Positions 1 through 64,000 of a stretch of 64,000 bases of DNA are shown piece after piece. The notes beneath the pieces were generated by a model. The model ran no database searches and was not told the DNA's origin. It saw only the letters and a program-made list of their open reading frames with translations. Source of the DNA: Eledone cirrhosa (taxonomy: Eukaryota); assembly GCA_964016885.1 (NCBI GenBank), contig OZ024743.1, forward strand, positions 75,330,001 through 75,394,000, given 5' to 3'. The translations under genes and the position numbers were made by a program. Numbering within the stretch: position 1 is the first letter of the stretch; each line of letters begins with the position of its first letter.

Positions 1-1510
1 TAGCAGCTGTCGGTCAGTTAGTGGTTACTCTCACTTTGCCCCTATACACTAGCAGCTGTTGGTAAGTTAGTGGTCACTCTCACTTTGCTCCTATACACTA
101 GCAGCTGTTGGTAAGTTGGTGGTCACTCTCACTTTGCTCCTATACACTAGCAGCTGTCGGTCAGTTAGTGGTCACTCTCAGTACACTTCTATACACTAGC
201 AGCTGTTGGTAAGTTGGTGGTCACTCTCACTTTGCCCCTATACACTAGCAGCTGTCGGTCAGTTGGTGGTCACTCTCAGTTTACTCCTATACACTAGCAG
301 CTGTTGGTAAGTTGGTGGTCACTCTCTCTTTGCCCCTATACACTAGCAGCTGTCGGTCAGTTGGTGGTCACTCTCAGTTTACTCCTATACACTAGCAGCT
401 GTTGGTGGTCACTCTCAGTTTGCTCCTATACACTAGCAGCTGTTGGTGGTCACTCTCAGTTTGCTCCTATACACTAGCAGCTGTTGGTGGTCACTCTCAG
501 TTTGTTCCTATACACTAGCAGCTGTTGGTGGTCACTCTCAGTTTGCTCCTATACACTAGCAGCTGTTGGTGGTCACTCTCAGTTTGCTCCTATACACTAG
601 CAGCTGTTGGTGGTCACTCTCAGTTTACTCCTATACACTAGCAGCTGTTGGTGGTCACTCTCAGTTTGCTCCTATGCACTAACAGCTGTTGGTGGTCACT
701 CTCTGTTTACTCCTATACACTAGCAGCTGTTGGTGGTCACTCTCAGTTTGCTCCTATACACTAGCAGCTGTTGGTGGTCACTCTCAGTTTACTCCTATAC
801 ACTAGCAGCTGTTGGTGGTCACTCTCAGTTTACTCCTATACACTAGCAGCTGTTGGTGGTCACTCTCAGTTTGCTCCTATACACTAGCAGCTGTTGGTGG
901 TCACACTCTGTTTACTCCTATACACTAGCAGCTGTTGGTGGTCACTCTCAGTTTGCTCCTATACACTAGCAGCTGTTGGTGGTCACTCTCAGTTTGCTCC
1001 TATGCACTAACAGCTGTTGGTGGTCACTCTCTGTTTACTCCTATACACTAGCAGCTGTTGGTGGTCACTCTCAGTTTGCTCCTATACACTAGCAGCTGTT
1101 GGTGGTCACTCTCAGTTTGCTCCTATACACTAGCAGCTGTTGGAGGTCACTCTCAGTTTACTCCTATACACTAGCAGCTGTTGGTGGTCACTCTCAGTTT
1201 GCTCCTATGCACTAACAGCTGTTGGTGGTCACTCTCTGTTTACTCCTATACACTAGCAGCTGTTGGTGGTCACTCTCAGTTTGCTCCTATACACTAGCAG
1301 CTGTTGGTGGTCACTCTCAGTTTACTCCTATACACTAGCAGCTGTTGGTGGTCACTCTTAGTTTGCTCCTATACACTAGCAGCTGTTGGTGGTCACTCTC
1401 AGTTTGCTCCTATGCACTAACAGCAGTTGGTGGTCACTCTCAGTTTGCTCCTATGCACTAACAGCTGTTGGTGGTCACTCAGTTTGCTCCTATACACTAG
1501 CAGCTGTTGG
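1..1510. repeat. Minisatellite: 49-bp units (1-~380) switching to 41-bp units CACTAGCAGCTGTTGGTGGTCACTCTCAGTTTGCTCCTATA
   Basis: Periodicity read directly (TAGCAGC at 1 and 50; CACTAGCAGC at 431 and 472). The 49-mers carry an extra 8 bp giving TTG|GTAAGT or TCG|GTCAGT. Confidence 0.97.
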
Positions 1511-2038
1511 AAGCCAGATACCCTTTTTGACAACAACTCTTTTAGTCCCCTCTTACAAAATGCAAGAATAAGGAATACCTATTCTAAACTATTACACTGG
1601 TCAACATACTTTTTGCTGACTCATGTTTTGTTGTTGTTTTTAGCTAATTTTGAGATGCTGATTTCAAATATGGCATCCATTTCCCCTTAACACAGGTTTT
1701 CATGTTTGTCTTTCGCTCGGTTATCCCATAAACACAGGAAACATGGATATTTTGTATATACTCTCCTTGTTGGTCATAGGAAAACTTGACGCGATAGAAA
1801 AGAAAGTATTGCCATTCTTAAACTCAGTGGCCCCAAATATCTCAAGAACAGGTCTTTAAACTATGATCACCAGAAAAAGAGGCAAAATTTTGTTGACCAG
1901 TGTTGTATATACAGACAAAAATATATTTACTATATTAAGTTTATGGCTGAAACTATTAGAATATTTTAATAACAATTTCAATGTTATGCACATTATCTAT
2001 ATCACATCTAACATTGTATTGAATTATTTTCTGTTTAG

Positions 2039-2207
2039 CTATGGCCTGGTCTAACACATATGAGGCATTCCCAGCAATAATTCACCCAGATGATAGGGAT
2101 CTGTTGATGCAAAGTACTATTGAAAAATCTAAATATTCCATATTTGCATCAGCAATGAAGAATGGTGATGTCGTATTTTGGAAGGTCCACTTTCCTATAA
2201 TATGCAG
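2039..2207 (+). CDS. GTF3C4: GTF3C4-like exon (MAWSNTYEAF...KNGDVVFWKVHFPIIC)
   Basis: ctgtttag acceptor, gtaaat donor, open frame. Confidence 0.85.
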
Positions 2208-5002
2208 GTAAATGAAACTGACTTAACATTTTTTATTAACATTATTTAATACAGCATTGAGGGCGGTGGATTGGCAGTATCGGTAGAGGGTCGGACGCCA
2301 TGCTTTGCAGCATAGAGTTATGGCCCTTTATGATCTGAGTTCAAATCCCGCCGAGGTTAACTTTGCCTTTCATCCTTACGGGGTCGATAAACTAAAGTAC
2401 CAGTAATGCACTGGGATAATTGCTGGCCTTGTGCCAAAAGTAGAAATAATTATTTAATACAGCATTCAGTAATCAGAAAAAGGGAGGTAGGTGTAAAGGC
2501 CAAACTCGCTACCTTCAATTCCGTTTTCGTGCCAACCCTTACCTATAGTCATGAATCTTGGGTAATGACCGAAAGAATACGATCACAAAATGGGGTTCCT
2601 CCATAGGGTCTTTGGAGTAACGTTACTTGATAGAGTGACTAGCTTGGAGATCAGAGAGTCACTCCAGGTAGAGCTGCTACTTCTCCGAATTCAAAGATCA
2701 CAGCTCCAGAATTGCTGGACAGATTTTACTGGCAAAACCAACCTGCAGGAGACCCAAGGGTAAACTCTGAACAAGAGGGTTAGATAACATCCATGAGCTT
2801 GGCTGGTCTTGCTTGAGGATCCAGCAGGATCAGTTGGAGATAGTTGCTTCTAACAGGACCTGCTGGAAGGAGTATTAGGGGACTGCCCCTCATGATCCTC
2901 TCAGGAATAAGTGGGTGAAGAAGAAGAACATTATTTAAACTATGTACATATGTTTAGCATTGCTTTTTACTTATAAAGTTATTTTGTTTTCATTGCTAGC
3001 ATGTTGAGGATTTTTACAAAACTCCTCTATAAGAACAAGATTCTATTAGAACCAGAAATTCTATAAATATTTACTTCTACTTCTTCCTCTTTGTCACTAC
3101 TCTCCTCTTTCAACACACACACACACCCATTCTTGTTTATGTACTTTCTTCTTCTTCTTCCACTTATTCCTAAGAAGGTCATGGGGTCAGAGTCCTTAAA
3201 AACTTCTTCCAGCAAGTCCTGTCAGAACCAACCATCTCCAACTGATCCGGCTGGATCCCTAAGCTAGACAAGCCAAGCTCATGGATGTTATCCAACCACC
3301 TTACCCAGGGTCTACCCTTGGCTCTCCTACATATGTACTTTAAAAATGTAAATTCTTCTACTTTGTTGAATTCATTGAAAAACTGATTTTACATTTTTTT
3401 CCTCTTTTCTTCTTTCAGTGGAGACTGTGTATATTTGACCACAGCTTCTATACATGACAGCATTCCTACCTCTATGTCATGGTGCCCTTCACAACAAGGT
3501 AATCTATTATTGTTGTTGTTAGTAGTAGTGGTGGTGGTGTATTTGTTGTTGGTAGTGGTGTAAAGTGATCATGTAGGTATCACAACAAAAAGTACCCAGC
3601 CCACACTGTAAAGTGGTCATGTAGGTTTCACGATAAAAATCACCCAGTACACACTGTAAATGTGGTTGGTGTTAGGAAGGACATCCAGCCGTAGAACCCA
3701 AGCCAGAACCAGTTCTGTATGAGCACAACACAGTCACCTGATCTGATTTGTCTAACAATGGGACAACGCATCTAAACCATGCTAGCATGTAAAAATGGAT
3801 GTTATATGATGATGATGATGATATATCATAGGCTCCCTTCAGTTTTTGCCATGGTTTTACACCTAGAAAGTTCCCCTCCAAGGCACAAGCCTGGACATGG
3901 TGTGTTTATGGAAGACCAGCAGAGGTATACCAGTCTGCCTTCTCCACGCCACCGATGTGTACCATCTGCAGATGCTGCCACCCCTCTGCCTTGAAACCTA
4001 AGGTAGCATAATTCATGGTACATGTATGAATCATAATATGCTTTTTTTTCCTTTGTCTTTCCTATATATGTTTTTGCTGCATATATATGTGTGTATGTAT
4101 ATATATATATATATATAGCAAAGGTAAAACTATGTATACAAAACTCAAATGTATGTAGAGAATTATATATGGTAGTATCTAATTGCCACATAGTTTCAAA
4201 GTTAACTCCATGTGTTTATCTATTATATTGGTCTGAAGATGTTTATTATTCAAATAATGTAATGTGTGTACTCCCTTGAAACGTGTAAGGAATTAAAAAT
4301 GGTTTAAAAGCTTATTTTTCCATCTATATAAGATCATCATCATGATGATGATCATTGTTTAATGTCCATCTTCCACGCTAGCATGGGTTTGGACGGTAAT
4401 TTTCCCACTTGAGGCAAGATTGGTTGTCTCGCTCGTATAGGACTGTCTGGCAGGTTTTCTACGGCTGGATGCCCTTCCTAACACCAACCACATTTACAGT
4501 GTGGACTGGGAGGTTTTTACCATGTTACCTACACGGCCCCATTACAGCGTGGACTGTTATTTTTTTTGTCATGACACCTACACCACCTCATTTATTTAGG
4601 ACTGGAAGATATAGATGCATTTCAATTCAAGCACTCGATGTCATGTTATTTCTTCAAAATAAGAATGACGGATTATAATTAGAATGAGGAAAATGCAAAG
4701 CTGTAGATGTTAAAGAGTCCTTTATTAACAAAGCTGTGATACATAGTTCAATGACGATTTTGGTTACTTGGTTATTTAACCAAGGGAACAAACAATTCCA
4801 GCAAAAACATAATTTTTTGTCCGTCCCCTTGAATATAGGATTACCTTGGAAACAGAACCTTTTACTCAATGTTGCTGTCTGATGAAATCACGAGAAAATG
4901 GTTAAATAATCAAGTGACCAAGATCGTCATTGAAATATGTGTCACAGCTTTGTTAATGGACTTTTTAATTTCTATAACTTCATATTTTCCTCGTTCTATT
5001 TG

Positions 5003-5083
<81 letters not shown>

Positions 5084-8000
5084 GTAAAAGGTAAACAGAG
5101 ATAGCAACACAATCAGTACAGTATATGGAAGGGATATATTAGGTTAACACTTGATATAGCAGGAAGAGGGTCTTAACGTTTCGGATGCTAGTCCTTCATC
5201 AGATGAAAGAATGAGAGATAAGATAGATTGAGGGGACGGGCAGGTTGGAATTGGAAAAAATGTCTTTAGATAAAAATAACAGGTCCATTCATGTTGACAT
5301 CTCTTATAGGTGGCATGTCAGTCGTATTATGTTGTTGCATGTAAGTTTGATTTTTGTATTCTAAGGATATTTTTTGCTGATTATATTGACATTTTATTTT
5401 GATAATTTCAGATATGATATTAGCTGTGGGCTATTCTGATGGAATGATAAAAGTGATTCGTTTCAACTTGACTTGTGGCATTGTGTCTGACAGCGAAGAC
5501 GTCTGGGCTGATCCTGATTTAATATCTGTAAATGCTCTCAGCTGGCAATGTCTCGACATCCATCAGGTTAGAATATGATCATACAATGATTCTATTTATT
5601 TCATTAATAAACTACATTATGGCTGGGAGGATTAAGAGCTGGAAACAGACATAAAAGTGGTGGTGGTGGTCGTCGTCGTCATGGAATTCACACTTTACAA
5701 CTATAGCTATTGTGTTGTACTTTGAATAAGACAAATAACTCTATTTCACAGTGGAGTGAAAGACATCTTCTTCTTCACCCACTAATTCTTGAGAGGGTCA
5801 TGGGGGCAGAGTCCCCAAACATTCTCTCCAGAAGGTCCTGTCAGAAGCAACTTTCTCCAACTGATCCAGTTGCATCCCCAAGCAAGACCAGCCCAGCTCA
5901 TGGATGTTATCTAACCATCTTACTCGGAGTCTACCTCTGGGTCTCCTGCCAGTTGGTTTTGCCAGTAAAATCTGTTCAGCAATTCTCCAAAAGCATTGTT
6001 GTTGAAGACCTTCCTTTGCAGAAAGTTATTGAGATGTATAAAAAAATGGGGGTTAGTTCATTAGAAAGAGATCTGGGGAGTAAACTTGGAGAGATAAAAT
6101 TCCATAAGCCACTTCAATCCAATTCTGCAATCGGACATTGTCATAGAGAACAACTGGTCCTGTTCAGTTAACAGATGCTGGTAAATGTTGCAGTTGTTGG
6201 TACATTTGTTAACAGATGCTGGTAAATGTTGCAGTTGTTGGTACATTTTGTTGACTTCCTGGCAGTATTCCTCTAATATGATGACTTCACCAAGATTCAA
6301 GAAATAGTAGTTAGCCATTTCATTTGTTGATCATAAAACAATGATTATAGCCACATAATCTTCTTTTGATGCAACTTCACATCAAAATAGTGTATATATA
6401 TATATCATCATCACTGTTTAACGTCCATTTTTCCAAGCAAGCATGGGTTAGACAAATCAGATCAGATGACTATATTGCTCATACAGAACTGTTTTGGGCT
6501 AGGTTTCTATGGCTGGATATCATTCCTAACACCAACCACATTTACAGTGGACTGGGTGCTTTTTGTCATGACACCTACATGACCACTTTACAATGTGGAT
6601 TGGGTGCTTTTTATCATAGCACCTACATGACCACTTTACAATGTGGATTGGGTGCTTTTTGTCATGACACCTACACGACCACCTTACAGTGTGGATTGGG
6701 TGCTTTTTGTCATGACACCTACATGACCACTTTACAGTGTGGACTGGGTGCTTTTTGTCATGACACCTACATAATCACTTAACAGTGTGGATTGGGTGCT
6801 TTTTGTCATGACACCTACATGACCACTTTACAATGTAGATTGGGTGCTTTTTGTCATGACACCTACATGACCACTTTACAGTGTGGACTGGGTGCTTTTT
6901 ATCATAGCACCTACATGACCACCTTACAGTGTGGACTGGGTGCTTTTTGTCATGACACCTACATGACTACTTTACAGTTTAGATTGGGTGCTTTTTGTCA
7001 TGACACCTACATGACCACCTTACAGTGTGGACTGGGTGCTTTTTGTCATGACACCTACATGACCACTTTACAGTGTGGACTGGGGTGGGATGTAATGATG
7101 TAGGTGGAGTCTTAGTGTGGGAGGAGAGAATGATAGGGTTTAAGAGGTGCATACTAGATGTATGGTTCAACCCATGGGTATATGAAGGCAGGTCTTCTGT
7201 ATTAATACATAACGCCAAAGATCTCAGTACTGTGTCATAACTTTTGTGAGGTGCAATCGTGCAAGATCAGCTTTTATCATCTTACCTCAGGTCTTCCTAG
7301 TCCATAGCTTCCATCAACTTTGATCACCCTGCACCATTTTATACAATATTTATCTAATTGCTTTTTGTATGTTTCTAACTATATATATATAGTCCTACCA
7401 TACTAGGGTGGAAGTTGGACATTAAACTGTGATATAGGAGGAGTTGTAGTTTGCTTGAAGCTTTGCGTATGGTATAGAAAATTTAAAGTCTGAAGGCCAC
7501 AAAATGTAAAAAGGACAAACAAGAAAATAAGACGAAACAAGATGTTATGTGTACCTTATTTATTTATCAATCCTGAAATTTCGAGATAAAATCTCTTCTT
7601 CAGAGGGAAATAGAAGGGACTAGTCTGGTTTTGGCAAAACATGTTATACCCTGCTATTTCTCTCAGAAGAGATTTTATCTTGAAATTGCAGTCGTGGCTT
7701 TCAAACTTTTTTTTAAAATTATATATATATATATATTGTTTTCTCTTTTCAGGATCAATGGCTTTTGTTTGCCTCCAAAGATCTTTTTATAATGGCTTTT
7801 GTCTTAGACAGAGCTAAATTAACCTGTATCCAAATGGTACACATCAGAGGACAGTACAATCTTTCTTGTACAGGTAAAATATATTTGATTTATAAACATC
7901 AAACTGTTTGATAAAAAAATCACTGAAAAATCATCATTATTGCTTCTTCATGTATGTGAACTGGAATTTCAACCAAATACATTGGCTTTTTATAACATTT

Positions 8001-11000
8001 TATATGGCAAGTGTTAGGGTCTTTATGAATATTTTATATGGCTTTAGATTTGAATGGAAGATTAATTAAGCTGAGGTATGGCCATGTGGTTAAGATTGTT
8101 TAACAATCACATGGGTCTGAATTTCATGTGGCATGTTGGTCAGGTGTCTTCTACTCTAGCCTCAGGTTGACCAATGTTTTATGAAATTTGTAGATGAAAA
8201 TTGTACACTATGTATGTGTTTGTACATAGTAGCAATATATATATGTGTGTGTAAAAAATAAACAGAAATAACAAAGCACATGACACAGTAGATTGAAGAA
8301 ATATATTAGTTTAAAGCTTGAAATAACAGTAAAAGAGTCTTAATGTTTTGGATACTAGTCATTCATCAGAAGATAGAGTTAGAAATATAAGATAAAATAG
8401 GAAGATAAAGAGTGAGAAGAGAAAGGAGCGGAAAAAAATGAGAGAAAAAGATAAATATATATTCTGTATTATGGGAAAGTGGTGAGTCTTTTTGCTCTGG
8501 AGTTTCACTTGATATTTTCATCTTAGGATTTCAATGATACTTTCTCTGATGTAGAAGAGTTTATTTCCAGTTTAGCTTGTAACATCCTGTACTGCATGTA
8601 ACTGCTTTTGCAAGACATTCTTGATAAAGTACAAAACATTATCATTGCACATTAAAAATTGAAGTATTTCCTCAAACACTACAAATTTTCACAAAGATCT
8701 GTCCTTTAATAAAGATACTATCATCATCATCATCACCGTTTTACGTCCGTTCTTCCACGCTAGCATGGGTTAGACGGGTTGTCCTGTTGTGGGCAGTGTC
8801 TGGTCGGCTGACCATGCCTTGCTCATACAGGTTGAATTAACAAGTCTATTTTTAGACATTTTCTGATAAATTACGACACATCTCATCAGACCAGGTGATG
8901 TGTTGTTTCCTTGAGCAAGACACTTTATTTCACATTGCTCCAGTTTACTCAGCTGTAGAAATGAGATGATAGGACTGGGCGTTCCTATCATACCACTGTA
9001 AAGTGGTCGTGTAGGTGCCACGGCACCCAGCCCACACTGTAAAGTGGACGTATAGGTGCCATGGAAAAAAGCACCCAGCGCTCACTGTAAATGAGGGTGT
9101 TAGGAAGGACATCCAGCTGTAGAAATCAAGCCAAAATCAGTTCCCGTCCCACCCTTGCAAGCAAGGAAAAGTGGACGTAAAATGATGATGATGAAGAGTT
9201 AAATAGCATCGTTAACAATGTTTTAATTACTACTTCTACTAATTATCTTTCAGGCATGTCCTCGCGTGGTGGTACATTGGCTCTCTCGGCTTCTGATGAA
9301 AAGGTTCAACTTATAAAAGCTGCAATGAAGGATGATGGTAAATGATGACATTTCTAATTAACAGCAGTTGTTATTCTATATTTCTCAGTTATGGAATATT
9401 TTGATAGCAGCAGAGAATATTATCATCATTAGCCCAGTTAGTCCCTAATAATAATATAATAATTGTTTCTATGTTTTGGCACAAGGCCAGCAATTACCTC
9501 AGTGTATTACTGGCACTTCATTTTATCAACCCCTGTAAGGCAAAGTTAACCTCGGTGGGATTTGAACTCAGACCAAAAAGGGCCATAACTCATTGTTGCA
9601 AAGCATGGCGTCTGACCCTCAACCGATACTGCCATTCCACTGCCTTAATAATAATATAATGATATGACCCAGTTATGTTACTAAAACTAACTCTCTGAAT
9701 TAACTGGGGCCACATTCTTATAATAATAATAATAATAATGAAAATATTGTGTACAGTGCTCAGGTGCACTACAACGCATCAAAAGTGTAATGTACAAACG
9801 TCAGGAAAATGAATAGTGCATGAGTCATGATATGTGCATGTGTATGGAAGGGGGACATCAGGTGTAGTTTTGGCGAATTTCGGGAAGCATGAGGGTTTTA
9901 AAGGATGCAGTGTCTCGGCAGCTAACAACTGACGCAGGCAGTTTGTTCCATGCTTCAGCAACTCTAAGCGTGAAAAAATGTTTCCGAAAGTCATGGGAGC
10001 TGTGCTGTTTTCTGACTTTGTAGGCATGTCCACGTGTGTTAGACACATGGAGATCAAAAAGGTGCTCAGGGTTGTTGTTGGCGAGATGGTTAATAACTTT
10101 ATGGGTGTTTACCAAGTCCATTGCCAGACGTCGGAGCTTCAATGAATCCATGCCCAGGGAAGCAAGGCGTTCAGAGTATGGTAGGTGTCTGATGGAGGGT
10201 ATGCGCTTGGTTGCACGTCTCTGAACAGTTTCCAGGAGGTCAATGTTCTAAGCAAGATAGGGGTTCCAGACTGATGATCCGAATTCCAAGTGTGGTCGTA
10301 TCATAGCTGTATACAACTTTAAATAGATGGCTGGAGAGCGGCTAACAAAGGTCTTGCTGAGTGATGCCAAGACACCCTTGGCCTTCTTGACAATCTTAGA
10401 GACATGCTTTGTCCAACGCAAATCGCTGCTGACAGTAATGCCCAAGTCACGTTCACAAGAGGACTTCTTGATATCAGTGTTTTGGAGGGAGTATGTGGAT
10501 GCTGGATTTTTCCTCCCAAAATGCATGGTGGTACACTTGTCCACAGCCAGCTTCAGTTGTCAGTCTGTGATCCATTGCTGCATTGTGTCCAGGTCTGATT
10601 GTAGGAAAGAGTTATAGATTTCAGGATCTGTCCTTTTGATTTCAAGGTACAGCTTGATGTCGTCTGCATATTGCAGTACTGTGGCATTCTTTAAGTTGGC
10701 ATCTATGTCATTAATGTATGCAACAAACAAAAGGGGACCAAGAACAGATCCCTGTGGTACACCAGATGACATCTCATATGGTGAAGAATGCTGTCCTAGA
10801 ACCATGACTACCTCTTTTCGAGAATGAAGGATTTCAACCATATAAAAAGATCATCCTTCACACCTATTGCAGAGAGTTTCGCCATAAGTCTTTTGTGTGG
10901 CACAGAATTAAAAGCCTTAGCGAAGTCAAGGCAAACAACATCCACCCATGAGCCGCTGTCAGTGATCCGGGTAATGTCTTCAAGGAACTCAATAAGCCGA

Positions 11001-14000
11001 TCACAGCAGCTGGAGTTAGGGATAAATCCAAATTGCGAGGGCCGGATGAGGCTGTGAGAGCTCCAGAAGTTCCAAAGTGTTTCTCTGACACAGGATTCCA
11101 TCAGTTTGGCAATACAGCTAGTAAGACTGACTGGACAATAGTTGATAGGTGACGTGCGGTCGCCCTTTTTAAACAGGGGAATGACACTGGCAGTTTTCCA
11201 CTGCTCCGGAGTAGCACCATTGTTGAGACAGTATTGAAAGAAAAAAGCTGATGCAAAAGGAAGTACCCGCCACATTTGAGAAGCAGGTATGTAACACCAT
11301 CAAGACCAGGGGAGGCATAGTTGCGCTTATTCTTAAGGTGACATCGCAGCATTGCAGGTGTAAATTCCAGGTTTAAATAGTTGTTATGGAATTTGCAGGT
11401 GTAAATAGTTGTTATGGAATTTGATGTTAGAGATGGTGGAGATGGTACATTCTGGTTTTCAACAGTAAAAATGCTTGCATAGCACTCAGCAATGAGTTCT
11501 CCGCATTCTTTGGGATCGTCAGTGATCTGGCTTGTGTGGGGATTGCGAAGAGGACCAACTGGAGAGTGAGGTCTCTGCTTTGAATGTACATATTTCCTAA
11601 CAACATCATTGATGGTCAGCTTCTTGCTGCCCTGATGTTTCTATACGAATGTCCGAGTATTTGTGTTTGGATAAATGGTGCTAAATCAAAACCATTCAAT
11701 GTAGGATTTGGACTCTGCCATGGGTGCATACTGTCACCTCTCCTGTTTGTTATTTTCATGAATTGGATTGACATGCGCAGCCGAGTTGGAAGTGGTATCA
11801 TGACTGGTGTGGGTAAAAGCACTCAACTGAAATTTGCAGACAACATGGTTTTACTTAACTTAACTGAGTTGGTGATCTCCGACTTGTACTTGATAGGTTT
11901 GATGCCGATTGCTGCATGGCTGGAATGAAAATCAGTGCTGTGAAAACTGAGACACTAGTCCTCTCAAGGAAGCCTGCACAGTGCACGCTACATGTAAATT
12001 AAGTTCCACTGAAGCAGGTGGAGAAGTTCAAGTCGGGCAGGAGGCTGAATTAAGCGCAAGAATTGCAGGATCTGGTGCAGTAATGCACCAGCTTCAGTAA
12101 TCAGAAGAAGGGAGATAGTGTTAAAAGCCAAACTCGGTATCTTCAATTTGGTATTCATGCCAACCCTTACCTATGGTCATGAATCTCGGATAATGACTGA
12201 AAGAATACAATCGCGAATACAAGCGGCCAAAATAGGGTTCCTCTAAAGGGTCTTTGGAGTAACGTTACTCGATAGAGTGTGTAACTCGGAGATCAGAGCA
12301 TTACTCCAGGTAGAGCCGCTACTTCTCCGAATTGAGAGATCACATCTCCGATACTATGGGCATATATTTAGAATGTCTCAGGAAAGAATCGCTGGACAGA
12401 TTTTACGGGCAAAACCAGCCAGCAGGAGACTCATGGGTGGACCCCGAGCAAGATGGTTGAGTAACATCCATGAGCTTGGCTGGTCTCATTTGGGGATCCA
12501 GCCAGATCAGTTGGAGAGGGTTGCTTTTGGCAGGACCCACTGGAAGGAGTGTTTGAGGACTCTGCCCCCATAACCCTTTCAGGAATAAGCGGCTGAAGAA
12601 GTCTCTAAGAATGAAATCACTATAATTTAAATAAATCATCTCAAGACATTAATGTTAGTTAAGATTAACTTGACAAATACTTTTCAATTTCTTACTGTTT
12701 ATTTCTTTATTTTCAGAGTTGAAGCTTGACAGTAATTTATTTCCTATAACTATCGACTGTCCAGTTTTTGCTTTACAATACATTGGTGTGGCTCTCTCAC
12801 CAAATGCTTCATTGTTAGCTGTTGTCGCATGCCCTGCTTGCCCTTTTGATCAGAAGCAATTGAAGGAACCTTTGATGGTGAGCTATGATATCATCTTTAT
12901 CACCTTTTTTTTTTATTGTTTAGTCTGGGAGGGAAGAGTGGTACCTATAAGATTCTCAAGACCTCTGAGATTGGTAGGAGAAGGAAGGAAAGTCTGGGAG
13001 GGCAGAGTGGTATCTAAGAACCTCTCAAGGTCTCTGAGATTGGTAGGGAGAAGGGAGGAAAGTATTCTAAAGCTGGAGACCTGAACAGAATTCTTGCAAC
13101 ACATTGGATTTCCCTATAGAGACTAATGAACCGAAAGGTGGTGTTAAACAAAGGGTTTTATTCTCACAATGAAGGGCACATTGTACGATGTTTGTAGATA
13201 AAGTGCTACATGATAGCAACATGTGGTCTGTTAATGTGTAATGTTCATAAACAGCAGAAAACAAAGAGAAAAGTTAGATATACAAGGGATCAGGGGCTAT
13301 GTGCAAGAGAGAAGACTGTGCTGGTAGGGACATATGGTTCTTATGGAAGATGACAGCTGTCATCATCATCATCATCATAATTTAACGTCCATCTTCCACG
13401 CTAGCATGGGTTAGACGGGAGTTGTCCCACTTGAGGCAAGGTTGGTCGGGTGACTGTGTCTCGCTCATATAGGACTATCTGGCAGGTTTTCTATGGCTGG
13501 ATGCCCTTCCTAACACCAACCACATTTACAATATGGACTGGGAACTTTTTACCGTGTTACCTACATGGCCACATTACAGCGTGGACTGTGTGTTTTTTTT
13601 TTGTCATGACACATACACTGTCATCATCATCATCATCACCGTTTTACGTCCATTCTTCCACGCTAGCATGGGTTAGACGGATAAATGGGATAGACTGTAT
13701 AAATGCCAAATAATTGAAGCTCTTAACTAGACTGTATCCTAACATGCTGAATGCTTTTAGCATCTCAACAACTATACTTTATAATTCAGCTACCTTTCCT
13801 ACCTTCATATCCTTAATCACTTTATCATACTGCTGTCATCTTTTATAGCTGGTCCCTCAGTCAACATGGGGCAGCTCCTCCTTGTCCATTTATTCTCTTC
13901 ATTCAGTCTCTTGTAATAGGACTTCCATGCCTCTTTTTGGTATGAATCAGAGCAAGTGTTCCACTGATTTTGAACTTCTTTTTCCCCAATGTCCCAGTTT

Positions 14001-17000
14001 TCTCTAGCATACTGCCTTTCAATTCAGAATACTTCCTGAAATCATCAGCCATGATAAGGAGGTTACCATTGTTTGTCACCAATGAAGTCTGCAGTAGGTC
14101 CTCATAAAAGTGGTCATTCTGTTCATTCACAATTCCAGCTTGTACAAAGACTATAGTAGCTATTGAAGTGTCCAAGACTAGTATAAATTTAATTATCCTA
14201 TTATACACCCTTCGACAGCTATAAACATGGACATGCACATCTACATGTCCATACATACAGATATCTCCACCCATATATGTACAATATGTTTATATAAAAA
14301 TAACATATATGTATGTAGATCTGTATAAATATACCACATACACTGATAGAGCCAGGAGGGTGTATACAAATTTTCTGCTCTTATGGGGTCAACTGGAGAA
14401 AGAGGGTGAGTGAAAATATGGGGTTAAAAGTTAGTTTGGAGGGATCGCTGTGTTAAAGTAGTGTTTTCATTGAAGATTAACAAAACTTATACCATAAAAT
14501 TATTATGGATGGTTGTTAGATAACTATAAATACTTTAAAATAAACAACTTTGTATCATAGAACCAGGGTCAGTTTAGTATAAAAAGGGTTAATATTCTGT
14601 GTAAGATTCATCAACTTTATTTCTCTAATACTAAGGGCGGTGAATTGGCAGTATCGGTAGAGGGTTGGACGCCATACTTTCTAGCATAGTTACGTCCCTT
14701 TACAGTCTGAGTTCAAATCCCGCCAAGGTTAACTTTGCCTTTCATCCTTACGGGGTCGATAAAATAAAGTACCAGTAATGTACTGGGTAATTGCTGGCCT
14801 TGTGCCTAAAGTAGAAACATTTATTTCTCTAATACTGTTGTAGTCTTTTGATTCTCCATTCTAAATATTTTACTTCATTTTATTATGCTGATGTCTTTGA
14901 AAATGACATTAATATCAAAACCATTAACCCTTTAGCATTCACATTACTCTATATATACTATTGTATTTTTCACAGTAAAGGCTTTACCTCACATAATTAT
15001 TTTGCATGATATTGAATCTATGAGACTTTGATGTCATTTATTTTGAGAACAATACCTTAACATAAGTATGACGGACTGGTTATGGCCAATTTGAACACAG
15101 AGAGATGAGAGAATTCTAGCCAGATATGGCCAGTTTAAATGCTAAAGGGTTGACTTCAAAACCACATATTTTACTTTGTGTATACTCTCGGGTCTCAAAT
15201 AATCGTCCCCTGCTTATAATTATAAATTTTTCAGATTTCTTTCCAAAGCCCTGCTCTTATCAACACTCCCCTCCCTCCCCCTGCTTATTAAATTTTGCTA
15301 ATCTATCTCTGCCAAAATTTTATTTTAAGTGGTAATGTTCCTGAGACAATTTTTTTATACATTAAAAAACATTAAACATGACAAAAAAAGTACATTACTA
15401 GAAATCCCTTACATTGTAAAATAAATAGAATGGGTTTGGGGTCTCAATATGTAAACTAAACAACTAATCCTCTTTTTTCCTTTGTAGCTGTGTATCAGCC
15501 GGTTGAGCTTGTGGCCAGAATACCCAGATATTCTGCAGCTCTCCGAACATAGTAAGTAATTTTTGATTTGTACAATTGATGACTGCGTGAGTGTGATAGT
15601 CTTCTTATTATCATTGTATGATATATGCACAATAGTTAGAGTGATAGTGAAGTAATATATTGCTTGTCTACTTACTAAATAGATACCTTCATACAAACCT
15701 CTTCCTCGTCTCTCCACTTTTATGTTCTTTCTTTAATTAAATATATAACAATAGGGTAATCATCATCATTATTACTGTTTAATGTCCAGTTTTCCATGCT
15801 AACTTACATGAGTTGTCCAGATGTGAACCAAGCCAAGATCAGATGATCATGTCTTGCTTACACTGGACTGGTTTTGGCTTGGTTTCTATGGCTGGATGCC
15901 CTTCCTAACGCCAACCACATTTACAATGTGGACTAGATACCTTTACAGAGTGGACTGGGTGCTTTTTGTCATGACACCTACATGACCACTTTACTGAGTG
16001 GACTGGGAGCTGTTTGTCATGACACCTACATGACCACTTTACAGTGTGTACTGGGTGCCTTTTATCATGACACCTACATGACCACTTTACAGTATGGACT
16101 GGGTGCTTTTTGTCATGACAGGCTACACAACCACTTTACTGTGTGGACTGGGTGCATTTTGTTGTGACAGGCTACACAACCATTTTACAGTGTGGACAAA
16201 GTGCATTTTGTTGTGATACCTACATAGCCAATTTAACTTCATTATGAAAAGTTGTTTCTCTATACAGTATTATTACCTTTTGTTATTTACTGATTATTCT
16301 TGTTTGTTTCAGGGGGAATTCGAGATATCCATGATGTATTGCTACTTTATCTATGGGGTTTGATGAATGACAAACCCCTAATAGCTCCATCTGTGTTGCA
16401 CCTTCTCACAGATATGGACTCTTGGCCTGGTCTCTCTCTCACTCAACTACGAATGATCAGGTAAGCATCTATATATATATAATAATTGTTTTTACTTTTG
16501 GCACAAGGCCAGCAAATACCTAGTACATTACTGGTACTTTATTTTATTGACCCCGTAAGGATGAAAAGCAAAGCTAACCTCAACGGGATTTGAACTCAGA
16601 CCGTAACGGGACGTAACTATGCTAGAAAGCATGGCGTCCAATCCTCCATCAATACTGCCAATTCACTGCCCTTCTATATATATAATAATGGAAATTATTG
16701 TGTACAATGCTCAGGTGCACTACAACTCATCAAAGGTGTATGTATAATACATAGAATAAGGTAGAAATGTCAGGACAGTGAACTGTGTAAGAGTCATGAT
16801 ATACACAGATACATGCATGCATGTGTATGGAGGTGGAATATCAGGTGTGGTGTTGGTGAATTTCAGAAAGTATGGAAGTTTTGAAGGATGCACTGTCCTG
16901 ACAGCTAACTGATGCAGGTAGTTTGTTCTATGCTTCAGCAACGCTGTGCGTGAAAAAGTGCTTCCGAAAGTCATGGGAGCTGTGCTGTTTTCTGATTTTG

Positions 17001-20000
17001 TGTTATTCAAAATGTTTTACATCTTTGAAATTTATTAAAACACTAAATCATTTTGATTTAAAAGTATTTTTTGTTTGTTTTTGTTTAATTCAGTTTTCAA
17101 CTACTTTATTTTTAGATGCCTCTTATCATTGGATAAGAATACACGCAAACTCATAATCATGGGAGAACATAGTTTTGATCTCGTAAGTATCTCTTTAATG
17201 AAATAAATTATTTTGTATTTAGGTTCTTACCCCGAGATTTACCTTCACAATCCCCATGCACCTTCCCGACCTAAGTCTCCAGTCCACACTGTAAAGTAGT
17301 TGTGTAGGTGTCACAACAAAAGGCACCCAGTCCACACTGTAAAGTGGTCATGTAGATGTCACTACAAAAAGAACCCAGCCCACACTGTAAATGTAGTTGG
17401 CATTAGTAAGATCACCCAGCCACAGTCACCCTGACTTCCAGGGCAAGTTCCCTCTCCCTCAATCCCAGGTGTCCTCCTTCAATTAATAATAATGACTTTT
17501 GTTATTTGTAGCATGGTCAGTCTTCTCAACCATCACTTTCATCATCCAGTTCAACATTTGCATCTAACAATAAAGAATCACTGAAGTATCTTCATACATT
17601 GCTCATGTTCAAGTTTATTCAGTCTTACATTGTCAATACCTTGATTCCACGTATCACAGAACTGGATAATTTAGGTAAGTATTCCTAGCACCTCGTCTAT
17701 AATCTTTCCTAACACCTCACCTATAATCTTTCCTAACACCTCACCTATAATCTTTCCTTACACCTCATCTATAATCTTTCCTAACACCTCACCTATAATC
17801 TTTCCTAACACCTCACCTATAATCTTTCCTAACACCTCGTCTATAATCTTTCCTAACACCTCGTCTATAATCTTTCCTAACACCTCGTCTATAATCTTTC
17901 CTAACACCTCGTCTATAATCTTTCCTAACACCTCGTCTATAATCTTTCCTAACACCTCACCTATAATCTTTCCTAACACCTCGTCTATAATCTTTCCTAA
18001 CACCTCGTCTATAATCTTTCCTAACACCTCACCTATAATCTTTCCTAACACCTCACCTATAATCTTTCCTAACACCTCGTCTATAATCTTTCCTAACACC
18101 TCACCTATAATCTTTCCTAACACCTCACCTATAATCTTTCCTAACACCTTGTCTATAATCTTTCCTAACTCCTCACCTATAATATTTCCTAACACCTCAC
18201 CTATAATCTTTCCTAACACCTCACCTATAATCTTTCCTAACACCTCACCTATAATCTTTCCTAACACCTCACCTATAATCTTTCCTAACACCTCACCTAT
18301 AATCTTTCCTAACACCTCACCTATAATCTTTCCTAACACCTCGTCTATAATCTTTCCTAACACCTCACCTATAATCTTTCCTAACACCTCACCTATAATC
18401 TTTCCTAACACCTCGTCTATAATCTTTCCTAACACCTCACCTATAATCTTTCCTAACACCTCACCTATAATCTTTCCTAACACCTCGTCTATAATCTTTC
18501 CTAACACCTCACCTATAATCTTTCCTAACACCTAACCTATAATCTTTCCTAACACCTCGTCTATAATCTTTCCTAACACCTCACCTATAATCTTTCCTAA
18601 CACCTCACCTATAATCTTTCCTAACACCTCACCTATAATCTTTCCTAACACCTCACCTATAATCTTTCCTAACACCTCACCTATAATCTTTCCTAACACC
18701 TTGTCTATAATCTTTCCTAACACCTTGTCTATAATCTTTCCTAACTCCTCACCTATAATCTTTCCTAACACCTCACCTATAATCTTTCCTAACACCTCAC
18801 CTATAATCTTTCCTAACACCTCACCTATAATCTTTCCTAACACCTCGTCTATAATCTTTCCTAACAACTCACCTATAATCTTTCCTAACACCTCACCTAT
18901 AATCTTTCCTAATACCCTGTCTATAATCTTTCCTAACTCCTCACCTATAATCTTTCCTAACACCTCACCTATAATCTTTCCTAACACCTCACCTATAATC
19001 TTTCCTAACACCTCACCTATAATCTTTCCTAACACCTCGTCTATAATCTTTCCTAACACCTCACCTATAATCTTTCCTAACACCTTGTCTATAATCTTTC
19101 CTAACACCTTGTCTATAATCTTTCCTAACACCTTGTCTATAATCTTTCCTAACTCCTCACCTATAATCTTTCCTAACACCTCACCTATAATCTTTCCTAA
19201 CACCTCACCTATAATCTTTCCTAACACCTCACCTATAATCTTTCCTAACTCCTCACCTATAATCTTTCCTAACACCTCACCTATAATCTTTCCTAACACC
19301 TTGTCTATAATCTTTCCTAACACCTTGTCTATAATCTTTCCTAACTCCTCACCTATAATCTTTCCTAACACCTCACCTATAATCTTTCCTAACACCTCAC
19401 CTATAATCTTTCCTAACACCTCACCTATAATCTTTCCTAACTCCTCACCTATAATCTTTCCTAACACCTCACCTATAATCTTTCCTAACACCTCACCTAT
19501 AATCTTTCCTAACACCTCACCTATAATCTTACCTAACACCTCACCTATAATCTTTCCTAACACCTCGTCTATAATCTTTCCTAACACCTCACCTATAATC
19601 TTTCCTAACACCTCACCTATAATCTTTCCTAATACCTTGTCTATAATCTTTCCTAACTCCTCACCAATAATCTTTCCTAACACCTCACCTATAATCTTTC
19701 CTAACACCTCACCTATAATCTTTCCTAACACCTCACCTATAATCTTTCCTAACACCTCGTCTATAATCTTTCCTAACACCTCGTCTATAATCTTTCCTAA
19801 CACCTCGTCTATAATCTTTCCTAACACCTCGTCTATAATCTTTCCTAACACCTTGTCTATAATCTTTCCTAACACCTTGTCTATAATCTTTCCTAACTCC
19901 TCACCTATAATCTTTCCTAACACCTCGTCTATAATCTTTCCTAACACCTCACCTATAATCTTTCCTAACACCTCACCTATAATCTTTCCTAACACCTCAC

Positions 20001-23000
20001 CTATAATCTTTCCTAACACCTCACCTATAATCTTTCCTAACACCTCGTCTATAATCTTTCCTAACACCTCACCTATAATCTTTCCTAACACCTCACCTAT
20101 AATCTTTCCTAATACCTTGTCTATAATCTTTCCTAACTCCTCACCTATAATCTTTCCTAACACCTCACCTATAATCTTTCCTAACACCTCACCTATAATC
20201 TTTCCTAACACCTCACCTATAATCTTTCCTAACACCTCGTCTATAATCTTTCCTAACACCTCGTCTATAATCTTTCCTAACACCTCGTCTATAATCTTTC
20301 CTAACACCTAGCCTATAATCTTTCCTAACACCTTGTCTATAATCTTTCCTAACACCTTGTCTATAATCTTTCCTAACTCCTCACCTATAATCTTTCCTAA
20401 CACCTCGTCTATAATCTTTCCTAACACCTCACCTATAATCTTTCCTAACACCTCACCTATAATCTTTCCTAACACCTCACCTATAATCTTTCCTAACACC
20501 TCGTCTATAATCTTTCCTAACACCTCGTCTATAATCTTTCCTAACACCTCACCTATAATCTTTCCTAACTCCTCACCTATAATCTTTCCTAACACCTCAC
20601 CTATAATCTTTCCTAACACCTCACCTATAATCCTTCCTAACACCTCACCTATAATCTTTCCTAACACCTCACCTATAATCTTTCCTAACACCTCACCTAT
20701 AATCTTTCCTAACACCTCGTCTATAATCTTTCTTAACACCTCGTCTATAATCTTTCCTAACACCTCACCTATAATCTTTCCTAACTCCTCACCTATAATC
20801 TTTCCTAACACCTCACCTATAATCTTTCCTAACACCTCACCTATAATCTTTCCTAACACCTCACCTATAATCTTTCCTAACACCTCGTCTATAATCTTTC
20901 CTAACACCTCACCTATAATCTTTCCTAACACCTCACCTATAATCTTTCCTAACACCTCGTCTATAATCTTTCCTAACACCTCACCTATAATCTTTCCTAA
21001 CACCTCACCTATAATCTTTCCTAACACCTCACCTATAATCTTTCCTAACACCTCACCTATAATCTTTCCTAACACCTCACCTATAATCTTTCCTAACACC
21101 TTGTCTATAATCTTTCCTAACACCTTGTCTATAATCTTTCCTAACTCCTCACCTATAATCTTTCCTAACACCTCACCTATAATCTTTCCTAACACCTCAC
21201 CTATAATCTTTCCTAACACCTCACCTATAATCTTTCCTAACACCTCGTCTATAATCTTTCCTAACAACTCACCTATAATCTTTCCTAACACCTCACCTAT
21301 AATCTTTCCTAATACCCAGTCTATAATCTTTCCTAACTCCTCACCTATAATCTTTCCTAACACCTCACCTATAATCTTTCCTAACACCTCACCTATAATC
21401 TTTCCTAACACCTCACCTATAATCTTTCCTAACACCTCGTCTATAATCTTTCCTAACACCTCACCTATAATCTTTCCTAACACCTTGTCTATAATCTTTC
21501 CTAACACCTTGTCTATAATCTTTCCTAACACCTTGTCTATAATCTTTCCTAACTCCTCACCTATAATCTTTCCTAACACCTCACCTATAATCTTTCCTAA
21601 CACCTCACCTATAATCTTTCCTAACACCTCACCTATAATCTTTCCTAACTCCTCACCTATAATCTTTCCTAACACCTCACCTATAATCTTTCCTAACACC
21701 TTGTCTATAATCTTTCCTAACACCTTGTCTATAATCTTTCCTAACTCCTCACCTATAATCTTTCCTAACACCTCACCTATAATCTTTCCTAACACCTCAC
21801 CTATAATCTTTCCTAACACCTCACCTATAATCTTTCCTAACTCCTCACCTATAATCTTTCCTAACACCTCACCTATAATCTTTCCTAACACCTCACCTAT
21901 AATCTTTCCTAACACCTCACCTATAATCTTTCCTAACACCTCACCTATAATCTTTCCTAACACCTCGTCTATAATCTTTCCTAACACCTCACCTATAATC
22001 TTTCCTAACACCTCACCTATAATCTTTCCTAATACCTTGTCTATAATCTTTCCTAACTCCTCACCTATAATCTTTCCTAACACCTCACCTATAATCTTTC
22101 CTAACACCTCACCTATAATCTTTCCTAACACCTCACCTATAATCTTTCCTAACACCTCACCTATAATCTTTCCTAACACCTCACCTATAATCTTTCCTAA
22201 CACCTTGTCTATAATCTTTCCTAACACCTTGTCTATAATCTTTCCTAACACCTTGTCTATAATCTTTCCTAACTCCTCACCTATAATCTTTCCTAACACC
22301 TCACCTATAATCTTTCCTAACACCTCACCTATAATCTTTCCTAACACCTCACCTATAATCTTTCCTAACTCCTCACCTATAATCTTTCCTAACACCTCAC
22401 CTATAATCTTTCCTAACACCTTGTCTATAATCTTTCCTAACACCTTGTCTATAATCTTTCCTAACTCCTCACCTATAATCTTTCCTAACACCTCACCTAT
22501 AATCTTTCCTAACACCTCACCTATAATCTTTCCTAACACCTCACCTATAATCTTTCCTAACTCCTCACCTATAATCTTTCCTAACACCTCACCTATAATC
22601 TTTCCTAACACCTCACCTATAATCTTTCCTAACACCTCACCTATAATCTTTCCTAACACCTCACCTATAATCTTTCCTAACACCTCGTCTATAATCTTTC
22701 CTAACACCTCACCTATAATCTTTCCTAACACCTCACCTATAATCTTTCCTAATACCTTGTCTATAATCTTTCCTAACTCCTCACCTATAATCTTTCCTAA
22801 CACCTCACCTATAATCTTTCCTAACACCTCACCTATAATCTTTCCTAACACCTCACCTATAATCTTTCCTAACACCTCGTCTATAATCTTTCCTAACACC
22901 TCGTCTATAATCTTTCCTAACACCTCGTCTATAATCTTTCCTAACACCTCGTCTATAATCTTTCCTAACACCTTGTCTATAATCTTTCCTAACACCTTGT

Positions 23001-26000
23001 CTATAATCTTTCCTAACTCCTCACCTATAATCTTTCCTAACACCTCGTCTATAATCTTTCCTAACACCTCACCTATAATCTTTCCTAACACCTCACCTAT
23101 AATCTTTCCTAACACCTCACCTATAATCTTTCCTAACACCTCACCTATAATCTTTCCTAACACCTCGTCTATAATCTTTCCTAACACCTCACCTATAATC
23201 TTTCCTAACACCTCACCTATAATCTTTCCTAATACCTTGTCTATAATCTTTCCTAACTCCTCACCTATAATCTTTCCTAACACCTCACCTATAATCTTTC
23301 CTAACACCTCACCTATAATCTTTCCTAACACCTCACCTATAATCTTTCCTAACACCTCGTCTATAATCTTTCCTAACACCTCGTCTATAATCTTTCCTAA
23401 CACCTCGTCTATAATCTTTCCTAACACCTCGCCTATAATCTTTCCTAACACCTTGTCTATAATCTTTCCTAACACCTTGTCTATAATCTTTCCTAACTCC
23501 TCACCTATAATCTTTCCTAACACCTCGTCTATAATCTTTCCTAACACCTCACCTATAATCTTTCCTAACACCTCACCTATAATCTTTCCTAACACCTCAC
23601 CTATAATCTTTCCTAACACCTCGTCTATAATCTTTCCTAACACCTCGTCTATAATCTTTCCTAACACCTCACCTATAATCTTTCCTAACTCCTCACCTAT
23701 AATCTTTCCTAACACCTCACCTATAATCTTTCCTAACACCTCACCTATAATCCTTCCTAACACCTCACCTATAATCTTTCCTAACACCTCACCTATAATC
23801 TTTCCTAACACCTCACCTATAATCTTTCCTAACACCTCGTCTATAATCTTTCTTAACACCTCGTCTATAATCTTTCCTAACACCTCACCTATAATCTTTC
23901 CTAACTCCTCACCTATAATCTTTCCTAACACCTCACCTATAATCTTTCCTAACACCTCACCTATAATCTTTCCTAACACCTCACCTATAATCTTTCCTAA
24001 CACCTCGTCTATAATCTTTCCTAACTCCTCACCTATAATCTTTCCTAACACCTCACCTATAATCTTTCCTAACACCTCACCTATAATCTTTCCTAACACC
24101 TCACCTATAATCTTTCCTAACACCTCGTCTATAATCCTTCCTAACACCTCACCTATAATCTTTCCTAACACCTCGTCTATAATCCTTCCTAACACCTCAC
24201 CTATAATCTTTACTAACACCTCGTCTATAATCTTTCCTAACTCCTCACCTATAATCTTTCCTAACACCTCACCTATAATCTTTCTTAACTCCTCGTCTAT
24301 AATCTTTCCTAACACCTCATCTATAATCTTTCCTAACACCTCGTCTATAATCCTTCCTAACACCTCGTCTATAATCTTTCCTAACACCTCACCTATAATC
24401 TTTCTTAACTCCTCGTCTATAATCTTTCCTAACACCTCATCTATAATCTTTCCTAACACCTTGTCTATAATCTTTCCTAACTCCTCACCTATAATCTTTC
24501 CTAACACCTCACCTATAATCTTTCTTAACTCCTCACCTATAATCTTTCCTAACACCTCACCTATAATCTTTCCTAACACCTCGTCTATAATCTTTCCTAA
24601 CACCTCGTCTATAATCTTTCCTAACACCTCGTCTATAATCCTTCCTAACACCTCACCTATAATCTTTCTTAACTCCTCCTTTCAGTTAGTATAATTCACA
24701 TTTAGCTACAAAATTAGTTTCGCGGATACCTGAATGCATTCATGAGTTTTATATCGAAAAATAATTATATTAAATTTATTTTCAAGCAAACAGGCTCATA
24801 ACTCTGTTTTTTAAATGACCATCACCATCAGTTTGTTCTAACAGTGACAGAGAGAAATAGTTGACTACAATATTTTTTCTGGGTTATTGCGCTTCGTTAA
24901 GAATGTGTATATTTCTTCTGTCACTCATTAGAACCCTTGAGAATACATAGTATTCTCTAAGTATACATCGGCTGTTTAGCCTAATTTGCATACTGAGCAA
25001 TGTTACTCTCTGAGACCACTAGAATAAAAGATGGTGATAGTCATCTATATCATAGCGTAATGAGGCTGTTAGTTTGCAAATGAATCAAATATTAATATTC
25101 AATATAAAACTCATATTTAGCAATTTTACTGAATTGATTCACCCCAACTTATCACAAAACTAGTTTAACTATGTGTTGTTAAAATAGAAGAAGGAAATAA
25201 AGAAAGGTGATGCACAAGACAAGTTTACACACACATCTTCACCCTCACCAGCTCTCAAACCAGTAAAATAGTTTTGCACAATTTCTGGTTTGAGAGCTAA
25301 TGAGGGTGAAGATGTGTGTGTGTAAACTTGTCTTGTACATCGATTTTATTTATTTCCTCTTCCAGTCATTTGTGTGTTCCAGTGAACTACTCCTTGTCCT
25401 CCTTCTCTTTCAATCTTTTCTATATTTCATCTGCCTGTCACCCACCTTGTGGATTGTCTCTTTGCTGACCATTAGCCGCTGGTTTCTGTCCTCTGTGGCA
25501 TTTTTGGCCATCGCTATCTTTGACAGCATTTAGCTGTTTTAACGGCTGTTTTAGCGATGAGTTGTATTCACTCAAATATACTCTCACTTTGTCTCGATCA
25601 GAGACAACATTGTTTTATATATATATATAGGGAGAGAGAGAGAGAGAGAGAGAGAGATGTAGACCATGTGAATCCAGTTTAGAATATGTGCACCATATCC
25701 CTGACATAAGAAGCTACTAAAAGGGTTAGTGTCAGGAAGGGCATCAATCAGGATGTAAAACATTGCCTCAAAAAAAACCATCCAACCCATGCCAGCATGG
25801 AAAAGTTGACAAAAACAATGATGATGATGATGATAATATTGCCTTCGGTTGAATATCTATTTAAATACATATATCTTATAAATTCCTCCTTTGATCTGTC
25901 TAACCTTTCAGAACTTCTTTTTGTCTTTTACAGAATTAAGAATTATTTCCTCAATCTGCCAATGGCTAAATGCTCGGATGTATCACTTCTCCAGATGGGA

Positions 26001-29000
26001 TTCTATTGCAGCTATGGTCAAGAAAATGCTCTCTTCTATAGAACATTCAATCATCATATTTGAGGAAGATTGTCCAATTTGTGGAGAACATATCCTTTTA
26101 TCCTGTTAAAACAACAAAGAAAAGTTATTTTACAAAATCTTCAACATCATCATCATTGAATGTCCATTTTTCAACCCTTGTTAGTAAGGAAAATTAACAT
26201 TAAATTATGATTGTGATGGCTAGATCAACACAGAACATGTCATTACTTAACCGTTTCTGTTCAAACTGGCTGTAACTGGCCACTCATACTGATGTCAAGG
26301 TATTGTTCTCAAAATAAATAATACCAAAATCTCATAGATTTGATATTATGTGAGATAAAGCCTTTACTGTGAAAATATAATAGTATATATAGAGTAATGT
26401 AAATTCTAAAGGGTTAATGAAAGTGTGGAAGAATGGACGTAAAACGGTGATGATGATGATGAGACTGGCCTCTTAGACAAGGTGGGGAGTGGGGACTATC
26501 TCACATATGTTCCCACACTTTAGACAATGCACTGGGTGTATTTTATTATGACTAAGACTGTTGTCATATATTAGATATGACTGATAAATCCTCCCAACCC
26601 ATTGATTTCTATATTTACATTATATGTAGGGACCCATAACACTTGAAGGAGTCATAGGGGCACCATATTCACATACAACATTTCTAGGGTTTTATAAAAC
26701 CTGGCGGAGCCCATCTCCTCTCCAGGATATTTATATTAGGAACATCTAACTAATGTTAAATTAATGGGTTGGTAGAAATAATTGTTTCTATTTTTGGCAC
26801 AAGGCCAGCAATTATCCAGTGTAATACTGGTACTTTATTTTATCGACCCCGTAAGGATGAAAGGCAAAGTTAACCTCGGCGGGATTTGAACTCAGAATGG
26901 AAAGGGCCGTAACTCTTTGCATCAAAGAATGGCATCCGACCCTCTACCGATACTGCCAATCCACCACCTAGAAATAATAGTGACAGATTCTATATGTTCA
27001 ACACAGCAGCTACATGTTGGAAGAAGGCTCGTGGTAAGCCCTGCACCAGATGACTGGATGTCATCAGGGTAGATCTCCAGAAGCTCGACATCACTTTGGA
27101 GGATGTAGAGGGGCTGGCACGGGAACTCCAGTGATGGAGGGCACTGGTGGACCTGGTCGACTTTACACCTGATGATGCCTCTAGGATCACTGACCTACGA
27201 TGACCCTAGTCTCATCAAGCAAGAGCAAGAAGATTCTCTATGTACATAACCTGTTGTTTTATGAATGGAATATGGTGCTGCCCCAGCATGGCACCAGCCT
27301 GTCTGCTGGAACATGTAATAGAGTAATATAGAATAACTGATATTCAGTTTCTTTATCAAACATTAACAAAGTCAATTATATAGGTACAGGCTTCATACAA
27401 TTCTGTCAACCCAACACCATCGTCATTTTTTTATTTTGCGTTCCAACCGAGAGGCTGAGGCCATGCTGGGGCATTGGTACATTAATTTATCAAACTCAAT
27501 GAAGGACAAAGTTGAGTTTGACAGAATTTCAGAGAGAAGAAGACCGAAATAAATACTGCAAGGCATTTTGTCCTACATTCTAAAAATAGTCATGAATTTG
27601 GGGTAATAACCAAAAGAATACGATTACAAATACAAGCAGCCGAAATAGGGTCCATCTGAAGGGTCTTTAGAGTAATGTTACTCAATGAAGTGCGTAGCTC
27701 GGAGATCAGAGAATCACTCCAAGTAGAACCACTATTTCACAGATTTGGGTGATCACAGCTCCGATACTATAGGCATATTGTTAGAATGTCTCGGGGAAAG
27801 AATCACTCACGGATTTTACGGTCAAAACCAACCGGTAGGAGACTCAGGGGTAGACCCCAAACAAAATGGTTGGATAACATCTATGTGCTTGGTTGGTCTT
27901 GCTTGGTGATCCAGTTGGATCTGTTGGAGACGGTTGCTTCTGACAGGACCCTATGGAGGGAGTGCTTGAGGACTCTGTCCCCACAACTCTCTCAGGAACA
28001 AGTGGGCAGAAAAGAGGATTCTAAAAATTTTGGCAACAGTTTTACCTATTATATATGCTTAAAAGCAGCTTAAAGTTATTCTTAAATTTGAATTGTAGTT
28101 TTTTATTTATAACATAATATAATTGCTAAATGTTAATGGACATTGTTGAAGAGTTAGAAAGATTTGTTGAAAGATATACAATATGAAAAGTGACGAATTG
28201 GCAGAGTTTTTAGAACATTGGAGAGAATACTTTATAGTATTTGTTTTTGCTCTCTGAGTTCGAATCTTGCTGAGGTCAACTTTGCCTTTCATCCTTTCAA
28301 GGTCGATAAAAAAAGTACCAGTCTAGTACTGGGGTCGATTCTTCCTCTATATCTCTTTCTCACTTCCTCTCTCACCCTCTCTATCCTTCTCTGGAAGAAA
28401 TCTGCTGTATTCAGGACTGAATAGGGATGGTCTCCACCAGGTTTTAAAATGCCCTAGAAACGCTGTATGTCAATATGATACCCCTACAACTCCCTCGGGA
28501 GTTACAGGTAAAAATGAAAAAGAAAGAAGATACAATATGGAGACATGCTAACAAAGTGACCAAATCAACAGCTGTGATATTTTGTTATTTATTATTGTAA
28601 ACTATATTCAGTATTTAACCCTTTAGCATTTAAACCAAACATATCCGGCCAGAATCCTCTTACCTCTTTCTGTTCAAACCAGCTGTAACTGGCCGCTCAT
28701 ACTGATATTAAGCTATTCTCAAAATAAATATCATCAAAATCTCATAGATTTGATATTATGTGAGATAAAGTTTTTACCACAAAAATGTAATAGTAAATAT
28801 AGAGTAATGTGAATGCTAAAGGGTTAAACCAGTGATGTCATGGCAGTTACTTTAAAATGTTGAATTGTTCCTTAACTATTTTACTTCTTGAAGATGTGGA
28901 TGTTATGTCAGTAGCCTGTTCTGGAAACCATACATTTGGTAAGTGTTTTCTCTCTTGAAGATATGTGTGTGTGTGTGTGTGTGTGTGTGACAGCTCACAC

Positions 29001-30542
29001 CTATGGAGGTTTAGCTGGACTCCTCCAAGGTATATATCTCGTTGGAGGTGTCTTGGGTGATTTAATGATAGGGACCCCAGTCCTATCATCTCATTTCTAC
29101 AGCTGAGTAAATTGGAGCATCTTGAAGATATATATATATATATATCATCATCATCGTTATGACAGCCGTTTTTCCATGCTTGCATGAGTTGGACGAGTTA
29201 CCAAATCTGGTAACCATGTCTTGCTCATACAGAACTGATTCTTGCTTGGTTTCTACAGCTGGATACCCTTCCTAACACCAACCACATTTACAATATGTAC
29301 TGGGGTCTTTTTGTCGTGAAACCTACATGACCATTTTACAGTATTGACTGGGCACGTTTTGCCGAGATGCCTACATGACCACATTTCTCATGAAATACAT
29401 TCTATTTTAATTAATTTATGAAGAATTTTTAGGGATTTTCTAAAATTCTTAATTATTTTGCTACTAAGATAGTAACTTAATGTAAGGTTCTTATATAAAA
29501 TTATGTTGGACGATTTTAATTTTAATTTGGGTGGCTTTATTTCATTGAATCCAGACCTGGTTTTGGCCAGGCTGGTAAATAAAGAGTTTAAATGATGATA
29601 TATATGTTGACTGTTGACCATTTCATTGTTACTGTTATAGTTTAGTATTCATGAAAAGTTGGCTGCAGTAAACTAAAGTTTATCAATTTATCCTAATTTC
29701 TATTACAGGTCGATGTTGTAAATCTTTACTTCCTTGTAAGGAGATACCTTATCGCAGATGTTCCCTCTGTAGTAGTGTCGCCATGCCTGTAGCTGTAACT
29801 ACTGGTAACTATATATCTATCCTTCTAACTACTGTTAACTATATACCTATCTTTTAACTACCTCTAACTATATACCTATCTTCTAACTACTGCCAACTAT
29901 ATACCTATCCTTTTAACTACCTCTAACTATATACTTAAACTTTTAACTGCCTTTCATCATTTCAGTCTTTCTGTTTATTTCTGTTTCAGAATCTTGCTTT
30001 ATGCTCTTGGATTTCAAATTTCATATTTTTTTCTTGTTAAATATACCATACACTGTGGTTGGTGTTAGGAAGGGCATCCAGCTGTAAACAAACAGCCAAA
30101 ATCCATGTTGTGCAAATCTGATTAAGGGACACCCATTGCTTCCTGGGAAGTTCAAAGCCAGCTGGTTTAGATGTGGTGTCCTGGACGAGGTCTTGGTTGG
30201 CAAATTTGGACTCATTCCATGATCTTTGCCATTCTTCCTTCAGATCAAAATTATTGTCTTGAATTGTCTTCATTGATTCAAGTGCATGTTGGGAAGGTTT
30301 TCCAGGAATGTCGGGCTTGGACCTGGTAAGAAGTGCTGCCTCACTAGGAGATGGCTACTTTCATGTGGTCCACTCTGTACGGAATCCATTTCAACTAATG
30401 CCATTGTTCGATATATGCACAACTCACACAATCAACTTGATTTGTTGACAATGACAAAGTAAATTTATTACACTACCAGCAACATCCTTTAACCTCTATC
30501 ATTTGACTTTCTAAAAATGAGGGGAATAAAGAATTAAATTAG

Positions 30543-30584
<42 letters not shown>

Positions 30585-31131
30585 ATGTATGTAAAAGGTA
30601 AACAGAAATAACAACACAATCGGTACAGTATATAGAAGGGATATATTAGGTTAACGCTTGATATAGCAGGAAGAGGATCTTAACGTTTCGGACGCTAGTC
30701 ATTCATCAGAAGAAAGAATGAGTAATAAGATTGATTAAGGGGACGGGTGGGTTTTAATTGGGAAAAATCTCTTTAGATATTGAAGGTACTAGGGTGGGGG
30801 GAAATAGATGGGTGAGAAGAAGATTGTAGTAGAGGAAAATATAAACATCAGTTATAAAATAATTGCAGAATTTATTAGAGAACTGGATTAGCTTTGCTTT
30901 CCATCTTCATGTGGTTGATAAAGTACCAGCAATGCACTGGGGTTGAATCAATCAACTTTCCTTCTCCAAAAAGTTGTTGGCCTTGTGCCTAAACCAGAAA
31001 CCATCATTTCTCTCTGTTAAAATTGTCTTATTTTTCTCCTCGTTTCAGATGCAACAGGTCTGTGTACAACTGAGCCTTACAATTGTACTTTTTGTGAAGA
31101 TTCTCTTTGTGGATCAAGATATTTAGTGTAA
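2039..31131 (+). CDS. GTF3C4: General transcription factor IIIC subunit 4 (TFIIIC90)-like, 5'-partial, 14 exons: 2039-2207, 3419-3498, 5412-5566, 7753-7873, 9254-9337, 12717-12877, 15488-15551, 16313-16460, 17116-17182, 17512-17674, 25934-26089, 28885-28938, 29709-29804, 31049-31131
   Basis: All exons join in phase into one ORF. WD40-like blades (MAWS...KNGDVVFW, SMSW, AVGYSDGMIKV, GVALSPNASLLAVV) are followed by the C-terminal zinc finger CPIC-x13-CSGNHTFGRCCKSLLPC..YRRCSLC..CTFC, matching my recollection of vertebrate GTF3C4. Stop TAA at 31129-31131. Confidence 0.88.
2261..2452 (+). mobile_element. tRNA-derived SINE with Deu/Nin-type core (representative copy; ~18 copies in window, e.g. 9465-9650 -, 14635-14820 +, 16485-16675 -, 26780-26970 -, 28195-28340 +, 37052-37240 -, 39248-39440 -, 39535-39690 +, 42418-42570 +, 47525-47702 -, 53325-53520 +, 55605-55742 -, 60060-60250 +, 60262-60465 +)
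   Basis: A box TGGCAGTATCGG, B box GTTCAAATCC, core GCCTTTCATCCTTACGGGGTCGATAAA..GTACCAG; target-site duplication ATTATTTAATACAGCATT on both sides. Confidence 0.85.
2466..2930 (+). mobile_element. 3' fragment of RTE-clade LINE family A with (GAA)n tail (other fragments ~3145-3330 -, 5767-5990 -, 27590-28020 +, 52500-52640 +, 56940-57410 +)
   Basis: Encodes ..SVFVPTLTY.HESWVMTERIRS..; similar to the 3' part of 11600-12605. Confidence 0.8.
3419..3498 (+). CDS. GTF3C4: GTF3C4-like exon (SGDCVYLTTASIHDSIPTSMSWCPSQQ)
   Basis: Polypyrimidine tract + cag acceptor, gtaatc donor, phase 2->1 fits neighbours. Confidence 0.85.
5005..5075. repeat. (TA)n microsatellite (others at ~30545, ~58737, ~61882; (CA)n at ~33458)
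   Basis: Read directly. Confidence 0.95.
5075..5270 (-). mobile_element. ~200-bp Penelope-like terminal-repeat remnant with a minimal hammerhead-like motif (second copy ~30580-30780)
   Basis: Two near-identical dispersed copies next to (TA)n; minus strand reads CTGATGA-a-stem-GAAACGTT. Confidence 0.55.
5412..5566 (+). CDS. GTF3C4: GTF3C4-like exon (DMILAVGYSDGMIKVIRF...NALSWQCLDIHQ)
   Basis: tttcag acceptor, gttaga donor, WD40-like sequence. Confidence 0.87.
6405..7085 (-). repeat. RTE-tail-derived SINE-like element with an expanded internal 48-bp array (~11 units, 6540-7080)
   Basis: Unit TTTACAGTGTGGACTGGGTGCTTTTTGTCATGACACCTACATGACCAC (16-aa periodic ORFs). A shorter array is at 15920-16230, and 1-2 units occur in other copies (3570-3820, 4335-4590, 13360-13620, 36560-36830). 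Confidence 0.85.
7753..7873 (+). CDS. GTF3C4: GTF3C4-like exon (DQWLLFASKDLFIMAFVL...GQYNLSCT)
   Basis: ttttcag acceptor, gtaaaa donor, phase 0->1. Confidence 0.85.
9254..9337 (+). CDS. GTF3C4: GTF3C4-like exon (GMSSRGGTLALSASDEKVQLIKAAMKDD)
   Basis: tttcag acceptor, gtaaat donor, phase 1->1. Confidence 0.82.
9722..11597 (-). mobile_element. 5'-truncated, frameshifted CR1/L2-group LINE (reverse transcriptase region, (TTA)n tail)
   Basis: ORF pieces [86 protein letters not shown]. Confidence 0.92.
11600..12605 (+). mobile_element. 5'-truncated RTE-clade LINE (family A), degraded RT to 3' end
   Basis: GLCHGCILSPLLF, FADNMVL, LRYYGHIFRMSQERI, GGPRARWL. Confidence 0.88.
12717..12877 (+). CDS. 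GTF3C4: GTF3C4-like exon (ELKLDSN...GVALSPNASLLAVV...KEPLM)
   Basis: ttttcag acceptor, gtgagc donor; overlaps ORF 12719..13084. Confidence 0.87.
13860..14215 (-). mobile_element. Degraded LINE apurinic-endonuclease fragment
   Basis: ORF 13903..14274 ..NRIIKFILVLD..DHFYEDL..LLIMADDF resembles the APE motifs of RTE elements. Confidence 0.5.
14928..15149. mobile_element. piggyBac-type MITE
   Basis: TTAA|CCCTTTAGCATT ... AATGCTAAAGGG|TTGA. Confidence 0.75.
15488..15551 (+). CDS. GTF3C4: GTF3C4-like exon (LCISRLSLWPEYPDILQLSEH)
   Basis: ctaat branch + polypyrimidine + tag acceptor, gtaagt donor; supplies the required phase 0->1. Confidence 0.8.
16313..16460 (+). CDS. GTF3C4: GTF3C4-like exon (RGIRDIHDVLLLYLWG...LTQLRMIR)
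   Basis: tttcag acceptor, gtaagc donor. Confidence 0.83.
16685..17000 (-). mobile_element. CR1-type LINE 3' end fragment
   Basis: Matches the 3' end at 9740-10020. Confidence 0.8.
17116..17182 (+). CDS. GTF3C4: GTF3C4-like exon (CLLSLDKNTRKLIIMGEHSFDL)
   Basis: tttttag acceptor, gtaagt donor, phase 2->0. Confidence 0.8.
17512..17674 (+). CDS. GTF3C4: GTF3C4-like exon (HGQSSQPS...PRITELDNL)
   Basis: tttgtag acceptor, gtaagt donor, phase 0->1. Confidence 0.8.
17675..24680. repeat. 7-kb intronic minisatellite, 24-bp unit CCTATAATCTTTCCTAACACCTCA (~290 units)
   Basis: Strict 24-bp phase throughout, with substitution variants CTCAC/CTCGT/CTTGT and AACAC/AACTC. Confidence 0.99.
25934..26089 (+). 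CDS. GTF3C4: GTF3C4-like exon (ELRIISSICQWL...EEDCPICGE), ending at a U12 donor
   Basis: ttttacag acceptor; followed by ATATCCTTTT. Confidence 0.83.
26995..27225 (+). mobile_element. Short RTE-like LINE 3' fragment
   Basis: Translates KKARGKPCTR*LDVIRVDLQKLDITLEDVEGLARELQ*WRALVD. Confidence 0.55.
28619..28823. mobile_element. piggyBac-type MITE, complete (partial copies ~26250-26418, 32050-32240, 49290-49545, 51213-51326)
   Basis: TTAA target duplication on both sides and 12-bp TIRs CCCTTTAGCATT / AATGCTAAAGGG. Confidence 0.85.
28885..28938 (+). CDS. GTF3C4: GTF3C4-like exon (LLEDVDVMSVACSGNHTF)
   Basis: Follows the U12 AC acceptor; gtaagt donor. Confidence 0.85.
29709..29804 (+). CDS. GTF3C4: GTF3C4-like exon (GRCCKSLLPCKEIPYRRCSLCSSVAMPVAVTT)
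   Basis: ttacag acceptor, gtaact donor, zinc-finger cysteines. Confidence 0.88.
29795..29950. repeat. ~29-30-bp tandem repeat (~5 units) starting across the exon 29804/29805 donor
   Basis: TAACTACTG-GT/TT/CC-AACTATATACCTATC units read directly. Confidence 0.85.
30110..30330 (-). mobile_element. Non-LTR retrotransposon C-terminal fragment (RTE-X-like)
   Basis: EEWQRSW..KPAGFELPRKQWVSLNQ motif. Confidence 0.5.
31049..31131 (+). CDS. GTF3C4: GTF3C4-like terminal coding exon (DATGLCTTEPYNCTFCEDSLCGSRYLV*)
   Basis: tttcag acceptor; the CxxC completes the finger; TAA stop. Confidence 0.82.
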
Positions 31132-31233
31132 TCTACTCACTCCTCCATCTATGATAAATCCATTTACCATTTAGTAATCTCAACAAAAAACATCAGTCAC
31201 TGTAATTCAGTACTTTAATATTTTATGGCTGAA

Positions 31234-31239
31234 AATAAA
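31234..31239 (+). terminator. Probable polyadenylation signal of the GTF3C4-like gene
   Basis: AATAAA ~100 nt after the stop, followed by T-rich sequence. Confidence 0.5.
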
Positions 31240-33448
31240 GTCATTTTCTACAATTTGCCATATTTAATTTTCACTTTTCTATTTATTGTATTGCGTTCAT
31301 TGTTGTTTCTGTTAATCAAAACCCACCAAATAAGGAGCTTGTACTTAAATTTGGGGACCAATTGACACTTGGTTTACTCACAGAACCTAAATAATGGGGG
31401 TGGGGTGGAATAAGCCGGAGGAGCGTGGTGGAAAATCGGTAATTTTTCTAGGTTGTCTCCCCTGATTTTTTTTAAATCCAGAATTAATCGTTTAGTTTAC
31501 ATATTGAGACCCCAACCCATCCTATTTATTTTATAACATATGGGATTTCTTGTAATTTTTTTTTTCTTTTCGTGTGTATAATGTTTTTTAATGTATAAAG
31601 AAAATTAATTGTTGCAGGAATGTTACCACTTAAAATAAAGTTTTGCTGTAGGTAGATAAGCAAAATTTTAGAGCATGGTAATAAGCGTAAATGAGGAGCG
31701 ATTATTTGAGACCCAAGACTATGTACACTCTCTTAGAGTATGTTGGTGTGAGTGTCTGCCTTCTAAAGAGGGGTAATTCTTAAATACCAAGAAGATAGAT
31801 GTCAGTACTAGAAGGATCAATTAATACAGTAAACTGACCTTGTAAATAGACTTCAAATGTTATAGTTTCAAACAAAGGTGAAATGTTCCTATGTTCATTA
31901 TAGTCAGCCAATTGTAAAGATGAAGACAGAGAAAGTAGCATATTATAAAGATAGCTAATGAGATGTTGATAACAAAGTTGGATTTATGAAACACTGGTTA
32001 TTTGACTGGCAACAATATTTCTGTCAATTTTGCTGAATTGTTCTATCATTAGCCCTTCAGCATTTACATTACTCCATATTTACTATTGTATTTTCGCAGC
32101 TTTATCTCGCATATCAAATCTATGAGATTTTGATATTTATTTTGAGAACAATAGCTTAACATCAGTATGAGTGGCCAGTTATGGTCGGTTTGAACAGAAG
32201 GAGGTGAGAGAATCTTGGCCGGATATGGTTAAAGGGTTAACTTCTCAATAGAGAAAGCTCTCTCTCTCTCTCTCTCAGTTACACTACTGCTACTAAAGTT
32301 AATATATTTTCTTCTCATATTACCTTCAATTTCATGCTTTTCATATACATCAAATCTATAATACAACATCCCAAGTACCCTAACTGAGCAACTGGATCCA
32401 GATCCCCAAGTGAAACCACCCAAGCTCATGGATGTTGTCCAACCATCTTGCTTGTGGTCTTACACTAGGTCTCCTCCAGTTGGATCTACTTCTAAAATCT
32501 GCCACACTTATCCATATTTAATAATGTCAAATGTAACATATCCCTTTTTTAACATGAACAAAACAATATCTCCGACATTTCAGCTGTCATACGTGACAAA
32601 ATACTACCACCTTTATTACAATCTTCATTAAACTAAATTATTTTCTCTCCAAAATGTATCTACCCTAAAATACAAGAGTGTACATATATAGATATATATG
32701 CAAGCAGGGAAAAGCGGACGTAAAATGATGATGATAAATGAAGTATTTCCGTAGGAAAGGTAAAGGAAAAGAGAGTGCTCTATGTAGGCTACAGAGCTTT
32801 TTAGTTATATAATAAACAACATAAGATAATTAATTCATTTACCAATGGTTTCTTGAAGACAGACGAGCTTGACACTTATGTCTGCCTTCATTCCTCAGAA
32901 CGAATTTATTAAAATGGAATAGGGATATGGATTTGAAAACAGAGTTTAGGATAAATGAAAGTGAGGCTGAAATAAAATAACGGGCATAAATTGAGGGGAA
33001 AAAAGATATATAAATATCCAAATACATAAACTCACGCATATACGTAATAGTACGGAAACTTATACATTCATGGATAAGTATATGTACGTCTACATGGAAA
33101 TACAAATACACACATATACATGCGTTCTTTCGCATACATATGCACACACAGGGGCACACAATCACATACACGTACTCAATAAACGCATAAATATACATAT
33201 ACACATCTCTCCATACATACACATAAATATATATATATATATCTACATATACACACATATATACATATGTATATATATATATATATATCTACATATACAC
33301 ACACATATAATAATGAAATTATTGTGTAAAGTGCTCAGGTGCACTACAATTCGTCAAAGGTGCATGTATAGTACATAGAATAATACACAAATGTCAGGGA
33401 AGTGAATAGTGTGAGTCATGATATACATATATATATGATATACATATA

Positions 33449-33524
<76 letters not shown>

Positions 33525-34111
33525 CATCATCATCATTTCATTTTACGTCCACTTTTCCCTGCTTGCAAGAGTGGGACGGAAACTGATTCTGGCTTGATTT
33601 CTACAGCTGGATGCCCTTCCTAACACCAACCTCATTTACAGTGAGTGCTGGGTGCTTTTTTGCCGTGGCACCTCCACGACCACTTTACAGTGGAATGATA
33701 GGGACCCAAGTCCCTATCATCTCATTTCTACAGCTGAGTAAACATATGTATATATATATATATATATATCCGCACAAACATGTATATACATACAGACACA
33801 CACATCTGCATATACACGCACATATACATATGCTCACAAACGCACGCTTACACATAAGTGTGCACACAGACGTAATCGTAAAGATATATATATATATATA
33901 TATATACACAGACTTACAAACATGCATACAGATATGTATGTGTGTATATGCAGATGTGTGTATGTCTGTTTGTATGTGTTTGTGTGGATATATATATATG
34001 TATCATCATCATCATCTTCGTTTAACGTCCATCTTCCACGTTAGCATGGGTTATATAGCGTGGAAGATGATGATGTGTGTGTATATGTAGATATATATAT
34101 ATATATCTATT

Positions 34112-35915
34112 AACAACTACAAGGGTAAAGGAGATGCACTAGATAGAGGAAACTATAGAGGCATTAAATTAATTGACCAGGTCATGAAGGTCACAGAAAA
34201 AGTTATAGCGCAACTAATCAGAGAGCAAATTGATCCAGGCGAAATGCAGTTTGGGTTTGTGTCAGGTAAAAGTACCACAGACGCCCTTTTCCTTGTACGA
34301 CAACTACAGAAGTACCTAGCTAAAAGTAAACCCCTATACTTAGCTTTTGTTGACTTGGAGAAAGCATTTGACAGAGTCCCCCATGCCATTATCTGGTGGG
34401 CCCTTAGAAAACTAGGGGTTGATGAATGGCTTGTGGGAGCTATACAAGCCATGTATAAAGAAACAGTCAGCAAGCTTAGAATTAACAACGAATATAGGGA
34501 AGAATTTAGTGTAAAAGTTGGTGTTCATCAGGACTCTTTCCTCAGCACCCTCCTATTATTGCTCTTCAGGCTATAACAGAGGAGTTCAAGACCAGCTGCC
34601 CATGGGAACTTCTCTATGCAGATGATCTAACGCTCATAGCTGAATCGATGGCTGAACTAATGTCCAAAAATGGAAGCATGGCCTAGAATCAAAAGGCCTT
34701 AAAATTAACCTGTCTAAGACTAAAGTTCTAATTTGAAGGAAGGAAAATAGGGCACCAGTCCCATCCGGGAAATGGCCATGCTTTGTGTGTCAGAAAGGAG
34801 TAGGCAGAAACTCCATTTTATGTCCCAAATGCAAAGTATGGGTGCATAAAAGATGTAGTGGGATCACAGGTAAGCTAACTAAGAACAGATTTTATATGTG
34901 GCCGGTGCTCAGGTGCAATAAGTAATAGCAAGTGCCCACAGGATACTAGCTCCTTCCATTGCCCAGATGGTTCTATAGAAATAGTGGATACCTTCTGTTA
35001 CCTGGGTGACAAAATCAGCAGTGGTGGAGGGTGCTCAGAAAGTACAGTAGTCAGAATAGGATGGAAAAAGTTCAGAGAGCTTATACCACTATTGGCCGCT
35101 AAAAGTTTCTCTCTAAAAATGAAAAGCAGACTGTATGATACCTGCACGTGAACAGCTATGTTACATGGCAGTGAGACCTGGGCATTGTGTGCAGAGTGGA
35201 GAGGAACGAAGCATACATGCTCCGCTGGATGTGTAATAGAAATATACGTACACCGCAAAGCATAAATGAACTAAGTGAGAAATTAGGTATTAGAGGGATC
35301 ATATACTGTTTACTCGAGAGAAGACTACATTGGTATGGTCACGTGATGCGCATCAAAGACGACAGCTGTATAAAAAAGTGTAGGGTGATCCAAATTGACG
35401 GAAGTTACGGAGCAGGCAGACCCAGAAAAACCTGGGACGATTTGATAAATTCCGACCTCACACACTTACACCTCTCTAAGACAACGTCACTGGATCGAGA
35501 TCTTTGGCGCTACACAGTAATACAGAAAACCCGCCTTGCCTAAGTACAACGCAAAACCTAGTCAGTAGGCACCTCTTAATCAAATATACACACACCCCTC
35601 CCACTACCCCCAACTCCCCACCCCTTTCTCTGTAAAGTTATGTTGGTACCACAACATCCAGTCCTAAATAAATGAGGTCATGTAGGTCTCACGACAAAAA
35701 AACACAGTCCACGCTGTAATGTGGCCGTGTAGGTAACACTGTAAAAACCTCCCAGTCCACACTGTAAACGTGGTTGGTGTTAGGAAGGGCATCCAGCCGT
35801 AGAAAACCTGCCAGACAGTCCCATACAAGCGAGACGACCAATCTTGCCTCAAGTGGGACAATTCCCGTCTAAACCCATGCTAGCATGGAAGATAGATGTT
35901 AAACGATGATGATGA
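34112..35915 (+). mobile_element. 5'-truncated RTE-clade LINE (family B) with Cys/His finger after RT, long 3'UTR and (GAT)n tail
   Basis: KGKGDALDRGNYRGIKL, MQFGF, FVDLEKAFDRVP, ELLYADDL, LHWYGHVMR, GRPRKTW; several frameshifts. Confidence 0.92.
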
Positions 35916-37807
35916 TAATATATGCATACGTATATATATGTGTGTGTATAAGTAGATATATATATATATATTTATATGTGTATGTATATTTATGCGTTTA
36001 TTGAGTACGTGTATGTGATTGTGTGTATTTGTATTTCCATGTAGACGTACATGGTTTCCGTACTATTACGTATATGCGTGAGTTTGTGTATGTTTATGTA
36101 TTTGGATATTTATATATCTTTTTTCCCCTCAATTTATGCCCGTTATTTTATTTCAGCCTCACTTTCATTTCTCCTAAACTCTGTTTTCAAATCCATATCC
36201 CTATTCCATTTTAATAAATTCATTTTAATAAAGGCAGACATAAGTATCAAGCTCATCTGTCTTCAAGAAACCATTGGTAAATGAATTAATTATCTTATGT
36301 TGTTTATTACATAACTAAATATATATATATATATATATATAGTAATAATCATTACCAAAATCTGAAGAGTGCTCAATAAGGATTGTATATATATATATAT
36401 AATAAAAAAAGTATATATAAACCTGTAGAGTAAATATTTATTATTAGTACAGATTAAAGTTTAAGCAAAGAATTTCACCCTATTACGGGATCTTCTGAAA
36501 GCAGAAATTCCTTGCTTAAACTTTAATCTGTACTAATAATAAATATATATATATATATCATCCTCATCACCGTTTAACATCCATTTTTCCACACTAGCAT
36601 CGGTTAGACAAGTTGTCCTTTTGTGAGACTAGCCAGGTCAGGTAATCATGTTTTGCTGATACAGAACTAATTTTTGCTTGATATCTACAGTCGGATGCCC
36701 TTCGTAACACCAACCACTTTACAATGTGTGCTAGGTGCTTTTTGTCGTGACACCTACATGACCACTTTACAATGTAGGCTGGGCCCTTTTTGTCATGTCG
36801 CCATCACAACCACAGTGTGGGCTGGAGGCTACACTAGATGTATGCTATAGTCTGTCCTCATGAGAGATATATTGTATGCATCACCCCCATCCATATGTAT
36901 GCTATAGCTTCAGCCTGTGCTCATGGGAAGGCGGGTCTTCTGTATTACTACATAATGCCAGAAATCCCGGTCCTGTGTCATTGTCTTTGAGACATGCTTT
37001 TATCATATATATATATATTTCTATATAACTGTGAACAACCTTTTAAGAGATATTTGTTTCTACTTTAGGCACAAGGCCAGCAATTACCCAGTGCATTACT
37101 GGTACTTTATTTTATTGACCCCGTAAGGATGAAAGGCAAAGTCAACCTCGGCGGGATTTGAACTCAGATAGTAAAGGGACGTAACTATGCTGGAAAACAT
37201 GGCATCCGACCCTCTACCGATACTGCCAATCCACCGCCCTTTTAAGAGATATTGTAACCTAATTACTTAGGATTTACAACTTCCTCACAGAATGTTATAA
37301 TTTGTCTAACACTCACTTCCTCCCTTACTTTCGAAGTATCAATCATCCCCCACAACACTTCCTATCCCATATTCTCTTTTCTAATATTTGTGTCACCTAT
37401 TTATAACATAACTCTTAACATCTTTTAATGATTTGGCAGAAAATATTTAAAATCGAATTTGTTAATTCAAATTATAGTATCTTTACTAGTGGACAAATCA
37501 ATATAAACATTCTCAGTATTAAAGTAATGACTTCAATGTTTAATGTGATGCAATAATTTTATACTTTTCAAGAATGTTTTGCTGGTGCTGTTCCATTTGG
37601 TACCAGACATTAAGAGTTACTCCAAACTAAACATCTATCAATAATAACCTCTTACACATTCAGGACTACGGTTTTGACATTTCAGTATTAATTAACATTA
37701 AATCTGTCCAACCCTTGCTAGGAGGGAAAATGGATGTTAAATCATGAAACTCAAACATTGCTCATCTGAAAACAACAAAAAGTAATTTTTTTTTTCTTTA
37801 GTAAAAT

Positions 37808-38195
37808 TCTTCTTCTTCTTCTTCTTCTTCTCCCACTCATTCCTGAGGGGGTCATGGGGATCCAAATCTACAGTATCAGAACCATGTAATTTTGTTGAGG
37901 AAACCCCGACTATATCTCGCCTCCTCCATTAGTTCCTGCTCCTTACCTGTAAGGGTTGTGATGTTCCAGGTTCCAACTGTTAAGGTTTGCTCCCTTCTGA
38001 ACCCTCTTTGGGGTCTTGTGATACGCAATCTTTGTGCGTCCATCCCACACCTCCCAGGACGTCCCATGCCTATTGCTAGTTTTTGCAGCATGAGATGGAG
38101 ACTGCAATATATTTCTCAAACAGGCCCCTCTACCTAAAGCCTGAACATGTCCCTTGTTATCCTGCGCGGTATGGTTCGTTTTTGGTTTCCTCATC
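37808..38195 (-). mobile_element. Internally deleted RTE family A element (5' end and start of endonuclease fused to 3' tail)
   Basis: LTVGTWNITTLTGKEQELMEEA is followed within ~60 bp by the family-A terminus CCCCATGACCCCCTCAGGAATGAGTGGG(AGA)n. Confidence 0.7.
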
Positions 38196-38344
38196 ATATT
38201 GCAGTTTCAATGATAGCAGAATTCTAATTTTAAAATATCTAGAATGAAATTCTTATTTCACAAAATATAGATGATATGTGGTTTGATTTCAAATGTTTAT
38301 ATATGAATGCTTTATAAAATTAGAAATAATATACAAAATAAAAA

Positions 38345-39103
38345 TTAGTAAATATCAGGAGTAATTTTAAAATAGACTTTAAGTCCTGAATTTCTTTTGT
38401 TCTTTAGAAGTAGTGTATGGATTTGTTCTGGCATACCTCCTGCTATGAAACCATTACTGTCTATGTTAATTCCCATTTCAATATTATTAGTGAAACATAT
38501 GTGTTTTAAGTTAGCAGCATCACAGATTTTTCGTAACAGTTTAAACATATCAGTCTCACAAATTACTGTTGAACACAAATTAAGGTATTCCAGTTTTTCC
38601 ATTTGAGAAACCATATTACCAAGACCTTCCATGTGATGACTTGAAAGCTTAGAATTTTGTACTTCAAAATGCTTCAAGTTTTTACGAGCTGCTCGTAAAA
38701 ATTCTAATACGGGATGTAATTTGTCACTTAAGTTGTTTTCACTCAAGTCTAAATGAATTAGACCTGTGGTGTGAATACATTTTGACAAATAATTCAAATC
38801 TCCAGTAGATAAACCACAACCAGAAATACAGAGAGATTCAAGAGGCTGCGATATTCTAGAAAGTAGTAAATTAAGATTGCCTTTTATCAAGTTGTTGCTC
38901 ATATTCAGTTCTTTTAAGCAACTGAGCTCTTCAAATAGTTCTCCTAGAATCTCTATACCAAAGTTGAAATCATTATGTAGGCGCATGTTGTTGCAGGATA
39001 AATCAAGATGGGTCAACCTGGTCATTATCCGAAGGCAGGGTGACAAAGTTACAATTCCACGCACCATCAAATGGTTGTACCTCAGAGTGATTTCACGAAT
39101 GTA
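38345..39103 (-). CDS. LRRC14: LRRC14-like terminal exon (LRR region)
   Basis: ttttacag acceptor; within ORF 38345..39184. Confidence 0.9.
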   Translation of the reverse strand, partial: YIREITLRYNHLMVRGIVTLSPCLRIMTRLTHLDLSCNNMRLHNDFNFGIEILGELFEELSCLKELNMSNNLIKGNLNLLLSRISQPLESLCISGCGLSTGDLNYLSKCIHTTGLIHLDLSENNLSDKLHPVLEFLRAARKNLKHFEVQNSKLSSHHMEGLGNMVSQMEKLEYLNLCSTVICETDMFKLLRKICDAANLKHICFTNNIEMGINIDSNGFIAGGMPEQIHTLLLKNKRNSGLKVYFKITPDIY

Positions 39104-42100
39104 CTGTAAAATAAAATTGATAAAATTCAATAGAATATCAATGGCAATATCAATCATCATCGTTAATGGTTCATATAAAATCAAATTCTACATAAAATAT
39201 CTATTTCAGTCAAGTCATTGAAATTAATCAATCAATAGGAAGATAATAATTCTTTCTACTTTTGGCACAAGGTCAGCAATTACTCAGTGCATTACTGGTA
39301 CTTTATTTTATCGACCCCGTAAGGATGAAAGGCAAAGTTAACCTTGGCAGGATTTAAACTCAGAATGGCAAGGGCCGTAACTCTATGCGTCAAAGCATGG
39401 TGTCCGACCCTCTACCGATACTGCCAACCCACTGCCCCAATAGGAAGATAATAATTGTTTCTACTTTTGGCACAAACCCAGCAATTATTCCAGTGTATTA
39501 CTGGTACTGGAAGCTAATAATATATGTCAACAAGGCAGTAAATTGGCAGAGTCATTAGAACATCAGAATACTTTGTGGTATTAGTTTCGACTCTCTACTC
39601 TCTGAGTTCAAATCCTGCTGAAGTCAACTTTGCCTTTCATCCTTTCGAGGTCAATAAAAGAGTACCAGTCAAGTACTGGAGTCAATTCTTCCTCTATATC
39701 TCTTTTTTACTTTCATTCTCTCACTCTCTCCATCATTTTAAACCATGTCTCTCTTAGTCTTCCCTATCCTTTACTTCCTTCCACATTCATTTCTATCACT
39801 CTTCTCACCTCTTCAAAGAGAGCATCTAAGCAATGGAAATGAAAGGAATGTGTTATTTCTTCATTCTAGATTGTATATAAATCTATCTGAAAAACATCAC
39901 ATTGAGGTAGAGGTAAAAAACAGTGAAAAGTTTAGAAAATAACTTTTAAAAGAAAAGATGTCACATCCAAGGTAAAACGTTTTCTCTATTATCCAAGACT
40001 TTTGATTTCTGATGATGAGATTTTATCTCAAAAGTTAAAGTCATATTTGAATAAAAAAACAGGTAAAACAGACAAGCTTTGTTGCCTTCTTTTATCTTAA
40101 ATCATACCCATTGTCATAGCCGTAGAATTAAATACCTTCTTATTTTAAAATAAAAATTAAATTACCTCACTGCCACTCAGTTCTCTCAGCAAACGTTTGA
40201 TTACAATATATGGCATTGATCGAATGTCTAGTCTGTTGATTTGTATTTTTAAACGACAATTCATGCATTTTGCCAAAGCTTCTCCCAGCCTTTTGAAAGT
40301 ATCTGCCCTGGTTAGGACAGCATTTAACCGTATTGCGACTGAAAAATAAAGTATTAGAAAATGTAGCTATACATTCTTAAAATGTAGCTTCATTGGCTGA
40401 TTTCAAACAAATATATTCCAACTCTGTTACAATATTAGTTATAAAAAAGAATTGTTACTGTAGTATGACTAGTTGTGATCTAGTATTGGTTATAAACAAC
40501 TAATGAATGCAGGGACAGATTTATTAGCATAGAAATCAGGTTTTTATGAACATCTCTAGTAGTTCTTTTAATGGCGGTGCCCTAGCATGGCCTCAGCTGG
40601 AACACATAATAGAGTAATAAGAAAAATGTAGAATATAAGAAGGCAATCATAGATATGTTGGAAAAGAGATGAGTTGGTACAATTTATACTGGATTTAAAG
40701 AAACATCCCCAAACCAGAGTATTTGGGTAGAGAGAATAACTTGATGGCTGGCAGTGGCATCACTAGTGATGGACAGGTACACTGGTTCTCACCTGACTCT
40801 AGGACATTTTTTAGTCACATCCCAATAACTGCTTCTGTTGGCAGACTAAACTAAGTGAGGGACTGGATCCATGGAAAGGAGCTGGCTATAGCCTGCTATT
40901 TCTAAAGGCCACTGAAATGCCATACTAAACTAAGTGACGGACTGGATCCATGGAAGGGAGCTGGCCATAGCCTAGTATTTCTAAAGGCCACTAAAATACC
41001 AGACTAAACTAAGTGAGGGACTGGATCCTTGGAAAGAGGCTGGCCATAACCTAGTATTTCTAAAGGCCACTGAAATGCCATGATGGATACACAGTGAAAT
41101 GTCCAAAGTGACACACCAATAACAGGCTGAACCAGATACAAGGACCTGATTATCATCAGAATAGATGAATTAGACAATACCAGGTGGAGTATTAAAGTTA
41201 CAAAGTATGTTACATTAAATATTAAGACAGCTACTTTGGTTTACTTGATCCATACACAAAAGTAATCAAAACTATTGTGTACAGTGCTCAGGTGCACTAC
41301 AACTCATCAAAGGTGCATGTATGGTATTTAGAATAATTGTTTCTACTTTTGGCACAAGGCCAGCAATTATCCCAGTGTATTACTGGTACTTTATTTTATT
41401 GACCCCGTAAGGATGAAAGGCAAAGTTAACCTCGGCGGGATTTGAACTCAGTCCGTAAAGGGACATAACTCTGTGCTGCAAAGTATAGCGTCTGACCCTC
41501 TACCGATACTGCTAATCCACCAGAATAATGTACAAATGTCAGGAAAGTGAACTGTGTATGAGTCATGATAGACACAGACACACATGCATGTGTATGTATG
41601 GAGGGGGAATATCAAGTGTAGTGTTGGCAAATTTCGGGAAGGATGGAAGTTTTGAAGGATGCAGTGTCTCAGCAGCTAACAACTGATGCAGGTAGTTTGT
41701 TCCATGCTTCAGCAACTCTGAGCATGAAAATATGTTTCTGAAAGTCATGGGAGCTGTGCTGTTTTCTGATTTTGTAAGTATGTAAACAGGTGTTAGATAT
41801 ATGAAATTCAAAAAGGTGCTCAGGGTTGTTGTTGCCAAGATCGTTAAGAACTTTGTGGGTGTTTACCAAGTAAGTTGCCAGACATCGGAACTTTAATGTA
41901 TCCATGCCCAAGGAAGCAAGGCGTTCAGAGTATGGAAGATGCCTGATGGAGGGTATTTGCTTGATTGCATGTCTCTGAACAGTTTTCAGCAGGTCAATAT
42001 TCTGAGCAAGATAGGGGCTCCAGACTGGTTATGCAAAACATGTCTGTTCCATATTTACTGAACACATAAAGTAATCATTAGAAATTGAAACGCCATACTT

Positions 42101-45100
42101 GTTCACCAATTTCCTGCTGATTGAAACAATTCTTCAGATACTAACTTTGTTACACCTTTTTGATCCATTATCTTAAATCTCTTGTATTTTTATTAATCTA
42201 GACAAAATTAAATTTTATTAATATTTTTAAAAAAACGGAAAAGGAAGGGAAATGCAAGGGTTCTGGGGTCACAGAAGCATTCATTTGGATCAACACCTGT
42301 TACTTGTTTTAGTCATTCTTGAAGAATAAAAGACACAAATTCGTTACTATGGCATTTGAATGTAGAAATGAAAGATATAAAATTAAATACTGCTAAAAAC
42401 TAAACCATAGACAGAGAAATGGCAGAGTCGTTAGAACGTCAGATAGAATACCTTGTGGTATTCATTTCGGCTCTCTGCTCTCTGAGTTCAAATCCCGCCA
42501 AGGTCAACTTTGCCTTTCATCCTTTCGAGGTCAATAAAAAAAGTACCAGTTTAGTACTGGAGTTGATTCTTCCTTTGCATCTCTTCCTCACTTCCTCTCT
42601 CACTTTCTATATCCTTCTCTGGAAGAAATCTTCTTTATTCAGACCTAGTGAGGAGATGGACTCTGCCAGGCTTAAAATACCCTAGAAATGCTACCATGGT
42701 GCTCCTACTCCATCAGGAGTTACAAATAACTAAATCACTCCTGGATGCTATAAATTAGTCATTACAAAAAGAGAGTATTATTTAACAAAAAGATATGAAC
42801 TTTTGTGCAGTATTGTAAGATGTGGCTTCTTTTGACTGGGAATACTGAATCCATGCAAGAGTTTACAAAATCAAAAAAAAAACTAGAAAAATGTACTATA
42901 ATGAAACCTGTTTACATAAGTCTTAACATCCTGTACCACATGAAATTGTAATGTGATTTCATGTGGTACAGGATACTAAGAGACATTCAAAACATTCTTG
43001 AAAAGTACAAAACATCATTATGACTGCATCACATTAAAAATTAAGGCAAATGTTCACAACAATCTGTCTATAAGTAAAGAGACTATAAACATTGGAATTA
43101 ACAAACTTGCTTTTAAATATAAAATCGTTACAAGATATTAAGAATACATGCATAGACTGGAGAGAAATGAAGCAACCATGATTCATTGGATGTGTAATGT
43201 AAGTGTGAGAGAAGTTGAGGGAGAAGCTGGGTTTAAGAGGAATCTGAGGTGGTGTGCAGGGGAGAAAACTGTGTTGGTATGGACATGTGATGCACATGGA
43301 CAATGACCAATGGATGAAGAAATGCCAGGAAATCCCAGTTGAAGGAAGACACGGGAGAGGACAACCAAGAAAGACCTGGGCAGAGGTTGTGAGAGCAGAC
43401 CTCAAATCATTAAGTCTGGCAGAAGAGATGATGAAGAAACGTGACAAGTGGAGAGATGCCTTGCTAAGAAGGACCTGTCCAACCCATGCAAGCATGGAAA
43501 AACAAACATAAAATCAATGATAACGACTACAAATTTTCACAATCTGTCCACTCGTAAAGATACTATAAACATTTGGAGAAAAATCTGCTTTTAATTATTT
43601 TCTACTAAATCATTACAGGATGTTAAGAGTTAATGTCAAATTGAAAAGTCAATAAGAAAACACTTCAATTGATTGAATATTGATCTTACCAGATTGAATA
43701 TTGTTTCTTGGGGTAAAGCTCTGATTTCCAATCACATATTCACACAGTTTCAGTAGCTTGGGGTCATCTGAAATAAATATCCATAAAAATTGAAATGTAG
43801 TTGTCCCAACACAAATGGCTCTTCCAACGTGTCTCCCTCACCATCCTCTGGGGAAATACCTTCTCTATTCTGTCTGCCGGGGCCACAGGGTAGCCAGTGC
43901 ATGGTCCCCATTTTCTTATGATAGTGAGAGATGGGGAGAGTGGGAGAGACGGAGGCAGTGACAATGGGAATTTGATTCCATTATGTTCAGACCTAAGATA
44001 TATATATATATTTACCACAGTACACAGACATACAGTCATAAAAACCATTGTATATATCAATTGAAAAGATTGGGTCAAATACCCCTGGAGACACTTATCT
44101 TAGTCAACCAATAAAAATTGATTTCTTCATGAATAGAAATAAATGAAAATCATTCATTCTTTCTTTCAGCTTGATTAGTTAATGGTAGGAAGGATCTGCT
44201 ATTTTAGTGACACTGGAAGGATGAAAGTTCACATCAGCAGCTTGTCTGGGGAAGGAGCCCTGCAAGGTGAGATGGATGTTGCAGCGACTGTCACTGGCCA
44301 TTGTCTGCAGAAATACCTTTGCAGTTTTGTCAACAGGACGTAACCCAAACACGACCCCGCCCTAGGGCCAGAGTCCATCACCCTCTCCCCTTCTCCCTCT
44401 CTTTCATCTGTGGCTCAAGAGTCCTTGCTTTTTCCCTCCCTTTCCTCTCATTATGATATTTATAATCCTTTCCCCATACAGCCAGATCTGCTCTTCTTTA
44501 CCCCTTCCCCCTTTTCTCATTACTTAATTTTGTTTTTATCTCTTTTTCACATTAATGTAATTATCAATGGTTTTTATCTCTTTTTCACATTAATGTAATT
44601 ATCAATGGTTTTTATCTCTTTTTCACAATGTAATTATCAATGGTTTTTAAGCCAACTTTATGAGTGAAACACAAGATTTGTAATGTTATTTTAACAACTG
44701 GGAATAAAGTCATTGACTTTTAGTAGTGTTTGTACTCAGAACATAAAGGGAAATAACTACTCTCGGATCTCGAATAATCGCCCCTCCACCCCCACCCCCA
44801 TATAAATAAATAGCATATAAATAAATTTACAGTAGAATAACAGCAAATATGTTTTAAATATATACATATATAACATTACAAATGCTTAGATAACATTATA
44901 AATTGCTCGCGATTATAATAATAAAATTATTGTGTAAAGTGCTCAGGTGCACTACAACTCGTCAAAGGTGTATGTACAGTACATAGAATAATACACAAAT
45001 AGTGTATGAGTCATGGTATACATGTGTGTATGTGTATGGAAGGGAAACATTAGCTGTAGTGTTGGCAGATCTCGGGAAGCATGGAGGCCTTAAAGGATGC

Positions 45101-48100
45101 AGTGTCTCGACAGCTAACAACTGATGCAGGTAGTTTGTTCCATGCTTCAGCAACTCTGAGCGTGAAAAAATGTTTCCGAAAGTCATGGGAACTGTGCTGT
45201 TTTCTGACTTTGTGGGCATGTCCACGTGTGTTAGACACATGGAAATCAAAAAGGTACTCAGGGTTGTTGTTGGCAAGATGGTTAACAATTTTGTGGGTGT
45301 TTACCAAGTCAGTTGCCAGGCGTCGGAGCTTCAATGTAACCATGCCCAGGGAAGCAAGGCGCTCAGAGTATGGTAGATGCCTGATGGAGGGTATTCGCTT
45401 GGTTGCACGTCTCTGAACAGTCTCCAGGCGGTCAATGTTCTGAGCAAGATAGGGGTTCCAGACTGGTGATGCAAATTCTAAGTGTGGCTGCACCATAGCC
45501 ATGTACAGCCTTAAATAGATATCTGGAGAGCGGCTGACAAAGGTCTTGCTGAGTGATGCTAAGACACCCTCGGCCCTCTTGACAATTTTAGAGACGTGCT
45601 TCGTCCAACGCAAATCGCTGCTGACCGTAATGCCCAGGTCACGTTCACAAGAAGACTTCTTGATATTAGTGCTGTGGAGGGAGTATGTGGACGCTGGGTT
45701 TTTACTCCCAAAATGCATGGTGGTGCACTTGTCCACAGCTAGCTTGAGTTGCCAGTCTGAGATCCATTGTTGCATTGTGTCCAGGTCAGACTGCAAGCAA
45801 GATCTATAGTGTTCAGGATCTGTCCTTTTTATCTCAAGGTACAGCTTGATGTCATCTGCGTACTTTAGTATCGTGGCATTCTTTAAGTTGGCATCTATGT
45901 CATTAATATATGCCACAAACAAAAGGGGGCCAAGAACAGATCCCTGTGGTACACCAGATGACATCTCATGGTGAGGAATGCTGTCCCAGAACCGTGACTA
46001 CCTCTCTTCGACTGAGAATGAAGGACTTCAACCAGTTAAAAAGATCACCCTTCACACCCATTGCAGAGAGTTTTGACATAAGCCTTTTGTGTGGCACAGA
46101 ATTGAAGGCTTTTGCAAAGTCAAGGTAAACAACATCCACCCATGAGCCGCCATCAGTGATCCGGGTGATGTCCTCAAGAAACTCTATAAGTTGATCACAG
46201 CAGCTTCTTTCAGAAAGATATATTCTTTTAATGTTACAATATTAAAGAAAATGTAAAGGAAGGGGTGAACAACGGAGCCAACACCAGAGCAAAATACAGC
46301 AGCGAGGGGTACTGGGCAACCTCTCTAATGATTTTTTTAGGCAAGCCAGCACACTCGCAGTGTTGCCTCTGGTGATGGCGAGGCTAATGCGCTGGAACAA
46401 CCAAGCGCCCTCGCGAGATTCGCCAGTTACTTCTATTAGGCGAGCCGCCAGTGAAGAGAGGAACCTCACAGTCAGCGGCCCGACACCCCTAAACGTCTCG
46501 AAAGCCACAGGCTGAAAAATGTAGCTGGCTGACAGATCAGAGTATCTACGGGTCTTACTCCGCTCGACTGCGGAAGCTGTGCTCTCGTCCTAACCGCAGC
46601 ATCCAGGATGTGGGAAAGAGCAAAAGAGTCACTAACAGTGACGTCCCAGACAAGGCACCTGCCTCTCGACCAGTGACACAGGTTAAGGCCGTCACTTCTG
46701 GACAACCCAGATGGTTCTAAGATTGAGGGGATGTTCGCCCGATCCAAAGCTCTCTTGAGAATGAGGTTTAGCTCTGTGTGACGCGTGAAGCGGCCGGCAT
46801 TCAGGCGGCAAGAATAAATGTTATATTAAGAGATTATAATCGATCTTTACATTGTTAATTTTCTTCTGTTCACTTTAAGTAATTTTAATTTATTTTACAT
46901 TCCGTCTTTAACACTTTTCACTTCCAGTCCATAACAACGTAATTGTTTGTTTTTAATCAGTTTATTAAATTTATTGAACAAAAATTATACAATGATAAAA
47001 AATATTTTTAAAAAGACAAAAAGAAAATTAAGAAATGAAAAAAAGGAGAAAGATGTAAAGAAGGGCAGATCTGGCTGTATGGGAAAGTAAAGGACTGAAT
47101 GCCATAAATGAGAGGAAAAGCAAGGACTGTTAGGCCACGGAAGAAAGGGAAGAGGATGACAGACTCTACACCTAGGTCGGGTCGTGTTTCGGCTGCGCCT
47201 CGTGGACAATGGTCAGTGACACCCGCTGCAACAGCCACCCCACCTCGCGAGGCACCGTCCTCAGGTGGGCTGCTGTCGTTCCGATTTTACGGGGAGCTTG
47301 GCTATACGGAGTCCGAGGAAGACTGAAGACTCGACGGCCGCCGCTACAAAGAGGAAACAGCCGGGCAACCCCGTTATTAGCTTGCCTTCCTGTCCTCTGT
47401 GGGTCACAGTACTACGGCCGCAAAACTCATTTCATTCTTTGTGTAATAATAATAGTAGTAGTAGTGATTTCAATTTCAACTTACATGTATAAGTTACCTT
47501 AAATAAGATCTAGTAATAATTCATAATTGTTTCTACTTTAGGCACAAGGCCAGCAAATTACTGGTACTTTATTTTATCGACCCCGTAAGGATGAAAGGCA
47601 AAGTCAACCTCGGCGGGATTTGAACTCAGATCGTAAAGGGACGTAACTATACTGGAAAGCATGGCGTCCGACCCTCTACTGATACTGCCAATCCACCGCC
47701 CTGATATTCTGTGTTTTAAAGATTTATGTGGTAGAGTGTAAGAAATACATTAAAAAATATTTCTCCATAGTTTATATTGTATAAATAGCAACGAAAGAAG
47801 ACGAAACGAAATACTGAGAAACAATGACTAGCTGACGAAGGCGGGGATTGAGACAACGTATGAGTTATCCCCCATGGTCTCGCCGTTAGGTGGCAGTAGT
47901 AGCGACTCATATAAATTCAATTTGCAGCCTCGCTTCGGTCTTTCTTAACCAAAATGGCGAAGCAGAAGATTGAGAGGAAGAAGTCTTCTATGAATGATGT
48001 TATTACTAAGGAGTGTACCATTCATCTGCACAAGAAAGTTTATGGCGTAAAGCTGAAGAAAAAAGCCCCAAAGGCCATTAAAAAGATAAAGTTGTTCGCT

Positions 48101-51100
48101 GAAAAGATGATGCGAACGAAAGACGTTCGTATTGATACTAAGCTGAACAAACACATTTGGTCTAAAGGCATCCGACATGTACCTTTCCGCGTCCGTGTTA
48201 AGCTTTCTCGCCGACGAAATGAAGATGAAGATTCTCCACACAAACTCTACACACTTGTCTCTCATGTTCCATGTGCCACTTTCAAAGGTCTCCAGACCCT
48301 TAATGTAGAGAATGAATGAAGAACTTTTTTTCCTCGCACCTCCCTATTTCCCAACACGTGGCTTTCTTACTCCAGCCTAATTAATTATTTTGGCATCGTT
48401 CAACACCATCCAGGGGTTAAGAAAGCATTTGAGAAATGACTCTGAACTTTTCATTTTTTTTTTTCATTTTATTATTCTAATCAGAAATTGTTAATTCTCA
48501 CATAATGCGTGTCAAGAATAAAGGAGTGATTTGAAGGTATATTTTTTATATTTGTCCTTAATTTAATGTATTCGCTTTTCATGAAAATATTTTTTATTTT
48601 TTCCAGTTATCGTTTACATCTATTGATTATTTTCATTATGTCTGATTTATTATAAGGTTTAAAGAAATACGTTTGATATTATTTCTGCTTTTATAAACTC
48701 TAAATTAACGATATTTTCTTTACAATATGGATGCCATTTTGAAATGAGGTTCACATGGCGAGTCTCAAAAGATTGTAAAGAATCTGTAGTCCTTTATATC
48801 ATAACACTAATTAACATATTGCTGTAATAAGGGGTTTCGGTATGGTTACTGGTCAAAGTTAACTGGAAACAGTCTGAAAATAATTGATTGCTAGAATCTG
48901 AGATTAGATTGGTTGATAGCACACGAGGAAAAACATTTAATTCCCACTGATATCGAGTGGACTGTTCTATATATAATACTGAATCAATTTATTAAATTAA
49001 GAAACATTTATTGCTGATAACTATAAATGCCTTGTATATATAAATCCACGTTTCTCTTAAATAAGAAACAACGTTTGGAATATAAAATGTTGAGTGTAAC
49101 ACCAATGTATATATTAATCTATTTTAGAGTATGATTTATTCTTAAGTAATTATTAGTTTCGCTGATTCAATAAGTCGAGTTAGATTTTTTTCCGTTTCCA
49201 TTATTGTAAATCTTTAAAACACTGAATCTCGTGTGATATATAATATTTATACAGGATGTCTTTTCAATATCGGTATGTTGAAATAGAAAGTGAATACATT
49301 ACTCTATATTTGTTTCTACGTTTGGCACAAGGCCAGCAAATACCCAGTGCATTACTGGTACTTTATTTTATCGACCCCGTAAGGATGAAAGGCAAAGTTA
49401 ACCTCGACGGGATTTGAACTCAGATCGTAAATTACTCTATATTTAATATTGTATTTTCATGGTAAACACTTTCTCACATAATGTCGAATCTACGAGATTT
49501 TGATATTTATTTATTTTCAGTTCGAGCGGTCGGTTAATGGTTAACAGATTTAATAATTTCACTGAACTGCCCCACTGACGTTTGGTGAACATGTTTCACG
49601 TTATCAATGAATCCTAACATTTGTCGTGAGGTACGGTTAACTAAAAAAAAAAAAAACATTGCCTTGCAATATACGTGTACGGCAAAGCATAAGTGAGGAA
49701 TAAGGGATCAGATGTGACCTCGTTGGTATGGTCACGTGATGCGCATGAAAGACGACAGCTGTATAAAAAAGTGCAGGGCGATCAAAATAGACGGTAGCCA
49801 CGGAGTAGGCAGACCCAGAAAAACCTGGGACGACTTGAAAAATTCCGACCTCACACACACCTCTCCAAGACAATGTCACTGGACCGAGATCTTGGCGCTT
49901 ACGCAGTAATACGGAAGACTCGCCCTGCCTAAGTACAAAGCGAAACCAGTCAGTATTGACCTTTTAACCAAAATACACCCCCGTCCCACTACCCTCACCC
50001 GTTTCGATGTAAAGTTATGTTGGTACCACAACATCCAGTCCTAAATAAATGAGGTCGTAGGTGTCACGACAAAAACACGCTGTAATGTGGCCGTGTAGGT
50101 AACACGGTAAAAACCTCCCAGTCCACACTGTAAACGTGGTTGGTGTTAGGAAGGGCATCCACCCGCCAGACAGTCCTATACGAGCAAGACAACCAATCTT
50201 GCCTCAAGTGGGACAATTCCCGTCCAAACCCATGCTAGCGTGAAAGATGGACGTTAAACGATGATATATATATAACACGAAACAAAAAATGGTAAAGAAA
50301 CTTCCGAAGTCTTTTGGGTCATGTTCCGATATCAGATTAGTTGATAGCACAAAAAAAAACCTGAAGAAAAGTAATTATTTCCCGCTATATTTAAGAAGGG
50401 TTTGTATAATACCAAAAACGAAACCTGTGAATGTGGCGAGATATTTTATAATTTCGAGATTTCTGGTACTTGGGTTCTAAGAGAAATCTGTCAGATCAGT
50501 TACATTTAAAGGGAACCGAACAGTTTCACCATATAGGTTAACAGTTGTGACTTGTATGAATTATTTTGTAATACTCATGACCCGCAAATAAACGAGTATA
50601 GTCACCTGGACATTGACAAAAACCCTAATGCAATCATTTTATCTTGAACAACCACTACAAAATACACCATATAAACCAGTTGCTCACAGCACAGCGTGAC
50701 GAAGCTTACCAAAAGACTTCATATGGACGACTCCTCAGCTGCAAACCCCTGACAGGCCGAGGCACCACTGGATACATTTTATTGTGACATCAGCACTAGG
50801 GAGGTTATGTCAAGTCCTCTCGACCCGTTAACAGGTGGACACACTTCCTATCACCAACATTAAGGTTATATTAAGTCTTTGACACAGCTGAAGAGTCCTG
50901 ATCCTTTGTTTGTTAGGTTTTAAAACAAAACTAATAGATGGCAGAAACTACTGAAAACTAGGTGACAGGTAATAAATTAAAAATGCCACATATAATATGA
51001 TAGTAGCGGTGTTGGATTATGATCATAACGGTATGGTTTTGATTCCTCGACTGGGTTATGTTCTTGAGCAAAACATTTCACGTTGCTCCAGTATACTCTG

Positions 51101-51924
51101 AAAATAAGTACCAGCCTAACAAACCTAGCTTGAAACACATTAATCCTTGTACTCTCAGTTGCTTCATGCCACTAAACCAAAATAAGCACTGGCTTCAGAC
51201 AGACATGTAACATAGCATTTACATTACTCTACTACTGTATTTTGTGGTAAAGGCTTTATATTAATTATTTTGAAAACAATACCTTAACATCAGTATGAGT
51301 GGCCGATTTAAATGCTAAAGGGTTAACCTACAATATTCTATATCATCTTATAATATCCTTAAGATAAACAAAAAAAAGTAAAATTAAAATTCCTCTGACA
51401 CTGAAAAATTTTTTTTTTTTAACTGGAATTGAAAAGGCATTTGAAATGAAACGTTTTTGTAAAAAAGTATTGAAACACTTACCTATATTGAATCCACTTA
51501 AGTCCAATAACTGTAATGTTAGAGGAATTTCTCTTTCTAAGCACTGAAGTAATTTATGAACAAATGTTGTGATTATGAAGTTTGGTAGATAGTACTTTTC
51601 TTCAGCCCATGTACAAGGTACCACTGTACTAAATGATGTATAATAATCCTGAACTAAATCAAAGACACACATTTTCGGATCTGGCCAATTTGGTAATAAG
51701 AAACTTAAAGCCCTATCACGATGCCCAACAACTGCAAATCCTGTTAGAGTTTTATACAGTTGTGAGGGAAGATAGTCGAGGGCTTGGATTGTTAAAGAAG
51801 CATGTTGAACAACATACTGGCAGCAAAGATCAAGAAGGGAGTTTGATCTAATGTCACTTGTATTGATATAAAGATCTTGGTCATAGTTGTAAGTACACAC
51901 TCCTTCAATATGATGCACTAACAT
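38345..51924 (-). CDS. LRRC14: LRRC14/PRAME-family leucine-rich repeat protein, 483 aa; coding exons 51924-51483, 43767-43690, 40338-40166, 39103-38345
   Basis: N-terminal PRAME-type BC/Cul2-box region ([38 protein letters not shown]) and C-terminal LRRs ([40 protein letters not shown]). GT-AG junctions are in phase (1,1,0); 1452 nt total. Confidence 0.85.
40166..40338 (-). CDS. LRRC14: LRRC14-like exon ([15 protein letters not shown]...LLRELSGSE)
   Basis: tttttcag acceptor, gtaatt donor, phase 1->0. Confidence 0.82.
40845..41082. repeat. 3 x ~78-bp tandem repeat
   Basis: ACTAAACTAAGTGAGGGACTGGATCCATGG...CTAAAGGCCACTGAAATGCC repeated. Confidence 0.9.
41272..42035 (-). mobile_element. CR1-type LINE 3' fragment interrupted by a tRNA-SINE (41335-41522)
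   Basis: Same family as 9722-11597; the SINE is flanked by an AGAATAAT duplication. Confidence 0.85.
43140..43525 (+). mobile_element. RTE family B 3' fragment
   Basis: [19 protein letters not shown]. Confidence 0.8.
43690..43767 (-). CDS. LRRC14: LRRC14-like exon ([26 protein letters not shown])
   Basis: atttcag acceptor, gtaaga donor, phase 1->1. Confidence 0.75.
44915..46205 (-). mobile_element. 5'-truncated CR1-type LINE with a 304-aa intact RT C-terminal ORF (45050-45964)
   Basis: [37 protein letters not shown]; highly similar to 9722-11010. Confidence 0.93.
46220..46815 (-). mobile_element. CRE-clade non-LTR retrotransposon 3' fragment (zinc knuckle + restriction-like endonuclease)
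   Basis: [70 protein letters not shown]. Confidence 0.78.
47910..47945 (+). promoter_or_regulatory. TATA box (47910-47915) and TCT/5'TOP initiator (C+1 at 47940) of RPL31
   Basis: TATAAA exactly 30 nt upstream of TCTTTCT (consensus YC+1TYTYY); YY1-type AAAATGGCG over the ATG; local CpG enrichment. Confidence 0.62.
47954..48319 (+). CDS. RPL31: 60S ribosomal protein L31 (eL31), intronless, 121 aa
   Basis: Signature [46 protein letters not shown]; no stops or frameshifts; AATAAA at 48517-48522. Confidence 0.96.
49690..50265 (+). mobile_element. RTE family B 3' end with 3'UTR
   Basis: Closely matches 35330-35915. Confidence 0.85.
51483..51924 (-). CDS. LRRC14: LRRC14-like first coding exon (exon starts at 51995 after a tttgcag acceptor; the upstream non-coding exon(s) lie further right)
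   Basis: ORF 51343..51924; gtaagt donor at 51482. Confidence 0.88.
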
Positions 51925-53596
51925 GATTATTTAATTTTTAATTGTACACAAGACTCAGTTGGCCATTATGGGGGACAAAATAGTTTTGTAGCAACCTGCA
52001 AATTGAAGAAATAAAATATTAACTTCTTATAACAAAAGTTTGTTCCTGCAATAATTATAGAAAAAGCTTTATAAGATGTCAAATTAAAATTATTTCTTTG
52101 TGGTTGGTTTAATTATTTGTATGAAGTTGCCTGCTGTGTGTCGAGACTTAAGATATGTAAAAATCTAAATTGTTTATACATATGAAAAAATGTTTGTAAA
52201 ACAGTAAAGGTGTCAACTGTTTTTATTTGTTGTTGATTGAGAAACGTTTTCTATTTTTACGTTCATTTCCCATGCTGAATGAAGTGAGATGGTTTATGCA
52301 AATGACAAACTGAACTGAAAGGAATTGTAGTCATTGGATTAGGGCACTGATTTAAATTTTCAAAGTCAACGATGTTCCAGGTTCCAATTGTCAAAAGTTT
52401 ATCATCGTCATCATCGTTTTTTTTCCACACTTGCATGAATTAGAATGTCACAGGAAAGTATCTGTGGACAGCTTAAATTTTACAGGTAAAATCAACCGGC
52501 AGGAGAACCTGAACAAGATGGTTGGATAACATCCATGAGCTTGGCTGGTCTCAGTTGGAGATGGTGGCTTCTGATGACAAGACCCACTGGAAGGAGTGTT
52601 TGAGGACTCTGCCCCCACGATCCTCTCAAGAATACGAAGAAGGGCTTTAAGGGTTTGGTATGGTTGCTTAAAACACTAAGACCTGCCAGATGACGGTGTG
52701 AAACTGGGTAACATCCAAGTAGAATTAGAACTCAGAAAGCAAAGTATCTTGTTTAACACTCCATTCTGTCAATCCACTGCCTCGGGCTGTTACTTTATTT
52801 TATTGACCCTGCAGTGTGGTGAACAGGACATTTTGTCCTACAGTCTAACAACTCTTCCAATCCACTGTTTAACCTTTTCGGGACCACATTTTGAATAAAA
52901 TACACTTTAATTCAATTAATTAGTGAAGAATTTTGAGGGATTTACTAAAATTACTAATTTCATTACTAAGATAGTAACAATGTAAGGGTTGTATATAAAA
53001 TTATATTGCAAACCTTTCAAATGCGTGGTTTTATTTCATAGAACCAGAGCTGTGTTGGTACCTAAAGGTTTAATGTCATCTCAAAATGAACTCCATTAAA
53101 CCACAATCACCTTCAATATCAAGTTTCTGTGGAGTTGCGGCTGCCACATTATAACAGCTTCGTCTCATAACTTCTGTGTTTCCCGAAATTCACCATCATT
53201 ACACCTAATATTCCACCTCCATACACACGCATACACTGTTCACTTTCCTGACATTTGTACATTATTCTATGTACTATACATGCACCTGAGCACTACACAA
53301 TTTTCATTATCAAACTTAATAAGGCAGTGGATTGACAGAATCGGTAGATTGCCAGACACCCTGCTTTGCAATATAGAGTTATGGCTCTTTATATTCTGAG
53401 GTTAGCTTTGCCTTTCATCCTTATAGAGTCAATAAAATAAAGCACCAGTAATGCACTGGGGTTGATTCAATCGACTCCCCCTTCAAATTGCTGGCCTTGT
53501 ACCTAAAGTAGAAACTGTTATTATACTTAATTACTTCCAGAAGCTGTTTCTACAGAATATCTTGGAGACTTTTACCATGACAGGTGTTTCTGCTTA

Positions 53597-55190
53597 TCAT
53601 CATCACCGTTTTACGTCCGTTCTTCCACGCTAGCATGGGTTAGACGGGTTGTCCTGTTGTGGGCAGTGTCTGGTCGGCTGACCATGCCTTGCTCATACAG
53701 GAACTGATTTGGCTTGATTTCTACAGCTGGGTGCTTTTTCCGTGGCGCCTACACGTCCACTTTACAGTGTGGGCTGGGTGCTTTTTTGCTGTGGCACCTC
53801 CACGACCACCTTGCAGTGGGGGCATATTGTCTATATGCTTCAGCTTGTACCCATGGGAGGTCGGGTACTCTGTATTACTGCGTGACGCCAGAGGTCACGG
53901 TCGTGTGTCATCGCCTTTGAGAGGTGTAATTGGGTAAGGTCGGCTTTTATCACCTCATCCCAGGTCATCTTGGGTCTCCCCACTCCGTGGTTTCCATCGA
54001 CTTCTAGTGCTCTGCACCTTTTTATGCAGCTGTCATCCTTCACACGCATCACATGTCCATAACAACGCAACCGCCTCTCCTGCACACAGCATTTGATTCC
54101 TCTTATGCTCAGTCTCTCTCTCAATTCATACTTTCTGAACACCCACCTCCGCTGCTAATTTGGTCACCTAGCTAGCAGAAGCTGTCTACTGTCTCTACAG
54201 AGCCCTCCCAGAGATTGGTGGTACTTGTTTCCTGTGGCTGTTTGCTGCTTGCTGTCCCAGTACAGCTGCTGCATGTGAAGCCTACATTCTTAATTAAGCT
54301 TCTTGAGATCCCGCTACATCTCTTGTGTACCCATTGTTTGCATTTGGGGCAGAGAATGGAGTTCCTACATACTGAACAAGGCCATTTCCCTGAGGGGATC
54401 TGGATTCTGTTTTCTCGTCTACTTACAAGGACCTTAGTCTTTGTCATGTTGACTTTGAGACCCTTTCTTTCTAGTCCCTGCTTCCAAGTTTGGAATTTCT
54501 TCTAGTTCTACCATAGATTCAGCTATAAGTGCGAGGTCATCAGCATACAGGAGTTCCCATGGGCATCCGGTCTTAAACTCCTCCGTTATTGCCTGCAGGA
54601 CTATGATGAATAGGAGAGGGCTAAGAACAGAGCCCTGGTGGACCCCAACTTGTACGCTAAATTCCTCGCTATACTCATTGCTAATCCTAACTTTGGTGAC
54701 TGCTCCCCTATACATGGCTTGTACAGCTTTCACAAGCCATTCATCTACTCCTAGTTTTCTAAGAGCCCACCAGATTATAGCACGTGGAACTCTGTCAAAG
54801 GCTTTCTCGAGATCAACGAATGCCAGGTAGAGTGGCTTACTTTTAGCTAGGTACTTTTCCTGTAACTGCCTCACAAGGAAGAGGGCATCAGTGGTGCCTC
54901 TTCCTGGTACAAACCCAAATTGCATCTCATCTAGTTTCACCCGGTCCCTAATCAACTGTGCTATACCTCTTTCTGTTACTTTCATGATCTGGTCCATCAG
55001 CTTTATACCTCTATAGTTTTCTCTATCGAGTGCATCACCTTTACCTTTGTAGCAATTGACAATGATGCTACTGCACCAATCTTTTGGTATGACACCTTCT
55101 AGTATTACCTGGTTAACAATACGTGTGGTTATAGTGTGACCTACGGATGCAGATGTCTTCAGCATCTCGGCAGCTATACACGATGGACCG
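53597..55190 (-). mobile_element. 5'-truncated RTE family B LINE (RT largely intact, 54434-55190)
   Basis: IPKDWCSSIIVNCYKGKGD, GVHQGSVLSPLLF, YADDL, WPCSVC..CPKCKQWVHKRCSG, GRPKMTW. Confidence 0.92.
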
Positions 55191-55326
55191 ATAAGTAATA
55201 TTTCAAATGACTCTGCTATCAATGTTCTACACTGTGATGGGAAATTGTTACATTTTAGAATATATTGGGCATTCATTTCTCAATATAAGATTCATAAAAC
55301 ATTGGAATACCATTAATGATAGATGG

Positions 55327-55486
55327 GCTCACTCAGATCTGACCTGGGGTTAAACAATTCTAGAATATCCTACATGAGGTGTAGTGTGCTCACTCAGATC
55401 TGACCTGGGGTTAAACAATTATGGGACATCCTACATGAAAAGGTAGTGTGCTCACTCAGACCTGAGAATATCCTACATGAAAAGGT
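55327..55486. repeat. ~61-bp tandem repeat (2.5 units)
   Basis: CTCACTCAGATCTGACCTGGGGTTAAACAATT...ATCCTACATGA repeated. Confidence 0.8.
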
Positions 55487-58400
55487 GCTTCAATATTCCA
55501 ATTTTCTTCAGAAGGTATATTTTTATTTTACAAACAATAGTTTGCAAATATTAAAAAAAGATATAAGACTAAAAATTCAGTAACGAAAAAAGCGTTGAAG
55601 GGGAAAAGGTACTTTTTTTTAATCGACCTTGAAAGGATGAAGGACAAAGTTGACCTCAGTGGGATTTGCACTCAGAGAACAGCCAAAACAAATACCAGAA
55701 ATCATTCTATCTGATCTAACAACTCTGCCAATTCACTGCCTTGATAATGAAATAGGTTGTGTCAAGTTCAACTTCATGGAAAAATGAAGATCCTTTATAT
55801 GTTGGGTTAATATCACATTGCATTAAGATTTATAAACTAAAATATCTGAATAAGGAGTTTAAAACTGACTGACTTAATAAGCTAAATCCTTGATCATGAC
55901 AATAAAAACATCAATTAATTAAACATATATAGTACAAAGATACCAACTGCATGAAATTACCTGTTGGTTATGGCTATGATTAAAGGAAGGGCTGAAATCA
56001 GAGCTCTGGCTATAACCTGTTTCAATCCACATAGCATCTGTGAGTACATAATCCAACTTATTACAGTTACTGAAAGGGAATCCAGCTGTAAAAACCATGC
56101 TAAACAGGGGCGAGAGGATCTTCAGTCATGTCAAGAGCACAACAACCTCTCTAGTGTTGGTGATAGGAAAGGTATCTCATCATAGGAAACCTTCCAAACA
56201 AAGGAGTCAGAAGGACTCTTCAGGTATGTCAAAGACATGACAACTTAACTAGTGTTGGTGCCACAATAAAATGTATTTGGTAGAATGCTAGAACATATGT
56301 GAATAAGATGTGGGGCTCCAGCCTGTCTGAGAGGTGAGAAGCTCTGATTAAACAATGACTAGGTTTTTGACGACTTATTGAACTTTTGCTAGCAGGGAGA
56401 ATGGACAATAAAGTGATGTAATATCAATTTTCTCTGATTAATACTTTATATTAGGTTGCCTTGACAATGTCCTCAATTAAACAAAAATACAGAATATTGA
56501 CTTTGTATAACTACAGCAAAATCTGGGCTGGCAGTCTTCAACTTATACTCTCCTTCAAACAAAAAAAATAAGAAAGGACCAGCAGCCATAGAAACCATAC
56601 CAAATATGGAATGTATGAGCAAGATGGGTTGAACTAACCTCTGGTTTCAAACTGTGACAACCTATCCAACCCCTGCTAGAGTGGGAAGTGGACGTAAAAT
56701 GATGATGAGAAATTACATAACAGTTTCAGAATTGGTAGAAACCAGAATTTGAATTTTTTCTCAACACAGAATTTAATCCAAACATTTGATTTAGTTACTG
56801 AATTAAAATGATTCTGTTTTCATAACAAAACTGTATGGCAATTGAAATTTGGGATAAAAATATAAATGAAAGAGGGTGTGTAATTTTAGGGGGATGAGAA
56901 GTTGGTGCATTACTGCACCAGCTCATACAATTCTTGCAAGAGCTGTTGCAGTATTGAGCCAATTCAGTAATCAGAAGGGAGGTAAGTGTAAAAGCCAAAC
57001 CCACTATTTTAAATTTGGTATTCATGCCAACTCTTACCTATGGTCATGAATCTTGAGCAATGACTGAAAGAATATGATCGCAAATACATGCGGCCAAAAA
57101 TGGGGTCCCTCTGAAGTCTTTGGAGTAATATTACTCAATAGAGTGTGTAGCTACTTCTCCAAATTGAGAGATCTCACAGCTCTGATACTATGGACTTAGA
57201 ATGTCTTAGGAAAAAGTTGCTGGACAGAATTTATGGGCAAAACCAACTGGCAGTAGACTCCGATGGTTGGATAATATCCATGAGCTTGGCTGGTCACGCT
57301 TGAGGATCCAGCTGGATCAGTTGAAGACAGTTGCTTCTGATGGGACCTGCTAGAAGGAGTGTTTAAGGATTCTGCCTCCATGACACTCAGCAATAAGTGG
57401 GTGATGAAGTTGAGTTAACTGTAAATAATATTCTTTAATACTATTCTCCTTTCCTTGGATTAAGACAATGTGTTATGGGAAATATTAGACATGCTCTTTA
57501 ACTTATTCCCTGCCATGGACTGCACTCGTGTTGGAGGAGCCCAACACCATATCAATTGAAAACCATTTCTCAAGGGAGAAAATATAGGACTCCTCTCTCA
57601 ATCTTTTCTATATTTCATCTACCTGTCACCCACCTCGTGGATTGCCTCTCTGCAGACCAATGGCTGCTGATCTCTGTCTTCCCAGGTATTTTTACCCATC
57701 ACTGTCATTGACAGCATTTGGTTGTTTTTACAACTGTTCTAGGATGAGTTTTCTCATTTTTCTATGAATAGGACTGTTCTCTTTTTTCTTCTTTTTTTTT
57801 TGTTGGAATAATGACTTTGTATTGAGGCATATTGGGTCCAGAATCTTATAAGGTGAGATTGTGTAATATTCGTACAGTTATGAAAGTCATTAATATTTTA
57901 ATGAAACCCTCCTGGTTATCATTCAAGAATCAAAACCAACAGATGGGGTTGACTTGATTTAAATGGAATGGTAAGGGAATTTGAATGAAAGGACGAAAAC
58001 TCAACAAGAACTAACGGAACGAGGGATAAAAGAATATAACGACATTGTGCAAATCCATATTAAGATATTGAACAATAAAAGAAAAGAAATTATGAATAAG
58101 GGAAAAAAATTAGATGATGGATAAGACAATTTTAATATTGTACTATCAGTATGAAAAAAAAATTAGAAACAGAAAAAATTTCTAGTCCAAGGGAGATAAT
58201 CTTGAAAACGATAAAATATATTTTAAAAAAAACTATTCTAAAAGATTGTTTTAAATATTTCCAAAATAAAATCCAGGAATCTGTCAAATTTTCAGATATA
58301 ACTTTTAAAACAGTTCAAGGTTTTTTATAATACCCACTAAAATCAATAATGTGTTCATTTTTATCTATAAATTATCGATATTTCAAAATGGCGTCAAAAC

Positions 58401-58732
58401 CAAGATACAAAAAACTAAGATTTACATCTAAATAAAAATATATTATGTCTAAAAAAAATCTATAAATTTCTAATCTATTGTAAGTTGTTCTTAATCTTGA
58501 ATATTTCTTATAAAGTGGAACCATTAAAACCTAAATAATATACATGGGAGAAGAACCCTATCAATTCTAATTAACGGGAATTGTATAATGTTGATAATTT
58601 TCAGGATAATAATGTAAAGTGTTCTGTTTAAGAAATCATCATAGTGGTGATTATAAGTGCTCGCTTCTTCAACATATATAAAATGTATTGTTTTTTTACC
58701 AACGTGTGTGTGTTTGTACACACACACACACA

Positions 58733-58775
<43 letters not shown>

Positions 58776-60689
58776 TAAACAAAGTTTCGTACACCACACA
58801 CATAGTAATAATATAATACAAAGACCAACATCGAAAGAGAACTCGATAAGGGTTTTATGTATATATATGTGTATATATATATATAATTAGTTACAACAGT
58901 AACATGCACAGGTACTTAAGTTTCGCAGGGTTATACACGTCAACTCATAAGTACATATAAACCCGTAGAGCAAATATTTATTATTAGTACATATTAAAAG
59001 TTTCATGAATTTCTGCTTTCACCCTAAACGGGATCATCTGAGACTATATAAAGATATAATTATATATAATTAAAGTGGACACAAGTATTAGGTGGAATTT
59101 ATGTGGAAGCTGACGAATACTTACTATATTTTATACTACACACGTTACATAAAATCCACAAAGCAAATGGACAGTAACAATAAATATTAACCAGAAAGAA
59201 AAATAGAAAAAGTATGCACACTCTCTGAATTACATATACTACAACAAGAAATACTAGAGTTGCTCTCGAAATATTTTGAGGCAACCCAAAACATAGCCTT
59301 CACGTGGATGATAGCTCGACTGAAGCGCTGAAATAGCCAAGCACCCTCACAAGCATCATCTAATTATTTACTAACACCAACAACAAACGATGATAAAAAT
59401 AACTTTATAGTCGGCAGTGTAGTATCTCGGAACGTCTCTCATTCCTCCGGCAGGCAATAATTTAATGCATTCATAATATAACATTATATATAATGTTATA
59501 TTATAAGGTGGTGGAGGCATATTTTTATATTTTTAGGGCAGGTATTGAATAGTGGATTGTAAGGTTCCTAGCTAGCAATAATTAATTATATTTATTATGT
59601 GTTTATATTTTCATTCTTGAAGAAGTATAAACAATTTGTAATGTTATATATACAACTGTAAGTAATAAAAAAAATTATATTATCTTTAATATGTAATAAT
59701 GTATATTGGTATATATGGTAGATGAATGAAATAATAATTCAACTTAAATTATATAATTCAATAAATATCTGTACAACTGAAGGACTGGACTCTATACACA
59801 TCATACTTGCAAGAATTGTCGATCCATACCATGTATTGCTTCTTATTGTTATTATTATTTGTAATTAAACAATGAAAGAAATAATTTAATTTATAATTGT
59901 TCAAACACTCCTTAGCACTTAGTTAGTCTCTCTCGTCGTGGCTAGCTATTTACAGTATTGCATAGATGTACTAATATTATTGTAACTTACCGAAGTTGGT
60001 AAATGCCGACTGCTGTACGGCTTCTGAAGCTAACAGGGTTGATGGCTGAGGCTTTTTATTGGGGATTGGTAGAATCGTTAGAGCGTCGGACAAAATGTTT
60101 TGTGGTTATTGTCTTATATATTTATCTTCTGGGTTCAAATCCCACCGAGGTTAGCTTTTCCTTTCGTCCTTACAAGTCTATAAAATAAAGTATTAATAAC
60201 GCACCGGGGGTCGACTTAATTGACCTAGTGTCTAAATCAAAAACCATTATTATTGTTGTTGTGGTGGATTGGCAGAATCGGTGGAGCGCCGGACAACATG
60301 CTTTGTGGCATACAGTAACTCCTCTTTATTTAAACCCCGCTGAGGTTAGCTTCATCCTTGCGGGGGTCGATAAAATAAAGTACCTGTAATGCACTGAGGT
60401 TGGTTTAATTGACTTTACCTCTTACACAAAATTGCTGGCCTTGTGTCTAATAAGAAACAATTATTGTTATTGTTTCGCTTGGCGAGTAGCTTCTTGATAT
60501 TTCACAAGACACCGATAGCCGCGATGGAAGAAAGAAAACAACTTTAATGAACTCTCACAGCCATCAGATAATCTTTTATTTACTTATTTATAATGATCTA
60601 AAAATTCTATTTTAATTATTCAATCCTATAGTTTCCTACTACTACTGCTGTGTGTATAAGATCTCTTATGTGTGTGAATGTGTATAAGC

Positions 60690-61012
60690 CACATGTGTGT
60701 GTGGTGAATGTGTATTTGTACTGGCACTCCGTCGGTTACGACGAGTGTTCCAATTGATCCGATCAACGGAACACCCTGCTCGTAAAATTAACGTGCAAGT
60801 GGCCGAGCATCCCACAGACACGCGTACCCTTAACTTAGTTGTCAGGGAGATTCAGCGTGACAAGGCTGGCCATTCGAACTACACGTACAACTCATTTATG
60901 CCAGCTGAGTGGACTGGAGCAACGTGAAATAAAGAGTCTTGCTCAAAGACACAACGCGCCACCGGGAATCGAACTCACGACCTTACGATAGTAAGCCGAA
61001 TACTCTAACCAT
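60690..61012 (-). mobile_element. Second tRNA-derived SINE family (fragments also ~8895-8970 and 51010-51110)
   Basis: Minus-strand tRNA-like head TGGTTAGAGTATTCGG..GAGTTCGATTCCC, central TTGAGCAAGAC..TTGCTCCAGTCCACTCAGCTG, (CA)-rich tail. Confidence 0.7.
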
Positions 61013-61383
61013 ATGCGTATTTGTACACACATTCATACATAATGTTCGTAACTCTTTGTGGCAGGTGTCTTCTATTGACATCAGACCTGTCAATTCTCCC
61101 CGTCGGACGGGTAGATCTCCCACCCACTTTGGGTGAAAATGGGTATAGCTTTCATTATGTAAAATGTTCCCATTTTGCCTCATTTATCCCAGTTTGGGGG
61201 GCACTTTTTGGCACTACAACACTATTAGCTGTCAGTCGAAGTAGCCGATAAAAGCAAAACATCGTTTATTTCCGTATTACTACCACGCGTAAGTGGAGTT
61301 ACTTAAATGAAAATATAGGTGGCCCTTAAAAGGGCCAAATTAGAATATACCGCTGCGTTTTTACAGTTTTACTAGTTACACAT

Positions 61384-61429
<46 letters not shown>

Positions 61430-61878
61430 GGTGTCCCCCTCCAAAATATATACAAACTTTGATTATTTGCTGTTGAAGTGTGTATAAATTTTTTGGGAAA
61501 CTGTTTGTATATATATATATATATATTGGGGGAAGGGAGAAATTTTGGGATGCTATACCTGACATAATAAAAAACCAAAATACACCCTAACATTTGTCGG
61601 AATATCAATCACGACAGTAGATAAATAAATATATAAATACATAAATAAGAAATGATAGAAAAGGAAAAGAAAATCCCTACATTATGTAATATTCCCAGTC
61701 ACCCCTAAATTTTCCCTAAATTTCAAAACCGGGAGGGGAAAGTCCGAGGGTTAAAATCCCAAATGATGGTACCTCAAATACTAGTGTATCCCTTCGCATT
61801 ACAGTTTAAAGCAATACATATGATCGCTTTGATGACTCTTATTCGTTTCTAAGGGTCTCGTTTTTTTCTCTTCTTTCT

Positions 61879-61940
<62 letters not shown>

Positions 61941-62075
61941 AAAATCTTTCCCTCTGTCTATCTCTTTCCCTCTCTGTCTATCTTTTGCCATAAAAACGAT
62001 AATGATAATCAATTCAATTAAGAAATATATATATATATCAAGTAAGTATGTTTTGAAACAGTGAGCAGGTTTGAA

Positions 62076-62290
62076 ATTAGAAAATAGAATAGCTTTCACC
62101 GTATTTTTGACTAAAGGAATTTTAGCCTGATAATGTGGTTTAGAACCCTCAGATAAATGGAAAAAGATGAGTATTGATCCCATGTACGTCAATACTCATC
62201 TTTTTCCATTTATCTGAGGGTTCTAAACCACATTATCAGGCTAAAATTCCTTTAGTCAAAAATACGGTGAAAGCTATTCTATTTTCTAAT
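62076..62290. repeat. Perfect inverted repeat, 102-bp arms with 11-bp spacer
   Basis: 62076-62177 is the reverse complement of 62189-62290. Confidence 0.95.
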
Positions 62291-62459
62291 ACATATATAT
62301 ATATATTATTAGTATTATTATTAAAATTAAATACCATTTATTCTGCGGCAGAGCTTCATCTTCTCCATCATTCGCTCCTGCAGAATCGTAGTACTGGTCA
62401 TTATTGTATGTGTGTGTTTCTGCGCGTGTGTGTGTGTATGTATATATATATAGTGTGTA

Positions 62460-62695
62460 TGCTTGCGATCGCCCTTCGTGAGGAGAATGTTGTGTACGTA
62501 TTCACATATTTAGAGGTAATATCACGTGACAAATCACATTATTCTTTCAAAAGGAAAAGTTTGGCGCCATTTTTCTTTCAAAAGGAAAAGTTTAGCGCCA
62601 AAATTCTCTTAGTGTTGTCTGAAGCTGAGGAACCGGGGTTATTCCATTTCTGTCAACAACTTACTGGCGAAACAGATCTCTTTGGATTTGTACGT
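62460..62695. promoter_or_regulatory. Putative (possibly bidirectional) promoter
   Basis: E-box TCACGTGAC 62522-62530, YY1-type GGCGCCATTTT ~62563-62573, duplicated TCTTTCAAAAGGAAAAGTT..GCGCCA, CpG enrichment; donor-like sites on both sides (62690 +, 62334 -). Confidence 0.45.
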
Positions 62696-63072
62696 GTGTT
62701 ATACAGTTATAGAGGTATTTATTTACGCTTTAATTTATATTTTTAATTATCGTGTCTATAGTCTGCCTTTCATAGGTTATAGATTCCATACACTGGTGGT
62801 TTTATCCCTGTTTTATTGATAGCGCACTGTATATCTCTCTCTAGTGTGTTACCTTTACAACATATTGTATTTTAAAGAGCTCAGGATTTCTTCTCCTTTG
62901 AACACATTATTTAAAGGGAATGGCGAGGGTCTATGACTCCGTTAATTTATCGTGATATTTTGCTCCTTATAACAGTCTTTCCTATTCCTCTGTTTGGTTG
63001 AGCACACTTCTCTGAGTGGTTTTGGGCTGCCCTTTCTAGCAGCTCGTCCCTCAGAGGCCACTGGTTCACTGC

Positions 63073-63525
63073 ACATCGTCCTTATTAAAGCAGTGGTTAG
63101 CTTTGTTGACCCCATGACAAGCTTCTCTAGTTTTCTAAGATCATTTGTATCATCCTTATTAAAGCAATAGTTAGCTTTACGGACCCCATGACAAGCTTCT
63201 CTAGTTTTCCAAGATCATCTGTATCGTCCTTATTAAAACAGTGGTTAGCTTTATAGACTCCATGAGAAGCTTCTCTAGTTTTCCAAGATCATTTGTATCG
63301 TCCTTATTAAAGTAATGGTTAGCTTTACGGACCCCATGACAAGCTTCTCTAATTTTCCCAGATCATATGTATCATCCTTATTAAAGCAGTGGTTAGACTT
63401 TACAGACCCCATGACAAGCTTCTCTAGTTTTCCCAGATCATTTGTATCATCCTTATTAAAGCAGTGGTTAGACTTTACAGACCCCATGACAAGCTTCTCT
63501 AGTTTTCCCAGATCATTTGTATCTC
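63073..63525. repeat. 6 x 75-bp tandem repeat
   Basis: CATCCTTATTAAAGCAGTGGTTAGCTTTACGGACCCCATGACAAGCTTCTCTAGTTTTCCAAGATCATTTGTAT-type units; 25-aa periodic ORF. Confidence 0.95.
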
Positions 63526-64000
63526 TTTTCACCAAACTTCTGTTGGTGATAAGGGCATAACCATAATATTACATCCAATTATCTCTGTTAAAAATACTTA
63601 ATTAGAGGAACTGTTTTCTAAGATGGAACAGGGGACACATTTCATATACATTCCTATCAGTTTTGGCATGGTTTCTACAGCGAGATACTCTTTCTAGTAC
63701 CAACTACTTTGATTGGTATTAGAAAGGGTATCTAGCTCAACCTACACTATATTGTTATGATTCAATACAAACATTTATCAAGCCAGTAAAATCATACCAA
63801 AACTATGTCAAAACATGTTATATTTGGAAAAATTGAAAGATCTGAAGAAAAAGAAAAAAAAAGGTTTCATGTATTTGTTCTAATTAGGCAAGATTCCATT
63901 CCTTGAAACTTGAATATTTGTAAATAAATTCTCCAGAAATAAAGTCACACTCTAATTATATTTAGTACCGAATATACTTCCATTTTTTATTGATAAAACA

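Follow-up and report, generated by a model that had tools for sequence, protein, structure and literature searches.

Why do three minisatellites of a single gene all begin at, or directly beside, a 5' splice site? The window, that is the whole stretch of 64,000 nucleotides analysed here (contig C4, 75,330,001–75,394,000), contains such a case, with three arrays called (c), (a) and (b) in the order of the gene, and the first-pass annotation had proposed that splicing itself gives birth to repeats of this kind. The explanation that we favour, with a probability of about 0.76, is that arrays (b) and (c) span the exon/intron junction and array (a) lies just behind its donor, that all three arose by ordinary local tandem duplication, and that they persist by means of splicing that likely uses the first donor.

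The gene that carries the arrays is GTF3C4 of the octopus type, with 19 exons, 18 introns and an open frame of 725 amino acids, and its model was built on the window together with 30 kb of upstream sequence (the genome has a size of 3.0 Gb). The majority of the residues (701 of 725) are identical to GTF3C4 of O. bimaculoides, corresponding to 97% versus the Octopus orthologs, and the predicted protein shows 93% identity to that of Argonauta and 82% to that of cuttlefish. The alignment to the Octopus proteins is gap-free at every exon junction of the model. TFIIIC delta and zinc-finger Pfam domains are present in the ortholog; a Pfam search with single exons of the gene gave weak matches (best E 0.005), and the identity was taken from the ortholog comparison instead. 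Arrays (c), (a) and (b) are located at the donors of introns 5, 15 and 18, which are all authentic according to the ortholog alignment and a spliced contig, and together the arrays constitute 24% of the 43-kb gene. No junction array is found at any of the donors or acceptors of exons 7–14 (3419..17182). Intron 16 is of the AT-AC type with a U12-type donor and a U12-type branch site, and no paper on a U12 intron in GTF3C4 was found in the open-access literature.

Table. Exons of the GTF3C4 model and minisatellite arrays, in window coordinates.
Feature	Position	Strand	Remarks
Array (c), distal half	1..1510	+	full array from window -1582 to 1510, 3.1 kb, 68 units
Exon 6	2039..2207	+	spliced to the authentic array (c) donor; model and ortholog alignment
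Exons 7–10	3419–3498, 5412–5566, 7753–7873, 9254–9337	+	model and ortholog alignment
Exons 11–14	12717–12877, 15488–15551, 16313–16460, 17116–17182	+	model and ortholog alignment
Exon 15	17512..17674	+	donor TAG/GTAAGT at 17675
Array (a)	17682..24678	+	291 units of 24 nt, start at intron position +8
Exon 16	25934..26089	+	followed by AT-AC (U12-type) intron 26090–28884
Exon 17	28885..28938	+	model and ortholog alignment
Exon 18	29709..29804	+	donor CTG/GTAACT at 29805
Array (b)	29796..29952	+	5 units of 29–30 nt and a 9-nt end piece
Exon 19 (last, with 3' UTR)	31049..31255	+	end is the reach of the spliced contig

Array (b) in intron 18 is the smallest of the three, and its first unit consists of the last 9 nt of exon 18 followed by the donor. 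The first-pass annotation had described it as beginning within the exon, with later copies that do not contain the GT, and this description holds: the start is 9 nt inside exon 18, and the five later copies read TT, CT, CC, CT and TT at the donor position, so that the G is absent in all five. Among the first 24 columns of the unit six are variable, and four of these fall at -2 to +2 of the junction; counted as events, the junction changes amount to about three out of eight (P about 0.08). The exon-18 tail and the donor have a short repeat in common, 10 nt apart, which judged from the sequence could have been the seed of slippage. In one DNA contig, from run X2, 58 nt of the array are missing, indicating either a shorter allele or a collapse in the contig.

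Array (c) in intron 5 reaches into the window from the upstream side. Its start lies 1.58 kb before the window, about 24 nt from the end of exon 5 on the exon side, and the authentic intron-5 donor, at C4:75,328,441 (window -1559), is likewise outside the window on that side. An earlier alternative donor in exon 5 was considered and ruled out, with the ortholog alignment and the contig favouring the later one. The proximal part contains 41 long units, mostly of 49 nt, each made up of exon-5 tail, donor and intron head, and the distal part contains 27 units of 41 or 39 nt that have lost 8 nt at the donor. Among the 67 copies, 27 carry an identical TTG/GTAAGT, one a stronger site (TAG/GTAAGT), one GTAAAT and 11 GTCAGT, which make up the 40 copies of the proximal part, and 27 show the 8-nt loss; a GT is retained in 66 of the 67 and the full GTAAGT in 28. 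The intact copies are those nearest to the authentic donor, and each of the first four decoys, which were the ones tested, would lead to a premature stop if used. In the long units the variation is spread over 17 of the 49 columns and never touches +1 or +2. The lost 8 nt sit between two copies of TTGGT, the arrangement that slippage predicts, and the loss has a plain explanation in microhomology. The first-pass annotation had noted TTG/GTAAGT in the proximal units of the array at 1–1510, and over the full array the identical copies number 27. Its further statement that the donor is inactivated in the copies applies to (b) and to the distal part of (c), but for array (c) as a whole it fails, with GT in 66 of 67 copies and the 27 identical sites of the proximal part left intact.

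Array (a) in intron 15 is different, as it begins 7 nt behind the donor at 17675. When the first 24 intron bases are aligned to the array unit, 16 of 17 positions match from +8 onwards, and over the donor itself only three of seven match (chance of at least three: 0.34). Neither GTA nor GTG is present in any of the 291 units. In an alternative alignment, where the unit is read as nine exon bases joined to the intron head with the donor deleted, six of seven positions match at -9 (chance 0.13). From these alignments array (a) was probably born at +8 and never included the donor. The donor at 17675 is thus real, as had been claimed, but the array can be said to abut it and not demonstrably to contain it. 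Taken over the three arrays, the idea of amplified exon/donor junctions therefore stands for (b) and (c), both of them locus-specific, and array (a) starts behind its donor and probably never held it.

A 2304-nt spliced contig of run X4 bears on which donors are used. It aligns to exons 4, 5, 16 and 19 only, and in it exon 5 stops at the first donor. The record position of this end, 1726, equals 207 + 1518 + 1, where 207 + 1518 is the sum of the predicted lengths of exons 6–19. Since the contig fits the summed exons exactly, the first donor is used at (c), (a) and (b), and the contig confirms this use, as well as splicing of the AT-AC intron, for the dominant transcript of run X4. The run is without label and no run is recorded as RNA; it was treated as RNA because of the spliced contig. 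It is a single run and, as it shares its study with the DNA runs, not independent of them, and contigs drop rare forms. X4 has no cover over the first copies of array (c) (L002:8342–8480), and rare or stop-carrying products of decoy use would escape view there; given the premature stops, transcripts using a decoy could be degraded and so be unseen. Sequence behind a first donor that is used is intron, and therefore expansion "only into the intron" is automatic. The extension in this direction only, noted in the first-pass annotation, follows from the geometry.

The arrays might in principle be assembly expansions, or genome-wide repeat families that were inserted beside donors, a reading to which we give hardly any credence. 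It could point to an 11-nt piece of the array (a) unit, which occurs 34 times outside the array in 294 kb, within a common dispersed element, and to weak matches (74–79%) of array (b) at six other loci. Genome searches with the units of arrays (a) and (c) gave 131 and 43 matches respectively, all of them inside the own array, with the reservation that common words can be missed in such searches. Two of the six loci matched by array (b) were inspected and contain low-complexity arrays unrelated to it, and a dispersed family was ruled out for (b) on these grounds. For (b) and (c) the reading is refuted by the exon-tail sequence in the units, which encodes residues conserved in other cephalopods. 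In a DNA run the unit of array (c) has a depth of 127 versus about 7 for the flank, and the units are heterogeneous with a higher-order structure. Dispersed families at unrelated loci, the outcome that the first-pass annotation itself regarded as fatal to its proposal, are thus not what was found: all three arrays are locus-specific.

For a view of the rest of the genome, exons of six Pfam families (myosin, kinase, kinesin, dynein AAA, HECT and DEAD) were collected together with their flanks. Out of 508 family matches 456 were placed (52 were not fetched), from which 376 donors and 361 acceptors were called in 1.19 Mb; the counts omit exon ends that lie at the border of a domain model or that received no splice-site call. 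The splice-site calls are heuristic, and the donor weight matrix was made from approximate metazoan frequencies. Arrays were counted if they had a period of at least 10, were non-simple, matched fewer than three other loci and started at -40 to +8 of a donor. At the 376 donors three locus-specific array starts were observed versus 3.04 expected from the intronic background (upper 95% ratio 2.9), and a sample of this kind, from conserved-domain genes with flanks of about 1.5 kb, can exclude enrichments of more than about 3-fold only. One of the three arrays includes exon bases, and arrays longer than 300 bp are found at none of the sampled donors, among 58 listed. The 361 acceptors have three rows versus 2.92 expected, all representing one event in paralogous kinesin genes, and when arrays that had been set apart are added the counts become 4 versus 5.4 expected at donors and 3 versus 5.2 at acceptors.

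A more sensitive scan for duplications, based on 14-mers in unique sequence, covered 364 donors and 351 acceptors. Within exons (-40 to -14) duplications are depleted, with 2 versus 12.7 expected at donors and 3 versus 11.9 at acceptors; across the junction (-13 to +1) they are at or below background, with 4 versus 6.8 and 2 versus 6.5; and just within the intron (+2 to +15) they are at background, with 5 versus 4.1 and 4 versus 2.3 respectively. The pattern is symmetrical between donors and acceptors. Between 16 and 50 nt behind donors 17 duplications are found versus 10.2 expected (P = 0.03, uncorrected, in one of 14 bins). Six of the donor duplications in the sample include the junction, and all of them keep the GT, although the detection favours such cases. 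A search for the first 8 nt of the next exon behind the copies of the three GTF3C4 arrays gave a best match of 5–6 out of 8 in each; no copy is followed by a next-exon head, the signature that a spliced-RNA template would leave. An mRNA-templated origin was ruled out for this reason.

Against these counts stands the density of arrays in GTF3C4 itself. With arrays at three of its 18 donors versus three of the 376 sampled, Fisher's test gives P = 0.0015, a comparison made post hoc. From the array density, at least three arrays in an 18-donor gene have a Poisson probability of 0.0005–0.001, and two kb-size donor arrays in one gene a P of about 0.0004. Assuming a few thousand intron-rich genes, which is a rough estimate, a few genes with three donor arrays are expected per genome, and the version with two kb-size donor arrays is expected less than once on the same gene count. 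Arrays at three donors out of 18 make the gene a real outlier, judged post hoc, if of a kind that is expected a few times per genome. The 294 kb around the gene contain nine locus-specific arrays of at least 1 kb, and an open frame resembling an exon precedes only (a) and (c) among the screened candidates. A strong regional hot spot was ruled out, the array density being 0.22 per kb versus 0.165 per kb in the sample. The gene has a fourth array, a 3.4-kb 54-mer in intron 1, which was ruled out as a junction array as it starts 991 nt from the donor and has a weak GT only. The ends of arrays (b) and (c), and that of one sampled myosin array (L021), lie no more than about 2 nt from the junction phase, which was noticed post hoc, and the end of array (a) is not at the junction phase.

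In the explanation that we favour, a piece of 24–49 nt that happens to touch or straddle the exon end would have been duplicated between short direct repeats, through slippage in replication or through unequal exchange. The exon would still be defined by the first donor, so that the mRNA would be unchanged and the extra copies would be intronic by construction. Growth and turnover would then proceed as in many kb-size minisatellites of this genome, and the unit variant that happens to be amplified, with or without donor, would spread. Three such events in one 18-intron gene would be an extreme but random outcome, noticed because oddities were what was looked for. The first-pass annotation had instead proposed that repeats are repeatedly seeded at 5' splice sites throughout the genome by a splicing-linked process that could add to intron inflation, and had tied this to an excess of array starts at donors. 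There is no such excess in the sample, where donors have 3 versus 3.04 and acceptors are equal, no array above 300 bp is at a donor among the 58 listed, and duplications across the junction do not exceed the background. The proposal is largely refuted for an enrichment of more than 3-fold, and altogether we consider it very improbable in spite of the local cluster, the quarter or so (24%) of GTF3C4 taken up by the arrays and the small, uncorrected excess at 16–50 nt. The null result of the sample argues against splice sites as a source of intron-inflating repeats in this 3-Gb genome. A narrower alternative, which we regard as unlikely, is a predisposition specific to the gene or its context, where R-loops or the free 5'-exon intermediate, for instance, would direct breaks or template switches preferentially to the 5' splice junction. 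It would account for three arrays, two of them of kb size, at 18 donors, for the shared junction phase of (b), (c) and the myosin array, and for the position at the junction of both the deletion in (c) and the variable columns of (b), and in the available text on amphioxus Adh3 the mirage units of 10–72 bp suggest several repeats in one gene (PMC3087553). All of these points are post hoc, however; array (a) is out of phase and possibly lacks the donor, the gene's fourth large array lies away from a donor, the long units of (c) vary at positions spread over the unit that leave +1 and +2 untouched, no copy is followed by next-exon sequence, and the deletion in (c) is plainly explained by microhomology. 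That a splicing-coupled, gene-specific mutational route exists but is too rare to show in an average over 376 donors seems improbable to us. If true, a gene-specific effect of junction phase would connect splicing with mutation and merit attention.

Selection can also be invoked for the loss of donors. Under this alternative the arrays were born neutrally and selection against decoy donors then chose which unit was amplified, giving the donor-less (a), (b) and distal (c); it is compatible with ordinary duplication as a second-order effect, and we find it doubtful, if worth keeping in mind. All 291 units of (a) and five copies of (b) are without donor, array (a) can be read as nine exon bases and intron head with the donor deleted, and decoy use in (c) would create premature stops. 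But the intact copies of (c) are nearest to the real donor and should compete most, and yet 27 of them are identical and one is stronger, a gradient that runs the other way from the one expected under purging. The donor losses trace to very few founding events, about one each in (a) and (c) and about three out of eight events in (b), with the P of about 0.08 given above, and in the available part of a study of human F7 the pseudo-sites are described as functional yet non-competing (PMC1557585). The claim of the first-pass annotation that decoy donors are selected against is contradicted by the 27 identical decoys in (c).

Arrays (b) and (c) are junction-spanning minisatellites of the kind known from human F7 and from the amphioxus mirages, with a first unit over the authentic boundary, a locus-specific sequence and splicing at the authentic site. 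Splice-site sequence is reiterated in the intron by array (c), and the copies of (a) and (b) are without donor. Neither a report of junction-spanning minisatellites from a cephalopod nor a genome-wide test of donor enrichment for such arrays was found in the open-access literature, and the available part of the spl-TR paper (PMC10078293) contains no donor-overlap test. The extension of such minisatellites to a cephalopod is a modest addition. In the available text on microhomology-mediated tandem duplication, with the Haber-Louis model as cited there, repeats are described as arising where short direct repeats flank a unique sequence, as neutral for the most part and as depleted from coding regions (PMC13167724). 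The depletion from exons in our sample, the partial units flanking (a) and (b) and the deletion in (c) are in line with this. In contrast to the present case, introns and splicing are mentioned zero times in the available part of that paper, and the distal end of (c) may be truncated, hiding the founding microhomology.

The mirages of amphioxus, in the accessible text of the report, are minisatellite-like tandem duplications of exon-intron boundaries, both 5' and 3', in the Adh3 and globin genes, with splice signals kept in many, but not all, units and with splicing unaffected (PMC3087553). These are likewise boundary minisatellites of an invertebrate, and our genome sample also contains a case on the acceptor side; the differences are that the host here is a mollusc and not a chordate, and that the arrays reach 3–7 kb. 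The 37-bp VNTR in intron 7 of human F7, listed beside IFI6 (6-16), CBS IVS13, LMNB2 and PDGF (Borensztajn et al. 2006, PMC1557585), has, according to the part of that paper available, a first unit across the exon/intron boundary and identical donor copies in the intron, and splicing there uses the most upstream donor; the copies number 4–8 in F7 and 25 in 6-16. Array (b) resembles it in geometry, and array (c) in its boundary, its donor copies and the use of the first donor. Unlike the F7 case, three donor-proximal arrays occur here in one gene, GTF3C4, and first-donor use is known from one assembled contig, as against mutational tests in F7. Array (c) is also larger, with 67 copies, 27 identical decoys and a distal domain without donor, and with these decoys spaced by roughly 49 nt it constitutes a natural test of first-donor choice.

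Four arrays together occupy about 32% of GTF3C4, namely the donor-proximal arrays (a), (b) and (c) in introns 15, 18 and 5, and a 54-mer array in intron 1 that starts 991 nt past the donor. In array (b), one DNA contig of run X2 lacks 58 nt, corresponding to two units (window 29822–29879), and this shorter form is possibly a second allele. An 11-nt piece of the unit of array (a) (window 17706–17716) is also present 34 times outside the array in 294 kb, within a very common dispersed element, and the match might be due either to chance or to a decayed element at the head of the intron. The dispersed 48-nt tandem family is located within one common interspersed element, and its copy number varies from 2 to 11.5 among the insertions. 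A putative Gypsy-type coding region lies immediately upstream of the GTF3C4 promoter.

Features in and around GTF3C4, and junction duplications in the genome sample (L002 and L003, sequence pieces upstream of the window; other L numbers, sampled loci; C numbers, contigs; negative positions, upstream of the window)
Feature	Position	Strand	Basis or remark
54-mer array, GTF3C4 intron 1	L003:8982 to L002:2493 = window -10818 to -7407		3.4 kb, locus-specific
GTF3C4 intron 16, AT-AC	window 26090-28884		ortholog alignment and spliced contig (2304 nt, run X4)
Dispersed 48-nt tandem family	window 3559-3666, 6535-7084, 15941-16225, 17279-17397, 29287-29381, 36706-36813, 53726-53820
Putative Gypsy-type retroelement coding region	L003:130-3480	-	inspection by eye
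Gene with leucine-rich repeats (LRR)	window 38345-39085; additional likely exons near 40185-40340, 43690-43770	-	weak Pfam LRR matches
Ribosomal protein L31 reading frame, intronless, intact	window 47954-48319	+	Pfam L31e, E 4e-39
Acceptor-side junction array	L084, L087, L088, L082		kinesin paralogs on C1636, C18, C22
Donor-spanning duplications, short or old	L021 (C3 myosin), L199 (C2 kinase), L012, L014, L180, L280

Intron 16 of GTF3C4 begins with the U12-type donor ATATCCTTT and contains a U12-type branch site, TTCCTTAAC, with the AC 8 nt downstream; one literature search for a minor intron in this gene yielded no publication. The LRR gene is arranged tail to tail with GTF3C4, and neither of the arrays near it (40845–41081 and 44532–44649) is at any of its apparent donors. 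The L31 frame could be either a retrocopy or a functional intronless gene.

Junction duplications are also found elsewhere in the genome sample. The acceptor-side array is common to paralogous kinesin genes, and its 120-nt unit, present in 2–4 copies, includes a complete acceptor and 16 exon bases. All six donor-spanning duplications retain the GT in the copy, and the kinase locus appears to carry multiple degenerate copies of the exon tail.
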